Positions 1 through 64,000 of a DNA stretch of 64,000 nucleotides are shown here, piece by piece. Where the stretch lies: the NCBI GenBank assembly GCA_044226625.1, contig JBGAGQ010000033.1:1-64000 (forward strand), in the 5' to 3' direction. A model generated the notes under the pieces. It did not search any database. It saw nothing but the letters and a program-made list of their open reading frames with translations, and was not told the DNA's origin. This stretch comes from Thermoanaerobaculia bacterium. GTDB taxonomy: Bacteria > Acidobacteriota > Thermoanaerobaculia > Multivoradales > UBA5704. Made by a program: the position numbers and the translations under genes. Within the stretch, counting starts at the first letter, position 1. Each line of letters starts with the position of its first letter.

Positions 1-171
1 AACGTGAACCTGATTCCGATGAACGAGCACCCTCGCTCGGATTTTCGCGAGCCGGAAGGGGATCGGGTCCAGAGATTTCTGCGCCGCCTGCGCGAGCACG
101 GCTGTTTCGTGAGCGTGAGGAAGAGCCGCAGCCGCGACGTCCAAGGGGCGTGCGGGCAATTGGTGAGCTGA
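1..171 (+). CDS. rlmN: Dual-specificity RNA methyltransferase RlmN, 3' end (partial, truncated by window)
   Basis: Frame 1 reads NVNLIPMN...VSVRKSRSRDVQGACGQLVS*, matching the RlmN C-terminal VNLIPxN...RxSRGxDIxAACGQL signature; stop TGA 169-171. Confidence 0.9.
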   Translation, partial: NVNLIPMNEHPRSDFREPEGDRVQRFLRRLREHGCFVSVRKSRSRDVQGACGQLVS

Positions 172-176
172 GGGAG

Positions 177-350
177 GCCCCCCTCCTAGCCTCCCCCCGC
201 AAGCGGGGGGAGGGACGCTTTGGCGGGTGGTCGTGGAGAACCGATTACCTCTTACTCTCCGTACGCATTTCTCCGTACGCATTCGGCAACGGTTACAAGA
301 CTGAGCCTTTCTTCCTCCCCCGCTTGCGGGGGAGGACCGAGGTGGGGGCG
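177..350. repeat. REP-like palindromic element pair, locus 1 (inverted units 177-216 and 310-350)
   Basis: CCCCCCTCCTAGCCTCCCCCCGCAAGCGGGGGGAGGGA and TCTTCCTCCCCCGCTTGCGGGGGAGGACCGAGGTGGGGG; near-identical copies at 20071-20259 and 27224-27520. Confidence 0.85.
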
Positions 351-438
351 TCTCCGCAACCCCGGTGACGGAACCCGCTCGAAATGTCACCGCCTTCCGA
401 CCGACATCGTACCCGCCGGTCCCTACGATGCGCCGGTC

Positions 439-2376
439 ATGTCGATCGTGCTCGAGCAGCTCACCAAGCGATACCAAGGACATTCCGTCGTCCACGACCT
501 CTCCCTCGAGATCGCCGAAGGCGAGCTGTTCGTCCTGCTCGGCCCGAGCGGCAGCGGCAAGAGCACGGTGCTGCGGATGATCGCCGGGCTCGCCGAGGCG
601 GACGCCGGGCGCATCCTGCTCCACGGCCGCGACGTCACCCCCCTGCCGCCGCAGAGGCGCGGCGTCGGGTTCGTGTTCCAGAGCTACGCGCTCTTCCGCG
701 GCATGTCGGTCGCCGACAACATCGAGTTTCCGCTCGCAATCCGCAAGGTCGGCCGCGGCGAGCGGCGGCGGCGGCGCGACGAGCTGCTCGCGCTGGTGGG
801 CTTGGCGGGGCTCGGGGGCCGGATGCCGCGCCAGCTCTCCGGCGGCCAGCAGCAGCGGGTGGCGCTCGCCCGAGCGCTCGCGCACGAGCCGGAGGTCCTG
901 CTGCTCGACGAGCCCTTCGGCGCGCTCGACGCGCGCATCCGGACGGAGCTCCGGCGGACGATCCGCTCGATCCAAAAGGAGCTGGGCATCGCAGCGATCT
1001 TCGTGACCCACGATCAGGAGGAGGCGTTCGAGCTGGCCGACCGGCTCGCGGTCCTGAGCTTCGGCCGCCTGCTGGAGGCCGGCCCGCCGCAGGAGCTCTA
1101 CCTCCGGCCGCAGACCGAGTTCGTCGCCACCTTCCTCGGCAGCGCGAACCTGATGGTGGGGGAGACCACCCGGGCGGGCGTACGCCTCGGCCCCGTCGAG
1201 TTTCCGCTCGCGACGGAGCGCTCGCCGGAGCGCGTGCCGGAGCCGCGCCGGGTGCAGGTCCTGTTCCGTCCCGAGGACGTGGCGGTCAAGGAATCCGAGG
1301 AGGCCCTCGGCTATCCGCTGCTCGGCCGCGCGGTGGTCGAGCAGACCGCGCGGATTGGCGCGGCCGAGCGGCTCCGCCTGCGCCTGCCGCCGCTTGCCGG
1401 AGTCCGGCCGATCGCCCCCGACGTGCCGTTCGGCAGCGACTTCGCCCTGATCGACGCGGTGCGCTCGCAGCATCAGGCCTCCCGCTATCCCCTCCGCGCC
1501 GGCGACCCGGCCTGGGTCGGCGTACGCCGCATCCACGCGCTGGTCCATCCGGGGCTGTCGCTGATGCTCGCGACGGACGGCACGCCCGCCTCGGACAAGG
1601 CGGCGGATCTCGGCGGGCGGATCGCCCGGATGGCCCACGCGCGGGTGACCGTCCTCGCCGCCGATTCCGACGGCGGTTCGGGAAGGCGAGGGGGAGCGCA
1701 GCGGGCGCGAAGCGGTCTCGAAGAGCGTCTTCAGCGGGAAAAGGAGCGGCTGGGCAGCGGCCTCGCGTCGATCGAAGCCGTCGCGTCGCCGTCACCGTTC
1801 GGCGAGGCGCTCGCCGAGCAGGCGGAGCGCCGGCCGGTCGACCTCGTGGCGCTCGGCCTCGGCGGTCTCGGGGATCGCGGCGCGATCGCCCGCGCGGAGG
1901 AGGCGCTCGCCGCCGGCCCGCATCACCTACTCGCGGTACCGGAGACCGCGGGTGCCGACCTGCCGAGCCATTTGCTGATCTGCGTCGCCGTGGGCGAGCC
2001 GGGCAAGGAGGACGTCCTGTTCGCCGGCCGGCTCGCGCGCCACCTCGGCGCCGCGGCGACCGTCCTCACCGTGATCTCGGCCGAAGCGCCGAAGGCCGAT
2101 CTCGCGCTCGCCGACCGGTTTCTCGCCGCGGCCGTCCGCTCGCTCGGCCGAGTCGGGGTCGCGGCCGAGCCGGCGATCCGCCGCGGCGAGCCGCGGACGC
2201 AGATCCTCGCCGCCGCCGCGGCGCGCGCCGAGCCGACCCTGCTCGTCCTCGGCGCGCCCCTGGGCCGCGAACGCCACGAGCGGCGAGCTCCGGAGCTCGA
2301 CGGGTTGGTCGGCGACCTGCTCCTCGAGGCCAAGCGGCCGGTGCTGATCATCCGCTCGGGGGCCGGACTGCTTTGA
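439..2376 (+). CDS. cysA: Sulfate ABC transporter ATP-binding protein (CysA-like) fused to two C-terminal universal stress protein (USP) domains
   Basis: Walker A GPSGSGKS, LSGGQQQRVALARALA, LLLDEPFGALD, VTHDQEEA; C-terminus has two USP-type units (LMLATDGTPAS...DLVALG and LLICVA...LLVLGA...RPVLII); operon with sbp/cysT/cysW; start set at ATG 439 (MSIVLEQL). Confidence 0.85.
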   Translation: MSIVLEQLTKRYQGHSVVHDLSLEIAEGELFVLLGPSGSGKSTVLRMIAGLAEADAGRILLHGRDVTPLPPQRRGVGFVFQSYALFRGMSVADNIEFPLAIRKVGRGERRRRRDELLALVGLAGLGGRMPRQLSGGQQQRVALARALAHEPEVLLLDEPFGALDARIRTELRRTIRSIQKELGIAAIFVTHDQEEAFELADRLAVLSFGRLLEAGPPQELYLRPQTEFVATFLGSANLMVGETTRAGVRLGPVEFPLATERSPERVPEPRRVQVLFRPEDVAVKESEEALGYPLLGRAVVEQTARIGAAERLRLRLPPLAGVRPIAPDVPFGSDFALIDAVRSQHQASRYPLRAGDPAWVGVRRIHALVHPGLSLMLATDGTPASDKAADLGGRIARMAHARVTVLAADSDGGSGRRGGAQRARSGLEERLQREKERLGSGLASIEAVASPSPFGEALAEQAERRPVDLVALGLGGLGDRGAIARAEEALAAGPHHLLAVPETAGADLPSHLLICVAVGEPGKEDVLFAGRLARHLGAAATVLTVISAEAPKADLALADRFLAAAVRSLGRVGVAAEPAIRRGEPRTQILAAAAARAEPTLLVLGAPLGRERHERRAPELDGLVGDLLLEAKRPVLIIRSGAGLL

Positions 2377-2402
2377 CTCGAACCTTCAGGAGACGAATCG
2401 AC

Positions 2403-3878
2403 ATGAAACTTTCTACATCCCGGCCTTCAAGGCGCGCCTCGCTCCTCGCCCTGGCGCTGTGGGTCGCCGTCACCGGCGGCGTTTCCCGTGTCGTTCTCGC
2501 CCAGGAGCCGCAGGCTCCGAATGCGCCCGCCGCCACGGCGCCGGGCGAAGGCGAGCCGACCGAAACGGCCGAGCCGCCGAAATCGGTCGAAGAGCGCCTC
2601 GACGCGATCGACCAGAAGCTGCGCGTGCTCGACCGCAAGGGCGAGATCGAGGACGAGGCGGAGGCCGAGACGGCGAAGACCGCCACCACGGCGACGAGCG
2701 GCAAGGACGGCTTTTCGCTCAAGTCCGCCGACGGCGCGTTCGTCTTGAAGATCCGCGGCTACGTGCAGTTCGACGGCCGGTTCTATGCCGACGACGAACA
2801 GAAGCCGGCGACCGACACCTTCCTCCTCCGGCGGGTGCGCCCGATCCTCGAAGGGACGATCTGGAAGATCTTCGACTACCGCGTGATGCCCGATTTCGGC
2901 GGCGGCACGACGGTGCTCCAGGACGCCTATCTCGAAGCGCGCTTCTCCCCGGCGGCGAGGCTCCGGGCCGGCAAGTTCAAGCCGCCGGTCGGCTACGAGC
3001 GGCTCCAGTCGGGTACCGACATCCTGTTCGTCGAGCGCGCGTTGCCGACCGCTCTGGTTCCGAACCGTGACCTCGGCGTCCAGCTCTCGGGCGACCTCGC
3101 CGGCGGCCGGGTGAGCTATGCGGCCGGCGTGTTCGACGGGGTGGTCGACGGCGGCAGCGGCGATCTCGATTCGAACAGCGGCAAGGACGTGGCGGCGCGC
3201 CTGTTCTTCCAGCCGTTCCAGAAGGCCGACGCGCTCGCGTTGCGCGGCCTCGGTTTCGGCGTCGCCGCAAGTCAAGGGAGGCAGGAGGGGACCCTTTCGG
3301 CCCCGGGGCTTCCCTCCTATCGCACCGACGGCCAGCAGACCTTCTTCTCCTATCGGACCGACGGGACCGCGGCGGGCACCGCGATCGCGAACGGCGACCG
3401 CACGAGGATCTCGCCGCAGCTCTCCTGGTACGCCGGAGCGTTCGGCCTTCTCGCCGAGTACGTGACCAGCTCGCAGGAGGTGCGGCGAGGCGCGGTCGCG
3501 GCGGACCTTACGAACCGGTCGTGGCAGGTCTCGGCCTCGTACGTGCTGTTCGGCGGCGGCTCGCCGACCTACAAGGCGGTGTCGCCCAAGAAGCCGTTCG
3601 ACCCCGCGAACCGGGGTTGGGGGGCGTTCGAGCTCGCCGCCCGCTATGCCGAGCTCGCCGTCGACGACGACGCGTTCCCGCTGTTCGCTAGCCCGACCTC
3701 GTCCGCCTCGCTCGCGAAAGCCTGGTCGGTGGGCGCGAACTGGTACCTCAACAAGAACGTCCGATGGGCGCTCGACTACGCGGTCACCTCGTTCGAAGGG
3801 GGAGCCGCCGCGGGTGCCGCGATCGACGACCGCGAGGACGAGAAGGTCCTGCTCAGCCGGTTCCAGATCAACTTCTAG
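2403..3878 (+). CDS. OprO/OprP-family anion-selective outer membrane porin
   Basis: Signal peptide, short coiled coil, FLLRRVRP, DAYLEARF, GAFELAARY, GANWYLN, terminal RFQINF; RBS AGGAG before ATG 2403. Confidence 0.85.
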   Translation: MKLSTSRPSRRASLLALALWVAVTGGVSRVVLAQEPQAPNAPAATAPGEGEPTETAEPPKSVEERLDAIDQKLRVLDRKGEIEDEAEAETAKTATTATSGKDGFSLKSADGAFVLKIRGYVQFDGRFYADDEQKPATDTFLLRRVRPILEGTIWKIFDYRVMPDFGGGTTVLQDAYLEARFSPAARLRAGKFKPPVGYERLQSGTDILFVERALPTALVPNRDLGVQLSGDLAGGRVSYAAGVFDGVVDGGSGDLDSNSGKDVAARLFFQPFQKADALALRGLGFGVAASQGRQEGTLSAPGLPSYRTDGQQTFFSYRTDGTAAGTAIANGDRTRISPQLSWYAGAFGLLAEYVTSSQEVRRGAVAADLTNRSWQVSASYVLFGGGSPTYKAVSPKKPFDPANRGWGAFELAARYAELAVDDDAFPLFASPTSSASLAKAWSVGANWYLNKNVRWALDYAVTSFEGGAAAGAAIDDREDEKVLLSRFQINF

Positions 3879-3890
3879 GGAATCCTTGCC

Positions 3891-4883
3891 ATGAGAATGA
3901 ACCGAAGCCTGACCGCGCTCCTTGCCCTGCTCGCCAGCCTTCCCGCCGGGGCGGCGAGCCTGTTGAACGTCTCCTACGACCCGACCCGCGAGCTCTACCA
4001 GGACTTCAACGCCGCTTTCGCGAAACAGTGGAAGGCGAAGACCGGCCAGGACGTCGCCCTCCAGCAGTCGCACGGCGGCTCGGGCAAGCAGGCGCGCTCG
4101 GTGGTGGACGGGCTCGAGGCCGACGTCGTCACCCTGGCGCTCGCCTACGACATCGACGCGATCGCCGCCTCCGGGCTCCTGCCCGCGAACTGGCAGACGC
4201 TGCTGCCGAACCGCAGCACGCCGTACACCTCGACGATCGTCTTCCTGGTGCGCAAGGGGAATCCGAAGAAGATCCGCGACTGGGAGGACCTCGCGCGTCC
4301 CGGCATCTCGGTGATCACGCCGAATCCGAAGACCTCCGGCGGCGCGCGCTGGAACTACCTCGCCGCCTGGGGCTACGCGCTGGGCAAATACGGCACCGAA
4401 GCGAAGGCGAAGGACCTCGTCACGCGCATCTACAAGAACGTGCCGATCCTCGACACCGGCGCCCGCGGCTCGACCGTCACGTTCGTCGAGCGGGGGATCG
4501 GCGACGTCCTGATCGCCTGGGAGAACGAGGCGCTCTATTCGGTCCAGAAGCTCGGTAAGGGAAAGTTCGAGATCGTCGCGCCTTCCAAGAGCATCCTCGC
4601 CGAGCCGCCGGTCGCGGTGGTCTCCCGCGTGGCGAAGAAGCACAAGACCGAGGCGCTCGCCAAGGCCTATCTCGAGTATCTCTACTCGCCGGAGGGGCAG
4701 GAGATCGCGGCGCGCCATTTCTATCGACCGCGGCGGCCCGAGGTCGCCGCGAAATACGCCGCGCAGTTTCCGAAGCTGACGCTGTTCACGATCGACGACG
4801 TGTTCGGCGGCTGGGCGAAAGCGCAGAAGACCCACTTCGCCGACGGCGGCGTGTTCGACCAGATCTACCAGGCGGGTCGCTGA
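3891..4883 (+). CDS. sbp: Sulfate ABC transporter substrate-binding protein
   Basis: [54 protein letters not shown]. Confidence 0.95.
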
Positions 4884-4890
4884 GGCCAGC

Positions 4891-4938
4891 CGGCGGCCGA
4901 TTCGGCGGACGATGCGGCGGACGATTCGGCGGACGATG
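4891..4938. repeat. 4 x 12 bp tandem repeat CGGCGGACGAT(T/G) between sbp and cysT
   Basis: cggcggccgatt cggcggacgatg cggcggacgatt cggcggacgatg; last unit supplies ATG 4936. Confidence 0.85.
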
Positions 4939-5805
4939 GAGAGCGAGAAAGCAGTGCCCACGCGGCGGCGGAGAAGGAAGCGGGGAAACCTCCCCGGGTT
5001 CGGGCTGTCGCTCGGCTTCACCCTCGCCTACCTGTCGCTGATCGTCCTGATCCCCTTGTCCGCCGTCTTCTTGAAAAGCGCCTCGCTCACCTGGGAGGCG
5101 TTCTGGGGCATCCTCACCGACCCGCGGACGCTCGCGGCGTATCGTCTGAGCCTCCTCGCCTCGCTCGCGGCGGCGGTGTTGAACGTGCTGTTCGGCGTGC
5201 TCGTCGCCTGGGTGCTCGAACGGTACGACTTTCCCGGCCGGCGGCTGGTGGATGCGCTCGTCGACCTGCCGTTCGCCCTCCCGACCGCGGTCGCGGGCAT
5301 CGCGCTCGCCACGCTGTATTCGGCGAACGGTTGGCTCGGCGGCCTGCTCGAACCGCTCGGTGTCAAGGTCGCCTACACGCCGCTCGGCATCGTCGTGGCG
5401 CTCACGTTCATCGGCCTGCCGTTCGTCGTGCGGACGGTCCAGCCGGTGCTCGCCGGGCTCTATCCGGAGGTCGAAGAGGCGGCGGTCTCGCTCGGCGCCG
5501 GGCGCGGCGCGCTGTTCTTCCGGGTGCTGCTGCCCGAGATCGCGCCGGCCGCGGCGACCGGGTTCGTCCTTGCCTTCGCCCGCGCGCTCGGCGAATACGG
5601 CTCGGTGATCTTCATCGCCGGCAACATGCCGATGCGCTCGGAGATCACCCCGCTCCTGATCATGATCAAGCTGGAGCAGTACGACTATGCCGGAGCGACC
5701 GCGATCGCCTCGGCGTTTCTGTTGGTCTCCTTCTCGCTGCTGCTCGCGATCAACCTGCTCACCCTCCGCTTGAAGCGGGCGGTGCCGGCCGAGCCGGCGG
5801 TCTGA
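4936..5805 (+). CDS. cysT: Sulfate ABC transporter permease CysT
   Basis: LPGFGLSLGFTLAYLSLIVLIPL, DLPFALPTAVAG, ARALGEYGSVIFIAGNMP; start could also be 4912. Confidence 0.93.
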   Translation: MESEKAVPTRRRRRKRGNLPGFGLSLGFTLAYLSLIVLIPLSAVFLKSASLTWEAFWGILTDPRTLAAYRLSLLASLAAAVLNVLFGVLVAWVLERYDFPGRRLVDALVDLPFALPTAVAGIALATLYSANGWLGGLLEPLGVKVAYTPLGIVVALTFIGLPFVVRTVQPVLAGLYPEVEEAAVSLGAGRGALFFRVLLPEIAPAAATGFVLAFARALGEYGSVIFIAGNMPMRSEITPLLIMIKLEQYDYAGATAIASAFLLVSFSLLLAINLLTLRLKRAVPAEPAV

Positions 5806-5816
5806 GGATCGCGACG

Positions 5817-6659
5817 ATGACCCCATACCGCGAATCGGCCTCGTCGCGAGCGACCTCCGAGAGCCCGTGGGTGCGCCGCCTGCTGATCGGCGGGGCACTC
5901 GCGTTTCTCCTGGTGTTCCTGGTGGTGCCGTTGGTCCTCGTCTTCAAGGAGGCGTTCGCGGCCGGGGTAAAGGCCTATCGCGCCGCGATCTCCGAGCCCG
6001 ACGCCCGCTCGGCGATCCGGCTCACGCTCACGGCCGCCGCGATCGCCGTGCCGGTGAACCTCCTGTTCGGCCTCGCCGCGGCGTGGGCGATCGCCAAGTT
6101 CCGATTCCGGGGCAAGAATCTGCTGATCACGCTGATCGACGTGCCGTTCGCGGTCTCGCCGGTGATCGCCGGGATGATGTTCGTCCTGCTGTTCGGCCTC
6201 CACGGCTGGTTCGGGCCGTGGCTGTTCGATCACGACGTCAAGGTCGTCTTCGCCCTGCCGGGTATCGTCCTCGCGACGATCTTCGTCACCGCGCCGATGA
6301 TCGCGCGCGAGCTGCTGCCGCTGCTCGAATCGCAAGGGAGCGCGGAAGAGGAGGCGGCGCTCACCCTCGGCGCCTCGGGTTGGCAGACGTTTTCCCGCAT
6401 CAGCCTGCCGAAGATCCGCTGGGGCTTGCTGTACGGGGTGATCCTCGCGAACGCCCGCGCGATGGGCGAGTTCGGCGCGGTGTCGGTGGTCTCGGGGCAC
6501 ATCCGGGGTCTCACCAACACGCTGCCGCTCCACGTCGAGATCCTCTACAACGAGTACGCGTTCCAAGCCGCGTTCGCGGTCGCCTCGCTGCTCGCGTGCC
6601 TCGCCCTCGTGACGCTCGCGGCGAAGAGCCTCGTCGAGTGGCGCCTGGGCCGGCGCTAG
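5817..6659 (+). CDS. cysW: Sulfate ABC transporter permease CysW
   Basis: TLIDVPFAVSPVIAG, NARAMGEFGAVSVVSGHIRG, LPLHVEILYNEY. Confidence 0.93.
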   Translation: MTPYRESASSRATSESPWVRRLLIGGALAFLLVFLVVPLVLVFKEAFAAGVKAYRAAISEPDARSAIRLTLTAAAIAVPVNLLFGLAAAWAIAKFRFRGKNLLITLIDVPFAVSPVIAGMMFVLLFGLHGWFGPWLFDHDVKVVFALPGIVLATIFVTAPMIARELLPLLESQGSAEEEAALTLGASGWQTFSRISLPKIRWGLLYGVILANARAMGEFGAVSVVSGHIRGLTNTLPLHVEILYNEYAFQAAFAVASLLACLALVTLAAKSLVEWRLGRR

Positions 6660-6716
6660 GGGGGCCGCGCGGGCCCAAGTCCCCTCGGAGCAGCGGATAG
6701 ACTTCTCCCCGAGCCC

Positions 6717-8753
6717 ATGCGCCGGATCCGCCTCAACACCGTCCTCGTCGGCTCGACCGCGTTCCTGGTCCTCTTCGCGGTGCTCGCGATCGCGCTCGCG
6801 ACCCTGCGCCTGCTCGGGCGATGGGCCGACGAGCAGGCGTTCGCGCGCGTGGCACTCGCGGGCTCGGCGGCGCGCCCGGCGGGCGCGCGCTCGGCCGCGG
6901 ACGTGCGCACGGCCGCTCGTCTGCTCGCCGAGCGGCCGACCGCCGCGCGGCTCCTCGCCGAAGGGGACACGGCCGCGCTCGCGATGTTCCTCGAACGTTT
7001 CCGCGCGACGAGCGGGCTCTCCTATTGCGCGGTCGCCGCCGACGGCCGGGTCTTCGCCGCCGCGGGCAGCGTCCCCTCGCGGGGAGATCTCACCTTCGTC
7101 GCCCGCGAGCCGTTCGCCGCTCGGCAGGGCGCCGAGGCGGTCTGCGCGCTCGCGCTCGACGAGCGCTTCGCGGCGCGGATTGCAGGGCAGGTGGGGCTCC
7201 CGGTGCGCCTTTCCCTCGGGGGCCCCGTGGAGGAGCCGGAGCCGGTTCGGGGGCCCGTGCGCGAGGGGGAGCGTTACGTGGCGCGCGAGGTCGTCGCGCG
7301 AGAGGGGCTCTCGGTCGCGGTCGAGACGTCGCTGCCGCGGGACGCGATCGCCGCGTCGCTGCGCACGCTCGAACGGCGGTTCCTGCTGCTTGCGCTCGCC
7401 GTCGCGATGCTCGCAATCCTTGTCGGCGGATGGCTCGGCCGCCGGATCTCCGGACCGATCCAGACGCTCGAACGGGCGGCCCTGCGGATCGGCGGCGGCG
7501 ATCTTGCGAACCCGATCTCCGAGATCCCCGGCCCGGGCGCGACCCCGGCGATCCCGGCGGTCCCGGCGGTCCTGGAGGTCGCAGAGGTCGGCTCGCTCGC
7601 GGCGGCGATGGAGGAGATGCGACGCCGGCTCGGGGCGCTCACCACCGAGCTGCGCCGCCGTCGCGCCGAAACCGAGGCGGTCCTCTCCGGCATCGCCGAT
7701 GGAGTTTTCTCCGTCGATCGCGACCGGCGCATCCGCTATCTGAACCCGCAGGCCGCGGCGCTCCTGGGCGTCGCCCCGAACGAGGCCTTGGGCCGCTTCT
7801 GCGGCGACGTGCTCGATCCCGTCGGAGAGGACGGCGTTCGCCCGTGCGAGGCGAACTGCCCGATCGTCCACGCCCGCTTCCGCGGCGGAGCGCGGGCGAC
7901 CGAGTCGCTGCGCCGGGGCGACGGCAAGCTCGCGGTGGTGATCACCAGCGCCGAGATCGCCGAGGAGCAGCAGGTTCAGGTGATCCGCGCCGAGACCGGC
8001 CTCGAGACCTCGCGCCGGCTGCGCGACGCCGTGGTGGCAAACGTCTCGCACGAGTTCAAGACGCCGCTCGCGGCGCAGCTCGCCTCGCTCGAATTGCTCG
8101 CCGAGCGGCTCGACGAACTGGGCGACGAGCCGGCGCGCAAGCTCGCGGCGTCGCTCGAACGGGGGACGCTCCGCCTCACGCGGCTGATCGACAACCTGCT
8201 CGAAAGCGTGCGAATCGAAGCGGGGGAGGACCGCATCCGCAAGAGTCCCGTGGCGCTCGACGAGGTGGTCGAACAGGCGGCCGAGCTGACCGCGCCGCTG
8301 CTCGAACGGCGGGGGCAGAAGCTGTCGATCGATTTGCCGTTCCCGCTTCCGCGCGTCGTCGGGGACGCCGAGCGGTTGACCCAGGTGCTCGTGAACCTGC
8401 TCGCGAACGCGCAGAAGTTCGCCCCCGAGGGCACGACGATCACGATCGGTGGGCGCGCCGAGCCGGGGAAGGTGCGGCTCTGGGTGGACGACGAGGGGCC
8501 GGGCCTGCCGTCGGGCTCGCCCGACGATCTGTTCGCCCGCTTCGTTCGAACGCCCAAGCGCCACGTTGGGCGCGGGGCGGACGGACCCGGGGCCGAGCCC
8601 ACCGAGCCCGAGGAGACCGGGATGGGGCTCGGCCTGTTCATCGTCCGCTCGATCGTCGAGCGCCACGGCGGGCGCGTCATGGCGCAGCCGCTCGCGAAGG
8701 GGGCTCGCTTCTCGTTCACCCTCCCCGCGCTCGCCGCCGAGGAGGCCGCGTGA
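6717..8753 (+). CDS. Membrane sensor histidine kinase (TM-extracytoplasmic-TM-HAMP-PAS-HisKA-HATPase)
   Basis: H-box VSHEFKTPL, N-box QVLVNLLANAQKF, DEGPGL, GMGLGL; PAS-like segment carrying FCGDVL...RPCEANCP. Confidence 0.9.
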   Translation: MRRIRLNTVLVGSTAFLVLFAVLAIALATLRLLGRWADEQAFARVALAGSAARPAGARSAADVRTAARLLAERPTAARLLAEGDTAALAMFLERFRATSGLSYCAVAADGRVFAAAGSVPSRGDLTFVAREPFAARQGAEAVCALALDERFAARIAGQVGLPVRLSLGGPVEEPEPVRGPVREGERYVAREVVAREGLSVAVETSLPRDAIAASLRTLERRFLLLALAVAMLAILVGGWLGRRISGPIQTLERAALRIGGGDLANPISEIPGPGATPAIPAVPAVLEVAEVGSLAAAMEEMRRRLGALTTELRRRRAETEAVLSGIADGVFSVDRDRRIRYLNPQAAALLGVAPNEALGRFCGDVLDPVGEDGVRPCEANCPIVHARFRGGARATESLRRGDGKLAVVITSAEIAEEQQVQVIRAETGLETSRRLRDAVVANVSHEFKTPLAAQLASLELLAERLDELGDEPARKLAASLERGTLRLTRLIDNLLESVRIEAGEDRIRKSPVALDEVVEQAAELTAPLLERRGQKLSIDLPFPLPRVVGDAERLTQVLVNLLANAQKFAPEGTTITIGGRAEPGKVRLWVDDEGPGLPSGSPDDLFARFVRTPKRHVGRGADGPGAEPTEPEETGMGLGLFIVRSIVERHGGRVMAQPLAKGARFSFTLPALAAEEAA

Positions 8754-9460
8754 AGATCCTGGTGGTCGACGACGACCCCGACCTGCGCGATCTGATCGGC
8801 TACACGCTGCGCCGCGACGGCTATTTCGTGTTGGAGGCGGAAGACGGGCAAAAGGGGCTCCTGCTCGCCGAGGTGGAGCGGCCCGATCTCGTGCTGCTCG
8901 ACGTGAACCTGCCGCGGATCGACGGCTTCGAAGTCTGCCGCCGTCTCCGCGCCGGCTCGACGACCGCGGCCATTCCAGTCGTCATGCTCACCGTGCGCGG
9001 CAGCGAGGAGGACCAGGTCCGCGGCCTCGACCTCGGGGCCGACGACTACCTGTCGAAGCCGTTCTCCCCGCGTACCCTGCTCGCCCGCGTCCGGGCCCTC
9101 CTTCGCCGCGCGAGCGGGGGAGAGCGCCCGCAACCTCTCGCGGTGGGAGACCTCTCGATCGACGTCGAAGCGCAGAGCGTCCGCGTCGCGGGAGCCGAGC
9201 CGGTGCGCCTGACGCGGCTCGAGTTTCGCCTGCTCCAACTGCTCGCGGCGAACGCCGGAGTCGACCTGCCGTTCGAACGCCTGCTCCGCCACGTCTGGGG
9301 CGACCGGATCTCGGGCGACCGCCAGGCGCTCAAACAGCTGGTTCACCGCCTCCGCCAGAAGATCGAAGCGCAACCGGCCGAGCCGCGCTATCTTCTATCG
9401 GCTGCGGGGATCGGCTACCGGCTAGCGGATCGAGGAAACGAGAGCACGGAAGGAGATTAG
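8750..9460 (+). CDS. OmpR/PhoB-family response regulator
   Basis: GTG start overlapping the kinase stop (GTGA); KILVVDDD, PDLVLLDVNLP, GADDYLSKPFS, wHTH ending GIGYRL. Confidence 0.93.
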   Translation: MKILVVDDDPDLRDLIGYTLRRDGYFVLEAEDGQKGLLLAEVERPDLVLLDVNLPRIDGFEVCRRLRAGSTTAAIPVVMLTVRGSEEDQVRGLDLGADDYLSKPFSPRTLLARVRALLRRASGGERPQPLAVGDLSIDVEAQSVRVAGAEPVRLTRLEFRLLQLLAANAGVDLPFERLLRHVWGDRISGDRQALKQLVHRLRQKIEAQPAEPRYLLSAAGIGYRLADRGNESTEGD

Positions 9461-9574
9461 GCTCAACGGGCGCGGAATCTCGTCATCCGCAGCCGCCACC
9501 GCGAACCGGAGCCCTGAAGCCATCATCGGTCGCGGAGAGTCGCTCGCGGCGTCAAAAGACCGAAAATCGGCCGC

Positions 9575-9780
9575 CGATAGCCGCTTTCCGCCGCAGGAAG
9601 CCGCTATCTGCGCTGGATAGCGGCTATCCGCGCTGGAAAAACCACTATCTACGCCAGGAAGCCGATTCTTCCTTCCGGATAGCCGCTTCCTGCGCTGGGA
9701 AGCGGCTATCTGCGACGGATAGCGGCTATCCAGCGCAGGAATTCGAATTTCTCCGAGCGATAGCGGCTTCCTGCAAGCTG
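9575..9780. repeat. Degenerate ~20 bp tandem array of palindromic units GGATAGCnGCTATCC with ~102 bp higher-order period
   Basis: About 10 units of 19-22 bp (e.g. 9615 ggatagcggctatcc, 9717 ggatagcggctatcc); block from 9575 aligns with block from 9677. Confidence 0.8.
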
Positions 9781-10013
9781 CGAGCGCCTTTTTAGACGGC
9801 TGAAGCGCCTGCGACTCGGCGCTCGACTCGCGGGGGTCGCAGTCGCTATCCCATTGCCGTGGAACGACTTCCGCGAGGATAGCGGCTCTAGATACGGCTG
9901 CGTCGCGCTCCAGGTCTCCGAAGGCACCCCCGCCTGTTCGAGCACGGCCTGCGCGCCACGTCGATTGCGCAGCTCGTCCCTGAAAGAACCCGAACGGGAG
10001 CCGCCAGCTTTCG

Positions 10014-10059
10014 TTGACGGGCGGTCGCGCGCTTCGTAAGATGTACATCGAGATGTACA
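10014..10059 (+). promoter_or_regulatory. Sigma70 promoter plus TGTACA operator palindromes of the TA operon
   Basis: TTGACG 10014-10019, 17 bp spacer, TAAGAT 10037-10042; GATGTACATC and a second TGTACA; same layout repeated at 11122-11169. Confidence 0.75.
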
Positions 10060-10068
10060 GGAGGCCGG

Positions 10069-10344
10069 ATGCCCAAGAGCTATTCGATCGCCGAGGCCCG
10101 AGAGAATTTCACCCGAGTGGTCAACGAAGCCGAGGAGGGGGAGAGGGTCGAGCTCACCCGACGAGGAAAGCCCGTGGCCGTTTTGATCTCTCTTTCTGAG
10201 TACGGGCGGGTCGCCGACGCCAAGCGCTCGTTCTGGGATTCTTACGAAGCGTTTCGGAGCCGCCACGCGGGCTCGGACGTCGACGTCGACGACGTCTTCG
10301 AGGGGATCCGGGATCCTTCGCCAGGCCGCGATTTCAACTGGTGA
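10069..10344 (+). CDS. Phd/YefM-family antitoxin
   Basis: YSIAEARENFTRVVNEAEEGERVELTRRGKPVAVLIS; RBS AGGAGG; overlaps vapC start (GTGA). Confidence 0.9.
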   Translation: MPKSYSIAEARENFTRVVNEAEEGERVELTRRGKPVAVLISLSEYGRVADAKRSFWDSYEAFRSRHAGSDVDVDDVFEGIRDPSPGRDFNW

Positions 10345-10775
10345 CGTCGTCGGACCGGCCTATGCTCCCGCGTTACCTGCTCGACACCAATACGATCTCC
10401 GATCCCTCCAAGGCGGTGCCGAACCTCGGGATCTCGCGGCGCCTGAAGGAGCACGACGGTGAGATGGCGCTCGCCGCTCCGGTATGGCACGAGCTGCGGT
10501 TCGGCCTCGAACGCCTCCCCCCTTCGAAGAAACGGCAGAAGATCGAGGACTATTTACGGACCGTCCGGCTGCTCCCGGTGCTCCCCTATGACGAGGCGGC
10601 GGCCGACTGGCACGCGCGGGAGAGGGCTCGCCTGATGGCGCTGGGCAAGAGCCCATCTCATGCCGACAGCCAGATCGCGGCCGTCGCGGCCGTTCATCGG
10701 TTGATCGTCGTCACCTCGAACGTCAAGGATTTTTCGATCTTCCAAGGGATCGAGATCGAAGACTGGCGCGAATAG
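10341..10775 (+). CDS. vapC: VapC-family PIN-domain toxin
   Basis: YLLDTNTIS, VWHELRFG, ADSQIAAVA, VVTSNVKDF. Confidence 0.9.
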   Translation: MTSSDRPMLPRYLLDTNTISDPSKAVPNLGISRRLKEHDGEMALAAPVWHELRFGLERLPPSKKRQKIEDYLRTVRLLPVLPYDEAAADWHARERARLMALGKSPSHADSQIAAVAAVHRLIVVTSNVKDFSIFQGIEIEDWRE

Positions 10776-10884
10776 CCCGCGACGACGAGACGGTTCCAAG
10801 GCTGTCGTCTTCCCGCCGCCGATTGCGATCTCTCTAGCAACGCGGTCAATGAAGACCGACGCCCTTTTCGAAGGAACGGCTCCG

Positions 10885-11052
10885 ATGAACACCAAGCGAA
10901 AGATGCAGCTCACCCTGTCGAAGGAAACCGTGCGGGCGCTGTCCGAGAACGAGCTGTCGCAGCTCCAGGCCGGCAAGCCCGGTGGCACGGTGACGACCAC
11001 CCTCGACCCCGATTGCTTCTACACCACGCCCAGCTACTACCACTGCCCGTAG
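10885..11052 (+). CDS. Class I lanthipeptide-like RiPP precursor peptide (55 aa), orphan
   Basis: MNTKRKMQLTLSKETVRALSENELSQLQAG-KPGGTVTTTLDPDCFYTTPSYYHCP: LxLxKx5L leader, Thr/Ser/Cys-rich core; RBS GAAGGA; downstream hairpin 11079-11102. Confidence 0.75.
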   Translation: MNTKRKMQLTLSKETVRALSENELSQLQAGKPGGTVTTTLDPDCFYTTPSYYHCP

Positions 11053-11078
11053 TGTCTCCCGGCTCCTTCGGCGGCACA

Positions 11079-11102
11079 GGTGCGGCCTCGTCGGGCCGCA
11101 CC
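11079..11102 (+). terminator. Hairpin downstream of precursor peptide 1
   Basis: GGTGCGGCC-tcgtcg-GGCCGCACC perfect 9 bp stem; no clear U-tract. Confidence 0.45.
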
Positions 11103-11121
11103 GCGCCGGAAAGAGTGCCGT

Positions 11122-11169
11122 TTGACGGCATGGCGCGTCGTCCGTACGATGTACATCAAGGTATACAAA
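11122..11169 (+). promoter_or_regulatory. Duplicated sigma70 promoter/operator of the second antitoxin
   Basis: TTGACG 11122-11127, 17 bp spacer, TACGAT 11145-11150, GATGTACATC palindrome. Confidence 0.7.
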
Positions 11170-11187
11170 AGGAAGCACCGAGCGAAA

Positions 11188-11463
11188 ATGTCCAAGAGCT
11201 ATTCGATGGCGGAGGCTCGAGAAAACTTCACTCGGGTGGTCCACGAGGCCGAAGAGGGTGAACGGGTCGAGCTCACGCGGCGCGGTCGGCCGGTGGTGAT
11301 CTTGATGTCCCTCCCGGAGCCTGGACGAATCGCCGACGCCAAGCCTTCCTTCTGGGAAGCGTACGAGGCGTTTCGAGGTCGCTACGAGGGCTCAGACGTA
11401 GACGTGGACGACGTTTTCGAAGGGCTTCGAGAAAGTTCGCCGCGCCGCCACTTCGAGTGGTGA
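11188..11463 (+). CDS. Second Phd/YefM antitoxin, paralog of 10069-10344, without a toxin
   Basis: MSKSYSMAEARENFTRVVHEAEEGERVELTRRGRPVV...GSDVDVDDVFEG, colinear and same length as copy 1; no toxin ORF follows. Confidence 0.85.
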   Translation: MSKSYSMAEARENFTRVVHEAEEGERVELTRRGRPVVILMSLPEPGRIADAKPSFWEAYEAFRGRYEGSDVDVDDVFEGLRESSPRRHFEW

Positions 11464-11531
11464 TCCGGATCGAAAATAAGGTTCGTGCTCTAAGTCCTCG
11501 ACACCAAGGCGGAGCGGCCTCTGCTCAAGTC

Positions 11532-12287
11532 TCAGACCCGCCCGAGCCGCAGATGGAGCGGCCAGCTTAAGGTGCGCACCCGGCCGCGCTCCGACGGGCC
11601 GCCCCAGGCGGCTTCGAGGTCGGAGGCGACTTCGGCGAGCGGGTCGGCCCCGGTTTCGCGCCGGCAGCGGACGATCGAGGACCAGGTGGAGACGTAGGCG
11701 ATCAGCTGGTCGAGGTTCCAGTCGACCGACATGGTGAAGGGGGGCGCCTCGACCTCGGCGAAGGGGAAAGGGAGGGTGCGGTATTCCTCGCTCACCCAGC
11801 GTCGCTCGGGCGGCCAGTAGGAGAAGACCCGCTCCTCGGCGAGGTAGTCGAGCACGCGGTCGATCGCCGGCTCGGAGCGGAGGAGGTTGTAGCTCCAGGC
11901 GGCGATCAGCCCGTCCGGGCGGAGGACTCGCCGCACCTCGGCGTAGAACCGTTCGAAATCGAACCAGTGGATCGCTTGGGCGATGGTGACCAGGTCGACC
12001 GAGCAGGCGGCGAGGCCGCTCGCCTCGGCGGGCGCGCGTCGGACCTCGATCCGTGGATGGGGCTGGAAGTGCGAAACCTGCTCGGCCGAGGCGTCGGTCG
12101 CGACGACGACCGCGAACCGATCGGCGAGCGGGATCGCGGCCTGGCCGTTGCCGGTCGCGCAATCCCAGGCGAGCCCGCACCCCGGCGCGCCCCCGGCCAG
12201 GAAATCGAACAGCTCGTCGGGATAGCGATCGGGGCGCGCCGACGCGTACGCCGCGGCGTGGCCGGAGAAATGATCCTTGAAGCTCAT
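11532..12287 (-). CDS. Class I SAM-dependent methyltransferase
   Basis: FKDHFSGHAAAYASARP, AWDCATGNGQAA, DLVTIAQAIHWFD. Confidence 0.9.
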   Translation of the reverse strand: MSFKDHFSGHAAAYASARPDRYPDELFDFLAGGAPGCGLAWDCATGNGQAAIPLADRFAVVVATDASAEQVSHFQPHPRIEVRRAPAEASGLAACSVDLVTIAQAIHWFDFERFYAEVRRVLRPDGLIAAWSYNLLRSEPAIDRVLDYLAEERVFSYWPPERRWVSEEYRTLPFPFAEVEAPPFTMSVDWNLDQLIAYVSTWSSIVRCRRETGADPLAEVASDLEAAWGGPSERGRVRTLSWPLHLRLGRV

Positions 12288-12350
12288 CGCCGCGGATTCT
12301 ATCCGTCGGCGTCCGGCAAGAGAGGAGTGCCGCCTCGCGGCGGTTGGGCT

Positions 12351-13235
12351 TTAGCGGCCGACCGACGCGGTGGAGGGGAGCCCGACCGACGTCTCTTCGG
12401 CCGGCGCGCCCGACCGCGGTGTCGGCGGCGAATCGGGTTCGGATCGCGGAATCTCGGCGGCGATCCGGCGGCCGGCGTCGGTCGCGCGCAGGACGAACTC
12501 TTGGGCGAGCAGGCGGTAGGCGGCGGCGCCTTTCGCCTTGTCGTCGAACTGGAAGATCGACTGGCCGTGCTCGGGCGCCTCGGCGAGGCGGTTGTTCACC
12601 CGGATCTCGATCGCGAACACCTTCGAGCCGAGCTCGGCGCGAACCGCTTCGACGTTCTTGCGCGTCGACTTGATCCGGTAGTCGACCATCGTGAGCAGGA
12701 CGCCGAGCAGCACGATCCGGCCGCCCGCGTCGTGGCTCGCCCGGAACGCGGCGGCGATCAGGTTGGTGACGCCGGTGAGCGCGAGGAACTGCGGCATCGA
12801 GGGGACCAGGAACGCGTCGGCCGCGACGATCGCGTTGACCGGCACGAGCGACAGCGAGGAGGGACAGTCGAGGAAGATCAGGTCGTAGCGCGGCGCCACG
12901 GAGGCGAGCGCGCTCCGGAGGCGGGTCTCGCGGGAGCGGAAGTGGGAGAGCTCGCGGTCGGCGTGGATCAGGTCGACCGAGGCGGTGATCAGGTCGAGGC
13001 CCGGCACGCGCGTTTCGCGGATCGCCTCGCTCGCGAGGAATCCGCCGAGCAGCACGTCGGCGGACGAGGGGGCGAGCTCCTCGCGCGGCACGCCGAGCGA
13101 GAGCGAGGCGGAGGCCTGGCTGTCGAGGTCGACCAGCAGGACCCGCCGCCCGGAGAGGGCGAGCGCCGCCGCCAGGTTGACCGACGTCGTGGTCTTGCCG
13201 ACCCCGCCTTTCCGGCTGATGACCGCGGTAATCAT
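12351..13235 (-). CDS. ParA/Soj-family ATPase (no adjacent ParB)
   Basis: Deviant Walker A RKGGVGKTTT, VLLVDLDSQ, YDLIFLDCP, RLAEAP; ATG 13235. Confidence 0.88.
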   Translation of the reverse strand: MITAVISRKGGVGKTTTSVNLAAALALSGRRVLLVDLDSQASASLSLGVPREELAPSSADVLLGGFLASEAIRETRVPGLDLITASVDLIHADRELSHFRSRETRLRSALASVAPRYDLIFLDCPSSLSLVPVNAIVAADAFLVPSMPQFLALTGVTNLIAAAFRASHDAGGRIVLLGVLLTMVDYRIKSTRKNVEAVRAELGSKVFAIEIRVNNRLAEAPEHGQSIFQFDDKAKGAAAYRLLAQEFVLRATDAGRRIAAEIPRSEPDSPPTPRSGAPAEETSVGLPSTASVGR

Positions 13236-13426
13236 TGCCTGATCTCGATTTATCCCACGATGAGGCCCGCGGAGCAAGCGGAAAAGTGAATTCCCATCGG
13301 AGCTTGTCGCGGTCGGACCGGCCGGAGGTGTACAATTCGACGTACGCGCAACAACGGTGAGGTCGGCCTCCCGCGAGCTTCCCGCCGGCCGAAACCGATC
13401 GGGCTACGCGGGGCAGGGAGGCTTTC

Positions 13427-16024
13427 ATGGCGACCCAGAAACCGAAAGGCATCCTTCGTAGCATCAAGGAGTACCTGGGCCTCGGCGACAACCCGATGCG
13501 CCCTCCGGTCGGCTGGCTGCTCGACCGCCAGCTGGTCACCAACCTGCGCGAGATCCTGATCTTCAGCGCGTTCGGCACCCGGATCGATCCGCGGATCTGG
13601 ATGGTCGGGCGCGAGTACGACTGCACCCGCGATTTCGAGGGGGACGAGATCTGGTTCGACTACATGTCGGACTCGGGCGACGGCATGCGCGCGACCTACA
13701 GCATCGCCTACCTCGTCTATTCGGAGCTGTTCGTGCCCAAAGCCGCGCGGGCGGGGGATGCCGTCTCCTTCGAATCGGACGACGGCGTGCTCGAGAGCCT
13801 GCCGCGCGGCTCGTTCCTGTTCGTCGGCGGCGACACGGCCTACCACGTCGCCGATTACGAGACGCTGGTCGAGCGCTTCCAGACGCCGTTCGAAATGGCT
13901 TACGGCCACCTGCTCGACCAGGGCAAGGTCGACCGCAAGGACCGGCGGCCGATCTTCGGCATCCCGGGCAACCACGACTATTACGACTTCCTCGACGGCT
14001 TCAACCGCCAGTTCCGCAAGCCGTTCGGCGAGGAGCACAAGTTCAATCCGAACCGGAAAGGGGACCAGCCGCAGCTGGTGCTCGGCGGATTCGAGCGCAA
14101 GCAGTGGGCGAGCTTCGTCTCGATCGAGCTGCCGTTCGGCTGGCGGATGTGGGGATTCGACGCCGAGAAAGGCGTGATGGACCGGCGCCAGCGGCATTTC
14201 TTCCAGTCGATGCTCAAGGATCCCGAGAAGGCGACCGATCGGCTGATCGTCGCCACCCCCGAGCCGATCACCAAATTCGGCCAGCGCGCCGATCCGGACG
14301 CCGCGATCGTCCAGACGATGCGCGCGATCGGCCTACCGTGCCCGTTCCTCGCCTCCGATCCTCCGGAGCAGCTTCCCGCGGGAGGCTGCCGGCTCGACGT
14401 CTCCGGCGACGTCCATCACTACGCGCGCTACTGGGGCGCAGAGCCGGGCGCCACCGAGCCGGCGCATTACGCCTCGGTCGTCTCGGGGCTCGGCGGGGCG
14501 TTCCTCCATCCGTCGTGCACGAACGTGGGGGAGGTGCCGTCGGAAGCCTGCTATCCGCCGCCCAAGGAGGCGCTCGCCGAGGTCGTGCGGCGGGTGCAGC
14601 ATCCGTGGATGATCGTCCTCGGCGGCAGGATCTGGCTGATCGGCCTGCTGATCGCCGGATTCCTGTTCGTCGCCGCCGCGACCTCGGCGAGCCTGCGCCA
14701 CGCGATGAAGCCGCTTTTCGACCTCGTGGGCCTGACACTGCCGGAGCTCGGCTCGGCACCGGACCGCTTCGGAGACTCGAGCGCCCTCGGAATCATCGCC
14801 GACGCGGTTTCCGCGGCGCCGCAGAGAGGGCTCGAGGCGCTCAAAGGTGCGCTGCTCGTGAACCGCACCCTCCCCGGATCGTCGCCGGCCCAGAACATCC
14901 TGGACGCCGCGGTACCGGGCCAGCGCTGGAACGACGAGCTCTACTACTTGCCGCTGCTGTTCCTGGTCGCCATCTGGGGGACGCGGCGCAACAGCGCGCT
15001 CGCCAAACGCGCGGCGAAAGGGGAGCAGATCCCCAGCTCGGCCTATCAATGGCCGATCCACGTCCTGGGCATCTCGGGCATCCTCTCGGTGCTCTGGATC
15101 TTCGGCCACCCCGGCGACACCCAGTACGGCTTGCTCTATCCGCTCGCCTCGAACCTCGTCGTGCTGGTGGGACTGACGTTGAGCTACCTCTCGCTCCTCT
15201 GGAGCCGGCAGTACGACGAAGCGATGAACCGGGTCGCCCGCGCCAAAGGGCGCCTCACCGTGAGCGACCAAGTCCACGGCTGGCTGCTCTGGGCGTTCAC
15301 GCTCCTCTCGCTGCTCCTCGCCGTGACCCGGTACGGGGTGGACACGCTCGCCGTGGTGTCGTTCGACATCACGTTCCTGGTCGTGGTGATCGGCCTGCTC
15401 TTCGGACTGCCCGGCTTCGCCTACACGGTGGGCGGAGAGCTGCACGGCCGGGCGGGCAAGGTCGGCTTCCTGCTGCTCGGGCTCTGGCACGCCTTGCTTC
15501 AGCTCGCGATGCCGCTCCTCCTCGTGGTGGCGCTCCCTCCCGCCCGCGCGCTCACGATCGGGCTCGCGACGGCGGCGTTGAGCTGGGCGGTCGGTCGCCT
15601 CGCGCCGCGCGTCCTCACCGACGGCGCCGCCAACCGGCGGTGGCTCGGGACGGGGCTGATCGCGCTCTGGGTGGGCTGGATCGTCGCGGTTCTCCTCTAC
15701 ACGTTCGCGCACGAGGCACCGCAGCAAGCGACCGCGGCGTCGCTCTTCACCGCGCTCGCGCTCGGCATGACGCTCGCCTGCACCTTCTTCGGCCAGTACC
15801 TCGCGATCTCGATCTGCTTCGACGGCCACAACAACGAGGCGGGCGGCGGCGCGCGGATCGAACAGTGGAAACAGTTCATCCGCTTCCGCCTCACGAAGGA
15901 GGGCCTCACCGGCTACGTCATCGCCGTCGACGAGGTCGAAGAAGACGGGCGTCTCCTGAAGCCACGCCTGGTCGACGTCTTCGAGGTGAAGCCGAGGTTG
16001 AAAGGCGGAAGTGGGGTTGGCTAG
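13427..16024 (+). CDS. Calcineurin-like metallophosphoesterase with a multi-pass membrane region
   Basis: SDSGDG, VGGDTAYH, IPGNHDYYD, SGDVHHYAR, GLGGAFLHP; many hydrophobic segments; C-terminal HNNEA...FIRFRL. Confidence 0.8.
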   Translation: MATQKPKGILRSIKEYLGLGDNPMRPPVGWLLDRQLVTNLREILIFSAFGTRIDPRIWMVGREYDCTRDFEGDEIWFDYMSDSGDGMRATYSIAYLVYSELFVPKAARAGDAVSFESDDGVLESLPRGSFLFVGGDTAYHVADYETLVERFQTPFEMAYGHLLDQGKVDRKDRRPIFGIPGNHDYYDFLDGFNRQFRKPFGEEHKFNPNRKGDQPQLVLGGFERKQWASFVSIELPFGWRMWGFDAEKGVMDRRQRHFFQSMLKDPEKATDRLIVATPEPITKFGQRADPDAAIVQTMRAIGLPCPFLASDPPEQLPAGGCRLDVSGDVHHYARYWGAEPGATEPAHYASVVSGLGGAFLHPSCTNVGEVPSEACYPPPKEALAEVVRRVQHPWMIVLGGRIWLIGLLIAGFLFVAAATSASLRHAMKPLFDLVGLTLPELGSAPDRFGDSSALGIIADAVSAAPQRGLEALKGALLVNRTLPGSSPAQNILDAAVPGQRWNDELYYLPLLFLVAIWGTRRNSALAKRAAKGEQIPSSAYQWPIHVLGISGILSVLWIFGHPGDTQYGLLYPLASNLVVLVGLTLSYLSLLWSRQYDEAMNRVARAKGRLTVSDQVHGWLLWAFTLLSLLLAVTRYGVDTLAVVSFDITFLVVVIGLLFGLPGFAYTVGGELHGRAGKVGFLLLGLWHALLQLAMPLLLVVALPPARALTIGLATAALSWAVGRLAPRVLTDGAANRRWLGTGLIALWVGWIVAVLLYTFAHEAPQQATAASLFTALALGMTLACTFFGQYLAISICFDGHNNEAGGGARIEQWKQFIRFRLTKEGLTGYVIAVDEVEEDGRLLKPRLVDVFEVKPRLKGGSGVG

Positions 16025-16359
16025 AGGTTGAGCACGAGCCGAAGGCCGGCATCCAGCTCGGAGAGCGACTCCGAAGCGAGAACCCCGGTTCGCTCGACGA
16101 AGTCCGAGCGAAGGACCTTCTGGACGTCGTAGAGATTTGCGACCGACTCCTTGGCGAGGCCGGTGGCGGTTCGCGACAGCCGAACGTTTCCGGGGAGGCC
16201 CGCGAGGTGGAGTCGGCTTGTCAGCGGAGCAACGAGGAACGAACGGACGCGCGGCTCGCGAACCGCATTGCTCTGGACGACGACCGCCGGCCGAAGCTTG
16301 TCCACCCGCACCCACCAGACCTCGCCCCGGCGGGGGAGAGGCTCACCACTCGTCGTCAC
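16021..16359 (-). CDS. mazF: MazF/PemK-family endoribonuclease toxin
   Basis: PRRGEVWWV...KLRPAVVVQSN...VAPLTS...GLAKESVAN; GTG start 16359 overlapping the antitoxin end. Confidence 0.88.
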   Translation of the reverse strand: MTTSGEPLPRRGEVWWVRVDKLRPAVVVQSNAVREPRVRSFLVAPLTSRLHLAGLPGNVRLSRTATGLAKESVANLYDVQKVLRSDFVERTGVLASESLSELDAGLRLVLNL

Positions 16360-16579
16360 GGTACTCTTCGGCCATGCGCGCCCGCTGGTGGCGCCGCCAG
16401 CTTTCCTCGTCGTCGGCGACGTCCCAGCCGTGACGATCGATGTAGCTTCGGACCTCGGCCTGCGTTCGCTCCACCTCGAGCAGTTGAGCGAGGAGCCCCG
16501 AGCGTGAAGTGCCCCGGCGCTCGGCTTCTTGATCGGCGAAGGTGAGCAGATCCGCTGGAAGGGAGACGCCAATCTTCAT
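16343..16579 (-). CDS. Ribbon-helix-helix antitoxin of the MazF toxin
   Basis: MKIGVSLPADLLTFADQEAERRGTSRSGLL (RHH pattern), directly upstream of mazF. Confidence 0.85.
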   Translation of the reverse strand: MKIGVSLPADLLTFADQEAERRGTSRSGLLAQLLEVERTQAEVRSYIDRHGWDVADDEESWRRHQRARMAEEYRDDEW

Positions 16580-16669
16580 AGAGAGAAGAGGGTATCACCC
16601 CCGGGCATACCCGGAGCTCACGGGGAAGCGCGTTCGATCGCGCGGTCTCCTTTGATACCATCTCGGGCC

Positions 16670-17776
16670 ATGGAGCCCCTCGATCCGAAATTTCGACGAC
16701 CGCAGAAGATTGCGGTCCTGCCCGGCGACGGCATCGGCGTGGACGTGACCGCCGAGGCGGTCAAAGTCCTTGAAGCCGCCGCCGCGGGGTGGAGCCTCCC
16801 CCTGGAGCTGGTCCACCTCCCGTACAGCGCCGACCACTACCTCGCGACCGGCGTCAGCCTGCCGCCCGGCACGCTCGACGAGTGGCGCGACCATTACGCC
16901 GCGATCTTCATCGGCGCGTTCGGCGATCCGCGCGTGCCGGACATGAAGCACGCCGCCGACATCCTGCTCGGCACCCGCTTCGGCCTCGATCTCTACATCA
17001 ACTTCCGGCCGGTGAAGCTCTACGACGCGCGTCTCTGCCCGCTCAAGAACAAGACCGAGAAGGACGTCGACTTCGTCGTCTTCCGCGAGAACACCGAGGG
17101 CGCGTACGTCGGCGTCGGCGGCAACTTCAAGAAAGGGACTCCGGACGAGGTCGCGGTCCAGGACGAGATCCATACCCGCAAGGGGGTGGAGCGCATCCTG
17201 CGCGCCGCGTTCGACTACGCCGTCGCCCACGGCAAGACGAAAGTCTGCATGAGCGACAAGGCGAACGTCATGCGCTTCGGCCACGACCTCTGGCAGCGCG
17301 CCTTCGCCGAGGTCGCGCAGGACTATCCGGGCATCGAGACGAGCCATCTCTACGTCGACGCGCTCACCATGATGATGGTCAAGCGTCCCGAGAGCTTCGA
17401 AGTGATCGTCACCAACAACATGTTCGGCGACATCGTGACCGATCTGGGCGCGGCCCTTCAGGGCGGGCTCGGGATGGCCGCGTCGGCGAACCTCCACCCC
17501 GGCCGGACCTCGATGTTCGAGCCGGTCCACGGCTCGGCGCCGAAATACGCCGGCACGGGCCAGGCGAACCCGATCGGCGCGATTCTGTCCGCCGCGCTCA
17601 TGCTCGAAACGCTCGGCCACGCCGAGGCCGCCGCGGCGGTCGACGCCGCCGTGCTCGCGGCGATCCGCGACAGCTCGACGACCGTCGACGTCGGCGGAAC
17701 GATGAGCACGAGCGAGGTCGGCAGCGGCATCGCGCGCCGCGTCGAGCGCGCGGCCCTCGCCCCCGCCGAGGCGTAG
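16670..17776 (+). CDS. leuB: 3-isopropylmalate / beta-decarboxylating dehydrogenase
   Basis: IAVLPGDGIG, VFRENTEG, NMFGDIVTD, MFEPVHGSAP, ANPIGAILS; exact substrate not certain. Confidence 0.8.
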   Translation: MEPLDPKFRRPQKIAVLPGDGIGVDVTAEAVKVLEAAAAGWSLPLELVHLPYSADHYLATGVSLPPGTLDEWRDHYAAIFIGAFGDPRVPDMKHAADILLGTRFGLDLYINFRPVKLYDARLCPLKNKTEKDVDFVVFRENTEGAYVGVGGNFKKGTPDEVAVQDEIHTRKGVERILRAAFDYAVAHGKTKVCMSDKANVMRFGHDLWQRAFAEVAQDYPGIETSHLYVDALTMMMVKRPESFEVIVTNNMFGDIVTDLGAALQGGLGMAASANLHPGRTSMFEPVHGSAPKYAGTGQANPIGAILSAALMLETLGHAEAAAAVDAAVLAAIRDSSTTVDVGGTMSTSEVGSGIARRVERAALAPAEA

Positions 17777-17805
17777 GCCGGGCGCCGTTTCCCGGAGAGA
17801 TTCCC

Positions 17806-19095
17806 ATGCCCCCGACCCCTTCGATGCAGGCGAGCGACCGCGAGCTGATCTACGACTGGAACCGCGAGAGCGGCGCCGAGCTGAAACCCTTGCGCGGCAA
17901 GGTCGAGCTCGACGACGAGACCTTGCGCGACGGCCTTCAGTCGCCGTCGGTGCGGACGCCGCCGATCGAAAAGAAGCTCGAGATCCTGCATCTGATTGCC
18001 GAGCTGGGGATCGAATCGGCCGACATCGGCCTGCCGGGCGCCGGACCGCACGTGGTGCGCGACGTCGAGCGCCTCGCTCGCGAGATCGTCGAGCAGAAGC
18101 TCAAGGTCGCGCCGAACTGCGCGGCCCGCACGCTCGAGGTCGACATCCGGCCGATCGTCGACGTCTCCGAGCGAGTCGGGCTGCCGATCGAGGTCGCCTG
18201 CTTCCTCGGCTCGTCGCCGGTGCGCATCTACACGGAGGGGTGGACGCTCGACCAGATGCTCCGCTGGACCACCAGCGCGGTCGAGTTCGGGGTCGGCCAC
18301 GGCCTGCCGGTCATGTACGTGACGGAAGACACCACCCGCGCCCAGCCGGAGGACCTGCGCCGGCTCTACACCGCGGCGGTCGAAGCCGGAGCGCGCCGCG
18401 TCTGCGTCTCCGACACGGTCGGCCACGCGACGCCAGCGGGAGCCGCGGCGGTGATCCGCTTCATCCGCGGCGTCGTCGATGCGACGGGGGAGGACGTGAA
18501 AGTCGACTGGCACGGCCACCGCGACCGGGACCTCGGCGTCGCGAACGCCCTCGCCGCCGCGGCGGCGGGAGCCGATCGGGTCCACGGCACGGCGCTCGGC
18601 ATCGGCGAGCGGGTCGGTAACTGCCCGATCGACCTTCTCCTGGTCAACATGCAGCTCATGGGCTGGATCGATCGCGACCTCAGCCGTCTGGGCGACTATT
18701 GCCGGCTGGTCGCGGAGACCACCGGCGTGCCGTGCCCGGACAACTACCCGGTGGTGGGCAAGGACGCCTTCCGCACCGCGACGGGAGTCCACGCCGCGGC
18801 GATCTTGAAGGCGCGGGCGCGCGGCGAGGATTGGCTCGCCGATCGCGTCTACTCCTCGATCCCGGCGAGCCTGATCGGCCGCCATCAGGTGATCGAGGTG
18901 GGCAACATGAGCGGCAAGTCGAACGTCGTCTTCTGGCTCGAAGAGCGCGGCCTCGAGGCCGAGCCCGCGCTGGTCGACGAGATCTTCGAGCGCGCGAAGA
19001 CCTCCGGCCGCGTGCTCGAAGAGGCCGAGATCGGCGCGATCTGCCAGGCCCGCGGCGTCACCCCCGGGCCTCCCGCGCGCCCCGCGCTGCCGTAA
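17806..19095 (+). CDS. LeuA/homocitrate synthase-family DRE-TIM enzyme, short form
   Basis: DETLRDGLQ, SDTVGHATP, HGHRDRDLG, GIGERVGN, TATGVHAAAI, MSGKSNV; no C-terminal regulatory domain. Confidence 0.85.
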   Translation: MPPTPSMQASDRELIYDWNRESGAELKPLRGKVELDDETLRDGLQSPSVRTPPIEKKLEILHLIAELGIESADIGLPGAGPHVVRDVERLAREIVEQKLKVAPNCAARTLEVDIRPIVDVSERVGLPIEVACFLGSSPVRIYTEGWTLDQMLRWTTSAVEFGVGHGLPVMYVTEDTTRAQPEDLRRLYTAAVEAGARRVCVSDTVGHATPAGAAAVIRFIRGVVDATGEDVKVDWHGHRDRDLGVANALAAAAAGADRVHGTALGIGERVGNCPIDLLLVNMQLMGWIDRDLSRLGDYCRLVAETTGVPCPDNYPVVGKDAFRTATGVHAAAILKARARGEDWLADRVYSSIPASLIGRHQVIEVGNMSGKSNVVFWLEERGLEAEPALVDEIFERAKTSGRVLEEAEIGAICQARGVTPGPPARPALP

Positions 19096-19113
19096 CCGGG
19101 CCCCATAGCGATC

Positions 19114-20070
19114 GTGATCCGCCGCCGCGCTCCGCGCGATCTCGATCCGGAGGCCGCCGCCGCGGCCGCGAAGGAGAAGGCCTCCCCCTGGCACCGGGCG
19201 CTCCGCCGCTACCTCGAATCGCTCGCGCTCGAACGCGGCCTCGCCGCCAACAGCGTCGAGGGGTACGGCCGCGATCTGCTTCGTGCCGGCCGCGCTCTCG
19301 CGAAAAGCGGTTCCGATCTGCTGACCGCCGATCCCGCCGCGCTCTCCGCCCACGTCCGCGAGCTACGCCGCGAGGGGCTCTCGCCCCGCTCGATCGCCCG
19401 CGCGCTTGCCTCGATCCGCGGCTTCTACCAGCATCGGATCGAGATCGGCGAGCGCGTCGACAACCCGGCGATCCACCTCGTCCAACCGAAGCGGTTCCGC
19501 GCGCTCCCGAAGGTCCTCACCGAGAAAGAGATCGAGGCGCTCCTCGGCGCGCCCGACGTCTCGACCCCGCTTGGGCTACGCGACCGCGCGATGATCGAGC
19601 TGCTCTACGCCTCGGGGCTCCGCGTCTCGGAGCTGGTGGGGCTCACGCTCCAGCAGCTACGGCTCGATCAGGGATTCCTGATCGCCTTCGGCAAAGGCGA
19701 CAAAGAGCGCGTCGTCCCCGTGGGGGAGGCGGCCGAGCTCTGGGTCGGGCGTTTCCTCAAAGAGGTACGCCCCGAGCTCGCCGAAGGGAAACGCCACGCC
19801 TTCGTCTTCACCAACGCAAGAGGCGACGGCATGACCCGCCACGGCTTCTGGAAGAACCTCGCCGCCTACGGCCGAACCGTCGGCCTCCACGCGCTCTCGC
19901 CGCACGTGCTGAGACACAGCTTCGCGACCCACCTGCTCGAGCACGGCGCCGATCTCCGCGCCGTCCAGATGATGCTCGGCCACGCCGACATCGCGACGAC
20001 GCAGATCTACACGCACATCCATCAGCACCGGTTGAAGAGTTTGTACGAGCGGTTCCATCCGCGGGCGTAG
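19114..20070 (+). CDS. xerD: Tyrosine recombinase XerD
   Basis: LRDRAMIELLYASGLRVSEL, GKGDKERVVP, SPHVLRHSFATHLL, QMMLGHADIATTQIYTH, HPRA. Confidence 0.92.
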   Translation: MIRRRAPRDLDPEAAAAAAKEKASPWHRALRRYLESLALERGLAANSVEGYGRDLLRAGRALAKSGSDLLTADPAALSAHVRELRREGLSPRSIARALASIRGFYQHRIEIGERVDNPAIHLVQPKRFRALPKVLTEKEIEALLGAPDVSTPLGLRDRAMIELLYASGLRVSELVGLTLQQLRLDQGFLIAFGKGDKERVVPVGEAAELWVGRFLKEVRPELAEGKRHAFVFTNARGDGMTRHGFWKNLAAYGRTVGLHALSPHVLRHSFATHLLEHGADLRAVQMMLGHADIATTQIYTHIHQHRLKSLYERFHPRA

Positions 20071-20259
20071 GCCCCCCTCCTAGCCTCCCCCCGCACGCGG
20101 GGGGAGGGAGATGGCTCAAGCGTTCTGAAGATTCCTCGCGCGAGCGGGGGAGAAACCAAGCTGAAGACTCCTCGCGCGAGCGGGTAGGAACCAAGCTGAA
20201 CATTCCGCCGCCGCCCTGGGTCTTCCTCCCCCGCTTGCGGGGGAGGACCGAGGTGGGGG
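20071..20259. repeat. REP-like element pair, locus 2, enclosing a 35-36 bp tandem duplication (20125-20206)
   Basis: Units 20071-20109 and 20221-20259; internal ctgaaga(t/c)tcctcgcgcgagcggg...aaccaag x2 plus a partial third copy. Confidence 0.85.
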
Positions 20260-20413
20260 TCCCTCCCTTCCTCCACACACGATTGAAAAGAGGCTCACGC
20301 CCCCATTCGACCTCCAACGTCCCGCCCCGACGGGTGAGGTCGGGGCCGTTTCCCCCGTGCTAACCTCGCGAATCGAACACGGCAGAGGCCAACCACGGGG
20401 AGGTTAGAACCCG

Positions 20414-22321
20414 ATGACGATGCTGGGGATCGAGCGGCAGGAAGCAGAAGGGCGGCTCGTCGAGCGCGAGCGTCTGGAGGACGTGGTCATCCGTTTCGCC
20501 GGTGACTCGGGCGACGGGATGCAGATGACCGGCAACCAATTCACCAATACCTCGGCGATGTTCGGCAACGACCTCTCGACGTTGCCCGACTTTCCGGCCG
20601 AGATTCGCGCCCCGGCCGGTACGTTGCCCGGGGTCTCGGCGTTCCAGGTGCGGATCGCCGACTACGACATCCACACTCCCGGCGACGCCCCGGACGTGTT
20701 GGTGGCGATGAACCCGGCGGCGCTCAAGAAGGAGCTGCCGGACCTCAAACCGAACGGCATCGTGATCGCGAACACCGACGAGTTCGGCGATCGGAACCTC
20801 GCGAAGGCCGGCTACGCGAAGAACCCGCTCGAGGACGGCTCGCTCGGCGGCTACCGGGTGTTCGCGGTGCCGATCGCGACGCTCACCAAGCGGGCGCTCG
20901 AGGGGTCGGGGCTCGACAACAAGAGCGCCGAGCGGTCGAAGAACATGTTCGCGCTCGGCATGTGCTACTGGCTCTTCTCGCGGACGATGGACAACACGGT
21001 CGCGTTCCTGCGCCAGCAGTTCGCGAAGAAGCCCGACATCGCCGAGGGCAACGTCAACGTGCTCAAGGCGGGCTACAACTACTGCGACATCACCGAGGCG
21101 TTCCACACCCGCTACGAGATCGAGCCGGCGCCGATGGAGCCGGGTTTCTATCGCAACATCATGGGCAACACCGCGCTCGCCCTGGGCCTGATCGCCGGGA
21201 GCCGGCGGAGCGGCCTGCCGCTCTTCCTGGGCGCCTACCCCATCACGCCGGCTTCCGAGGTGCTGCACGAGCTGTCCAAGTTCAAGAACTTCGGCGTCAC
21301 GACCTTCCAGGCGGAAGACGAGATCGCCGCGGTCTGCTCGGCGATCGGCGCCTCGTTCGGCGGCGCGCTCGGGGTGACCGTTTCGTCCGGCCCCGGCATC
21401 GCGCTCAAGACCGAGGCGATGAACCTCGCCGTGATGACCGAGCTGCCGCTGGTGGTCTGCGACATCCAGCGCGGCGGACCGTCGACCGGTCTGCCGACCA
21501 AGACCGAGCAGGCGGATCTCCTGCAGGTGATGTTCGGACGGAACGGCGAGGCGCCGCTGCCGGTGCTCGCCGCGAGCTCGCCGAAAGACTGCTTCGACAT
21601 CGCGCTCGAAGCGGTGCGCATCGCGACCCGCTACATGGTGCCGGTGGTGGTGCTTTCCGACGGCTATCTCGCGAACGGCTCCGAGCCGTGGAAGCTGCCG
21701 CGGGTCGAAGACCTGCCCGATTTGCGGATCGAGTTCCGCAACGATCCCGCCGGGTTTCATCCGTACGAGCGCGATCCCGAGACGCTCGGGCGCCCGTGGG
21801 CGATCCCGGGGACTCCGGGACTCGAGCATCGGATCGGCGGCATCGAGAAAGAGGACGTCTCGGGCAACATCTCCTACGATCCGCAGAACCACGAGAAGAT
21901 GGTCCACCTGCGCGCCGAGAAGATCGAGCGGATCGCCCGCAGCATCCCGCCGCTCGAGGTGTTCGGCGACATGGACGCCGAGCTGCTCGTGATCGGCTGG
22001 GGGAGCACCGCCGGGGCGATCACCGGCGCGGTCAACACGGCGCGGCGCCAGGGGTTGAAGGTCGCGCGCGCCCAGATGCGCCATCTGAATCCGATGCCGT
22101 CGAACCTGGGCGAGCTGCTCGCGCGCTTCCCGCGCGTCCTGGTGCCCGAGATGAACATGGGGCAGCTCGCGCTGCTGCTCCGCGCGAAGTACCTGAAGGA
22201 CGTCATCTCGTACACCAAGGTCCAGGGCAAACCGTTCACCCGTCAACAGATCCTCGACAAGATCCGCGCTCTTCTCAGTCTTCCCGACGGTGCGCCGGGT
22301 TCGGAGGTGTCCCATGCCTGA
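20414..22321 (+). CDS. korA: 2-oxoacid:ferredoxin oxidoreductase alpha(+gamma) subunit
   Basis: IRFAGDSGDGMQ, FPAEIRAPAG, AYPITPAS, QAEDEIAA, QRGGPSTGLPTK. Confidence 0.92.
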   Translation: MTMLGIERQEAEGRLVERERLEDVVIRFAGDSGDGMQMTGNQFTNTSAMFGNDLSTLPDFPAEIRAPAGTLPGVSAFQVRIADYDIHTPGDAPDVLVAMNPAALKKELPDLKPNGIVIANTDEFGDRNLAKAGYAKNPLEDGSLGGYRVFAVPIATLTKRALEGSGLDNKSAERSKNMFALGMCYWLFSRTMDNTVAFLRQQFAKKPDIAEGNVNVLKAGYNYCDITEAFHTRYEIEPAPMEPGFYRNIMGNTALALGLIAGSRRSGLPLFLGAYPITPASEVLHELSKFKNFGVTTFQAEDEIAAVCSAIGASFGGALGVTVSSGPGIALKTEAMNLAVMTELPLVVCDIQRGGPSTGLPTKTEQADLLQVMFGRNGEAPLPVLAASSPKDCFDIALEAVRIATRYMVPVVVLSDGYLANGSEPWKLPRVEDLPDLRIEFRNDPAGFHPYERDPETLGRPWAIPGTPGLEHRIGGIEKEDVSGNISYDPQNHEKMVHLRAEKIERIARSIPPLEVFGDMDAELLVIGWGSTAGAITGAVNTARRQGLKVARAQMRHLNPMPSNLGELLARFPRVLVPEMNMGQLALLLRAKYLKDVISYTKVQGKPFTRQQILDKIRALLSLPDGAPGSEVSHA

Positions 22322-23327
22322 GGCTGCCGCGCTTTCCCGAAAGGATTTCCAGACCGATCAAGAGGTGCGCTGGTGCCCCGGGTGCGGCGACTACGCGATC
22401 TTGAACGCGGTGCAGCAGGTCTTTCCCGAGCTGGGCATCCCGCGCGAGAAGTTCGTCGTGGTCTCGGGGATCGGCTGCTCGTCGCGCTTCCCGTACTACA
22501 TGAACACGTATGGCTTCCACTCGATCCACGGCCGCGCTCCGGCGGTCGCGACCGGCTTGAAGCTCGCTCGGCCGGAGCTCGAAGTGTGGATCGCGACCGG
22601 CGACGGCGACGCGCTGTCGATCGGCGGCAACCATCTGATCCATACGTTGCGGCGGAACGTCGGCGTGAAGATTCTGATGTTCAACAACCGGATCTACGGG
22701 CTCACCAAGGGGCAGTATTCGCCCACCAGCGAGCTCGGCAAGCGGACGAAGTCGACGCCGGCGGGGTCGGCCGACTATCCGTTCAATCCGCTGTCGCTCG
22801 CGCTCGGCGCCGGGGCGACGTTCGTCGCACGGACCGTGGACGTCTATCTCGCGCACCAGAAAGAGGTGCTGCGCCGCGCCGCCGCGCACAAGGGGACGGC
22901 GTTCGTCGAGATCTACCAGAACTGCAACATTTTTAACGACAAGGCCTTCTCCTACATGACCGAGAAGGAGGTCCGCGACGACGCGGCGATCTATCTCGAG
23001 CATGGCAAGCCGCTCGTCTTCGGCAAGAACAAAGACCGTGGCATCCGGATGCGCGGGACCGAGATGGAGGTCATCGAGCTCGGCAACGGCTTGACCGTCG
23101 ACGATTGTCTGGTGTGGGACGAGAGCCTGCCGAATCCTGCCACCGCGTTCCTCGCGGCGCAGCTGCTGCCGCCGCATTTCCCGACCGCCCTGGGCGTCTT
23201 CCGCTCGGTCGACGAGCCGACCTACGAGCAGCGCGTGGTCGGGCAGATCGATGAGGCGATCGGCAAACAGGGGGTGGGCAAGCTCGAAGATCTGCTGCGC
23301 CAGGGCGACACCTGGTCGGTCGCGTAA
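22314..23327 (+). CDS. korB: 2-oxoacid:ferredoxin oxidoreductase beta subunit
   Basis: RWCPGCGD, SGIGCSSR, TGDGDALSIGGNH, NNRIYGLTKGQYSPT. Confidence 0.92.
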   Translation: MPEAAALSRKDFQTDQEVRWCPGCGDYAILNAVQQVFPELGIPREKFVVVSGIGCSSRFPYYMNTYGFHSIHGRAPAVATGLKLARPELEVWIATGDGDALSIGGNHLIHTLRRNVGVKILMFNNRIYGLTKGQYSPTSELGKRTKSTPAGSADYPFNPLSLALGAGATFVARTVDVYLAHQKEVLRRAAAHKGTAFVEIYQNCNIFNDKAFSYMTEKEVRDDAAIYLEHGKPLVFGKNKDRGIRMRGTEMEVIELGNGLTVDDCLVWDESLPNPATAFLAAQLLPPHFPTALGVFRSVDEPTYEQRVVGQIDEAIGKQGVGKLEDLLRQGDTWSVA

Positions 23328-23363
23328 GGGGGTAGCGAGGGCGCCTGAGAGTTCGGGCGGTCC

Positions 23364-23395
23364 AAACAAAAAGGGCGCCCGAGATTTCGGGCGCC
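23364..23395 (-). terminator. Rho-independent terminator for the minus-strand protease gene
   Basis: GGCGCCCGA/TCGGGCGCC stem preceded by AAACAAAAAG (U-tract on the minus strand). Confidence 0.7.
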
Positions 23396-23407
23396 AGGTC
23401 ATGAGAG

Positions 23408-23443
23408 ACGGCCGGCTCGCCTCGAACGCGAGCCGGCCGTTTT
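23408..23443 (+). terminator. Rho-independent terminator for korAB
   Basis: ACGGCCGGCTCGC-loop-GCGAGCCGGCCGT followed by TTT. Confidence 0.7.
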
Positions 23444-23457
23444 CCTTCCGCTTCGAG

Positions 23458-26400
23458 CTATCGGAGAGCCGGGGACTCGATCTCGTAGGTGACGCCCCCC
23501 TGGACCTTACCGCTCCGGATGTTGGTCTGGCGGACTTCGAAGACGTTCGGCTCGCTACGCGTCCGGATCGTGCCGGTCGCCGTGTCGTCGAAGCGGAGGG
23601 AGATCGTTCCCTCCTGGCGGGGGCTCATCGAGACCTGGATCCAGGCGCCGTCGGCGAGGACCTGGATCGACGTGGGCCCGACGATCGCCACGTTCGCGCC
23701 GGGCGAGCCGTTACGCCGCCAGAGCTCGAACAGCGACGAGCCGAGGTCGACGGTCACACGGCCGCGGCGGAGGAACGGATTCAGCACGCCCGGGTCGGAC
23801 CGGTCGAGGAAGCTCACCTTGACCACCGCCGAGGCGGACTCCATGTTGCGGACGACCATCTGCGCGGTGAACGAGGCGAAGCTCATCAGGTCGACCACGT
23901 TGACGTTGCGCCAGACGAGGTTGTTGCTGTTGCGCACGTTGACGTTCGGATCGGCGACCTCGACCGGCAGCGGATCCTGGGCGGAGAGGATGCGGGCGAG
24001 CAGGCAGACGTGCCCCTCGAACGCGGGCAGCCAGGGAACGACCACGGTCGCCGTACCGCTCGCGTCGAGATCGGTCACGGCCGAGCCGATGGTGTGCCAA
24101 TCGATCGGCCAGGCGAGACCGGCGGAGGCCTTGGCCCAGTAGAGCGTCACGGTGACCTGCTTCGCCTTGGCCGTCCCCTGGTTGTAGAAGCGGACGTTGA
24201 CGAAGTTGGTCTGGCCGAACTCCGGGTTCTGATGGGTGGTCAGGCCGTCATCGACCTTGCGCACCCAGATGTCGCGGCTCTCCCACATATTGTTCGCGGC
24301 GGTCGCCGGGTCGGGCTCGAGCCCGGTGTCCCACGGCTTGTCCTTCGCCCACAGATCGGTCGTCGCGAGGCCGGTCGCCACCTTGCAGACGGAAGGCGCG
24401 GCGGCGCAGGACTCGTTGGTCGAGGGATGGGCCACCACCTGATAGGCGTACTGCGAGCTCGAAGCGACGTTGGGGTCTGTGAAGTTGAGGCCCGCCACGT
24501 CGTTGGCGATCTTCGCGAAGCCGGCGCCACAGCCCCCTTCGCTGCGATAGACGTCGTAGACCTTGCCGGCACCCGAGCTGGTCCAGGAGAGCTGGTTCTG
24601 GTTCGCTCCCGCGGTGACGGTGAGCGTCGGGACGGCCGGCGGCGTGCAGCCGGCGAACGTCACGTTCGCGCCCGCGTCGCTCGCGCAGGCGATCTCGTGC
24701 CGGTTGAGCGCGGCGAAGATCGCGCCGCCGTGCGGAGTGCCGTTCGCGAGGTTGCCGTCGTCGTCGTCGGCCACGCGGAGGACACGGAACAGGCTGCCGT
24801 TGGCGCAGCCGTTCGAGCCCCAAGTGGACTGCGACTTGTCGCACTTCCAGGCTTTGGTGGCCGTCGGCCGCGACAGGTACCAGAGCCGCTCGGCAAGGTT
24901 CCAGGCGCCGGCCGAGGCAGGGTTCGGCAGATCGCGGTTGATGAAGTCCCAATACGATTCGGTCGCAATGTAGGACTCGCAGTGCTCCTCGGTGGCGCAG
25001 ATGCCCGAGTTGTAATCCGGGCAGGACGGTTGGACGAAGTTCGCCACCGTGTGCGGCGTGTTGTCCTCGTGCTTGGCCCAATCGACGTCGCGGATGCCCG
25101 TGCAGGTCGTGCAGGCGTCTCCATAACCGAAGCAAGGGGTGTCGGCGAAGAAGCCGGAGCCGGTGCAGGAATTGTGGGTCATCAAGACCGCGGTGATGTC
25201 GGCATAGCTCTCGCCCGACGCTTTGTCGGGGGAGGCGACGCCGTCGAACTGGTCGAGGCCGTGGCCGTACTCGTGGAGCGAAACGCCCGGCAGCTCGCCG
25301 GTGTTGCCGCAGGGGATCGTGGTGTTCGGGATGATGCCCGAGATGAAGAAGTTGAGGTCCTTCGTGACGGGATGCCAGTAGGCGTTGCAGGTTTGGTTCA
25401 AGTTGACCTCTACCTGGAGCTGCTGGCCGAGCCAGGCGTTGGCGGGCAGCCATCCGCGCCCGATCTCCTTGATCCGGTTGACCCAGTAGAATTGGGTGCG
25501 CGCCGAGGCGGTGTTGCCCGAGCCTCCGGTGCCCGGCGTCGTGCAATCCGTGCCGCCGTTGGTCGAGAAATCGATGTTGCCCGCGCCGTCGTCGCTCTGC
25601 GAGATCGTGCCGCAGTTCAGGTCCTTGATCTTCACGTACTGGCCGATCAAGGTCGAGGCGACCGGGCCGCTGGTGAAGTTGTAGAGGCCGGCCGAATTGG
25701 TGTTGTTCGGCGCGACGGAGAGGTCAGCGAAGGGCATCGGCAGGTCGGCCTCTCCCACGGTCGCGTCGGCGCGGACGCCGCCGTGGACCTGGGCCGAAGC
25801 GAAGTCCCGAAGGTCGTAGAGCGCGAGCACGAGACCCGACTCGGCATCGATCCGGGCGCGCCACGGCGCCTTGCCGCGCTCGACCGAAACCTCCCAGACG
25901 GGAGCCCAGCGGACCGGGGCGAACGGCGAATCCGAGGAGATCGGCACGAGATGGAGGAACGCCTCGAGCACGCGGCCGACGCTCGCGCGGTCGGCGAACG
26001 CCTCGGTCGCGATCGCGACGGCGTGCGAGCGGTCGAGCGCGGCTTTGCGGACGGCCTCGCCCGGGGTCGCGATCCCCTCGGTGCCGAACTGGATCAGGTT
26101 GCCGTTGTTGACGCGGAAGAAGACGCGCGCCCCATCGACCGGCAGGCCGCCATGGACGACGTCGAAATCGACGAACCACAGGTAGTCGGACTGGCGGCCC
26201 GAGCGGCCGGAAGAGAGCACCAGCTCCTTGGGATCGACGCCGAGCGCCGGAGCGAGCGGGGCGAGGAAGTCGCGGGCGATCTTTTCGAGCGTGACGAGAT
26301 CGGCTTTGGATTTCTCTCCGAAGCGCGCGACGAGGCTCTGCGCGGTGAGACGGTTGCCGTGGCCGGGGATCCAGGCGACGCCGCGACCTTCGGCGTAGTC

Positions 26401-26691
26401 GAGGCGGCCGGTGCGGCGGTCGACGTAGCCCACCCAGTCTCCCGGGGCTTTCGCCGCCGCCTTCGCGCGGAAGGCGTTCCAGCCCTGCGCGACCTCGGCG
26501 GCCAGCGCGCCCGGGGTGTTCTCGATCCGGTCGCTGTCGCGCGAGAAGAGAAGGCTCGCATCGACGCGGTGGTCGGCGGCGGACGCGCCGTCTAGATGAT
26601 GGGCCTGAGCGTTCGCGCGCGGCGACGCGGCAAGGCAGGAGAGAAGCGCCACGAACGGGACGGCGCGGGAGATCCAGCGTGGAACGGACAT
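23458..26691 (-). CDS. Secreted M4/M36-like zinc metalloprotease with propeptide and FN3/Ig-like C-terminal domains
   Basis: Signal peptide; PepSY-like ARIDAESG; CNAYW; HEYGH; GESYADI; ADDDDGNLANGTPH; cysteine-rich; beta-rich tail. Confidence 0.82.
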   Translation of the reverse strand: MSVPRWISRAVPFVALLSCLAASPRANAQAHHLDGASAADHRVDASLLFSRDSDRIENTPGALAAEVAQGWNAFRAKAAAKAPGDWVGYVDRRTGRLDYAEGRGVAWIPGHGNRLTAQSLVARFGEKSKADLVTLEKIARDFLAPLAPALGVDPKELVLSSGRSGRQSDYLWFVDFDVVHGGLPVDGARVFFRVNNGNLIQFGTEGIATPGEAVRKAALDRSHAVAIATEAFADRASVGRVLEAFLHLVPISSDSPFAPVRWAPVWEVSVERGKAPWRARIDAESGLVLALYDLRDFASAQVHGGVRADATVGEADLPMPFADLSVAPNNTNSAGLYNFTSGPVASTLIGQYVKIKDLNCGTISQSDDGAGNIDFSTNGGTDCTTPGTGGSGNTASARTQFYWVNRIKEIGRGWLPANAWLGQQLQVEVNLNQTCNAYWHPVTKDLNFFISGIIPNTTIPCGNTGELPGVSLHEYGHGLDQFDGVASPDKASGESYADITAVLMTHNSCTGSGFFADTPCFGYGDACTTCTGIRDVDWAKHEDNTPHTVANFVQPSCPDYNSGICATEEHCESYIATESYWDFINRDLPNPASAGAWNLAERLWYLSRPTATKAWKCDKSQSTWGSNGCANGSLFRVLRVADDDDGNLANGTPHGGAIFAALNRHEIACASDAGANVTFAGCTPPAVPTLTVTAGANQNQLSWTSSGAGKVYDVYRSEGGCGAGFAKIANDVAGLNFTDPNVASSSQYAYQVVAHPSTNESCAAAPSVCKVATGLATTDLWAKDKPWDTGLEPDPATAANNMWESRDIWVRKVDDGLTTHQNPEFGQTNFVNVRFYNQGTAKAKQVTVTLYWAKASAGLAWPIDWHTIGSAVTDLDASGTATVVVPWLPAFEGHVCLLARILSAQDPLPVEVADPNVNVRNSNNLVWRNVNVVDLMSFASFTAQMVVRNMESASAVVKVSFLDRSDPGVLNPFLRRGRVTVDLGSSLFELWRRNGSPGANVAIVGPTSIQVLADGAWIQVSMSPRQEGTISLRFDDTATGTIRTRSEPNVFEVRQTNIRSGKVQGGVTYEIESPALR

Positions 26692-26822
26692 GAGGGTTCC
26701 TCTCGTTCTTCCCCGATCCCGCGGCCGACGGATTCGGTCGTCGGGGGTTTCGTTGGGGTCTTCGCGAGGACTGACGAAGGGAGCGCCGCGAGGTATTAGG
26801 AAGCTGCTGTTAGAGTGGATCG

Positions 26823-27215
26823 ATGCCCGATCTGTTCATCCTCGCGCACGGCGGAACGTGGGACCTCCGCTTCCAGATCTCCTCGCTCGCGGCGAGCGCC
26901 GCGGCGGCGGGGGAGAAGGTCGAGATCGCGCTCTTTTTTGCCGCCCTCGACGCCTGGGCGCGAGGGCGTTGGGACGAGCTCGACCCCGCGCCGCCGGTGA
27001 CGTCGGAGCGGATCGAGGCGCTCGATCTGCCGCCGCTCTCGTCGCTGCTAACGGAAGGGAGAGCGAGCGGCGCGATCCGTCTGTTCGCATGCAGCGCGTC
27101 GGCCCGATTCTTGGGTCTCGAGCTCGGCGTCGTGCAGGAGCGGGTCGACGCGATCCTCGGCTGGCAGAGCTTCGCGCAGAGGATTCGCGAGGCTCGGTCG
27201 GTGGTGACGCTGTAG
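26823..27215 (+). CDS. DsrE/F-like small protein
   Basis: SSLAASAAAAGEKVEIALFF, IRLFACSAS, VDAILGWQSF...VVTL. Confidence 0.65.
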   Translation: MPDLFILAHGGTWDLRFQISSLAASAAAAGEKVEIALFFAALDAWARGRWDELDPAPPVTSERIEALDLPPLSSLLTEGRASGAIRLFACSASARFLGLELGVVQERVDAILGWQSFAQRIREARSVVTL

Positions 27216-27223
27216 AAGGGGTA

Positions 27224-27520
27224 GCCCCCCCTCCTGTCCTCCCCCCACAAGGGGGGGAGGGACCCCTCGGAGTGGCGTTGCCTGACGAGCGACCGCTCAG
27301 CCTTCCGGAACCCAGCCGCCTGTTAGGTTCTTTACCTCCGCCAGCCGAAGAGCCGCTTGTCTTCCTCCCCCGCTCGCGGGGGAGGACCGAGGTGGGGGCG
27401 CTTCGGAATCGACCTCTTCCCGCCGCAGCTGTCCGGCTCGATCTCCTCCCCTCCGCCAGCCGAAGTGCCGCTTGTCTTCCTCCCCCGCTTGCGGGGGAGG
27501 ACCGAGGTGGGGGCGCTTCG
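27224..27520. repeat. REP-like element cluster, locus 3: one left unit and two right units inside a ~71 bp direct repeat (27335-27405, 27450-27520)
   Basis: cctccgccagccgaag(a/t)gccgcttgtcttcctcccccgct(c/t)gcgggggaggaccgaggtgggggcgcttcg occurs twice. Confidence 0.85.
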
Positions 27521-27521
27521 C

Positions 27522-28898
27522 CTACCTCCGAGCCGAGAATCCGATCGCCGCCGCTCCCATCAGCGCGGCGAGCATCGCGAGTCCGAAGCCGCCCAGGGTC
27601 GGAATCTCCGTGACCGCCGGGGCCCCCACGACCTCGAAGATCGTCGGATCGCCGGCGGTCGCCGTACCGGGGTCGTCCGATGAGGACGAGGCCTCGTTCG
27701 TGCCGTCGCCATCGGCGTCGTAAAGGGCGGTCGCCTGATTCGAGACGGTGGCGCCGGGGGCGAGGAGGCTGCTCAGCTGAACGAGCAGGGTGATCGTGAC
27801 GGTGCCGCCCGCCGGAATCGAGCCGTCCCAGGTGAGGAGGTTCGTGGCGATCGCCGTTCCGGAGGTCGCGGTGACGGAGACCGGCGTGAAGTCGAGGGAG
27901 AGAGGATCGGACAGCTCCGGGCCGGGGTTGTCGAACTGGGTCGAGGGCCCCTGGTTGGTGATCACGATCGTATAGGTGGCGAACGAGCCGCGCTCGAACG
28001 TGCCCGAGACCGACTTGGTCACGGTGAGATTCGCCGGGGCGAGGATCGCGGTCGGCTCGGTCGCGCTCGCGACGAGCGGACGGCCGGAGCTCTCGACCTC
28101 GATCGATCCGTTTCCTTCGATCGTCTGGCCCGGGGTGAGGTCGGCGTCAGCGCGGACGGTGACGGCGAGCGCGGCGCTCGCGCCGTCCCAAACGGGGCGC
28201 GTGCACTCGACCACGCCGCTCGCGTCGACCGGCGGAGCGGTGCAGCTCCAGTCGACGCTCGGCGCGACGAGGGAGCGGAATCCGGCGTTCGCGGGCACGA
28301 CGAAGCGGAGCGCCGCGTTTTGGTTGTCGGTGAGGTTGGAGGTCGCCGTGATCGTGTAGGTCACGTCGCCCCCGGAATTCGCCGGATCCGGCGTGTCGGT
28401 CACCGCGACGGTGAGGCTGGGGGAGACCGTGCCCACGACGGTCGTCTGCTCGGCGGAGTTGTCCTTCGGATCGGGGTCGGAGGTCGACGACGTCACGGTC
28501 GCGGTGTTGATCAGGAGCGGGCCGGCGTCCGCCCGGACCGAGAGGGAGATCGTCGCCGTCCCGGGTGGAAAGGTCGCGGTCGAGCACGAAACCGTGCCGG
28601 TCACGCCCATCGCGGGGGTGGTGCAGCTCCAACCCGACGGGGCCGTGATCGAGAGGAAGCTCGCCTCCGCCGGCAGGGGGTCGTCGACCGTGACGTCGAG
28701 CGCGTCGGCGGGGCCTTCGTTCGAGACCTGGATCGTGTAGACCACGGTTCCCGCGAGCGGCACCGGATCGACGTCGTCGGTCTTGGTGATCGAGAGGCTC
28801 GCGAGGGGGGTACCCGCCATCGCGGGGGAGCCGGAGGCGAGCAGGGCGCATGAGCTTGCACAGATCAAAACTTGAAGGTACCGAATTTTCCAGATCAT
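27522..28898 (-). CDS. DUF11-repeat surface protein with IPTL-CTERM sorting signal
   Basis: Signal peptide; LSITKTDDVDPV...YTIQVSNEGP...DPLP repeats; C-terminal EIPTLGGFGLAMLAALMGAAAIGFSARR; ATG 28898. Confidence 0.85.
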   Translation of the reverse strand: MIWKIRYLQVLICASSCALLASGSPAMAGTPLASLSITKTDDVDPVPLAGTVVYTIQVSNEGPADALDVTVDDPLPAEASFLSITAPSGWSCTTPAMGVTGTVSCSTATFPPGTATISLSVRADAGPLLINTATVTSSTSDPDPKDNSAEQTTVVGTVSPSLTVAVTDTPDPANSGGDVTYTITATSNLTDNQNAALRFVVPANAGFRSLVAPSVDWSCTAPPVDASGVVECTRPVWDGASAALAVTVRADADLTPGQTIEGNGSIEVESSGRPLVASATEPTAILAPANLTVTKSVSGTFERGSFATYTIVITNQGPSTQFDNPGPELSDPLSLDFTPVSVTATSGTAIATNLLTWDGSIPAGGTVTITLLVQLSSLLAPGATVSNQATALYDADGDGTNEASSSSDDPGTATAGDPTIFEVVGAPAVTEIPTLGGFGLAMLAALMGAAAIGFSARR

Positions 28899-28994
28899 GA
28901 TGGCTCTGAGTGTAACGCGGCGGTACGACGCGGAACCACTCGGATTTGCGCAGGCCTTGGGACCGAGCGGGCGCGGTATGCTGGCCGCTTGCCG

Positions 28995-31370
28995 ATGACG
29001 ACCTCCGACCCGCATTCGCCTCCTCCTCCTTCCGATCCCCAGGTGACCCGCGCCCCGGAGGCGCGCTCGCCGCGGGCGGGCTCCGAGCGTGCCGAGGCGC
29101 GTCGCGTGCTCGACCGGCTCGCCTCCGCGGGGGCCGAGGGGATCGCGGCGGCCGATCTCGCCGAGGTGCCGCGCGCCGTCCTTTCCGATCTCGCGCGCCA
29201 CGCGCGGGCGGTCCGGCTCGACGAGCGCTGGTACGCGATCGCGTTCGCGCCCGCTCCGATCGGCCTGGTCGATCGCCTCGAGCGGGGGGACGCGATGCTC
29301 CGGCGGCTCGCCCCGCCCGTCGCGTCGGGGGGGGCGCGGGGCCGCCTCTGGGTGGCGCGCCAGCGGCTGCGACGGGCCGATTCGGGCGACGTGGTGCTCT
29401 ACGAGGAGATCCCGCCGCGCGGCGAGCCCCGCCCCGGCCGCCTGGCCGAGGCGCGGGTCGTGCGCATCCTCGCCCACGGTCCGACCGAGCGGGTGGGGGC
29501 GCTTACGACGTTGGAGGCGGGCGCCGAAGGGCGGCCGATCTCTGCCGAGGAGGCCGAGCCCGAGCGTCGGATCGAGCCGTTCGACCGCCAGAAGCCGGCC
29601 GATTTCGCGGTGCTCGGGGCCGACGGGCTTGCCGACGGCACCTGGGTCCGCGTCGAGGTCGAGCGTCCGGAGCGAGCTGACCGATTCGAACGGATCGAAC
29701 GGGACGCCGAGCGGGACTCTTCGCGGCAGAAGAAGCCGGTCGCGCGGGTGATCGAGGTCCTGGGCGCCGAAGGGGATCCTCAGGCCGAGATCCGCGCCGT
29801 GATCGCCCATTTCGGCATCCCGGCGGCCGATTCTCCCGAGGCGATCGCCGAGGCGGCGCGGCTTCCGCCCGAGCCGCGTACCGAGGACCGCGCCGGCCGC
29901 GAGGATTGGACCGGGCGGACGATCGTCACGATCGACGGCGTCCGCACCGAGGACTTCGACGACGCGATCACCGCCGAGGCGCTGCCGAGCGGCGGATTCC
30001 GGATCGCCGTGCACGTGGCGGACGTCGGCCATTACGTGGCGGAAGGGAGCGCGCTCGATCTCGAGGCGTTTCGACGCTCGACCAGCGTCTACTACCCCGG
30101 CCGCGTGGTGCCGATGTTTCCCGAGTCGTTGTCGAACGGCCTCTGCTCGCTCTCGCCCCGCGCGAACCGGCTGGCGCTCGCGGCGATCCTCGACCTCGAT
30201 TCAGACGGCCGGGTGGTCGCCTCCCGCTTTGCCGAGACCGTGATCCGCAGCGCCCGGCGCCTCACCTACGGCGAGGTCCATCGCTTGCTCGAAAAGCCCG
30301 CCCCCGGAGACGAGGCCGAATACGGTCCCGTGCTCGGGATGCTCCGGACCGCGCGAACGGCGATGCAGGCGCTGCTCGCGGCCCGGCTGGCCCGCGGCTC
30401 GCTCGATTTCGACCTCCCCGAGGGAGACGTCGAGCTCGATTCCGGAGGGGCGCTCGTGGGGATCGCGCCCGGGGAGCGTCACGTCGGGCACCGCATCGTC
30501 GAAGAGTTCATGATCGCGGCGAACGAGGCGGTCGCATCGGCGCTCCTCGCCGCGGGCCGCCCGGCGATCTACCGCATCCATGACGGGCCGACGGGGGAGC
30601 GGCTGCGCGAGCTGGCCAACTCTCTCGCGGCGCTCGGCCTGCCGCTTTCGGTTCCGGAAGGCGTCCTCGGTGGGGAGGAGTCGGGAACCGCCGCCGAGCC
30701 GATGAACGAGACGGCGCGCGCCGCCGCGGCGCTCCCGACGGCGGAGCTCCAGTCCGTGCTCCGTCGCGCGGTCGGCCGGACGGACGAGGCGTTCATCTCG
30801 GCGCTCGTCCTCCGCGCGCTCCCGGGCGCCCGTTACGGGCCGTCGAACCAGGGGCACGCGGCGCTCGCGGCGCCGCGCTACGCCCACTTCACCTCGCCGA
30901 TCCGGCGCTATCCCGATCTCGTGGTCCACCGGAGCCTGAAGGCGTTCCTGCGCGGCGACACCGCCGCCGCGCCGGACGATCCGGAGACGCTCGAGCGCTA
31001 TGCCGCGATCGCCGAGCACGCGACCGAGGCCGACCGGCGCGCCGAGCGCTCGGAGCGCGAGCTGCTCCAGTGGTGGAAGGTGCGTTTCCTCGCCTCGCGG
31101 ATCGGCGACCGGTTCAGCGGCAGGGTCTCCGGTATCCAGGCGTTCGGGGTGTTCGTGGTGCTCGACGGCTTCCACGTCGACGGGCTGATCCCCGTGAAGA
31201 CCCTGGGCGAGCCGGACGGCGAGCGATTCCAGTACGATGCGTCCGCCTTGAAGCTGGTCGGCGAGACGTCCGGCCGATCGCTCCGCCTCGCCGACGAGGT
31301 GCTGGTCGAGCTGGTCGGCGTCGATCTGCGCCACCGCGGCCTCGATCTGCGCCTCCTGGCGACCCGCTGA
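28995..31370 (+). CDS. rnr: Ribonuclease R / RNB-family exoribonuclease
   Basis: TIDGVRTEDFDDAI, HVADV, EEFMIAANE, HFTSPIRRYPDLVVHR, C-terminal S1 domain. Confidence 0.88.
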   Translation: MTTSDPHSPPPPSDPQVTRAPEARSPRAGSERAEARRVLDRLASAGAEGIAAADLAEVPRAVLSDLARHARAVRLDERWYAIAFAPAPIGLVDRLERGDAMLRRLAPPVASGGARGRLWVARQRLRRADSGDVVLYEEIPPRGEPRPGRLAEARVVRILAHGPTERVGALTTLEAGAEGRPISAEEAEPERRIEPFDRQKPADFAVLGADGLADGTWVRVEVERPERADRFERIERDAERDSSRQKKPVARVIEVLGAEGDPQAEIRAVIAHFGIPAADSPEAIAEAARLPPEPRTEDRAGREDWTGRTIVTIDGVRTEDFDDAITAEALPSGGFRIAVHVADVGHYVAEGSALDLEAFRRSTSVYYPGRVVPMFPESLSNGLCSLSPRANRLALAAILDLDSDGRVVASRFAETVIRSARRLTYGEVHRLLEKPAPGDEAEYGPVLGMLRTARTAMQALLAARLARGSLDFDLPEGDVELDSGGALVGIAPGERHVGHRIVEEFMIAANEAVASALLAAGRPAIYRIHDGPTGERLRELANSLAALGLPLSVPEGVLGGEESGTAAEPMNETARAAAALPTAELQSVLRRAVGRTDEAFISALVLRALPGARYGPSNQGHAALAAPRYAHFTSPIRRYPDLVVHRSLKAFLRGDTAAAPDDPETLERYAAIAEHATEADRRAERSERELLQWWKVRFLASRIGDRFSGRVSGIQAFGVFVVLDGFHVDGLIPVKTLGEPDGERFQYDASALKLVGETSGRSLRLADEVLVELVGVDLRHRGLDLRLLATR

Positions 31371-31386
31371 TCCCACGAGAGAGACC

Positions 31387-32730
31387 ATGACCCTCACCCC
31401 TACCGTCGCCATCGTCGGACGGCCGAACGTCGGCAAGTCCACCCTGTTCAACCGCCTGGTCGGCAAGCGCCAGTCGATCGTTCACGACATGCCGGGGGTG
31501 ACCCGCGACCGGATCGTCGCGCTGTGCGACGTCGAAGCCTTCGAAGGCCCCGAGGGCGCGCCGGTCGACCGGAAGGTCCAGCTGGTCGACACCGGCGGCC
31601 TGATGCTCGGCGACGATCCGCTCGGCTTGTCGGCGCAGGTTTTCCTCGCGGTCGAGGAGAGCGACCTGCTGGTCTTCGTGGTCGACGGCAAGCAGGGGCT
31701 CACCGCGGCGGACGAGGCGGTTTGGGAGCGCTTCCGCCGCTACGGCAAGCCGGCGATCCTCGCGGTGAACAAGGGCGATACCCGCGAGGCCGAGCGCCGC
31801 TTCGCGGAGTTCTACTCCCTCGGCGTCGAGCGCCAGATCCTGGTCTCGGCCGAGCACGGCGTCGGCGTGGCCGACCTGCGCGAGGCGATCGGCCGGTCGC
31901 TGCCGGAGATTCCGGAGCACGCGGTGCCGGACGCCCCGGCCGTCGCGATCGTCGGCCGCCCGAACGTCGGCAAGTCGTCGCTGCTCAACCGGTTCGTGGG
32001 CGCCGAGCGCGCGCTCGTCTCGCCGGTCGCCGGGACCACGCGCGACCCGGTCGACACGCTGCTCACCCGCGGGGACCGTTCGTACCTCCTGATCGACACC
32101 GCCGGCATGCGGCGGCGGAGCCAGGTGACGGGGGAGGCCGAGGAGCTCGCGGTGATGATGGCGCGGCGCCAGGTCGAGCGCTCGAAGGTCGCGATCCTGG
32201 TGATCGACGCGGCCCAGGGGGTCTCGAGCGGCGACCTCGCGATCGCCGGCCTGGTGTGGGAGCTCGGCAAGGCCGCGGTCGTCGCGGTCAACAAGTGGGA
32301 TCTCCTCGACGAGGAGTCGCGGAAGCGCCTGGAGCAGAGTTGGGAGCGGCTCGACGAGATGCTCGCCGGGCCCGAGCGGGTGAACGTCTCGGCGCTCACC
32401 GGCCGCGGTGTGGAGAAGCTCTTTCCCGCCCTCGACCGCACCCTCGACGCCTTCGGCCTGCGGCTCGGCACCGGCGAGGTCAACCGCCTGTTCGAGCGCG
32501 CGATCGAGCGATTCCATCCGCCGGCCGAGCACGGGAGACCCTGGAAGCTCTATTACGCGACCCAAGTGGCGAGCGCGCCGCCGACGTTCATGCTGTTCGC
32601 GAACCGGACGCTCTCGCGCACCAACACCTACCGTCGCTACCTCGAGAACCGCCTGCGCGACGAGCTGGGTCTGCCCGGCGTGCCGATCCGCCTGGTGATC
32701 CGGAAGCGGACGGAGAAGGGGGGCGACTGA
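31387..32730 (+). CDS. der: Ribosome biogenesis GTPase Der (EngA)
   Basis: Two GRPNVGKS G-domains, DTGG/DTAG, NKGD/NKWD, KH-like tail YRRYLENRLR. Confidence 0.95.
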   Translation: MTLTPTVAIVGRPNVGKSTLFNRLVGKRQSIVHDMPGVTRDRIVALCDVEAFEGPEGAPVDRKVQLVDTGGLMLGDDPLGLSAQVFLAVEESDLLVFVVDGKQGLTAADEAVWERFRRYGKPAILAVNKGDTREAERRFAEFYSLGVERQILVSAEHGVGVADLREAIGRSLPEIPEHAVPDAPAVAIVGRPNVGKSSLLNRFVGAERALVSPVAGTTRDPVDTLLTRGDRSYLLIDTAGMRRRSQVTGEAEELAVMMARRQVERSKVAILVIDAAQGVSSGDLAIAGLVWELGKAAVVAVNKWDLLDEESRKRLEQSWERLDEMLAGPERVNVSALTGRGVEKLFPALDRTLDAFGLRLGTGEVNRLFERAIERFHPPAEHGRPWKLYYATQVASAPPTFMLFANRTLSRTNTYRRYLENRLRDELGLPGVPIRLVIRKRTEKGGD

Positions 32731-32835
32731 CCCGAGGCGATCGTCGATCGGCTTGCTCCCCGGTCGGCCCGCTTTTATACTTCTCTCGAATCTTTTGACC
32801 GCAGGCCGACAGCGCGGGGATCCCTTTTCCACACC

Positions 32836-33162
32836 GTGTCTACGAAGAGCAAACACGACCGTTTGGGCATGACCAAGGCCGACCTGGTGGACGTCGTCTA
32901 CCAGCGCCATGGTGGGCTCACCAAGGACGAAGCGGCGGAGGTGATCGACGCGATCTTCACCACCGTGAAATCGACCTTGGGCGACGGCCGGCCGGTCCGG
33001 ATCAAGAACTTCGGGACGTTCGAGATCACCAAGCGCCCCGGTCGCCAAGGGGTGAGCCCGATGTCCGGCGAGAAGATCTTCATTCGGCCTCACAAGGGAC
33101 TCGCGTTCCGCCCCGCCCGGCGGCTCAAAGACGAGATCACCGACCGCGGCGACGAGTCGTAA
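32836..33162 (+). CDS. IHF/HU-family DNA-binding protein (IHF-alpha-like)
   Basis: MTKADLVD...IKNFGTF...RQGVSPMSGE...FRPARRLK; followed by MerR and tRNA-Pro as in the ihfA context; start may be the ATG of MTKAD. Confidence 0.88.
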   Translation: MSTKSKHDRLGMTKADLVDVVYQRHGGLTKDEAAEVIDAIFTTVKSTLGDGRPVRIKNFGTFEITKRPGRQGVSPMSGEKIFIRPHKGLAFRPARRLKDEITDRGDES

Positions 33163-33165
33163 CCG

Positions 33166-33804
33166 ATGCCGCCTTCGGCCCGCGTACAAAAGCGCCTCTA
33201 CTACAAGATCGGGGAGGCCTGTAAGGCGCTCGACATCCAGCCGTACGTCCTGCGCTACTGGGAAACCGAGTTCCCGGCGCTCTCGCCGTCGAAGAGCCGC
33301 TCCGGGCAGCGCGTCTACAGCGAGAAAGAGCTCGCGATCATCCGCCGCATCAAGGAGCTGCTCTACGGCGAGGGCTACACGATCGCCGGGGCGAAGAAGC
33401 GCCTGGAGACCGAGCTCGAAAGCGGCGCGCTCGACGAGGGGGGCGCCGCCGCGGCGATCGAGTCGGGAGAGGCCGAGGTATCGTCCGCGGCGTCCGAGCC
33501 GGAGCTGCCGTTGCGCCCGGCCAGGCGCGCCGCCAAGGCCCCCGCGGAACGCGCCGCCAAGGAATCAGCCGGATCCCTGGAGGAATCCGCGGAGCGGCTT
33601 TTGGAGGAGCCTACCGAGCTGCCGACGGGGCGTCGGATCGAGCCCGACCTCGACCTGCCGCTCGCGATCGACGACCTCGAGCTTCCGGCACCTTCCCTTG
33701 ACACCCGGGCCATGGAGCGGATACAAACCCTCCGTTCCGGAATCCGCCGGGCGCTCGGCGAAGCGCGCGAGATCCTGGCCCTTCTCGAACGTGGCGCTCC
33801 TTAG
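33166..33804 (+). CDS. MerR-family HTH regulator with acidic low-complexity tail
   Basis: YYKIGEAC...YVLRYWETEF...GQRVY...IKELLYGEGYTIAGAKK. Confidence 0.9.
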   Translation: MPPSARVQKRLYYKIGEACKALDIQPYVLRYWETEFPALSPSKSRSGQRVYSEKELAIIRRIKELLYGEGYTIAGAKKRLETELESGALDEGGAAAAIESGEAEVSSAASEPELPLRPARRAAKAPAERAAKESAGSLEESAERLLEEPTELPTGRRIEPDLDLPLAIDDLELPAPSLDTRAMERIQTLRSGIRRALGEAREILALLERGAP

Positions 33805-33861
33805 AAGAGACTCGTGGTAAATCGTTGGAGCCCGTCGTAAACCGCAGCACGCAGCACCGGT

Positions 33862-33938
33862 CGGGACGTAGCGCAGTCTGGTAGCGTACCTGAATGGGGT
33901 TCAGGGGGTCCCGGGTTCAAATCCCGGCGTCCCGACCA
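33862..33938 (+). tRNA. tRNA-Pro(GGG)
   Basis: CGGGACG acceptor stem, D-arm, anticodon stem CCTGA/TCAGG with loop ATGGGGT, GGTTCAAATCC T-arm, encoded CCA. Confidence 0.95.
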
Positions 33939-34007
33939 ACTCTTCCCTCCCCGAGAAGACTTTTCCGGCACGGCTCCCCGAGCGGGAAAAACCTGCAGGA
34001 GCGACGC

Positions 34008-34904
34008 TCATCCCAGCCACTGGGGATGTTGGGCCGTCGAGTCGAACTCGATCTCCGTCTTGAACTTCTCGAGGTGCCCGGCCCGGCCGAGCTCGCGGGT
34101 TCGCGCGAGCAGCAGCATCATCTCCCGCTCGTCCATCGGTTCGAAGGTTTCCGCGGTGTCCACCGCCTGGTCGAGGATCTCCTGGCTGTCGATGCCGGTG
34201 ATCACCGTGGTCACCGGCAGCGAGAGCGCATAGCGCAGACACTCGACCGCGCTGGTCTCGCCGCCGCTCAAGATGTACCCGCCGCCGAGCGGCTTCATCC
34301 CCAGGACGCCGATCCCCTCGGCGGTGAGGCGGGGCAGCACGTGGTGCTGGAAGCTGCGGAAATGGAAGTCCATGACGTTCAGCGGCATCTGCACGGCGTC
34401 GAAGCGAAACCCGCGCTGCCGAGCGGCGTCGAGCATCCGCAGGTGCACGAGCGGATCCTTGTGGCCGGTGAAGCCGATGTAGCGGAGCTTGCCGGCTTTC
34501 CGGGCTTCGAGCATCGCCTCGACCGCGCCGTCCTCGGCGAAGATGCGGTCGGGATCCTCCAAGCGGATCACCTCGTGGAACTGCATCAGGTCGACGTGGT
34601 CGGTTCCCAGGCGCTCCAGCGATTCGTCGATCTGCGCCGCCGCGGTCTTGCGGGTACGGCCGTCGATCTTGGTCATCAGGAAGACCTTCTCGCGGTAACC
34701 GTCGCGCAACGCCCGGCCCATCCGGCGCTCGCTCTCACCCTCGCTGTAGTCCCAGCAGTTGTCGAGGAACGTGATGCCCCGGTCGACCGCGCTCCGAATG
34801 ATCCGTATCGACTCTTCTGGGTCGTCCTGCTTTCCGATGTGGGCTCCCCCCAGACCGATGATCGAAACTTCCTCTCCCGTCTGTCCGAGGACCCTTTTCC
34901 GCAT
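34008..34904 (-). CDS. Aldo/keto reductase
   Basis: VSIIGLGG, GITFLDNCWDY, SERRMG, VFLMTK, SLERLGTDHVDL, GKLRYIGFTGH. Confidence 0.9.
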   Translation of the reverse strand: MRKRVLGQTGEEVSIIGLGGAHIGKQDDPEESIRIIRSAVDRGITFLDNCWDYSEGESERRMGRALRDGYREKVFLMTKIDGRTRKTAAAQIDESLERLGTDHVDLMQFHEVIRLEDPDRIFAEDGAVEAMLEARKAGKLRYIGFTGHKDPLVHLRMLDAARQRGFRFDAVQMPLNVMDFHFRSFQHHVLPRLTAEGIGVLGMKPLGGGYILSGGETSAVECLRYALSLPVTTVITGIDSQEILDQAVDTAETFEPMDEREMMLLLARTRELGRAGHLEKFKTEIEFDSTAQHPQWLG

Positions 34905-35035
34905 CGTTCGCTCCTTTAAAAGAATCTTTGTCGAACTCGATCCGCTCGGACGGTGCAACCTCGATGCCTTCGCAACCGGGGCGGAGCCACCGTCGAATTT
35001 CGTGGGGCTCGGCGAGACGCTCCGTGGGACTTTGG

Positions 35036-36414
<1,379 letters not shown>

Positions 36415-36418
<4 letters not shown>

Positions 36419-38193
36419 AGCGCGTCTTCCCAAGGGATCGACAGGCGGATCGCCGCGGAGATCAACCCGACCATCGAGTAGGTCTGCGGAAAGTTGCCCC
36501 ACAGCTCGCCGGTCTTCGCGTCGAGATCCTCGGACAGCAGCCCGACGTGGTTGCGGCAGGCGAGCAGGCGGTTGAAGATCTCCCGCGCCTCGTCGCGCCG
36601 TCCGACCGCCGCGAGCGCCTCGACGTACCAGAACGTGCAGATCGTGAAGGCGGTCTCCGGAAGACCGAAGTCGTCGGGGGCGGCGTAGCGGAAGAGATGT
36701 CCGCCTCGGAGCAGCTTGGACTCGATGGCGTGGAGCGTGGCGAGGAAACGCGGGTCGGAGGCCTCGACCAGGCCGACGACTTGAAGCAGCAGCAGGCTCG
36801 CATCGATCTCGCGTCCGCCCAGGGTCGAGGCGAAGCTTCCGATCTCGGGGCACCAGGCGCGCTCGAGGATCTCCTCGCGCAGCCGGTCGGCCTCCTGCCG
36901 CCAGTGGGCCGCGCGGTCCTCGCGCTCGAGAGCGTGGGCGCACTTGGCGAGCCGGTCGCAGGCGGCCCAGCACATCGCCGCGGAGTGGGTGTGGACGTCG
37001 GTCCGGCCGCGGAATTCCCAGATTCCCGCATCGGGCGTGAGGGCGGACTCCGCGGCCCGGGCGCCCAGCCGCTCCATCCGTTCGAACAGGCCCGTGTCGC
37101 CGCGCGCCGCGAGCCGATGGTCGAAGAAGATCTGTGTCGTCGCCAGCACGACGCTGCCGAAGCCGTCGTTCTGCACCTGGCGGTAGGCCAGATTGCCGAC
37201 GCGGACCGGGCCCATGCCGCGGTAACCCGGAAGTGTCGAAATCTCGATCTCTTCGAGCGATGTCTCGGGGAGGATTCCGTAGACCGGCTTCAGGTCCTCC
37301 CCTTCGAGGGCGACGATGTTGGTGATGTAGGAGAGGAAGTCCTCCATCGTCCGGGTGTCGCCGAGCCGGTTCAGCGCGTGGACCGAGAAATAGGCGTCGC
37401 GCAGCCAGCAGTAGCGGTAGTCCCAGTTGCGGCTCGAGCCGGAGGCCTCGGGAATCGAGGTGGTGAGCGCCGCGACGATCGCCCCCGTGTCCTCGAAGCA
37501 GCAGAGCTTGAGCGTGATCGCCGCGCGGATCACCGCCTGCTGCCATTCGAACGGGATCGAGAGGTAGCGGCACCACTCGCTCCAATAGTCCATCGTGCGC
37601 TCCAGCAGATGGCGCGACAGATGGGGGATCGACTCGGCGACGCTCTCGTCCTGGCCCAGGATCAGCGTCTCGGGCCGTGAGAGGACGAACGCCGACTCGG
37701 TCGCGATGAACGAGATCGGCGCGTCGGTGGTCAGACGCAAAGCGAGCGAGGGTCCGAGATAGCGGATGTGGTTGCTCCCGATCGTCCGCTCGGGCTCGGT
37801 TCTACCGTGGTCGAACGTCGGCCGCACCCGAATGCGGACGAGGGGGAGGCCGCGAATCGGTTCGATCCGCCGGATCAGCGTCATCGGCCGATAGACGCGG
37901 CCGTGCTGGCGGAATCGCGGCGCGAAGTCGACGATTCGGATCGCGTTGCCGCGGTCGTCTTCGAGCGTGGTCGCGAGCGCCGCGGTGTTGCCCAGATAGG
38001 CCTGCTCGGTCCGCGCCAGCCCTTCGAGAGCCACCTCGCAGAAGCCGCGCTCTGCGTCGTCCCCGGCGAGCAGGCTGGAAAAAACCGGGTCGCCGTCCGG
38101 CCGCGGCAGGCAGTGCCAGACGATTCGGCCTGCACGGTCGATCAAGGCGGCGACCGAGCTGTTGCCGATGACGGCCAAGTTCAGGCTGGGCAT
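36415..38193 (-). CDS. Glycoside hydrolase family 15 (trehalase/glucoamylase-like)
   Basis: GAIVAALTTSIPE, RNWDYRYCWLRDA, GIWEFRG, GLLSED, WGNFPQTYS; ATG 38193. Confidence 0.92.
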
Positions 38194-38996
38194 TCCACCT
38201 CGCTCTCCTCGGCCGCCGGGCCGCCGCTGGGAAGGTCGATCGGGGTACCGGTCGCGATCTCGGCGAGCCAGGCCCGCACCTCGGCCGGACCGGCAAATTT
38301 CGGCGGACGGCCTCGGAGCGCGTCGAGCTTCGGTTCGCCCGCGACCGGGAGCGCGATGCCGCCGTGCCGTTCGGCCGCCACGAAGCCGTCCTCGTCGGTC
38401 GCGTCGTCTCCGGCGAACAGGGGAATCCGTCCGGCGAACGGCTCGCGCTCGAGAAACGTCTCTACGGCGGTGCCTTTCGAGGTCTCGACCGAGCGCACCT
38501 CCCAGATCCGCTTGCCCGGCATCAGGACGACGTCGGGCCGATCGGTGAGCAGAGCGCGGAGCGCACGCTCGAGAGCCGGCCCGGCCTCGGGTCGTTGACG
38601 GTAGTGGACCGCCGCGGAGGTCTGCTTCCCCTCGAATCGGGCGCCGTGCTCGCGCGCGATTCGCTCGACCTGGCGTCTCAGCTCTTCCGGGACGACCGAT
38701 GCGATCCGGATTTCCGGCGGCCGGTGGGAGGCGAAGCGAATCACCGCCCCATGCTCGGCGGCGGCGGGTAGCTGAGAAGGGAAGAAGCGGTCGAGCGCGG
38801 CGAGGGGACGACCGCTCACCAGGGCGAGTGCGCCGCCGAGCCGCTCGGAGACCCGGTCGAGCACGAGGCCCAGCTCCGCCGGAACCGCCACCGATTCCGG
38901 CGTTGCGGCGAGGTCCAGCAGCGTGCCATCGACATCCAGAAAGAGCGCCCAGCACGTTGCCGGTACGAGGTCCGGCCAGGCCCGCATCAGACCCAC
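38181..38996 (-). CDS. otsB: Trehalose-6-phosphate phosphatase
   Basis: ALFLDVDGTL, ALVSGR, AAEHG, AVHYR, SKGTAV, FAGDDATDEDGF; exact start uncertain. Confidence 0.9.
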   Translation of the reverse strand: MGLMRAWPDLVPATCWALFLDVDGTLLDLAATPESVAVPAELGLVLDRVSERLGGALALVSGRPLAALDRFFPSQLPAAAEHGAVIRFASHRPPEIRIASVVPEELRRQVERIAREHGARFEGKQTSAAVHYRQRPEAGPALERALRALLTDRPDVVLMPGKRIWEVRSVETSKGTAVETFLEREPFAGRIPLFAGDDATDEDGFVAAERHGGIALPVAGEPKLDALRGRPPKFAGPAEVRAWLAEIATGTPIDLPSGGPAAEESEVECPA

Positions 38997-39064
38997 GGTA
39001 ACCGATTCGCCTTCGAAAGTTCAAACCGCAAGGTCGAAGGTGTCGATCCGCGTCCTAGGGGAGC

Positions 39065-41362
39065 ATGAGACCCAATCACGATCGAGAACCCCCGACCGCC
39101 CCCCTGTTCGTCCCCGCCCTCGCGTTCGCCGCGGGGGCTCTGCTCGCCCAGGCTCCCATCCCTCTTTCGGTGCCGCTCCTCGCGTTGCTCATCGCCTGCG
39201 GACTCGCGCTTCGGCGATCGCCGGGCCTCCTGCTCGCGGCGCTCGCGGCGGGTGCCCTTGTGGCGACTCTGTTCGGATCCCCCTCAGGCCGCGCCGAGAG
39301 GGCGATCGACCCGGAGAGGCCCGTGGTCCTCTGGGGCAGGGTCGCCGGACATTGGGTCGCCGACGAGGACGGATGGGAGGTTCCGTTCGAGGTCCGGCGC
39401 TTCGAGCAGGGCGTTGGGCCCGACGCCCGATCGAACGTCCGATCGGTTGAAGCGATTCGCCTCGAGACGAGATTGCGGATTCCTGGCGGAGAGGAGCCGC
39501 CGGCCTACGGCTCGGATCTGCGCGTCGAAGGGTACCTTCGCCGCTCGGCGCCGTTCGCCAACCAGGGGGGCGTCGAGCCTCGGGGATGGCGAATCTCGCT
39601 CAAGAGCCGCGTCTTCCTCACGGTTGAAAAGCCGCCGGGACGACTCGCCCGGATCTCGTCGCGGCTGCGGCGGACGATCGAGCGGCGGATCGACGCCGTA
39701 GGACCGGAGAGTGCGGGCAAGTCGCTGGTCCGGGCTTTCGTGCTGGGGGATGCCTCCCGCATCGCGCCGTCGATCCGACGCGGCCTGCGCTGGACCGGGC
39801 TGTTCCATCTCCTCTCGGTCTCGGGTGTGCACGTCGGCCTGGCCGCGGCGCTCGTGTTCCTGATCGGCGGGCTTCTCGGACGGGCGTTGCCGAGGTTGGC
39901 GCGCCTCGCCCTCGCCGGCGGAGCGGTCGCCCTCTACCTGATGATCGCCGGGCCGCTGCCCGCCCTCGTCCGCGCCGCGGTCATGGCCTTCCTCGCGCTC
40001 GCCGCCCTCGCCGTCGAGCGACCTCCCGCCGCGAAGAATGGCCTCGGGCTCGCGCTGCTGTTCGGCGTGGCGAGCCGCCCCGATCTCGTCTCCGACCTGT
40101 CGTTTCAGCTCTCGATGTCGGCGACCGCGGGGCTGCTCGTTCTCGCCCCGTGGTTCGAACGCGCCTGGAGGCGATCCTCATCGCCCTCCTGGCTTCTGCG
40201 AGCGCTCGCCGCGAGCGCCGGTGCCGAGATCGCGACCCTGCCATGGGCGCTGCCGGCGTTCCACCTGCTGACGCCGGCCTCGTTCGCGTTCAACCTCGTG
40301 GCGATTCCGTGGGCGGCGGTGGCGCTCGCCGCGTGCTTCCTGTGGATCGCCCTCGCCTGCGCTGCACCGGGCCTTGCGGCTCAGGCGCTGCCGTGGCTCG
40401 ACGCGATCGCGGCGCCGCTCGGCTGGCCCGCGCTCATCCCCGGTTCGTGGCGGCCCGTGATTCCTCTCTCGGCCGGTGCGGGTCTGGCGCTGCTACTCGC
40501 GGTGGGTCTCGGGCTTCTCGCGCTCGCTCCCGACCGGCGCCGGTCGAGATCGCACCGAGCGGCCTTCGCGCTCTCCGGCCTCGCCGCCGTCGGGGCGTTC
40601 GCGTTCGCCGTTCGCTCGCCGGGGCCAACCGAGCCGGCTCTTTCTCTGCTCGACGTCGGCCAGGGGGATGCGATCCTCCTACGGGACGGTCCGCGCGCGA
40701 TCCTGGTCGACGGCGGTGGTTGGCGCCATGGCGACCTCGGTGGCCGGGTGCTCCTTCCCGCGCTGCTCGCCGAAGGTGTTCGCCGGCTCGATGCCGTGGT
40801 GATGACCCATCCGGACGCCGACCACTGCCAGGGCTTGGTCGACCTCGCCTCGTATCTCGACGTCGGAGAGATCTGGACCGCGCCGGGATGGAAGGCCGAA
40901 GGGTGCGCGAGCGATCTTTTCTCGCTTCCAGGGGTTCCTGTGCGCGCGTTCGTCGCGGGAGCGCAAGGCCGCGTGGGACGCTGGCGTCTCCGCGTTCTCG
41001 GCCCGGCGGAGGATGACGTCCGATCGGGACGATGGGCCGAAAACGAGCGGTCGCTGATTCTCCGGGCCGAGGCGTTCGGTCGCTCGGCGCTGCTTACCGG
41101 GGACGTCGAGAAGGTGGGGGAGCTCCACCTCCTCACCTCGTCGGCCGGCTTCTTTCTCGACGGGGTCGCTCCTCGTTGGGCGGTCATCTCGGTGGGTCCG
41201 AACAACCCCTATTACCATCCCTCGCCCGAGGTGATCGCGCGGCTCGAAGCGAGAGGTCTGCGTCCCCTGCGTACGGACCGCGACGGCGAGATCCGCCTCC
41301 GCTTCGGCACCGACGGCCGGATCCGACTCGATCTCCCGGGGACGCCCAAGGAGGCGCCGTGA
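39065..41362 (+). CDS. comEC: ComEC/Rec2 DNA-internalization protein (competence and MBL domains)
   Basis: HLLSVSGVHV, SFQLS, LDVGQGDA, ILVDGGG, THPDADH, LLTGD, AVISVG..N.Y.HP, RTDRDG; HHGS motif absent. Confidence 0.88.
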   Translation: MRPNHDREPPTAPLFVPALAFAAGALLAQAPIPLSVPLLALLIACGLALRRSPGLLLAALAAGALVATLFGSPSGRAERAIDPERPVVLWGRVAGHWVADEDGWEVPFEVRRFEQGVGPDARSNVRSVEAIRLETRLRIPGGEEPPAYGSDLRVEGYLRRSAPFANQGGVEPRGWRISLKSRVFLTVEKPPGRLARISSRLRRTIERRIDAVGPESAGKSLVRAFVLGDASRIAPSIRRGLRWTGLFHLLSVSGVHVGLAAALVFLIGGLLGRALPRLARLALAGGAVALYLMIAGPLPALVRAAVMAFLALAALAVERPPAAKNGLGLALLFGVASRPDLVSDLSFQLSMSATAGLLVLAPWFERAWRRSSSPSWLLRALAASAGAEIATLPWALPAFHLLTPASFAFNLVAIPWAAVALAACFLWIALACAAPGLAAQALPWLDAIAAPLGWPALIPGSWRPVIPLSAGAGLALLLAVGLGLLALAPDRRRSRSHRAAFALSGLAAVGAFAFAVRSPGPTEPALSLLDVGQGDAILLRDGPRAILVDGGGWRHGDLGGRVLLPALLAEGVRRLDAVVMTHPDADHCQGLVDLASYLDVGEIWTAPGWKAEGCASDLFSLPGVPVRAFVAGAQGRVGRWRLRVLGPAEDDVRSGRWAENERSLILRAEAFGRSALLTGDVEKVGELHLLTSSAGFFLDGVAPRWAVISVGPNNPYYHPSPEVIARLEARGLRPLRTDRDGEIRLRFGTDGRIRLDLPGTPKEAP

Positions 41363-41430
41363 GGTCGTTCGGACGAGCCGGTTTTGATACCCTCCGCGCG
41401 GATTCGAAAGCTCATGTCGGGAGGTGGGAG

Positions 41431-42375
41431 ATGGACCTGTTTCGGAAGCGCGCGCGTGGGTTCCTGGGGCTCGTCGGAATCGTCGCCCTGATGACGGGGA
41501 GGCCCGCTCTCGCGGCGGATCCGCCGGTTTCCGCGCCCGACGAAGCCCAGGCGAAGGCGGCGGCTCTCTTCGCCGCGAAAGATTGGGCGGGTGCCGTCGA
41601 GGCGTACCAGAGGATCGTCTCCGCCCGACCGAGCGACGCGCCGGCCTGGTACAACCTGGGCGCCGCCCACCACGCCCTCGGCCATTGGCAGGAGGCGGTC
41701 GACGCCTACAGCCAGGCGGGGGATGCCGGTTACGCGCCGGTGGTCATCGCGACCCGACTATCGAGGGTCCTCTCACGCAAGGGAGAGAAAGAGGCCGCGC
41801 TCGCCCAGCTCGAAAAGGCGGTGAAGCTCGGCTTCGCGCGCCTCGAAGTGATGGACAAGGATCCCGATTTCGAACCGATCCGGTCGGATCCCCGCTTTGC
41901 CGCTTTGCTCCTCGAGGTGCGGAAGAAAGTCGATCCCTGTTCCACCTCTCCGCGCTATCGCGACCTCGACTTCTGGCTCGGAGAGTGGGAGGTGCAAGTC
42001 CCCGCCGGTACCCCGATCGCGACGAGCCGGATCACCTCGATCCTCTCCGGCTGCGCGATCGAGGAAGATTACAGTCAGAACGACGGCGCCCTCGCGGGCC
42101 GGTCGCTCAGCGCTTGGTCCGAGGCCAAGGGCCATTGGCTCCAGCGGTACGTCGACAGCAAGGGGGACGTTCAGGAATGGGAGGGGGAGCCGGCCGGCCC
42201 CTCCATCCGATTTCTGCAAGCGGGACCGGGCCCCGACGGCCGCCCGGCGTCGTTCCGAATGACCTACACTCCCGACGGGCCCGACCGCGTACGGCAGCTC
42301 ATCGAGCTTTCGAGCGACGGCGGGAAGAGCTGGACGTCGGTGTTCGACGCGCTGTACGTGCGAAAGAAGTCCTAG
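41431..42375 (+). CDS. Secreted TPR protein with a C-terminal DUF1579-like beta domain
   Basis: Signal peptide, TPR (AWYNLGAAHHALG), TPR-end motif DPDFEPIRSDPRF, then DFWLGEWEV...SSDGGKSW. Confidence 0.7.
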   Translation: MDLFRKRARGFLGLVGIVALMTGRPALAADPPVSAPDEAQAKAAALFAAKDWAGAVEAYQRIVSARPSDAPAWYNLGAAHHALGHWQEAVDAYSQAGDAGYAPVVIATRLSRVLSRKGEKEAALAQLEKAVKLGFARLEVMDKDPDFEPIRSDPRFAALLLEVRKKVDPCSTSPRYRDLDFWLGEWEVQVPAGTPIATSRITSILSGCAIEEDYSQNDGALAGRSLSAWSEAKGHWLQRYVDSKGDVQEWEGEPAGPSIRFLQAGPGPDGRPASFRMTYTPDGPDRVRQLIELSSDGGKSWTSVFDALYVRKKS

Positions 42376-42450
42376 TCCTCGCGGAGCCCGGCGCGCGGCG
42401 GCGGTCCGTCGCGGGCCGACATTTCGAGAGCGCTCCGGAAGGAGGGTCGA

Positions 42451-43161
42451 TTGGACCGAGGCACGACCTTGACGGCCCACACGGCGAAGCCCGCGGTGTT
42501 CCGACCGGGCGCTCGACAATGGGTGCTCTACGGCTTCGTCACGCTGTTGATCGCTTTCCAATCGCTGTTCTTCTTCTTCGATCCCGTCGGGCCGCTGGTG
42601 CGACTCCTCGGCGGGGCCGGAATCGCCCTCTGGATCGGATTCCTGATCGCGAGCGCGCGGGCGCGGCTCGAGATCCACGACGACACCGTCGAGGTCTACA
42701 GCCCGGCCTACCGACTGGCCCCCTCGAAAGGGGGGAAAGTCGTCTTCGCCGTGCTCGTCGTCTTCGTGGCTTACGACCTCGCGGTGCTCGCCCTCGGCAC
42801 CCCGCCGCTCTGGATGCGGCAGCTCCGGTTCGTCGGGAGCTTCGCCCTGGTGGCGCTCTACCTCATCCTCATGCTGCTCTACCTCGAGCCGGGCCGGCGG
42901 AACATCCGCTACACGGACATCGTCTCGGCCCCGGAGGAAGTCGATTGGCAGCCCTCCCCTTGGGTCCGGAAGAAGGCCCTATTCATGGAGGTGTCTCGGG
43001 GGACGACGCCGTTCCAATTCCCGCCCTGGCTCAGCGAAGACGATCGCCATGAAGTCCAAGGTCGCGTCACGGCGCGGATGAAGCACGCCCACGCCTTGGA
43101 GCAAGCGCGGGAGGCGGCGCTGGACGGCCGTTCTCTAGAGGCAGTTTCTCCCGAGAGCTGA
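42451..43161 (+). CDS. Hypothetical membrane protein (about 4 TM)
   Basis: Four hydrophobic segments and gene-like codon usage; start uncertain. Confidence 0.6.
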   Translation: MDRGTTLTAHTAKPAVFRPGARQWVLYGFVTLLIAFQSLFFFFDPVGPLVRLLGGAGIALWIGFLIASARARLEIHDDTVEVYSPAYRLAPSKGGKVVFAVLVVFVAYDLAVLALGTPPLWMRQLRFVGSFALVALYLILMLLYLEPGRRNIRYTDIVSAPEEVDWQPSPWVRKKALFMEVSRGTTPFQFPPWLSEDDRHEVQGRVTARMKHAHALEQAREAALDGRSLEAVSPES

Positions 43162-43327
43162 GAGGCGCCGTGAGCCTCGAGCTTCGCAGGTCGGCGGTGC
43201 TACCTGGCCATCGCGCCCAAGATCGATGCAGGCCGCCTCGGCTCGGTCGAGGCGGGGGAATGCCCATCCTTGCGGCCCTCCCTTTCCTGGCCGCATTTGC
43301 CTTTCGCTTCCTCGCCCGAGATCTCGT

Positions 43328-44623
43328 TTACCGCACGACGCCCCTGAAGCTCGGCGTATACGCCGGATCCGGGAACACCGCCGCGAGGTTTGTGTTGCCG
43401 AGGCGTTTCTGCAGGATCTCGGCGAGGACGTCGCGGTAGTCGATGGTGATTTGGAGATCCTGGTCCTCGTAGAGCTGATCGGGGGCGAGGCCGGGCCAGT
43501 CGGCGAGGACGCGCCCGCCGGCGATCTGGCCGCCGAGCACGAGCATCGCGCCGCCGTGGCCGTGGTCGGTGCCGCGGCTCGCGTTCTCGTTGGCGTTCCT
43601 CCCGAACTCGGACTGCACGGTCACCACCACGCGATCGAACCCGCTCGTGAACAGGTCCTTGTGAAACGCCGCAAGGCCGCCCGAGAGGCTCCGCATCAGC
43701 ACCGCGAGATCGCCGTCGATCGCACCCATCTCTTCGTGGCTGTCCCAGCCGGAGAGGTCGATCGTCGCGGCCTCGACGCCGACCTGCGCCTTGATCAGCG
43801 CCGCGGTCGACTTCATCGCGTTGCCGAACTCGTCGTCCGGATACTCGGCGCCGCCGGCCGGATGGTAGCCGGCGAAGTCGATCTGCTGGAGCAGGTCGAT
43901 CGTCCGCGTCGTGTTGTTCGCGGCCGCTTTCAAGAGCGAGTCGGTCGCCGCCGCGTACATCGAGTCGAGCGCGCGCCGGCGTCCGGTCGCGAGCGCCTCG
44001 TCGCCCGAGAGTCCCACGTCACCCAGGTCGCGGACCGGTACGGTCTGTGGCCCGCCGACGAGGCTCCGCGGCAGGCCGTAGCCGAGCCCGAGCGCGCGCA
44101 GCGGCGCGCCCGCGACGGCGGGCGGCGTGGTCGCGAGATGGCGGCCGATCCAGCCGGTGAAGAGCGAGGTCGGCGGCTCCGGCCGGCCCACTTCCATAAA
44201 GTACATCGCCGAGAAGTGCGACCGCGTCGGATCGGGGAGGCCGGTCGCATGCACTAGCAGGAGCGCCCCGTCGTCGTACGCCTCTTGGAGCGCGCCCATC
44301 GCCCGCGGCAGACCGAAGAAACCGTCGAGGTCGATCGCGCTGTCTTGCCCGTCGCCGGGACGCGGAATCGCAAGCGTCGGCCGGAGCTCGTAGTAGGCCT
44401 GCTCGCCGTGCGGCACGACGAGCGTGAGGCCGTCGGCGCCGCCGCGCAGGAAGATCGAAACCAGCACGTCGCGCGAGCCCGCACCGCCGGCCGCGAACGC
44501 GATCTTCGGCAGCCAGGCGGGCACCGCGGCCGCGGCGAGAGCGGCGGTGGAGAGGCCGAGGAATCTCCGCCTCGACAGGTGGTTGAACTCCGAGCAGCCC
44601 TTCGGTTCGTCGTGTCGGCTCAT
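43328..44623 (-). CDS. DUF1501 family protein, Tat-exported
   Basis: SRRRFLGL Tat motif, IFLRGGADGL, TRSHF, GWDSH, SEFGR, GTDHGHG, DYRDV. Confidence 0.88.
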   Translation of the reverse strand: MSRHDEPKGCSEFNHLSRRRFLGLSTAALAAAAVPAWLPKIAFAAGGAGSRDVLVSIFLRGGADGLTLVVPHGEQAYYELRPTLAIPRPGDGQDSAIDLDGFFGLPRAMGALQEAYDDGALLLVHATGLPDPTRSHFSAMYFMEVGRPEPPTSLFTGWIGRHLATTPPAVAGAPLRALGLGYGLPRSLVGGPQTVPVRDLGDVGLSGDEALATGRRRALDSMYAAATDSLLKAAANNTTRTIDLLQQIDFAGYHPAGGAEYPDDEFGNAMKSTAALIKAQVGVEAATIDLSGWDSHEEMGAIDGDLAVLMRSLSGGLAAFHKDLFTSGFDRVVVTVQSEFGRNANENASRGTDHGHGGAMLVLGGQIAGGRVLADWPGLAPDQLYEDQDLQITIDYRDVLAEILQKRLGNTNLAAVFPDPAYTPSFRGVVR

Positions 44624-44642
44624 GATCGGTCTCCGAGGGCGA

Positions 44643-46181
44643 TCAGAATTCTTGAAAATCGGGCGAGGCGAGCGCGAGCCCGAGCGCCTCATGGACGCGC
44701 AGCGGCGTCCGCTGCCCACCGCGCAGGAAATCGCGCACGGCGTTCTGCGTCGCGGGGGCGAGCTTGCCGTTCGCGACCAGCGCGTTGATCCGCGTGGTGA
44801 GCGCTTGCGGCGTGAGGTTGCCCGGCAGCACGCCGTCGAGCTCGGTGCGGATGCCGAGCGAATCGCCGGCCGAAAGATCGAGCGTGAAGTTCCAACGGTT
44901 GCGGAGGAATCCGGTCCAGTACGCCCGGTTGTCGGGATAGCCGTTCGGCGGCGACCAGTAATAGGGAAGATGCCCCGAGTCGGCGAGGTGGTCGAACAGC
45001 GGCCCCGGATCGTCGACCGCGCCGAACGTCGCGCGCACGGCGGAGACGGCGTAATGGAACGGCCGCTTGAGCTTTGCCGGAGCCACCTGGATCCAAGGTT
45101 TCTGGAGCACCGCGCGGAGCATCGCCTTGATGTCGCCGCCGGTGTTGCGGAAGACGGTCGCCACCCGGTTGACGTAATTCGCGGGCGGCTCGTACCCCCA
45201 GAAGTAGACCAGCAGCTTGGTCGCGATGTGGCGCGCGGTGTTCGGATGGATCGCGAGCCGCGCGATCACCTTTTCGGCGTCCGTGACGCCGCCGCCCGCG
45301 GGGATGTTCAACCCGATCACCCGCTTCGCGCCGAAGTCGTGCGCGTCGGGCTCGAACTTGAACGCGCCGAAATTCTGCGCGTCCTCCTCCCAGACCACGA
45401 ACCAGCCGGTGAGGCAGCGGGCGATCTCCCGCACGTCGATCTGGGTGTACCCCTGATCGGCGCCGAGCGAGTGGAGCTCCATCACCTCGCGGCCGTAGTT
45501 CTCGTTCGGATAGTCGGCGTAGTTCGAGTCGTTGGAGAGGTAGGTGAGCATCGCCGGGCTCTTCGAGCTCGCCTTCAACAGGTCCGGAAACTTGCCCAGC
45601 GCGTGCTTGCGGATGACCTCGCGCTCGTCGACGTGCTTCAAGAAATACGCGGTGTCGCCGCCGAGGTCGATGTTGAAATGGTCGGTCCAGAAGTGGACCA
45701 TCGTCTCGAACAGCTGGCGTTTCGAATAGATCGCGCGGTAGATCGCCGCGACCGGCATCTCGTAGGAGAGGTCGAAGTTCTCGCCGAAGTAGAGCTCGCC
45801 GGGCGTCTTCGAGAGCGTCGGCAGACCCTCGGCAAGAGCGTCATCGAGCTCCGAGTCGTCGAGAGCCGTGTAGTTCAGCTGCTCTTCGAGATAGGCGGCG
45901 TATCCGATCTGCCGCATCCGCGCGTGATCGGCGCTAGTCGGCCCGAACGAGATTCGCTGAAGAAGCCGCTGCTCCGGGGTGAGCACGACGCCGGCGTTCG
46001 CCGTTTCCTCCTCCGGTGCCGCGAGAGCCGCGATTTCGGCGCCGTCCTTTCCCGCGGGCCGGCCGAACCGTTCGGCGAGCGCGCGAAGCCGCGGATGGTC
46101 GGCCCGACGGGCCATCTCGGCCTCGGGGCGCGGGCGGTTCAAGCCGAAGAATCCCGGCGCGGGAGCGGCGGCGCGTCGCAT
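44643..46181 (-). CDS. DUF1800 family protein
   Basis: RISFGP, QLFETMVHFWTDHFN, PAMLTYLSN, PNENYGREVMELHSLG, LASPDFQ; usual partner of DUF1501. Confidence 0.88.
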   Translation of the reverse strand: MRRAAAPAPGFFGLNRPRPEAEMARRADHPRLRALAERFGRPAGKDGAEIAALAAPEEETANAGVVLTPEQRLLQRISFGPTSADHARMRQIGYAAYLEEQLNYTALDDSELDDALAEGLPTLSKTPGELYFGENFDLSYEMPVAAIYRAIYSKRQLFETMVHFWTDHFNIDLGGDTAYFLKHVDEREVIRKHALGKFPDLLKASSKSPAMLTYLSNDSNYADYPNENYGREVMELHSLGADQGYTQIDVREIARCLTGWFVVWEEDAQNFGAFKFEPDAHDFGAKRVIGLNIPAGGGVTDAEKVIARLAIHPNTARHIATKLLVYFWGYEPPANYVNRVATVFRNTGGDIKAMLRAVLQKPWIQVAPAKLKRPFHYAVSAVRATFGAVDDPGPLFDHLADSGHLPYYWSPPNGYPDNRAYWTGFLRNRWNFTLDLSAGDSLGIRTELDGVLPGNLTPQALTTRINALVANGKLAPATQNAVRDFLRGGQRTPLRVHEALGLALASPDFQEF

Positions 46182-46275
46182 GCGTCTCTCTCCTATGGGT
46201 GAAGCGAGTCGAGGCGTATTTTGATCGGCGATCCTGATATTTGCAAGCGTCGATATCTTGGGTGCGGATGGCCGC

Positions 46276-46345
46276 GTCGGGGCGGAGTTTGCTTCCGCCC
46301 GCGGTTGTGGCGGGGGATCAGGGCCGAGGCAAGCTCCGCCCCGAC
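46276..46345. repeat. REP/REPIN-like inverted pair (second family)
   Basis: GTCGGGGCGGAGTTTGCTTCCGCCC ... GGGCCGAGGCAAGCTCCGCCCCGAC; overlaps the 3' end of the HXXEE gene. Confidence 0.7.
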
Positions 46346-46770
46346 GAAAGGGACACCACCGTTGACCGGCCGAAGAGGTGACGCACGAGCAGGAACACCA
46401 GCGCTCCGAGGATGGGGGCGGTGGCGACCCCGGGTGTATAGCCCCCTTGGAGGATCGACCACGCGGGATGCCCGATCGCGTTGATCCCCTCGATCACGGT
46501 CCAAAATCCGAGGACGATCGACGCCGAGCGCCACCCGAGCCGCACCGGAAACAGCCAGCACAGCACGCCGAAGAGCACGAGCGCGATGTTCGCCTCGACG
46601 AACCCGCGCTCCAGGTTCGCGGACACCAGCCCCGAGACGAGACGCGCGGGGGGGAACGTCTCCCACAACCGCCCGACGTACTCCTCGACCGAATGCGCCG
46701 CCTGGGCGAGCACGAGGGCGCCGAAGAGGAGGGTAGTCTTTCGGTTGGGGCCCGGATTGGACTCGGTCAT
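46318..46770 (-). CDS. HXXEE-domain membrane protein
   Basis: AQAAHSVEEY, NAIGHP, GGYTPGVATAP. Confidence 0.85.
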   Translation of the reverse strand: MTESNPGPNRKTTLLFGALVLAQAAHSVEEYVGRLWETFPPARLVSGLVSANLERGFVEANIALVLFGVLCWLFPVRLGWRSASIVLGFWTVIEGINAIGHPAWSILQGGYTPGVATAPILGALVFLLVRHLFGRSTVVSLSSGRSLPRP

Positions 46771-46786
46771 GGCGGCTCCGTACCCT

Positions 46787-46939
46787 TTACTCCGCCCGAA
46801 CGGAGGTCACGAAGAACCCCTCGGAAAGTTGCGCAGGGGCCGGCTCGGGAGCGGGGGGCGCGGGCCTCTGGGCGTGGGCCGACCAGGCGAGCGTCACGAC
46901 GAGGGCGAGAAGGCCGAGGGCGATCGAAGTGGTGCGCAT
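46787..46939 (-). CDS. Small secreted peptide (50 aa), not in the ORF track
   Basis: MRTTSIALGLLALVVTLAWSAHA-QRPAPPAPEPAPAQLSEGFFVTSVRAE; AGGAGG RBS 5 nt upstream; AHA signal peptidase site. Confidence 0.6.
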   Translation of the reverse strand: MRTTSIALGLLALVVTLAWSAHAQRPAPPAPEPAPAQLSEGFFVTSVRAE

Positions 46940-47113
46940 GGAGTCCTCCTGGACGGCGTCAGTTCGAGCCGGGCGGGTTCCGGCGGCGGTTCTCTCGGAC
47001 CCGGATGTTTCGATGAGATCGAGTTTACGCCCCGTGCGTGGCCGCGGACCGAGGACGGGCTACAATTCGCGCAGGGTTCCTTCTCCTGCGGAAACGAGGA
47101 AGTTCGCTTGTTC

Positions 47114-49903
47114 ATGCGCGCCTGGGTCCTCTCCGTCCTTCTCACCGCGGCGACCGCTCTCGCGGCGACGCCACCCCGGCCGTATCTGGTCAGGGACATC
47201 GATCCTTCCGGGGTCGGCATCGGCTCGGAGCCCACGGGGTTCGAACGCCTCGGGTCGCGGGCGATTTTCTTCACCAACACGGGCGAGCTCTGGTCGAGCG
47301 ACGGCGAGCCGGGGGGCACGGTTCGGCTGAGCGGCGAGACGTTCTCGCCCTCGGCGTTGGCGGTCGGAAAGAGCCTCGCCTACGTGCTCGCGGACGATCC
47401 TCACGGCCGGCAGGTCTGGGCGACGGACGGGACCGTCGGGGGCACGCGGCGGCTGACTGTGGAGCCGCTCGGCTTCGACGAGCGTCCGCGGAGGAATTCG
47501 CGGCTGGTCCTGCCGGGTGGCGACCGGATCTTTTGGAGCGCCGAGGGGGCGGAGCACGGCAGCGAGCTTTGGACCAGCGACGGCACGGTGGAGGGGACCC
47601 GAGAAGTCGCCGACCTGGCGCGAGGGAACGCCGGGTCGGAGCCGCACGAGATGACGTACTTTCGCGGCCGGGTCTACTTCGTCGCGGACGACGGCAGCGG
47701 GTTCTCGCTCTGGGCGACCGACGGAACGCTCGACGGCACCCGCTTGATCCGCGATCCCGAGCCGTCGATCCGGCAGACGGATGGGCCGCGCTTGCTCACC
47801 GTGGTCGGAACGCGGCTCTTTTTCTTCGTTCGCAACGCTGACGGCTGGACGCTCTGGCAGAGCGATGGTCGCCCGGGAGGCACGTCGCGCGTGGCGCCGG
47901 TCGGGCGCGGGACCATTTCGCTCGGGGTGAGCGACGCGATCGGTCGGGGTGGCCGCCTCTTCTTTCTGGCCCGGACGGGCGAGAGCCGGCAACTTTGGAC
48001 GTCGGACGGCACCGCGGCCGGGACTCGGCGATTGACTCGCTTTTCCACCGCGTCGAGCACTGCGGAGGAGAGGTTCCCGCCTCAGCCGGAGGGGGGGGAT
48101 CGGTTGCTGTTCGTGGCGACGGACGAGGGGCACGGCCGCGAGCCGTGGACCTCGGAGGGTACGGCGGCCGGAACCAGCCGGCTCCGGGACGTCTGCCCGG
48201 GTCCCTGCGATGGCTGGACCGATGGGAACGATCCGAGCGATGCGTCGGGATCGAGCGATGGCGGGTCGGATCGGGTCTCCGCGTTTCGCGGCCGGGTACT
48301 GTTTCCGGGGACGACGCCCGCGCGCGGCACGGAGCTTTGGAGCACGGACGGCACGTCCGCGGGAACCCGCTTGCTGTTCGACGCCTGCCGCGGCGCTTGT
48401 TCGGGCTCTCCCGATCCGATCGCCGCGGCAGCCGGGAAGCTCTATTTCGGCGCCTTCGGCGGCTCTCGCGATCAGATCTGGCGTACGGACGGCACGTCGG
48501 CGGGCACTTTCCGCGTGTCGGACTTCGAGGTCGCGTCGGGCGCGGGGGCACGGTACGAGGGAGCCGGAGCCGGTACCTTGTTCCTGTTCGGCGGGCAGGA
48601 CGCGGTGATTGGCCGGGAGCTCTGGCGCACCGACGGCTCCCGCCCGGGGACCGAGCTGGTCGCCGATCTCGTGGCGAACCGCCCCGGCAGCTCGTCGCCG
48701 CAGGAGATCCATCGCGCGGGATCGCGCGTGATCTTCCTCGCCGACGGGCACGAGCCGGGCGGGGGAGGGGTGGGGCTCTGGTCGAGCGACGGGTCGGAGG
48801 AGGGCACGGGGCAGATCGTCGAGCCGACCGGACCGGGCTCGCCGTTCCTCCTCTCGAGCGCCTCGGCGGGAGTGCACCTCACCTACTTCTATCGAGTCGA
48901 AGGCGGCGTCTACGGTATTTGGCGTTCGGACGGCACGGTGGCCGGTACGTTCGAGATCACGCCGCCGGGCGTCCGCGTCGAGACCTCCCAAGCGGTCCAG
49001 GTCTTCGGCGACCTGGGCTATTTTACCGCCGAGGATTCCGATCACGGCGAGGAGCTCTGGCGCACCGACGGCACCCCGGAGGGGACCTTTCTCGTCGCCG
49101 ACGTCGATCCCGGGCCGCCCGGCTCGCAGCCGGATCGCTTCGCCTCGTTCGTCGGCCACCTCGTGTTCGAGGCCCGCGTCGCGGGAGATCTCGTCCTCTA
49201 CGTGAGCGACGGCACGGAAGAAGGGACCCGGCCGCTGGCCGAAGCGTTCCCGTTCCTCGATCCGCTTGCTGGCGCTCGCCTGCTCGACGCCGAATCGGAG
49301 GGCGTCGCCCTCTTCCAGAAGAGCGACCCCACGGGCCACGCCGAGATCTGGGCGACCGACGGCACGGAGCCGGGCACCCGACGCCTGCTCGCGGGGCTCA
49401 CGTATTTGAGCGACTTTTCGGCGTCCGATGGGAGCTTCCTGTTCCGCGCCGGTGCCTCGTTCGAGACGCAGGCGATCTATCGGTCGGACGGCACGAGCGC
49501 CGGCACGCGGGCGATCGCGACGGACCTCTTCCTGCGCTCCGACCTCGTGAAGCTGCAAACCGTGGGCGGACGGTACCTGTTCAGCGCGGCACGGCTCGAC
49601 GATCCGTCGCATCCGGCGCTTTACGCCTCCGACGGAACTGCCGAGGGGACGCGCCCGTTGATCGAGACGGAGGCCGCGGTCGACGCGCCGCGAAGCGCCG
49701 CGCCGTTCGGGAATCGGATCCTGATCGCCGGAGGGAGCCGCCTCTGGAGCAGCGACGGCACGCCGGAGGGGACGTCCGTCGTCCTGGAGACCGGTTCCGC
49801 GGCGCGGGCGCCGCTCCCCGTCGTGGCCGGCGGCCGCGCCTTCTTCGCCTGGACCACGCCCGAAACCGGCACGGAGCTCTGGGCGGTGGGATCTCCTCCC
49901 TGA
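47114..49903 (+). CDS. ELWxxDGT-repeat secreted beta-propeller protein
   Basis: Signal peptide and many ELWTSDGT/ELWRTDGT/LWSSDGT repeats; ATG 47114. Confidence 0.92.
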   Translation: MRAWVLSVLLTAATALAATPPRPYLVRDIDPSGVGIGSEPTGFERLGSRAIFFTNTGELWSSDGEPGGTVRLSGETFSPSALAVGKSLAYVLADDPHGRQVWATDGTVGGTRRLTVEPLGFDERPRRNSRLVLPGGDRIFWSAEGAEHGSELWTSDGTVEGTREVADLARGNAGSEPHEMTYFRGRVYFVADDGSGFSLWATDGTLDGTRLIRDPEPSIRQTDGPRLLTVVGTRLFFFVRNADGWTLWQSDGRPGGTSRVAPVGRGTISLGVSDAIGRGGRLFFLARTGESRQLWTSDGTAAGTRRLTRFSTASSTAEERFPPQPEGGDRLLFVATDEGHGREPWTSEGTAAGTSRLRDVCPGPCDGWTDGNDPSDASGSSDGGSDRVSAFRGRVLFPGTTPARGTELWSTDGTSAGTRLLFDACRGACSGSPDPIAAAAGKLYFGAFGGSRDQIWRTDGTSAGTFRVSDFEVASGAGARYEGAGAGTLFLFGGQDAVIGRELWRTDGSRPGTELVADLVANRPGSSSPQEIHRAGSRVIFLADGHEPGGGGVGLWSSDGSEEGTGQIVEPTGPGSPFLLSSASAGVHLTYFYRVEGGVYGIWRSDGTVAGTFEITPPGVRVETSQAVQVFGDLGYFTAEDSDHGEELWRTDGTPEGTFLVADVDPGPPGSQPDRFASFVGHLVFEARVAGDLVLYVSDGTEEGTRPLAEAFPFLDPLAGARLLDAESEGVALFQKSDPTGHAEIWATDGTEPGTRRLLAGLTYLSDFSASDGSFLFRAGASFETQAIYRSDGTSAGTRAIATDLFLRSDLVKLQTVGGRYLFSAARLDDPSHPALYASDGTAEGTRPLIETEAAVDAPRSAAPFGNRILIAGGSRLWSSDGTPEGTSVVLETGSAARAPLPVVAGGRAFFAWTTPETGTELWAVGSPP

Positions 49904-49962
49904 AGGATCGCGGTCGCGCGGAAAACCGGGGCGGCGCGCTCCCGGCGTACAATCCCGCCCGC

Positions 49963-50898
49963 ATGTCGAAGCCGAGCTCCACGGACCGCGCCGCGCTCAC
50001 CGGGCGCTTGGGCATCCTCGCCGCCGCCGCGCTGTTTTCGACCGGCGGCGCCGCGGTGAAGTCCGCTTCGCTCACCGGCTGGCAGGTCGCGAGCTTCCGC
50101 GCGGGCACCGCCGCGATCGCCCTGTTCCTCCTGCTGCCCGAGGCGCGCCGACGGCCGGGACCGCGGACGCTGCTCGTCGCGGTGGCGCACGCGACGACGA
50201 TGATCCTGTTCGTCCTGTCGAACAAGCTCACCACGGCAGCGAGCTCGATCTTCCTCCAGTCGACGGCGCCGCTCTACGTGCTGCTGTTGAGCCCGTGGCT
50301 GCTGCACGAGAAGGTGAAGCGGCGCGACCTCTACTTCGTCGTGCAGATCGCGGTCGGGCTCGGACTGATGTTCGTCGGGCTCGACCCCGCCTCGTCGACC
50401 GCGCCGCGGCCGCTGCTCGGCAACATCCTGGCGCTCGCCGCCGGGCTGTTCTGGGGGCTTTCGGTGATGGGCTTGCGCTCGCTTAGCCGGCCGGACGGCA
50501 ACGGCAGGAACGAGGGCTCGGCCGCGACGGCGACGTTGTGCGCGAACACGTTCGCCTGCCTCGCCTGCCTGCCGTTCGCGTTGCCGGTCGCCTCGGTGAG
50601 CGCGGTCGACCTGTCGGTGATCCTCTACCTCGGAATCTTCCAGATCGGCGTCGCCTACGTCTTCATGACCCGGGCGATCCGGCACGTGCCGGCGTTCGAG
50701 ACGTCGCTCCTTCTGTTCCTCGAACCGGTGCTCAACCCGATCTGGGCCTGGCTCGTCCACCACGAGCGGCCGAGCGTCTGGTCGCTGGTGGGAGGGCTCG
50801 TGATCCTCTCGGCGACGCTGCTGAAGACGTGGCTGGAGGCGAGGGACGGGGCCCGGGAGCCCGCCGCCGTGTTGGCTGGCGAGCCGCATGGCTCGTGA
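49963..50898 (+). CDS. EamA/DMT-family transporter
   Basis: About 10 TM; LFSTGG, LQSTAPLYV, LEPVLNPIW. Confidence 0.9.
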   Translation: MSKPSSTDRAALTGRLGILAAAALFSTGGAAVKSASLTGWQVASFRAGTAAIALFLLLPEARRRPGPRTLLVAVAHATTMILFVLSNKLTTAASSIFLQSTAPLYVLLLSPWLLHEKVKRRDLYFVVQIAVGLGLMFVGLDPASSTAPRPLLGNILALAAGLFWGLSVMGLRSLSRPDGNGRNEGSAATATLCANTFACLACLPFALPVASVSAVDLSVILYLGIFQIGVAYVFMTRAIRHVPAFETSLLLFLEPVLNPIWAWLVHHERPSVWSLVGGLVILSATLLKTWLEARDGAREPAAVLAGEPHGS

Positions 50899-50918
50899 GC
50901 GGCCCGACGTAGAGAGGA

Positions 50919-50940
50919 CGGGCGCCGGGAACGGCGCCCG
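50919..50940. terminator. Hairpin between convergent EamA and precursor peptide 2
   Basis: CGGGCGCCG-ggaa-CGGCGCCCG, followed by a pyrimidine run on the minus strand. Confidence 0.55.
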
Positions 50941-50965
50941 GTCGAGGGGCAAGGAGTTTCGTGGG

Positions 50966-51121
50966 CTAGCGGTCGATACAGGTGGTCTCGGCGTGGAATC
51001 CCGCCGAGGCGCACCATCCGAGCCCTTCGCAGGTGTAGGTGAAGGATCCGCCGGCGATCAGGTCGCGAAGGTTCGTGATCGTCTCCTTGGCGAGCACCAG
51101 CTTCTTCGGCTGCTTCTTCAT
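50966..51121 (-). CDS. Second class I lanthipeptide-like RiPP precursor (51 aa), orphan, not in the ORF track
   Basis: MKKQPKKLVLAKETITNLRDLIAGG-SFTYTCEGLGWCASAGFHAETTCIDR; LxLxKx5L leader, GG, core with 3 Cys and 6 Ser/Thr; RBS AAAGGAG. Confidence 0.78.
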   Translation of the reverse strand: MKKQPKKLVLAKETITNLRDLIAGGSFTYTCEGLGWCASAGFHAETTCIDR

Positions 51122-51233
51122 CCCCGCTCCTTTCGCGCCCCCTGGAGGGCTTCATTGGGTTGTGTGGAGTCTACTTCAGCAGGGAGTTGAGCAGATGCCG
51201 TGCCCTGGGGTTCTGTGCCAAGCTTCGCGCCCG

Positions 51234-52118
51234 ATGAATCCGCGCGCGTCCCGATCGACCACCCCCACGGAGCTGGTGCGCGTCCAGGGAGAACGGTTCG
51301 AGATCTCCGGCGACTCTCTCGCCACGGAGGAGCCGCTGGAGATCCGCTTGCGCTGGGGGACCGACCGGCGGGCGACGGCGGCCGTCACCATGCGCACGCC
51401 GGGGGCGGACGCGGAGCTCGCGCTCGGGTTCCTGTTCGCCGAGGGGGTCATACGCTCGGCGGCGGACGTCGTCGCGGTCGTCGCCGGGGACGGCTCGAGC
51501 CGCTCGGAATCGGAGCCGAACGTCGCCGAGATCTCGCTCGCTGCCGGTCTCGAGCCGGATCTCGCGCCGCTCGAGCGGCATTTCTTCTCGAACAGCTCGT
51601 GCGGTGTCTGCGGCAAGGCGGCGTTCGACGGCCTCGCGCTCCGCGTCGAGCGGGCGGAGGCCGGACCGGTCGTAGCGCGCGACGTGATCGCGACGCTGCC
51701 GGAACGCCTGCGCGCGGCGCAGGGGATCTTCGAGGCGACCGGAGGCCTTCACGCCGCCGCGCTGTTCGACGTCTCGGGGCGTCTTCTCGCGGTGCGGGAG
51801 GACGTCGGGCGGCACAACGCGCTCGACAAGCTGGTGGGCTCCGCCCTCCAGGCGGGAGAGCTACCCTGGCGCGAGCGGATCGTGATGGTCTCCGGCCGAT
51901 CGAGCTTCGAGATCCTTCAGAAATCGCTCGCCGCGGGAGCGCGGATCGTCTGCGCGGTCTCGGCGCCGAGCAGCCTCGCGGTCGAGCTCGCGGAGCGCTT
52001 CGGCGTGACGCTCGTCGGGTTCCTGCGCGGCGACCGCTTCAACGTCTACGCGGGGGCGGAGCGCCTCGGGCTCAAAGCCGGCCGCTCGGCCCGGCTGCCG
52101 ATCGTCGCCGAGGGGTAA
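51234..52118 (+). CDS. fdhD: Formate dehydrogenase accessory sulfurtransferase FdhD
   Basis: EEPLEI, TMRTPG, SSCGVCG, TGGLHAAALF, REDVGRHNALDKLVG, VSAPSSLA. Confidence 0.92.
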   Translation: MNPRASRSTTPTELVRVQGERFEISGDSLATEEPLEIRLRWGTDRRATAAVTMRTPGADAELALGFLFAEGVIRSAADVVAVVAGDGSSRSESEPNVAEISLAAGLEPDLAPLERHFFSNSSCGVCGKAAFDGLALRVERAEAGPVVARDVIATLPERLRAAQGIFEATGGLHAAALFDVSGRLLAVREDVGRHNALDKLVGSALQAGELPWRERIVMVSGRSSFEILQKSLAAGARIVCAVSAPSSLAVELAERFGVTLVGFLRGDRFNVYAGAERLGLKAGRSARLPIVAEG

Positions 52119-52128
52119 GGCGAGACCG

Positions 52129-52734
52129 ATGCATCTCCAGCCGTTCGTCGAAAGCTTCCTGCCGCTGTTCGTCGCCCTCGACGCGCTCGGGGCGCTGCCG
52201 ATCTTTCTCGCCCTCACCGCCTCGTATCCGACGCCCGAGCGGCGGCGGCTCGCGCTCCAGGCGACGGCGACCGCCCTGTTCATCGCGCTGTTGATCCTGT
52301 TCGCCGGTCAGCTCCTGTTCGCGGTGCTGGGCATCACGGTGAACGACCTGCGGGTGGGCGGTGGGCTGGTGCTCCTGGTGCTCGCGATCTCGAGCCTGCT
52401 CTTTCCGGAGAACGCGCACCGGCCGCCGGAGGAGAGCGGTTCGGCGTCGCTCGGCATCGTGCCGCTCGGCATCCCGCTGATCATGGGTCCCGCGGCGATC
52501 ACCTCGGTGCTGATCTCGCGCCAGAGCTTCGGCTATCTGCCGACGCTCTCCTCGCTGGTCCTGAACATGGCCTGGGTCTATCTGGTTTTCGCGTCCGGGC
52601 CGTTCATCCAGCGCTTCGTCGGGCGGTCCGTCTCGGCGGCGGCAGGGAAGGTGTTCAGCCTCTTCCTCGCCGCAATCTCCGTCGCGATGATCCGCGCGGG
52701 CATCCTCGGCATGATCGAGGCGGCGAGGAAATAG
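52129..52734 (+). CDS. MarC-family membrane protein
   Basis: LFVALDALGALPIF, GIVPLGIPLIMGPAAIT. Confidence 0.9.
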   Translation: MHLQPFVESFLPLFVALDALGALPIFLALTASYPTPERRRLALQATATALFIALLILFAGQLLFAVLGITVNDLRVGGGLVLLVLAISSLLFPENAHRPPEESGSASLGIVPLGIPLIMGPAAITSVLISRQSFGYLPTLSSLVLNMAWVYLVFASGPFIQRFVGRSVSAAAGKVFSLFLAAISVAMIRAGILGMIEAARK

Positions 52735-52769
52735 GCCGCGGAAACGGCGCCGGGGGAGACCTTCTCTGG

Positions 52770-53304
52770 CGGCCTTACAGGCCGCGAATACGGTTTGCCC
52801 TACGTGACCCAGGGCATCGGCCTTCGGCCTCAGCCCTGGGCTAGGCTCTCCCGGCCCGTTGGGCCGGCCCTCGTCGGCGAGGGATTCTCTCGGTCCGTGG
52901 CGCGCTCGGAGTGGGTGCCTTTCGACTCCGTCGCCGCCAGAATCCAGCCCTTCACTCTGACGGTCTTACAGGCCGCAAATACGGTTTGCCCTACGTGACC
53001 CCGGGCATCGGCCTTCGGCCTCAGCCCTGGGCTAGGCTCTCCCGGCCCGTTGGGCCGGCCCTCGTCGGCGAGGGAGCTCGATCGCTGGCGATGCTCGGCG
53101 TTTATTCCCTTCAAAGGCGCCTCGGCCTGAAAGGCGGCCAGATTCCAGCCCGGGGCTGAGGCCTAGGCGATGCCCCGGGTGCAGGACCGAGATCGACCCC
53201 GCGGCCTGAAAGGCCGCCAGATCCAGCCCAGGGCTGAGGCCGTAGGCCGATGCCCTGGGGTACGGAACCGAGATTGACCCCGCGGCCTGAAAGGCCGCTA
53301 GATT
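52770..53304. repeat. REP-like cluster (third family): two 115 bp direct repeats followed by about 2.3 inverted ~80 bp units
   Basis: 52770-52884 matches 52961-53075; units starting 53123, 53202 and 53283 (cggcctgaaagg...) match the reverse complement of the core ACCCAGGGCATCGGCCTTCGGCCTCAGCCCTGGGCT. Confidence 0.88.
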
Positions 53305-53336
53305 GGGAGAGCCCGAGATCTGCCTGCGGCTCTCCC

Positions 53337-54224
53337 TTACTTCCCCTTCGCCAACGCCGCCTTGATCACCGCTTCGGGCATGCCGGCGTTCTTCCAGGCG
53401 ACGAGGTCGTCGGCCGAGAGCGAGCGGGAGAGCCCCTTCTGGTCGACGAAGCCGACGAGGAGGTCGGTGTCGAAACCCTTCTTCTTGAGCTTCACCAGCT
53501 CCTCGAGCATCGCCTCGGGCGTGATCACGTCGCCGGCCTTGCGCTCGGAGGAGACGGCCTGGTTCACCGGCGCCGAGGCCGCCATCGGCTCGCTCTTGCC
53601 GAGCCAGGCCTCCTGCAGCTTGGTGTCGGCGAGGGCGGCGGCGAGGGCCTCCTGCGTGGCGTCGGAGAGGACCTCGTTCACGTTGTCCTCGCTGCGGTCG
53701 CGGCCGTAGCGCGTGGCGTCGCCCGCGCCGGTCCCTTCCCAGAGCGTGGCGCCCCGGCGGTCGCGCAGCTGGAAGGTGAACTGCGCCTCGGCGTTGTAGG
53801 TCGAGCCGACCGCCTTGTTGCTCTCGACCACGCGGAAGCGGGTGAGCTTGCCCGCGAGGACGAGCGGCGCGCCCGCGTCGACCCGGATGCCCCAGTCGCC
53901 GGCGTTCTTCGCCAAGACTTCCTTGCTCCATTCGATTGGGTCGTTGGTCGCGCGCACCGGCCAGACGCGGTCGTCGTCGTCCGTGCTCTCGCCGATCACG
54001 GCGAGGTCGGCGACCGTGCGCCCCTCGGCCATCTCGACCTGGATCGGGCGGTCGGAGATGCCGGCCATGAGCGTCGGGGTGTTGGTGCCCACGCTCTCCT
54101 GCGGGGCGTAGCGGAGCTTGACGTTGAACGGGCCGAGCTCCTTGGCCGCGGCCGTTCCGAGCGAGAGGAGCGTCGCGAGCGCGAGCGTCGCGGCGAGCGA
54201 GGGGCGGACGAAGGTGTTCTTCAT
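53337..54224 (-). CDS. Secreted YajG-like protein with a small C-terminal helical domain
   Basis: Signal peptide; alpha/beta domain typical of ABC-auxiliary lipoproteins; tail LSADDLVAWKNAGMPEAVIKA. Confidence 0.6.
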   Translation of the reverse strand: MKNTFVRPSLAATLALATLLSLGTAAAKELGPFNVKLRYAPQESVGTNTPTLMAGISDRPIQVEMAEGRTVADLAVIGESTDDDDRVWPVRATNDPIEWSKEVLAKNAGDWGIRVDAGAPLVLAGKLTRFRVVESNKAVGSTYNAEAQFTFQLRDRRGATLWEGTGAGDATRYGRDRSEDNVNEVLSDATQEALAAALADTKLQEAWLGKSEPMAASAPVNQAVSSERKAGDVITPEAMLEELVKLKKKGFDTDLLVGFVDQKGLSRSLSADDLVAWKNAGMPEAVIKAALAKGK

Positions 54225-54334
54225 GCGAGGTCTCCGCGGCGTCGACGATCGGGATCGGGATCCAAGGTCAGGATCGAGAGTCGGGACCGGCGGGCGCCGT
54301 GTGGTGGTGGGTTCGAGGTTTCGGGACCGCGCGG

Positions 54335-54691
54335 TCAGGACGTGGACGGGGCGCGGGATTTTCGGCGTTTCGGCGTCTCGCCGCCCGCGAGCGGCAGCGG
54401 CGCCTGCTGGGCAGCCTGGGCCAACTGCGGCGCGGGCGCCGGGGGAGCGGGGGGTGACTTGGCGAGGGCGTCGCGCAGATCGCCCAGCTCGGTCTGGAGC
54501 GCCGCGAGCTGGCCGTTCCGCTCGGCGAGGATCTCCTCGACTTGAGCGAGACGCGCCGCGCGCGGCCGGCAGGAGGCGAGCTCTCGGTCGAGCGCCCGGG
54601 TCCGCAGGTTGCGCCAGAGCCATCCGGCGACGAGACCGACGGCGAGGCCGAGCAACGCCGAGACGAACGGATTCGTCCAGGTAAGACTCAA
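54335..54691 (-). CDS. Small membrane-anchored coiled-coil hypothetical protein
   Basis: N-terminal TM (ALLGLAVGLVAGWLW), heptad-like helix, Pro/Ala tail; TTG start with GGAG upstream. Confidence 0.55.
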   Translation of the reverse strand: MSLTWTNPFVSALLGLAVGLVAGWLWRNLRTRALDRELASCRPRAARLAQVEEILAERNGQLAALQTELGDLRDALAKSPPAPPAPAPQLAQAAQQAPLPLAGGETPKRRKSRAPSTS

Positions 54692-54820
54692 AGTCGAGCG
54701 CTCCAGGAAAGGCCCGCCGGGCGGCGGGCCGTCAAGATCATGCGGGAAATCTATCCGCCCCGCCGCGGCGGCGTCTACTCCGGAGGAGCGCGCCGCCCGG
54801 CGGGAGAGGATCCCGGGGAC

Positions 54821-57268
54821 CTACTCCGAGCGGAGCGCGAGCATCGGATCCGCCTTCGCCGCCCGCCGCGCGGGGAGCAGGCAGGCGGCGAAAGCCGCGC
54901 CGAGCAGCAGGAGGGACACCGCCGAGAGCGTCCATCCGTCCGTCGCCGCGACCCCGAACAGCAGGCTCTCGAGGAAGCGCGAGAGGGCGAGCGCCAGCGC
55001 GAGCCCGAGCCCGAGACCCGCGAGGGCGGGGAGCATCCCACGGGCGACGACCCAGCCGACGACCGTCGAGCCCCGCGCTCCGAGGGCGAGGCGCACACCG
55101 ATCTCCCGCATCCGTTCGGCGACCCAGAGCGCGAGCACGCCGTAGACCCCGAGCAGGGAGAGGCAGAGGCCGAGCGCCGCGAACAGGCCGAGCAGCACGA
55201 GCGCGAAGCGGCGCAGCGCGAGCGAGTCGTCGATGCGCCGCGGCATGCTCGCCACGTCGAACGCCGCCTGCGTCGGGTCGAGCGCGAGCACCTCTCGCCG
55301 AACTTCGCCGAGCAGCGCGTCGGGATCGCCGTCGGTGCGCACCGCGAGGCTCAGAAACGCCCCGGGCTGCTGTGCCATCGGGAAGTACATCTGCAACGGC
55401 ACCTTCCGGTCGAGGCCGTATTGACGCACGTCGGCGACGACGCCCACCACGGTTCGCCAGGGGTCCGTTTCGAGGCTCGTCTCGTACATCTTCAGCCGCT
55501 GGCCGATCGGGTTCCGTCCGGGCCAGAGCGTCCGGGCGAGCGTCTCGTTGACCAGCGCGACCCGCGGCGCGTCGGCGCTGTCAGCCGTCGTATAGCGACG
55601 GCCCGCCTTCAAGGGGATGCGCAGCGCTTCGAGGTAGCCCGGCGTCGTGGCGTAGAGGTCGGCCATGACCACGTTCTTCACTTCGAGCGAGACGCCCTCG
55701 GGAAAGATGCCCCGGCCGTCGAAGTTGTCGCTCATCGGCATCACGCTGGTGAAGCCGACGGCGGTCACGCCGGGCAGGGCGCTCAGCCGGTGGTCCAGCC
55801 GATCGGTGAAAGCCTGCCATTGCTCGCTCTTCGGATAGGTCGATTCGGGCAACTCCAGGTTGAGCGTCAGGACCCCGTTCGGATCGAACCCCGGATCGAC
55901 CCGATAGAGGGCGATCACGCTCCGCAGGAGGAGCGCGGCGCCGGCGAGCAGCACGAGCGAGATCGCAAGCTGCGCGGCAACCATCAGTCCGCGCATACGA
56001 TCGCCGCGCGGACCGCCGGGGCCGGCGGACGTCGTCCGCATCCCTTGCGGGAGCCCCGGCCACGAGCCGGCGCGCGAGGAGCGCAGGGCCGGGAAGAGCC
56101 CGACCAGCACGCCCGTGACCAAGGTGAGGAACAGCGCGAACAGGAACACCCGGCCGTCGAGCCGGACCTCGGCAAACGAGGGGAGCCATTCCGTGGCGAA
56201 GCGGCCGATCGCCCGGATGCCCAGCGAGGCGACGAGCAGGCCCGAGGCGCCGCCGGCCACGGCGAGCGCCACCCCTTCGGCGAGATGCTGGGCGATCAGC
56301 CGGCCGCGGCTCGCGCCGAGCGCGGTCTGGATCGCGACCTCGCGCTGCCGCCCGGCGGCGCGCGCGAGCAGCAGGTTCGCCACGTTGACGCACGCGATCG
56401 CGAGCACAAGGCCGACCGCCCCGAACACCGCGAGCAGGGGAGCGCGCAGGCTACCCACCTGATCTTCGGCGAACGGCACCGCGTAGAAGCCGCGGTCGCG
56501 ATTTTCGTTCGGGAACGCCTTCTCGAGCCGGGCCGCGATCGTCCGGACCTCGGCCCGCGCCGCGGCGAGGGGAACGCCCGCCTTGAGGCGCGCGATGGCG
56601 CGCACGTGCCGTCCGTCGCGGGCGGTCTTCTCATACGGCTCGGCGAGCGGCCGATAGAGCTCGGCCGGGCGGCCCACCAGGTTGCGCGGCAGCGAAGAGA
56701 AGTCCGCGGGCATCACGCCGACGACCGTGTAGCCCTGGCCGTTCAGGGTCATCGGCTTGCCGACGATCCCGGGATCGCCGCCGAACCGGCGCTGCCAGAA
56801 GCCGTTGGACAGTACGATCACGCGGTCCCGGCCCACCTCCTGGTCCTCGGGGAGGAACGTGCGGCCGAGGAGCGCCCGGCCGCGCAGCACGTCGAAATAG
56901 CCGTCGGAGACCTGGATGCCCTGGATCCGCTCGGGCTCTCCGGCCCCCAGGAGCACGGGCACCCAGCCCATGTAGGCGGCGACTTCTTCGAGCGTCTGGG
57001 TGTCGCGCCGGAGGTCCGCGATGTCCGGGGAGGACACCTGGTCGCGCGTGCGATCGGTCCCGTTCGTCGCGCCCCATATCAGCAGCAGGCGGTCGGGCTC
57101 TACGAACGGCACCGAGCGAATCAACACCGCATCGAGCACGCTCCAGATCGCCGCGTTCGCGCCGATGCCGAGCGCCAGGCTCGCGGAGGCAAGGATCAGG
57201 AACGCCGGTCGCCGCGCGAGCGATCGCGCGACCCGGCGGAGATCGCGGAGGAAAAGGAAGTTGCCCAT
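54821..57268 (-). CDS. ADOP-type (duplicated MacB/FtsX) ABC permease
   Basis: LALGIGANAAIWS, LAIACVNVANLLLARA, GFDPNGVL, REIGVRLALGA, PARRAAKADPMLALRSE; RBS AAGGAGG. Confidence 0.92.
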   Translation of the reverse strand: MGNFLFLRDLRRVARSLARRPAFLILASASLALGIGANAAIWSVLDAVLIRSVPFVEPDRLLLIWGATNGTDRTRDQVSSPDIADLRRDTQTLEEVAAYMGWVPVLLGAGEPERIQGIQVSDGYFDVLRGRALLGRTFLPEDQEVGRDRVIVLSNGFWQRRFGGDPGIVGKPMTLNGQGYTVVGVMPADFSSLPRNLVGRPAELYRPLAEPYEKTARDGRHVRAIARLKAGVPLAAARAEVRTIAARLEKAFPNENRDRGFYAVPFAEDQVGSLRAPLLAVFGAVGLVLAIACVNVANLLLARAAGRQREVAIQTALGASRGRLIAQHLAEGVALAVAGGASGLLVASLGIRAIGRFATEWLPSFAEVRLDGRVFLFALFLTLVTGVLVGLFPALRSSRAGSWPGLPQGMRTTSAGPGGPRGDRMRGLMVAAQLAISLVLLAGAALLLRSVIALYRVDPGFDPNGVLTLNLELPESTYPKSEQWQAFTDRLDHRLSALPGVTAVGFTSVMPMSDNFDGRGIFPEGVSLEVKNVVMADLYATTPGYLEALRIPLKAGRRYTTADSADAPRVALVNETLARTLWPGRNPIGQRLKMYETSLETDPWRTVVGVVADVRQYGLDRKVPLQMYFPMAQQPGAFLSLAVRTDGDPDALLGEVRREVLALDPTQAAFDVASMPRRIDDSLALRRFALVLLGLFAALGLCLSLLGVYGVLALWVAERMREIGVRLALGARGSTVVGWVVARGMLPALAGLGLGLALALALSRFLESLLFGVAATDGWTLSAVSLLLLGAAFAACLLPARRAAKADPMLALRSE

Positions 57269-57354
57269 CGAACGCCCTCCTTGGAGGCGAAAACGTCTCG
57301 CCGTCGGAAAGGTTACGTTCGAGGGGCAGGAAGGTTCCGCGCCGGGAGGATCGC

Positions 57355-58119
57355 TCAGTGGTCCAGGTCGAGCTGCCCTCCGTTGCGGACGTTCTCGGTG
57401 ACGAGCACGCCGTCCTCGAAGCGGAGCTTCTGGGCGGGAGAGGAAGGATCGCCCATGTTGGTCGAGAAGAAGCCGATCTCGAGTCCCTGTTTGCGCAAGG
57501 TCCAGGTCTCGATCGTCTTGTCCCCTTCGGTCGTCTTGTCGACCTGCTCCGGGGTACCGACGACGTAGAACGCCTGACGCTTGGTCATGCCGGGAAGGAG
57601 CTTTCGGTCGGCGATCGCCTGGCGGACGTTCTCCGGCCAATCGGGATGCTCGTTCTGGAGCGGCTGGGTCGAGAACGTCAACTTGAAGGCCGCCTCGAAA
57701 TCGGCGACGGACCGGATCTCGACGAACTTGACCACCGTGTCGTGTCCGTCGGTCCGCCCGACGCCGGTGAGCTCGATCTCGACCGTATCCTCGTCCCAAT
57801 CCGTCTCGTCGAGCTCGACGGTGTCGTTCACGTGGACGCCCCAGACCGTGCTGCTCGCGTGATACCACCCGAACGAGGCGCCCTGGTCGGCATCGGTGTT
57901 CACCCCCTTGGGAGAGACCTCGACGAGCGGGGAGAGGTAGATCCCGAACGGCTGCCGCCCCTGCGTGCAGGGGGCGTCGATCCGCAGGTAGAGGGTCCCC
58001 TTGAGCAGCTTTTCCGCCTGCTTCTGCTCCGCGCGCGAGAGGGCGTGAGCGGTGGGGGCGAGAAGCGCGGCGGCGAGGATCGCCGTGGCGACGGGCACGG
58101 GGCAGCGCGATTTGAACAT
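57355..58119 (-). CDS. Secreted protein with a C-terminal SmpA/BamE-like domain
   Basis: Signal peptide; GMTKRQAFYVVGTP...ETWTL...LRFEDGVL. Confidence 0.6.
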   Translation of the reverse strand: MFKSRCPVPVATAILAAALLAPTAHALSRAEQKQAEKLLKGTLYLRIDAPCTQGRQPFGIYLSPLVEVSPKGVNTDADQGASFGWYHASSTVWGVHVNDTVELDETDWDEDTVEIELTGVGRTDGHDTVVKFVEIRSVADFEAAFKLTFSTQPLQNEHPDWPENVRQAIADRKLLPGMTKRQAFYVVGTPEQVDKTTEGDKTIETWTLRKQGLEIGFFSTNMGDPSSPAQKLRFEDGVLVTENVRNGGQLDLDH

Positions 58120-58288
58120 GGGCTCACTCTCCAGGTCTGTCGAAGAAGGTCGATCCGCGGGCCGGCGGGCGGCCGAGCCGGTACGGCGTGAGACTCCTAT
58201 CGACAGACGCGAGAGGAGGGCTCGATTCGGATCACCGGTACCGGAGAGCGAACGGTGGCGCTCCGGGTGCGTCGGGAGGTTGCCCTTT

Positions 58289-58597
58289 CTAGGACGCCAC
58301 CTTCAACAGCACCTCTGGATGGAGCTGCGCGACCTTGATCAAAGTCTTCGCTGCCCCGGAGGGTTCCCGGCGACCCTGTTCCCAGTCCTGAAGAGTACGG
58401 ACGGAAACCCCCAGAAGAGCGGCGAACGACGCCTGAGACAACCCGACGCTCTGGCGAGCTTCGACGATGCCCGGCGCCGACGGGACGTGCACTCGGCCCT
58501 TCATGCCCGCCTTCATTTCGCGGACCGAGGCCAACAGTTGTGCCCCGAGCTCCTCGCCGGACGTGGCGAGCCGAAGTTTTTCGGGGGGGTTAGCCAT
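58289..58597 (-). CDS. higA: HigA-like XRE HTH antitoxin
   Basis: EARQSVGLSQASFAALLGVSVRTLQDWEQGRREPSGAA; downstream of and overlapping higB. Confidence 0.85.
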   Translation of the reverse strand: MANPPEKLRLATSGEELGAQLLASVREMKAGMKGRVHVPSAPGIVEARQSVGLSQASFAALLGVSVRTLQDWEQGRREPSGAAKTLIKVAQLHPEVLLKVAS

Positions 58598-58904
58598 TTT
58601 CGATCTCCTCTCTGATCCGTCGCAGGAAGTGGGCCGGGATGTTCTCGGCCTCCGACTTTGCATAAAGGACCAGAAGCCAGATCTCTCCGAAAGAGAGTCG
58701 GTTGAAGTAGATGACCCGCACGCAGCCGCGTTTTCCTCGACCGGCTGCGCTCCAGCGCACCTTGCGGACCCCTCCGGCACGAGGAACCACGTCGCCCGCG
58801 TCCGGATTCGCGGCGATGAATGACACGAAGGCGCTACGTTCGTCCTCGGTCCAGTGCTCGTCCGCGAGTCGTTGAAAGAGGGGTGTCTCGACGACGGTAT
58901 ACAC
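58590..58904 (-). CDS. higB: HigB-2/RelE-family toxin
   Basis: VYTVVETPLF...ANPDAGDVVPRAGGVRKVRW...GKRGCVRVIYF...LLVLYAKS; GTG start 58904. Confidence 0.88.
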   Translation of the reverse strand: MYTVVETPLFQRLADEHWTEDERSAFVSFIAANPDAGDVVPRAGGVRKVRWSAAGRGKRGCVRVIYFNRLSFGEIWLLVLYAKSEAENIPAHFLRRIREEIENG

Positions 58905-58910
58905 ATCCCA

Positions 58911-58931
58911 AGTATACGGCAATGCCGCATA
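58911..58931 (-). promoter_or_regulatory. higBA -10 box and overlapping palindromic operator
   Basis: TATACT (minus strand, 58911-58916) 6 nt before GTG; TATACGGCA-A-TGCCGCATA inverted repeat with one mismatch. Confidence 0.6.
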
Positions 58932-59012
58932 GGAACCCACCGCTGAGGAAACAAGAACGAAGATGATCCCTCGTCGCCTGGTAGAATCCGCGCATCTCTT
59001 TAGGAGGTTGAG

Positions 59013-62000
59013 ATGGCGGGTGTTTCTTTTCGTTTGGTGGTCACCGCCGATTCGGAGCGCGGCATCGCGGAATTGAGCCTTCTCGACGGGACGGGCGTAC
59101 AGATCGCGTTCCGGGAGGTCGATTTCAATTCGCTCACTGTCTCGGAGCAGCGCGCCCTTTTCGACCTGCGGACGTACCTTCGACTCTACAAGCCGGGGCG
59201 CGAGGAGGAGAGCGTTGCCGAGACGGGCGTGCTGATCGCCGAGAATGTCTTGGGCGAAGAGATCTTCATGAAGCTTTGGGCGAGCGAGTCGCAGCGGACG
59301 CTCTGCATTCAGCTCCCTCGGGCGGGGGAAGAGGAGAACCCTCTCGCCGCGCAGCTCGCTCGGGTGCCTTGGGAGATCGCTCGGCCGACGGTCGAGGAGG
59401 GGACGCTCGCGGAGCGGAACGTCTTGGTCCGCGTCGTTCACGAGGGCGTGAAGCCGGACTCCCAACCGCTCGGCCCTTCGGAGGATGGCGTCCTGCGCGT
59501 TCTCTGCGTCTTCGCGGAGGCTCGTGGCTCGACGCCTCTTGCGGCGCGACGGGAACGGCGGGAGCTGGAGCGGTTGTTCGAGGCGGAGATCTACCCCAAG
59601 CGGAAGATCGAGGTCGATTTCCTCACCCATGGCGTGACGCGTGAGCGGTTGCACGAGCAGATCCAAGGGCGCGGCGGGTATCACGCGGTGCACTGGAGCG
59701 GCCACGGTCATTTGAACCTGCTGGAGGTGGCGAAGCCGGACGGCTCGCAGGATCTTTTGTCGGGGGAGGGGTTGCTCGATCTGTTCACGGACGCCGGGGG
59801 GTACATCCCGCGTTTTGTTTTCTTGAGCGCCTGCCACTCGGGCGACTTGCTCGCGGTTTCGGACTGGGATCAGTTCGTGGCCGCCGCTCGCGGCGAGGAG
59901 AGGGCGGTGGAGGCCGCGGCGCTCGAAGAAGCTCAGCGAGAGAAAAAGATCGACGTGCCGAGCCAGCCCGGCTATACCGGAACGGCGCACGCTCTGCTTC
60001 AAGGGGGTGTCCCTTCGGTCGTCGCGATGCGGTATGCGGTGGGGGACGACTATGCCCGCTCGCTCGCGATCGAGATGTACCGGGCGATGTTCGCTCACCA
60101 AAGGCCGAAGATGCTCGCCGAGGCTTTGACTCTGGCGCGGAACGAGGTTGTGCGAAACGCGGAAGCACCCTTCGCCGCGGCGGATCCGGCGACGCCGGTA
60201 CTTTACGGGGAGGAAGATCCGAGGCTGTCTTGGAAGGAAGGCCGAAGCTCGGCCCTCGACACGCGCGAGCGGCGGTTACATCAGATTGCGGAATTGACAG
60301 TCGCCGAGCACGCCGGCTTCGTAGGCCGGACGTGGGAGCTTGCGGGGCTCGGGGCTTCGTTCATCGGCTCGGCGGAGAGTTCGAACGTGAAGCCAGTTGC
60401 CCTTGTGACCGGCCTTGGCGGCATGGGAAAGACGGCGCTCGCGGCCGAGGCGATCGATCTTTGGGAGCAGCGCTTCGAGTGGGTGTTGCTCTATCAGGCG
60501 AAGCCGAACGCGTTGGGATTCGACACCACGCTGCGCGACATTCACCTGAAGCTGTACGCTGAGCAAGGCCGTTATCACGATCACGTTCAACAGCATCCCG
60601 CGGATGCGATCTACCGCGACGCCGACACGACGTTTACTGGCACCGAACGGCTGGAGCGAATGGCGAGAAACCTGCTGCGAGCGCTCAAAGACGAGCCGAT
60701 CTTGCTCGTCCTCGACAACTTCGAATCGAACCTAAAGCCCTCGCCGGAACCCGACTCTTCAGCCGAGCCAGTGTGGGCTTGCCAGGATCCTGCGTGGGAC
60801 CGTTGCCTCACGTCTCTCGCGACCGGTCTTGCCCGTCATTCCTCCCGCGTGCTCATCACCTGCCGCAAGCGGCTTTGGGCTCTCTCCGGAGAAGCCGCGT
60901 CGAAGTGCCATCACGTGCCACTCGGTCCGCTACCCTCGGGGGAGGCCAAGCTTTATCTGCGCGAGCACGAGGGATTGAAGCGGATGGTCTACAGCGAGGA
61001 CCCGAAGGAACGCCCTCTGGCTCGGCGGCTTTTCTATGCAAGCCGGTTCCATCCGCTCTTGATGGACCGCCTAGCCCGCTTGGCCGTAGGCGGCCCGGTG
61101 CTTCGGGAGCAGTTGCTCAAGGCGCTCGACGCGATCGAGAAGAATCACGACGCTTCGAGCCTTCCGGAGCTGTTTTCGGCGAAACCGGGCGACGCGAAGG
61201 AGTTGGCCTACCTCGAAGATGCGCTCGCCTCCTCGATCGACGAGCTGATCCGTGGCGCGGGGTCGGACGCTCGGCGGTTGTTGTGGATGATCGCTGTGGC
61301 GAATGAGCCGGTGGCGCTTGGGCTAGTCCGCTCAATATGGTCCGGCTCGGATCTCGAGCCATTTCTTGCCTACCTCGTCGCCGTCGGTCTCGTCACCGAG
61401 GAGCGCAGGACTGCGGACGACGAGAACCCCGACCTCACCTGTCACGAACTGGTCCGCGAGCGCATCCGCGGCTGGATGGCAAAGCCCGAGAACGAGGGGG
61501 ATCGGGCGGGGTTAGAGGAGGACGCGATTCGCGTCGCCTACGCGGAGCGCTTGGAGGCGGCGTTCAGGGCTCTCCAGCATCAAGACATGACGACCGCGCT
61601 CGAAGCCGGCCGCCGCGCGCTCGTCTACTGCGTTCAGGCTGGTGCCTGGGACCGGCTGGGGAGTTTCGCGAGCTGGGTCGTCACCGGCTCCAACGATCCC
61701 ATCCTCCTAGGAAGCTTGATCCCTCACCTCCAGGCCGCCGCGGAAGCGGCGCCTGAGGGCAAGCCCGGGTGGAGGTGTCTTCTCTTTCTCGCTGATGCTT
61801 TTCGGTTAGCCGGCCAGCCGGACGCCAGCCTGCCGTTCTACGAGCAGGCCGCGGCGCAAGCCCGTTCGGCGGCCGAGGCAGGAGGTGAGGGCGCGTTACA
61901 AGCTTGGGCGGATCTCGGGGCGATCTCAGGCAACTGGGCGGCGGCGCTCCTTCTTTCCGGTGACCTCGATGCCGCGCGGCGGCACCAGCAGGAAAGCGCC

Positions 62001-62975
62001 GAGGCGTATCGCGAAGCCGGTAACCCAGAGATCTCGATTCTGGGCCCCGAGCTCGAAGCTCTGCGAATCGACGTCATGCAAGGCCGCGCTGCCGAGGCCC
62101 TGCCCGAGATCGAGAGCCGGCTCGCCCGGGTGGAAGAGTGGTGGTGCCGACACCGCGCCGGGCAACCGACCCCGGAGGCGCCCGAGCCCGAATTTCTCGC
62201 CCGAGTGCTGGTTGGCTCGCTCGACATCGCCAGGGGAGCGCACTTCGCCCAGGAGGAGTGGGAGAAGGCACTATTCCGGATGAACGCCATTCTGGAGGTC
62301 GAGCGCACGCTGAAGCGTGCGGCGGAGGACATTGGGTCGACTCTAGTGAATCGCGCAATCGTGTTGGGCCGCCTGCGCCGCTTCGACGAAGCGAAAGCGG
62401 AGCTGGAAGCCTGCCTGAAAATCTTCCGGAACCACCCCGCCATGAGTTCCAGAGTGCTCGGCTCGCTCGCCGAATTGTTCGATGCGCAGGGGGATCTCCC
62501 GTTGGCGATCGAGACCCAGCGCCGCGCCCTGGCGCTTCGCGAGCAGTTCCCCGATCCCGCCGGCCGCGCGATTTCGCACAGCAACTTGGCGACCTATCTC
62601 GATCGAAGCGCTCAACCAGGCGACCGCGATGATGTGGCTCGCCACAGGCTCGCGGCGCTCATCTACTTCGTCGTTGCCGGAATCTGGCAGCACGTTCAGG
62701 CGATAATGCTGAACTACGCGAACGTTTTCCGCCGTGCCCAGGCAGAAGGAACCGACCCGGTCATCCCCAGAATCGCCGGGCTGCTGACCGATCCGGCGTT
62801 CCAGCCGTTGGAGGTCTGGCTGCGGAACCGGGACGTGGACCCGGAAGTGCTGCAAGGTTCGGTGGATCAGTTCCTGGCGCAGGTACGGCAGGCGGCCCTA
62901 GGTGGGGAGCAGGGGGAGGGGGATGCATCATCGGCCGAGGCCGACGGGCAGTCCGGGGCCTCGGCGAACGATTGA
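59013..62975 (+). CDS. CHAT (caspase-like) protease - STAND/NB-ARC NTPase - TPR protein (NLR-like)
   Basis: HWSGHG and FLSACHSG catalytic dyad; GLGGMGKT, LLVLDNFE, RVLITCR, LGPLPSGEA, FHPL, CHELVRE; C-terminal TPR helices; RBS AGGAGG. Confidence 0.88.
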   Translation: MAGVSFRLVVTADSERGIAELSLLDGTGVQIAFREVDFNSLTVSEQRALFDLRTYLRLYKPGREEESVAETGVLIAENVLGEEIFMKLWASESQRTLCIQLPRAGEEENPLAAQLARVPWEIARPTVEEGTLAERNVLVRVVHEGVKPDSQPLGPSEDGVLRVLCVFAEARGSTPLAARRERRELERLFEAEIYPKRKIEVDFLTHGVTRERLHEQIQGRGGYHAVHWSGHGHLNLLEVAKPDGSQDLLSGEGLLDLFTDAGGYIPRFVFLSACHSGDLLAVSDWDQFVAAARGEERAVEAAALEEAQREKKIDVPSQPGYTGTAHALLQGGVPSVVAMRYAVGDDYARSLAIEMYRAMFAHQRPKMLAEALTLARNEVVRNAEAPFAAADPATPVLYGEEDPRLSWKEGRSSALDTRERRLHQIAELTVAEHAGFVGRTWELAGLGASFIGSAESSNVKPVALVTGLGGMGKTALAAEAIDLWEQRFEWVLLYQAKPNALGFDTTLRDIHLKLYAEQGRYHDHVQQHPADAIYRDADTTFTGTERLERMARNLLRALKDEPILLVLDNFESNLKPSPEPDSSAEPVWACQDPAWDRCLTSLATGLARHSSRVLITCRKRLWALSGEAASKCHHVPLGPLPSGEAKLYLREHEGLKRMVYSEDPKERPLARRLFYASRFHPLLMDRLARLAVGGPVLREQLLKALDAIEKNHDASSLPELFSAKPGDAKELAYLEDALASSIDELIRGAGSDARRLLWMIAVANEPVALGLVRSIWSGSDLEPFLAYLVAVGLVTEERRTADDENPDLTCHELVRERIRGWMAKPENEGDRAGLEEDAIRVAYAERLEAAFRALQHQDMTTALEAGRRALVYCVQAGAWDRLGSFASWVVTGSNDPILLGSLIPHLQAAAEAAPEGKPGWRCLLFLADAFRLAGQPDASLPFYEQAAAQARSAAEAGGEGALQAWADLGAISGNWAAALLLSGDLDAARRHQQESAEAYREAGNPEISILGPELEALRIDVMQGRAAEALPEIESRLARVEEWWCRHRAGQPTPEAPEPEFLARVLVGSLDIARGAHFAQEEWEKALFRMNAILEVERTLKRAAEDIGSTLVNRAIVLGRLRRFDEAKAELEACLKIFRNHPAMSSRVLGSLAELFDAQGDLPLAIETQRRALALREQFPDPAGRAISHSNLATYLDRSAQPGDRDDVARHRLAALIYFVVAGIWQHVQAIMLNYANVFRRAQAEGTDPVIPRIAGLLTDPAFQPLEVWLRNRDVDPEVLQGSVDQFLAQVRQAALGGEQGEGDASSAEADGQSGASAND

Positions 62976-63068
62976 GCCGGCTCGCTCCGTCCTCCCGCTG
63001 CCGTTATATAGGCTCGGCCCTTCAAGCTGCCTTGGCAGTCTTCTATTGAGCCGGCCGCCGGAACCCCC

Positions 63069-63299
63069 GGTTCTTGTGTAAGAACCGCCGATTCTTGTGC
63101 GCCTCTCGTCGAAGACCCTGAGTCCATCGCCGTTAGGCTCGTACCCATCGCCGATTCTTCTGCGCCCGACGGAGATTCTCGTGCGCCGTTCCGCGAGAGG
63201 CTCGACCCCATCGCCGTCGGGCTCGACCCCGGCGGCGATTCTTGGGTAGCCGGCGGAGATTCTTGTAGGCCCGACGGAGATTCTCTCGGGAGAATCGTC
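63069..63299. repeat. 11 x 21 bp degenerate tandem array with two unit types (AABBAABBAAA)
   Basis: Units start every 21 bp from 63069; type A begins GATTCT, type B mostly contains GGCTCG and/or ends CCATCGCC; first and last units are hairpins. Confidence 0.85.
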
Positions 63300-63426
63300 G
63301 CCGGGCGGAGGGCGCCCGGGCCGGGGAGGGCGACCGTTCGTCCCTCCCCTCCGCCCCCCATCTGGTACCATTCGAGACGGCTCAGCCGTCGTCGTTTCGA
63401 ACCGCCCGGCACCGCTCCCGAGATCC

Positions 63427-64000
63427 ATGTCCGACTTCGTACACCTGCACCTCCATAGCCAGTTCAGCCTGCTCGACGGGGCGAACCGGATCGACGACGT
63501 GATGGCCGCCGCGGTCGCCGCGGGGCAGCCGGCCGTGGCGCTCACCGATCACGGCAACATGTTCGGGGCGATCGACTTCTACACCAAGGCGAAGAAGGCG
63601 GGGGTCAAGCCGATCGTCGGGATGGAGGCCTACGTCGCCCAGGGGGACCGGAAGGACCGGACGCCCGGGCGCGGCTCGTCGAATCACCTGGTTCTATTGG
63701 CGAAGAACGAGACCGGCTACAAGAACCTGATCAAGCTCACCTCGGCGTCGTTCCTCGAGGGCTTCTACTACAAGCCGCGGATCGACAAGGAGCTGCTCCG
63801 GAAGCACTCCGAGGGGCTGATCTGCCTCTCGGCGTGCCTCAAGGGCGAGGTGAACGAGAAGATCGTCGGCCGCCACGAGAAGGAGGCGGAGGCCGCCGTC
63901 AAGGAGCACCTCGAAATCTTCGGGGAGGGGAACTACTACCTGGAGATGCAGGACCACGGCATCGAGGAGCAGCGCCTCGCGGCCGACGCGGTGCGACGGA
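63427..64000 (+). CDS. dnaE: DNA polymerase III alpha subunit, N-terminal PHP domain (partial)
   Basis: MSDFVHLHLHSQFSLLDGA, ALTDHGNMFGA, KPIVGMEAY, HLVLLAKNETGYKNL, GFYYKPRID. Confidence 0.95.
   Translation, partial: MSDFVHLHLHSQFSLLDGANRIDDVMAAAVAAGQPAVALTDHGNMFGAIDFYTKAKKAGVKPIVGMEAYVAQGDRKDRTPGRGSSNHLVLLAKNETGYKNLIKLTSASFLEGFYYKPRIDKELLRKHSEGLICLSACLKGEVNEKIVGRHEKEAEAAVKEHLEIFGEGNYYLEMQDHGIEEQRLAADAVRR

Follow-up and report, generated by a model that had tools for sequence, protein, structure and literature searches.

A dispersed family of 56 class I lanthipeptide-type precursors, probably matured in trans, in a Thermoanaerobaculia genome

The genome analyzed here contains a paralogous family of 56 class I lanthipeptide-type precursor genes (LanA), the enzymes for which are encoded at other loci in one or two copies, and we consider it likely that the family is matured in trans. 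As there is only one dehydratase gene (LanB), two cyclase genes (LanC) and one exporter gene, all at other places, many different peptides probably depend on one and the same enzyme set for maturation. As a rule, class I lanthipeptide enzymes are regarded as dedicated to one or a few precursors of their own cluster.

Two members of the family, P0001 and P0002, are located in the window, which is the whole analyzed stretch of 64,000 nucleotides on contig C22, and both are confirmed as real, self-contained precursor genes (Table 1). Both open reading frames translate as the original prediction had claimed, and the ribosome binding site (RBS) and the downstream hairpin that it had assigned to each gene were found in both cases. 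The P0001 peptide is composed of the leader MNTKRKMQLTLSKETVRALSENELSQLQAGKPGG, which contains QLTLSKETVRAL followed by an AGKPGG end, and the core TVTTTLDPDCFYTTPSYYHCP with two Cys residues. In P0002 the leader MKKQPKKLVLAKETITNLRDLIAGG contains KLVLAKETITNL followed by an AGG end, and the core SFTYTCEGLGWCASAGFHAETTCIDR carries three Cys residues; both counts are at the bottom of the range of the family, which extends from 2 to 10 Cys per peptide. As the original prediction had also stated, the cores of P0001 and P0002 bear no relation to one another. Folding of the downstream regions yielded a minimum free energy of -32.4 kcal/mol for P0001 (z -1.9, with 7 of 200 shuffled sequences as stable) and of -28.3 kcal/mol for P0002 (z -2.7, 3 of 200). 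A T tract is missing after both hairpins and, therefore, the scan for consensus terminators was negative on the gene strands of P0001 and P0002. The consensus scans also produced one sigma-70-like site, which is located downstream of P0001 and ahead of a second antitoxin gene.

Table 1. Positions of the two precursor genes, their signals and the maturation genes; coordinates refer to the window unless a contig is named.
Feature	Position	Strand	Description	Basis
P0001	10885..11052	+	55-aa class I lanthipeptide-type precursor	translation
P0001 RBS (GAAGGA)	10870..10875	+	9 nt ahead of ATG	sequence reading
P0001 hairpin	11079..11102	+	GC-rich, 10-bp stem, without T tract, 3' of stop codon	folding
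P0002	50966..51121	-	51-aa class I lanthipeptide-type precursor	translation
P0002 RBS (AAGGAG)	51127..51132	-	5 nt ahead of ATG	sequence reading
P0002 hairpin	50920..50940	-	GC-rich, 9-bp stem, without T tract, 3' of stop codon	folding
Insertion	50899..51209	.	311 bp, whole P0002 unit (upstream region, RBS, ORF, hairpin)	
LanB	contig C93		1123 aa, PF04738 and PF14028	572 bits PF04738, 229 bits PF14028
LanC, two copies	contigs C4 and C114		PF05147, LanC1 on C4	
Exporter ORF	C93:132017-134380		C39 (PF03412), ABC_membrane and ABC_tran, follows HlyD-like gene	Pfam

The assumption that both peptides share a leader beyond chance is borne out by two profiles. With NF038153, the curated model of the class I lanthipeptide leader L1a, P0002 reached 23.4 bits, which is above the cut-off of 22, and P0001 reached 21.1 bits, which is slightly below, so that P0001 would be missed by the curated cut-off alone. 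A leader profile derived from the genome itself assigned 40.1 bits to P0001 and 32.7 bits to P0002, compared to a best score of 10.2 bits in the reversed genome. The NCBIfam matches of both peptides are confined to lant_leader L1a and L1b, the Pfam search returned zero matches for either of them, and a leader of the Nif11 or NHLP type was absent from both in the NCBIfam and Pfam searches.

On the level of the whole genome, NF038153 matched 41 places at E<=10, of which 39 are short Cys/Ser/Thr-rich ORFs and 2 are part of a PKS/NRPS. The leader profile was built from these 39 ORFs and iterated once, which resulted in 56 precursor ORFs with at least 25 bits each, i.e., 54 further leader-sharing ORFs in addition to the predicted pair; the second round added no member. 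As high-GC genomes are rich in long spurious frames, open frames that arose by chance in GC-rich DNA and carry the motif by coincidence have to be considered. This explanation was rejected by the reversed-genome and control-genome tests and its probability is practically negligible: the maximum in the reversed genome was 10.2 bits in round 1 and 17.0 bits in round 2, and at E<=0.03 not one of the 14 control genomes was matched by NF038153. The same conclusion is suggested by RBS and hairpins and by the conserved orthologues described below.

The 56 precursors are 48-83 amino acids long and start with ATG (46), GTG (8) or TTG (2). An RBS-like word is present at position -4 to -16 in 49 of 55 members, and the 70 nt downstream fold with a mean of -33.1 kcal/mol versus -24.6 kcal/mol for random genomic 70-mers; values below -25 were found for 47 of 55 members versus 146 of 300 random 70-mers. 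The common leader of the NF038153 L1a type has a basic start, the motif L-x-L-x-[KR]-E-T-[LVI]-x-x-L and then a GG, GA or AG site, which precedes the first Cys in 53 of the 56 members. Across 31 aligned members no variation occurs at L8, L10 and T14, and hardly any at E13 and L18. Cys makes up 16.4% of the cores and 0.1% of the leaders, and Ser plus Thr equal or outnumber Cys in all 53 cores that could be split off, which is a test of composition only. The cores are rich in Cys, Ser and Thr and mostly unrelated to one another. Pairwise identity is 0.50 for leaders and 0.34 for cores, but this comparison is not relied on because the split between leader and core is crude and low-complexity cores inflate identity.

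The family is spread over 33 contigs in 46 groups. Only three precursors are located within 1 kb of a maturation gene, namely directly upstream of LanC1 on contig C4, and the next closest enzyme on a shared contig is 24 kb off. In contrast to a class I cluster, in which the precursor lies beside LanB or LanC, 53 of the 56 precursors have no maturase nearby, and the arrangement of 56 dispersed precursors with a shared leader, one LanB and two LanC is that of the prochlorosin type. The dispersal is not an artefact of the assembly, because a closed 8.8 Mb genome of a relative contains 19 leader matches distributed over the chromosome from 0.09 to 8.37 Mb, with LanB near 1.20 Mb.

The window had been described as free of maturases, and indeed all matches to LanB, LanC, C39 and radical SAM domains are located outside contig C22. 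Compatible maturases, which had been expected elsewhere in the genome, are present as one LanB, two LanC and one C39 ABC exporter, and all of these genes are mutually unlinked. The full-length LanB is a single-copy gene with an ABC sugar-type transporter on one side and glycine-cleavage P/H genes on the other; this locus is syntenic in congeners and represents a conserved housekeeping neighborhood. Among solved structures, this LanB matches the class I enzymes MibB (5ehk, E 1.4e-51) and NisB (4wd9, E 2.6e-22); for LanC1, the matches include a LanC-like protein (8byk, E 1.7e-18) and NisC (2g02, E 5e-6). Both LanC-domain ORFs are short (438 aa and an open frame of 466 aa) and retain the HGVPG, WCYG and CHG motifs, i.e., intact zinc and acid-base motifs. 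A search for LanM (PF13575) found no match in the genome, and the same search was also empty in every control genome. The exporter might serve a different peptide family, since its top NCBIfam match is an NHLP-type bacteriocin exporter with 623 bits, which is under the cut-off of 853.

This exporter leads to the question of whether the peptides are dehydrated at all. They could also be bacteriocins or signals with a double-glycine-type leader, which the C39 exporter cuts and exports and in which the Cys residues form disulfides or stay free. The GG/GA/AG site, the single C39 ABC exporter with its HlyD-like partner and its proximity to NHLP-type exporters would be compatible with such a role, as would the lack of an adjoining maturase in 53 of 56 cases and the Cys-poor nature of P0001 and P0002. 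Nevertheless, we regard it as unlikely, as the only NCBIfam or Pfam family that the leader fits is the curated class I lanthipeptide model, three members are directly upstream of a LanC, Ser plus Thr are at least as frequent as Cys in 53 of 53 cores, and the leader matches follow the LanB type over 41 genomes.

In this survey of 41 related genomes, a leader match and a PF04738 match occurred together in 23 of 23 leader-positive genomes, in 21 of them with E<=1e-100. The 18 leader-negative genomes comprise 2 with a strong LanB (G015 and G029), 6 with weaker PF04738 matches only and 10 without any, and contrasts within three genera (g6, g7 and g8) fit the co-occurrence of leader and LanB. In the genus of the source genome exactly one LanB is present in 8 of 8 genomes. 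The trait is narrowly placed: within the taxonomic family, 18 of 24 other genomes have leader matches, with up to 38 per genome, whereas even sampling of the phylum yielded matches in only 4 of 150 other genomes, with 1-2 each, one of the four (G205) being unpublished. Furthermore, it is not general to this clade of LanB, because in myxobacteria with a LanB of about 50% identity the number of leader matches is 0 in Archangium, 2 in Cystobacter and 0 in Myxococcus.

It is also conceivable that another enzyme, either a radical SAM/SPASM protein or an unrecognized one, matures the leader family and that LanB and LanC act on a few members. The precursor at C17:5762 is indeed preceded on its strand by a radical SAM/SPASM gene at a distance of 172 bp, but of the 25 radical SAM (PF04055) matches in the genome, none of which is on contig C22, only two are within 5 kb of a precursor, which by estimate is about the chance level. 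When all ORFs located up to 5 kb from a precursor were clustered, no family appeared at more than 5 of 46 loci. Those that recur comprise MacB/FtsX permeases, ABC ATPases, two-component and sigma-54 regulators and a Ser/Thr kinase; as dedicated partners they were rejected, and the five loci with MacB/FtsX, the most frequent family, correspond to about chance because MacB_PCD has 85 genome-wide matches. We consider another maturase very improbable.

Comparison of congeners provides insights into the turnover of the family. The whole P0002 unit corresponds to an insertion of 311 bp, which is bordered on one side by the stop codon of a gene for an EamA-type transporter and on the other by the start region of fdhD (FdhD according to Pfam). 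All five congeners in which a single contig carries both flanks (G001, G002, G003, G006 and G007) lack the insertion, and their flanks abut. A second assembly of the probable source sample spans 50300-51314 with 0 differences, and neither a target-site duplication nor terminal repeats were evident by eye at the insertion. Overall, the presence of precursors among congeners is patchy at the five loci that were compared.

Such patchiness would also be expected if only the three precursors next to LanC1 on contig C4 were true substrates and all dispersed copies, including the pair in the window, were silent or decaying relics of duplication. This is also in line with the upstream regions, in which no conserved promoter motif was detected: no 7-mer is common to more than 11 of 55 regions, and a sigma-54-type promoter word is present in 0 of 55. 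However, all 56 frames are intact with a leader, a cut site and a Cys-containing core, the RBS-like word is kept in 49 of 55, and the closed relative has chromosome-wide matches as well. In addition, comparison with independent records shows that the cores of both window peptides are conserved, and more so than part of the leader. The P0001 core is kept in 9 other clusters at 90% identity, with DPDCFYTTPS..CP invariant over all 10, and is also present in the congeners G003 and G002; for P0002 one relative with 85% identity retains all three Cys residues. This conservation may be read as selection on the products, and we assign the relic explanation a low probability, similar to that of unmodified bacteriocins. 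With regard to the diversified repertoire that had been proposed, the cores within the genome are indeed mostly unrelated, but the term hypervariable does not apply to every member, since other records contain conserved counterparts of the P0001 and P0002 cores.

We return to maturation of the family in trans, for which the following steps are proposed. The conserved leader would recruit each precursor to LanB, which would glutamylate Ser and Thr and then eliminate the glutamate. LanC would add the Cys thiols to form thioether rings, and the C39 exporter would cut after the double-glycine-type site and then export the product. In this way, a single enzyme set could yield dozens of different peptides from expressed genes, in analogy to the class II prochlorosins but with class I enzymes. 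A complex prediction for LanB(1-800) with P0002 resulted in a score of 0.60 versus 0.02 for the best control. Of 80 solved complexes, 58 passed the mark applied to this score, compared to 2 of 110 mismatches, but only 7 of the 80 solved complexes scored 0.60 or lower, as did both passing mismatches. The prediction runs agree in at least 40% of the contacts and the pLDDT of the partner is 43-46. This hints that LanB may bind P0002, and the pass may stem from likeness because a NisB-NisA complex has already been solved. As the source genome is a MAG with 5.5% contamination, the presence of all parts in one cell is inferred from the congeners; the genome is of the soil type and belongs to the Thermoanaerobaculia within the Acidobacteriota.

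The leader motif LxLxKx5L, which the original prediction had attributed to class I lanthipeptides of Bacteroidota, is found as such in Walker et al. (2020, PMC7268733), where the passages covered describe its association with GG sites and C39 domains for class I LanAs of Bacteroidetes. As the leader family is already curated as NF038153, we are dealing with a new arrangement of a known system and not with the undescribed kind of system that had been suggested. The L1a LanAs in these passages are alike in the leader motif, the GG-type end, the Ser/Thr/Cys-rich cores and the presence of LanB, LanC and C39 in the genome, but the described cases are clustered, whereas here 53 of 56 precursors and all enzymes are unlinked and the host belongs to the Acidobacteriota. 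In that study the search radius was 7 genes around a LanC-domain protein, and a maximum of 10 precursors was named as notable for a class I cluster; its supplementary tables may list related precursors. Nisin-type leaders, according to the same passages, contain FNLD/FxLD and are cleaved by a subtilisin-type LanP, in contrast to LxLxKx5L and the C39 exporter found here.

The nearest experimentally studied peptides in the passages covered are PedA15.x of Pedobacter lusitanus NL19, which are also class I LanAs of a Gram-negative bacterium with GG leaders cleavable by the C39 domain LahT150. This strain reportedly has several clusters with multiple LanAs. The arrangement resembles the prochlorosins (ProcA/ProcM) of Prochlorococcus and Synechococcus, which belong to class II and for which the passages covered likewise describe dozens of precursors that share a conserved leader, differ in their cores and are scattered at a distance from the one synthetase (PMC7268733; PMC9872173; 10.64898/2026.01.17.700038) and repertoires that vary between close relatives, as is the case here. 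The difference is that prochlorosins depend on one bifunctional LanM and Nif11-type leaders, as opposed to separate LanB and LanC and a short L1a-type leader. In the searched full texts, a scope that leaves out most subscription papers and of which passages of PMC7268733, PMC13083261, PMC12328550, PMC8358304, PMC9576775 and the preprint 10.64898/2026.01.17.700038 were covered, neither a dispersed class I precursor library nor one in Thermoanaerobaculia is described.

Class I dehydration proceeds through glutamyl-tRNA, and some LanB enzymes depend on the tRNA-Glu and GluRS of their own organism (PMC9576775). If the family is indeed matured in trans, two origins of the prochlorosin strategy, based on different enzyme chemistries, would have to be assumed. 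A more far-reaching idea, for which we see about an even chance, is that this family of Thermoanaerobaculia runs a class I combinatorial library, in which a single LanB fixed in the chromosome, two or more LanC and one cleaving exporter would act on more than 50 unrelated cores per cell. The precursors would be encoded by minimal mobile cassettes of about 300 bp, each comprising an upstream region, leader, core and hairpin, and congeners would differ through gain, loss and relocation of these cassettes. Such a library would be without precedent as a LanB/LanC equivalent of ProcM, and the use of one enzyme set for many scattered substrates would thereby have originated independently a second time. 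Should one LanB and two LanC indeed handle about 56 unrelated cores, they would be unusually substrate-tolerant class I catalysts with a possible use in peptide engineering. To our knowledge, genome-mining tools search only near LanB or LanC, and such cluster-centered mining would overlook most lanthipeptides of this soil and bioreactor lineage. Furthermore, the finding would have a bearing on why bacteria maintain large, fast-changing peptide libraries.

The two standalone small genes of the original prediction, P0001 and P0002, were both recovered by translation, and each has the ribosome-binding site and downstream hairpin claimed for it (see table). By folding, the GC-rich hairpins 3' of the stop codons reach -32.4 kcal/mol (z -1.9) for P0001 and -28.3 kcal/mol (z -2.7) for P0002; sequence inspection found no T tract after either of them and a consensus terminator scan therefore calls neither. 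A Pfam scan of the two peptides gave zero matches. Against the NCBIfam leader model NF038153 (lant_leader_L1a, "class I lanthipeptide"; cut-off 22 bits) P0002 scores 23.4 bits, above the cut-off, and P0001 21.1 bits, slightly below it.

P0001 is preceded by a Phd/YefM-PIN (VapC-type) pair and followed by a second, closely similar Phd/YefM paralogue without a toxin gene after it, and in the congeners G003 and G007 this region and the adjacent methyltransferase gene are arranged differently with respect to each other. An EamA-type transporter gene converges on P0002, and fdhD is transcribed divergently from it. The window also encodes a protein whose translation contains many LW.SDGT..GT-like repeats, which we take to resemble the "ELWxxDGT repeat" proteins, as well as a MacB/FtsX-type gene. 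MacB_PCD has 85 domain matches across the genome, about two per gene, which corresponds to roughly 40-50 duplicated FtsX/MacB-type permease genes and thus a large expansion.

In the genome to which the window belongs (6.6 Mb, 133 contigs, 67.7% GC, 97.9% complete, 5.5% contaminated), NF038153 matches 41 places at E<=10. At 39 of these a short ORF carries the same leader followed by a Cys/Ser/Thr-rich tail. The remaining two are a PKS/NRPS N-terminus common to the ends of contigs C6 and C31; on C31 the translation of the 3944-aa open frame reads as ketosynthase, condensation and adenylation-type sequence, and the two ends suggest a large hybrid megasynthase together with an assembly repeat. A profile built from the 39 leaders and searched against all ORFs of 25 aa or more in the six frames identified 56 family members, which bears out the predicted existence of further leader-sharing ORFs. 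The reversed, not complemented, genome served as control and gave a best score of 10.2 bits in the first profile round; in the second round no member was gained, with scores of 25 bits or more for all 56 and of up to 17.0 bits for the control. Together with the control genomes, where NF038153 matched 0 of 14 at E<=0.03 compared with 23 of 41 genomes (this one and 40 relatives), these searches exclude that the precursors are chance open frames.

The 56 precursors are dispersed over 33 contigs in 46 groups (38 singles, six pairs, two triplets). Contig C16 (70.7 kb) is a hotspot with seven precursor genes, and every other precursor-bearing contig has one to three. The peptides are 48-83 aa long with 2-10 Cys each and start with ATG (46), GTG (8) or TTG (2); an RBS-like word was found in 49 of 55. 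The 70 nt downstream have a mean of -33.1 kcal/mol, compared with -24.6 kcal/mol for random genomic 70-mers, and folds below -25 kcal/mol occur in 47/55 downstream regions versus 146/300 random 70-mers. A 31-member alignment shows no variation at L8, L10 and T14 and almost none at E13 and L18, which is the LxLxKx5L pattern. A GG, GA or AG site stands ahead of the first Cys in 53 of the 56 members, Cys makes up 16.4% of core residues versus 0.1% of leader residues, and Ser plus Thr equal or exceed Cys in 53/53 cores.

Searches of the genome for LanB, LanC, C39 (the leader-cleaving peptidase domain of ABC exporters) and radical SAM domains found none on the window's contig (C22), in line with the absence claimed for the window, and the compatible maturase expected elsewhere is represented by one LanB, two LanC and one C39 exporter. 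LanB is flanked by an ABC transporter with solute-binding protein on one side and glycine-cleavage P and H genes on the other, with neither LanC nor a precursor beside it, a gene order with which the loci of same-genus relatives are colinear. The solved structures nearest to LanB are 9g04, MibB (5ehk) and NisB (4wd9). The stretch just 3' of LanB varies among congeners: it spans 1.3 kb here, with ORFs lacking Pfam matches, about 40-50 bp in two relatives, and in another it holds a leader-type ORF. LanC1 (C4) is directly preceded by three precursors and flanked by a DeoC aldolase, a metallo-beta-lactamase-fold gene and 2-oxoacid dehydrogenase genes; LanC2 stands alone on C114 between an aminotransferase and a TonB-dependent receptor, and both keep the HGVPG, WCYG and CHG motifs. 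The exporter, preceded by a HlyD-like gene, best matches the NHLP-type bacteriocin exporter of NCBIfam, under that model's cut-off. A LanM domain search of the genome, run without a positive control, gave no match. Only 3 of the 56 precursors lie within 1 kb of any LanB, LanC or exporter gene, and the next nearest distance is 24 kb, to the exporter. Action of a different maturase on the family is not supported, as no gene family neighbouring the precursors recurs above chance and a radical SAM/SPASM gene stands beside a precursor only once, on C17. This gene, whose best NCBIfam matches are AhbD/NirJ2-like and far under cut-offs, may encode an additional tailoring enzyme for the one peptide beside it, or its position may be coincidental.

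Coordinates of the features discussed (C, contigs of the window's genome; L, extracted loci)
Feature	Location	Strand	Details
P0001	window 10885-11052	+	55 aa: MNTKRKMQLTLSKETVRALSENELSQLQAGKPGG then TVTTTLDPDCFYTTPSYYHCP
P0001 ribosome-binding site	window 10870-10875	+	GAAGGA, purine-rich, read from sequence
P0002	window 50966-51121	-	51 aa: MKKQPKKLVLAKETITNLRDLIAGG then SFTYTCEGLGWCASAGFHAETTCIDR
P0002 ribosome-binding site	window 51132-51127	-	AAGGAG, purine-rich, read from sequence
Phd/YefM-PIN pair	window 10069-10344, 10341-10775
Second Phd/YefM	window 11188-11463
Toxin-antitoxin region	window 10069-11463
EamA-type gene end	window 50898
Extra bases with P0002 unit	window 50899-51209		311 bases
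fdhD	window about 51234-52118
Repeat ORF	window 46481-49903	+	~1140 aa
MacB/FtsX-type gene	window 54821-58123	-	3.7 kb from P0002
LanB (sole)	C93:86980-90363		1123 aa; N-terminal dehydratase domain 572 bits, C-terminal elimination domain 229 bits
Stretch 3' of LanB	L034:14365-15670 (on C93)
Leader-type ORF after LanB in a relative	L040:11627-11827
Exporter	C93:132017-134380		787 aa; one ORF with C39 peptidase, ABC_membrane, ABC_tran
Radical SAM/SPASM gene	C17:4223-5590 (locus L154)		172 bp upstream of precursor, same strand
Precursor beside it	C17:5762-5986
PKS/NRPS ends	C6:3-1874; C31:43980-55811
Hotspot precursors	C16: 3938, 23721, 24147, 49804, 54992, 67201, 67563
Precursor locus	C84:194728		syntenic in G003 and G002; absent in G001 (flanks 135 bp apart); unmatched in G004, G006
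Precursor locus	C58:236041		absent between flanks in G001; homologue on another contig in G002
Precursor locus	C76:89821		ORF-only homologue in G006

To relate leaders to LanB, the NF038153 matches (E<=0.03) in the 41 genomes were cross-tabulated by hand with a search for the LanB dehydratase domain PF04738. The 23 genomes with a leader match comprise 21 with PF04738 at E<=1e-100, two with weaker matches only (G018 and G022, split or fragmented) and none without; the 18 genomes lacking a leader match comprise two (G015, G029), six and ten, respectively. Since related genomes are not independent, we read this table as support and attach no statistic to it. In each of three genera (g6, g7, g8) with one species carrying leaders and one not, the strong or better LanB accompanies the leaders, and in the window's genus each of the eight genomes carries a single LanB, 2-4 LanC-domain matches and 4-25 leader matches at this loose threshold. 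Complex prediction for P0002 with LanB residues 1-800 gave a score of 0.60 (best control 0.02), graded as "weak support", with at least 40% of contacts agreeing between runs and a partner pLDDT of 43-46. Of 80 solved complexes, 58 attain the mark applied, as do 2 of 110 mismatches, but a score of 0.60 or less is found for only 7 of these 80 and for both passing mismatches. As the NisB-NisA complex is already solved, the pass may reflect likeness only.

Comparison with congeners points to rapid turnover. The EamA stop codon abuts the fdhD upstream sequence in all five congeners with both flanks on one contig, and the window's genome carries 311 extra bases there, holding the whole P0002 unit; another assembly, made from the probable source sample, spans this site with zero differences. 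No full-length match to P0002 exists among 40 genomes of the family, and a collection of 5.8 billion proteins holds one 85%-identical relative, on 12 contigs, with all three Cys kept. Homologues of P0001 occur in G003 (62% identity) and G002 (51%), where they lie on different contigs from the matches to its flanks. P0001 also has nine further 90%-identity clusters, all with an unchanged core DPDCFYTTPS..CP and a variable mid-leader. These comparisons and those for the loci on C84, C58 and C76 indicate that precursor repertoires differ between congeners. Precursor homology frequently does not reach past the ORF, and purifying constraint acts on at least some cores. Two less probable readings, export of unmodified peptides and silence among the dispersed copies, agree less well than maturation in trans with the leader family, with the joint occurrence of leaders and LanB and with this core conservation.

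Of 24 other genomes in the window's family, 18 carry leader matches, with a maximum of 38 in a single genome. When the phylum was sampled evenly, matches at E<=0.001 occurred in 4/150 other genomes, 1-2 each (one, G205, unpublished); three myxobacterial genomes have 0, 2 and 0 and one Paenibacillus genome has 1. On a closed 8.8 Mb Thermoanaerobaculaceae chromosome, 19 leader matches range from 0.09 to 8.37 Mb, with LanB near 1.20 Mb, so that assembly fragmentation does not account for the dispersal. The seven closest LanB loci of relatives (75-85% identity, one a truncated match only, 75% over query residues 1-982) show no LanC within the flank examined. At many loci of 53-59% identity a convergent LanC adjoins LanB, with only 0-2 leader ORFs nearby, and some Acidobacteriaceae and Kofleriaceae loci have the classical layout with 4-6 adjacent precursors.

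Walker et al. (2020; PMC7268733) associate class I LanAs of Bacteroidetes with the LxLxKx5L leader, a GG end and a C39 protease, and name a notable maximum of 10 precursors in one class I cluster; by their own account the search ranged over only 7 genes from a LanC-domain protein and consequently missed the scattered prochlorosin genes. A 2026 preprint (10.64898/2026.01.17.700038) gives prochlorosins, an orphan LanKC and unclustered proteases as the known out-of-cluster cases, with no class I library among them, and a 2026 coral paper treats a class II cluster in Thermoanaerobaculia. In the main text of the articles searched, we found neither such a library nor class I lanthipeptides of Thermoanaerobaculia described. 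The system would resemble the prochlorosins in function, with many dispersed precursors and few unlinked enzymes, but by membership the family belongs to class I and not to the ProcM system.

The original prediction of a dispersed repertoire that may be matured in trans has held up, as both further precursors and maturase genes were found. Judged by its sequences, this genome holds a family of class I lanthipeptide-type precursor genes that is large, dispersed and changes fast. LanB, present once and unlinked, would serve the whole family together with two LanC and one C39 exporter, the chemistry and expression of the family being putative.
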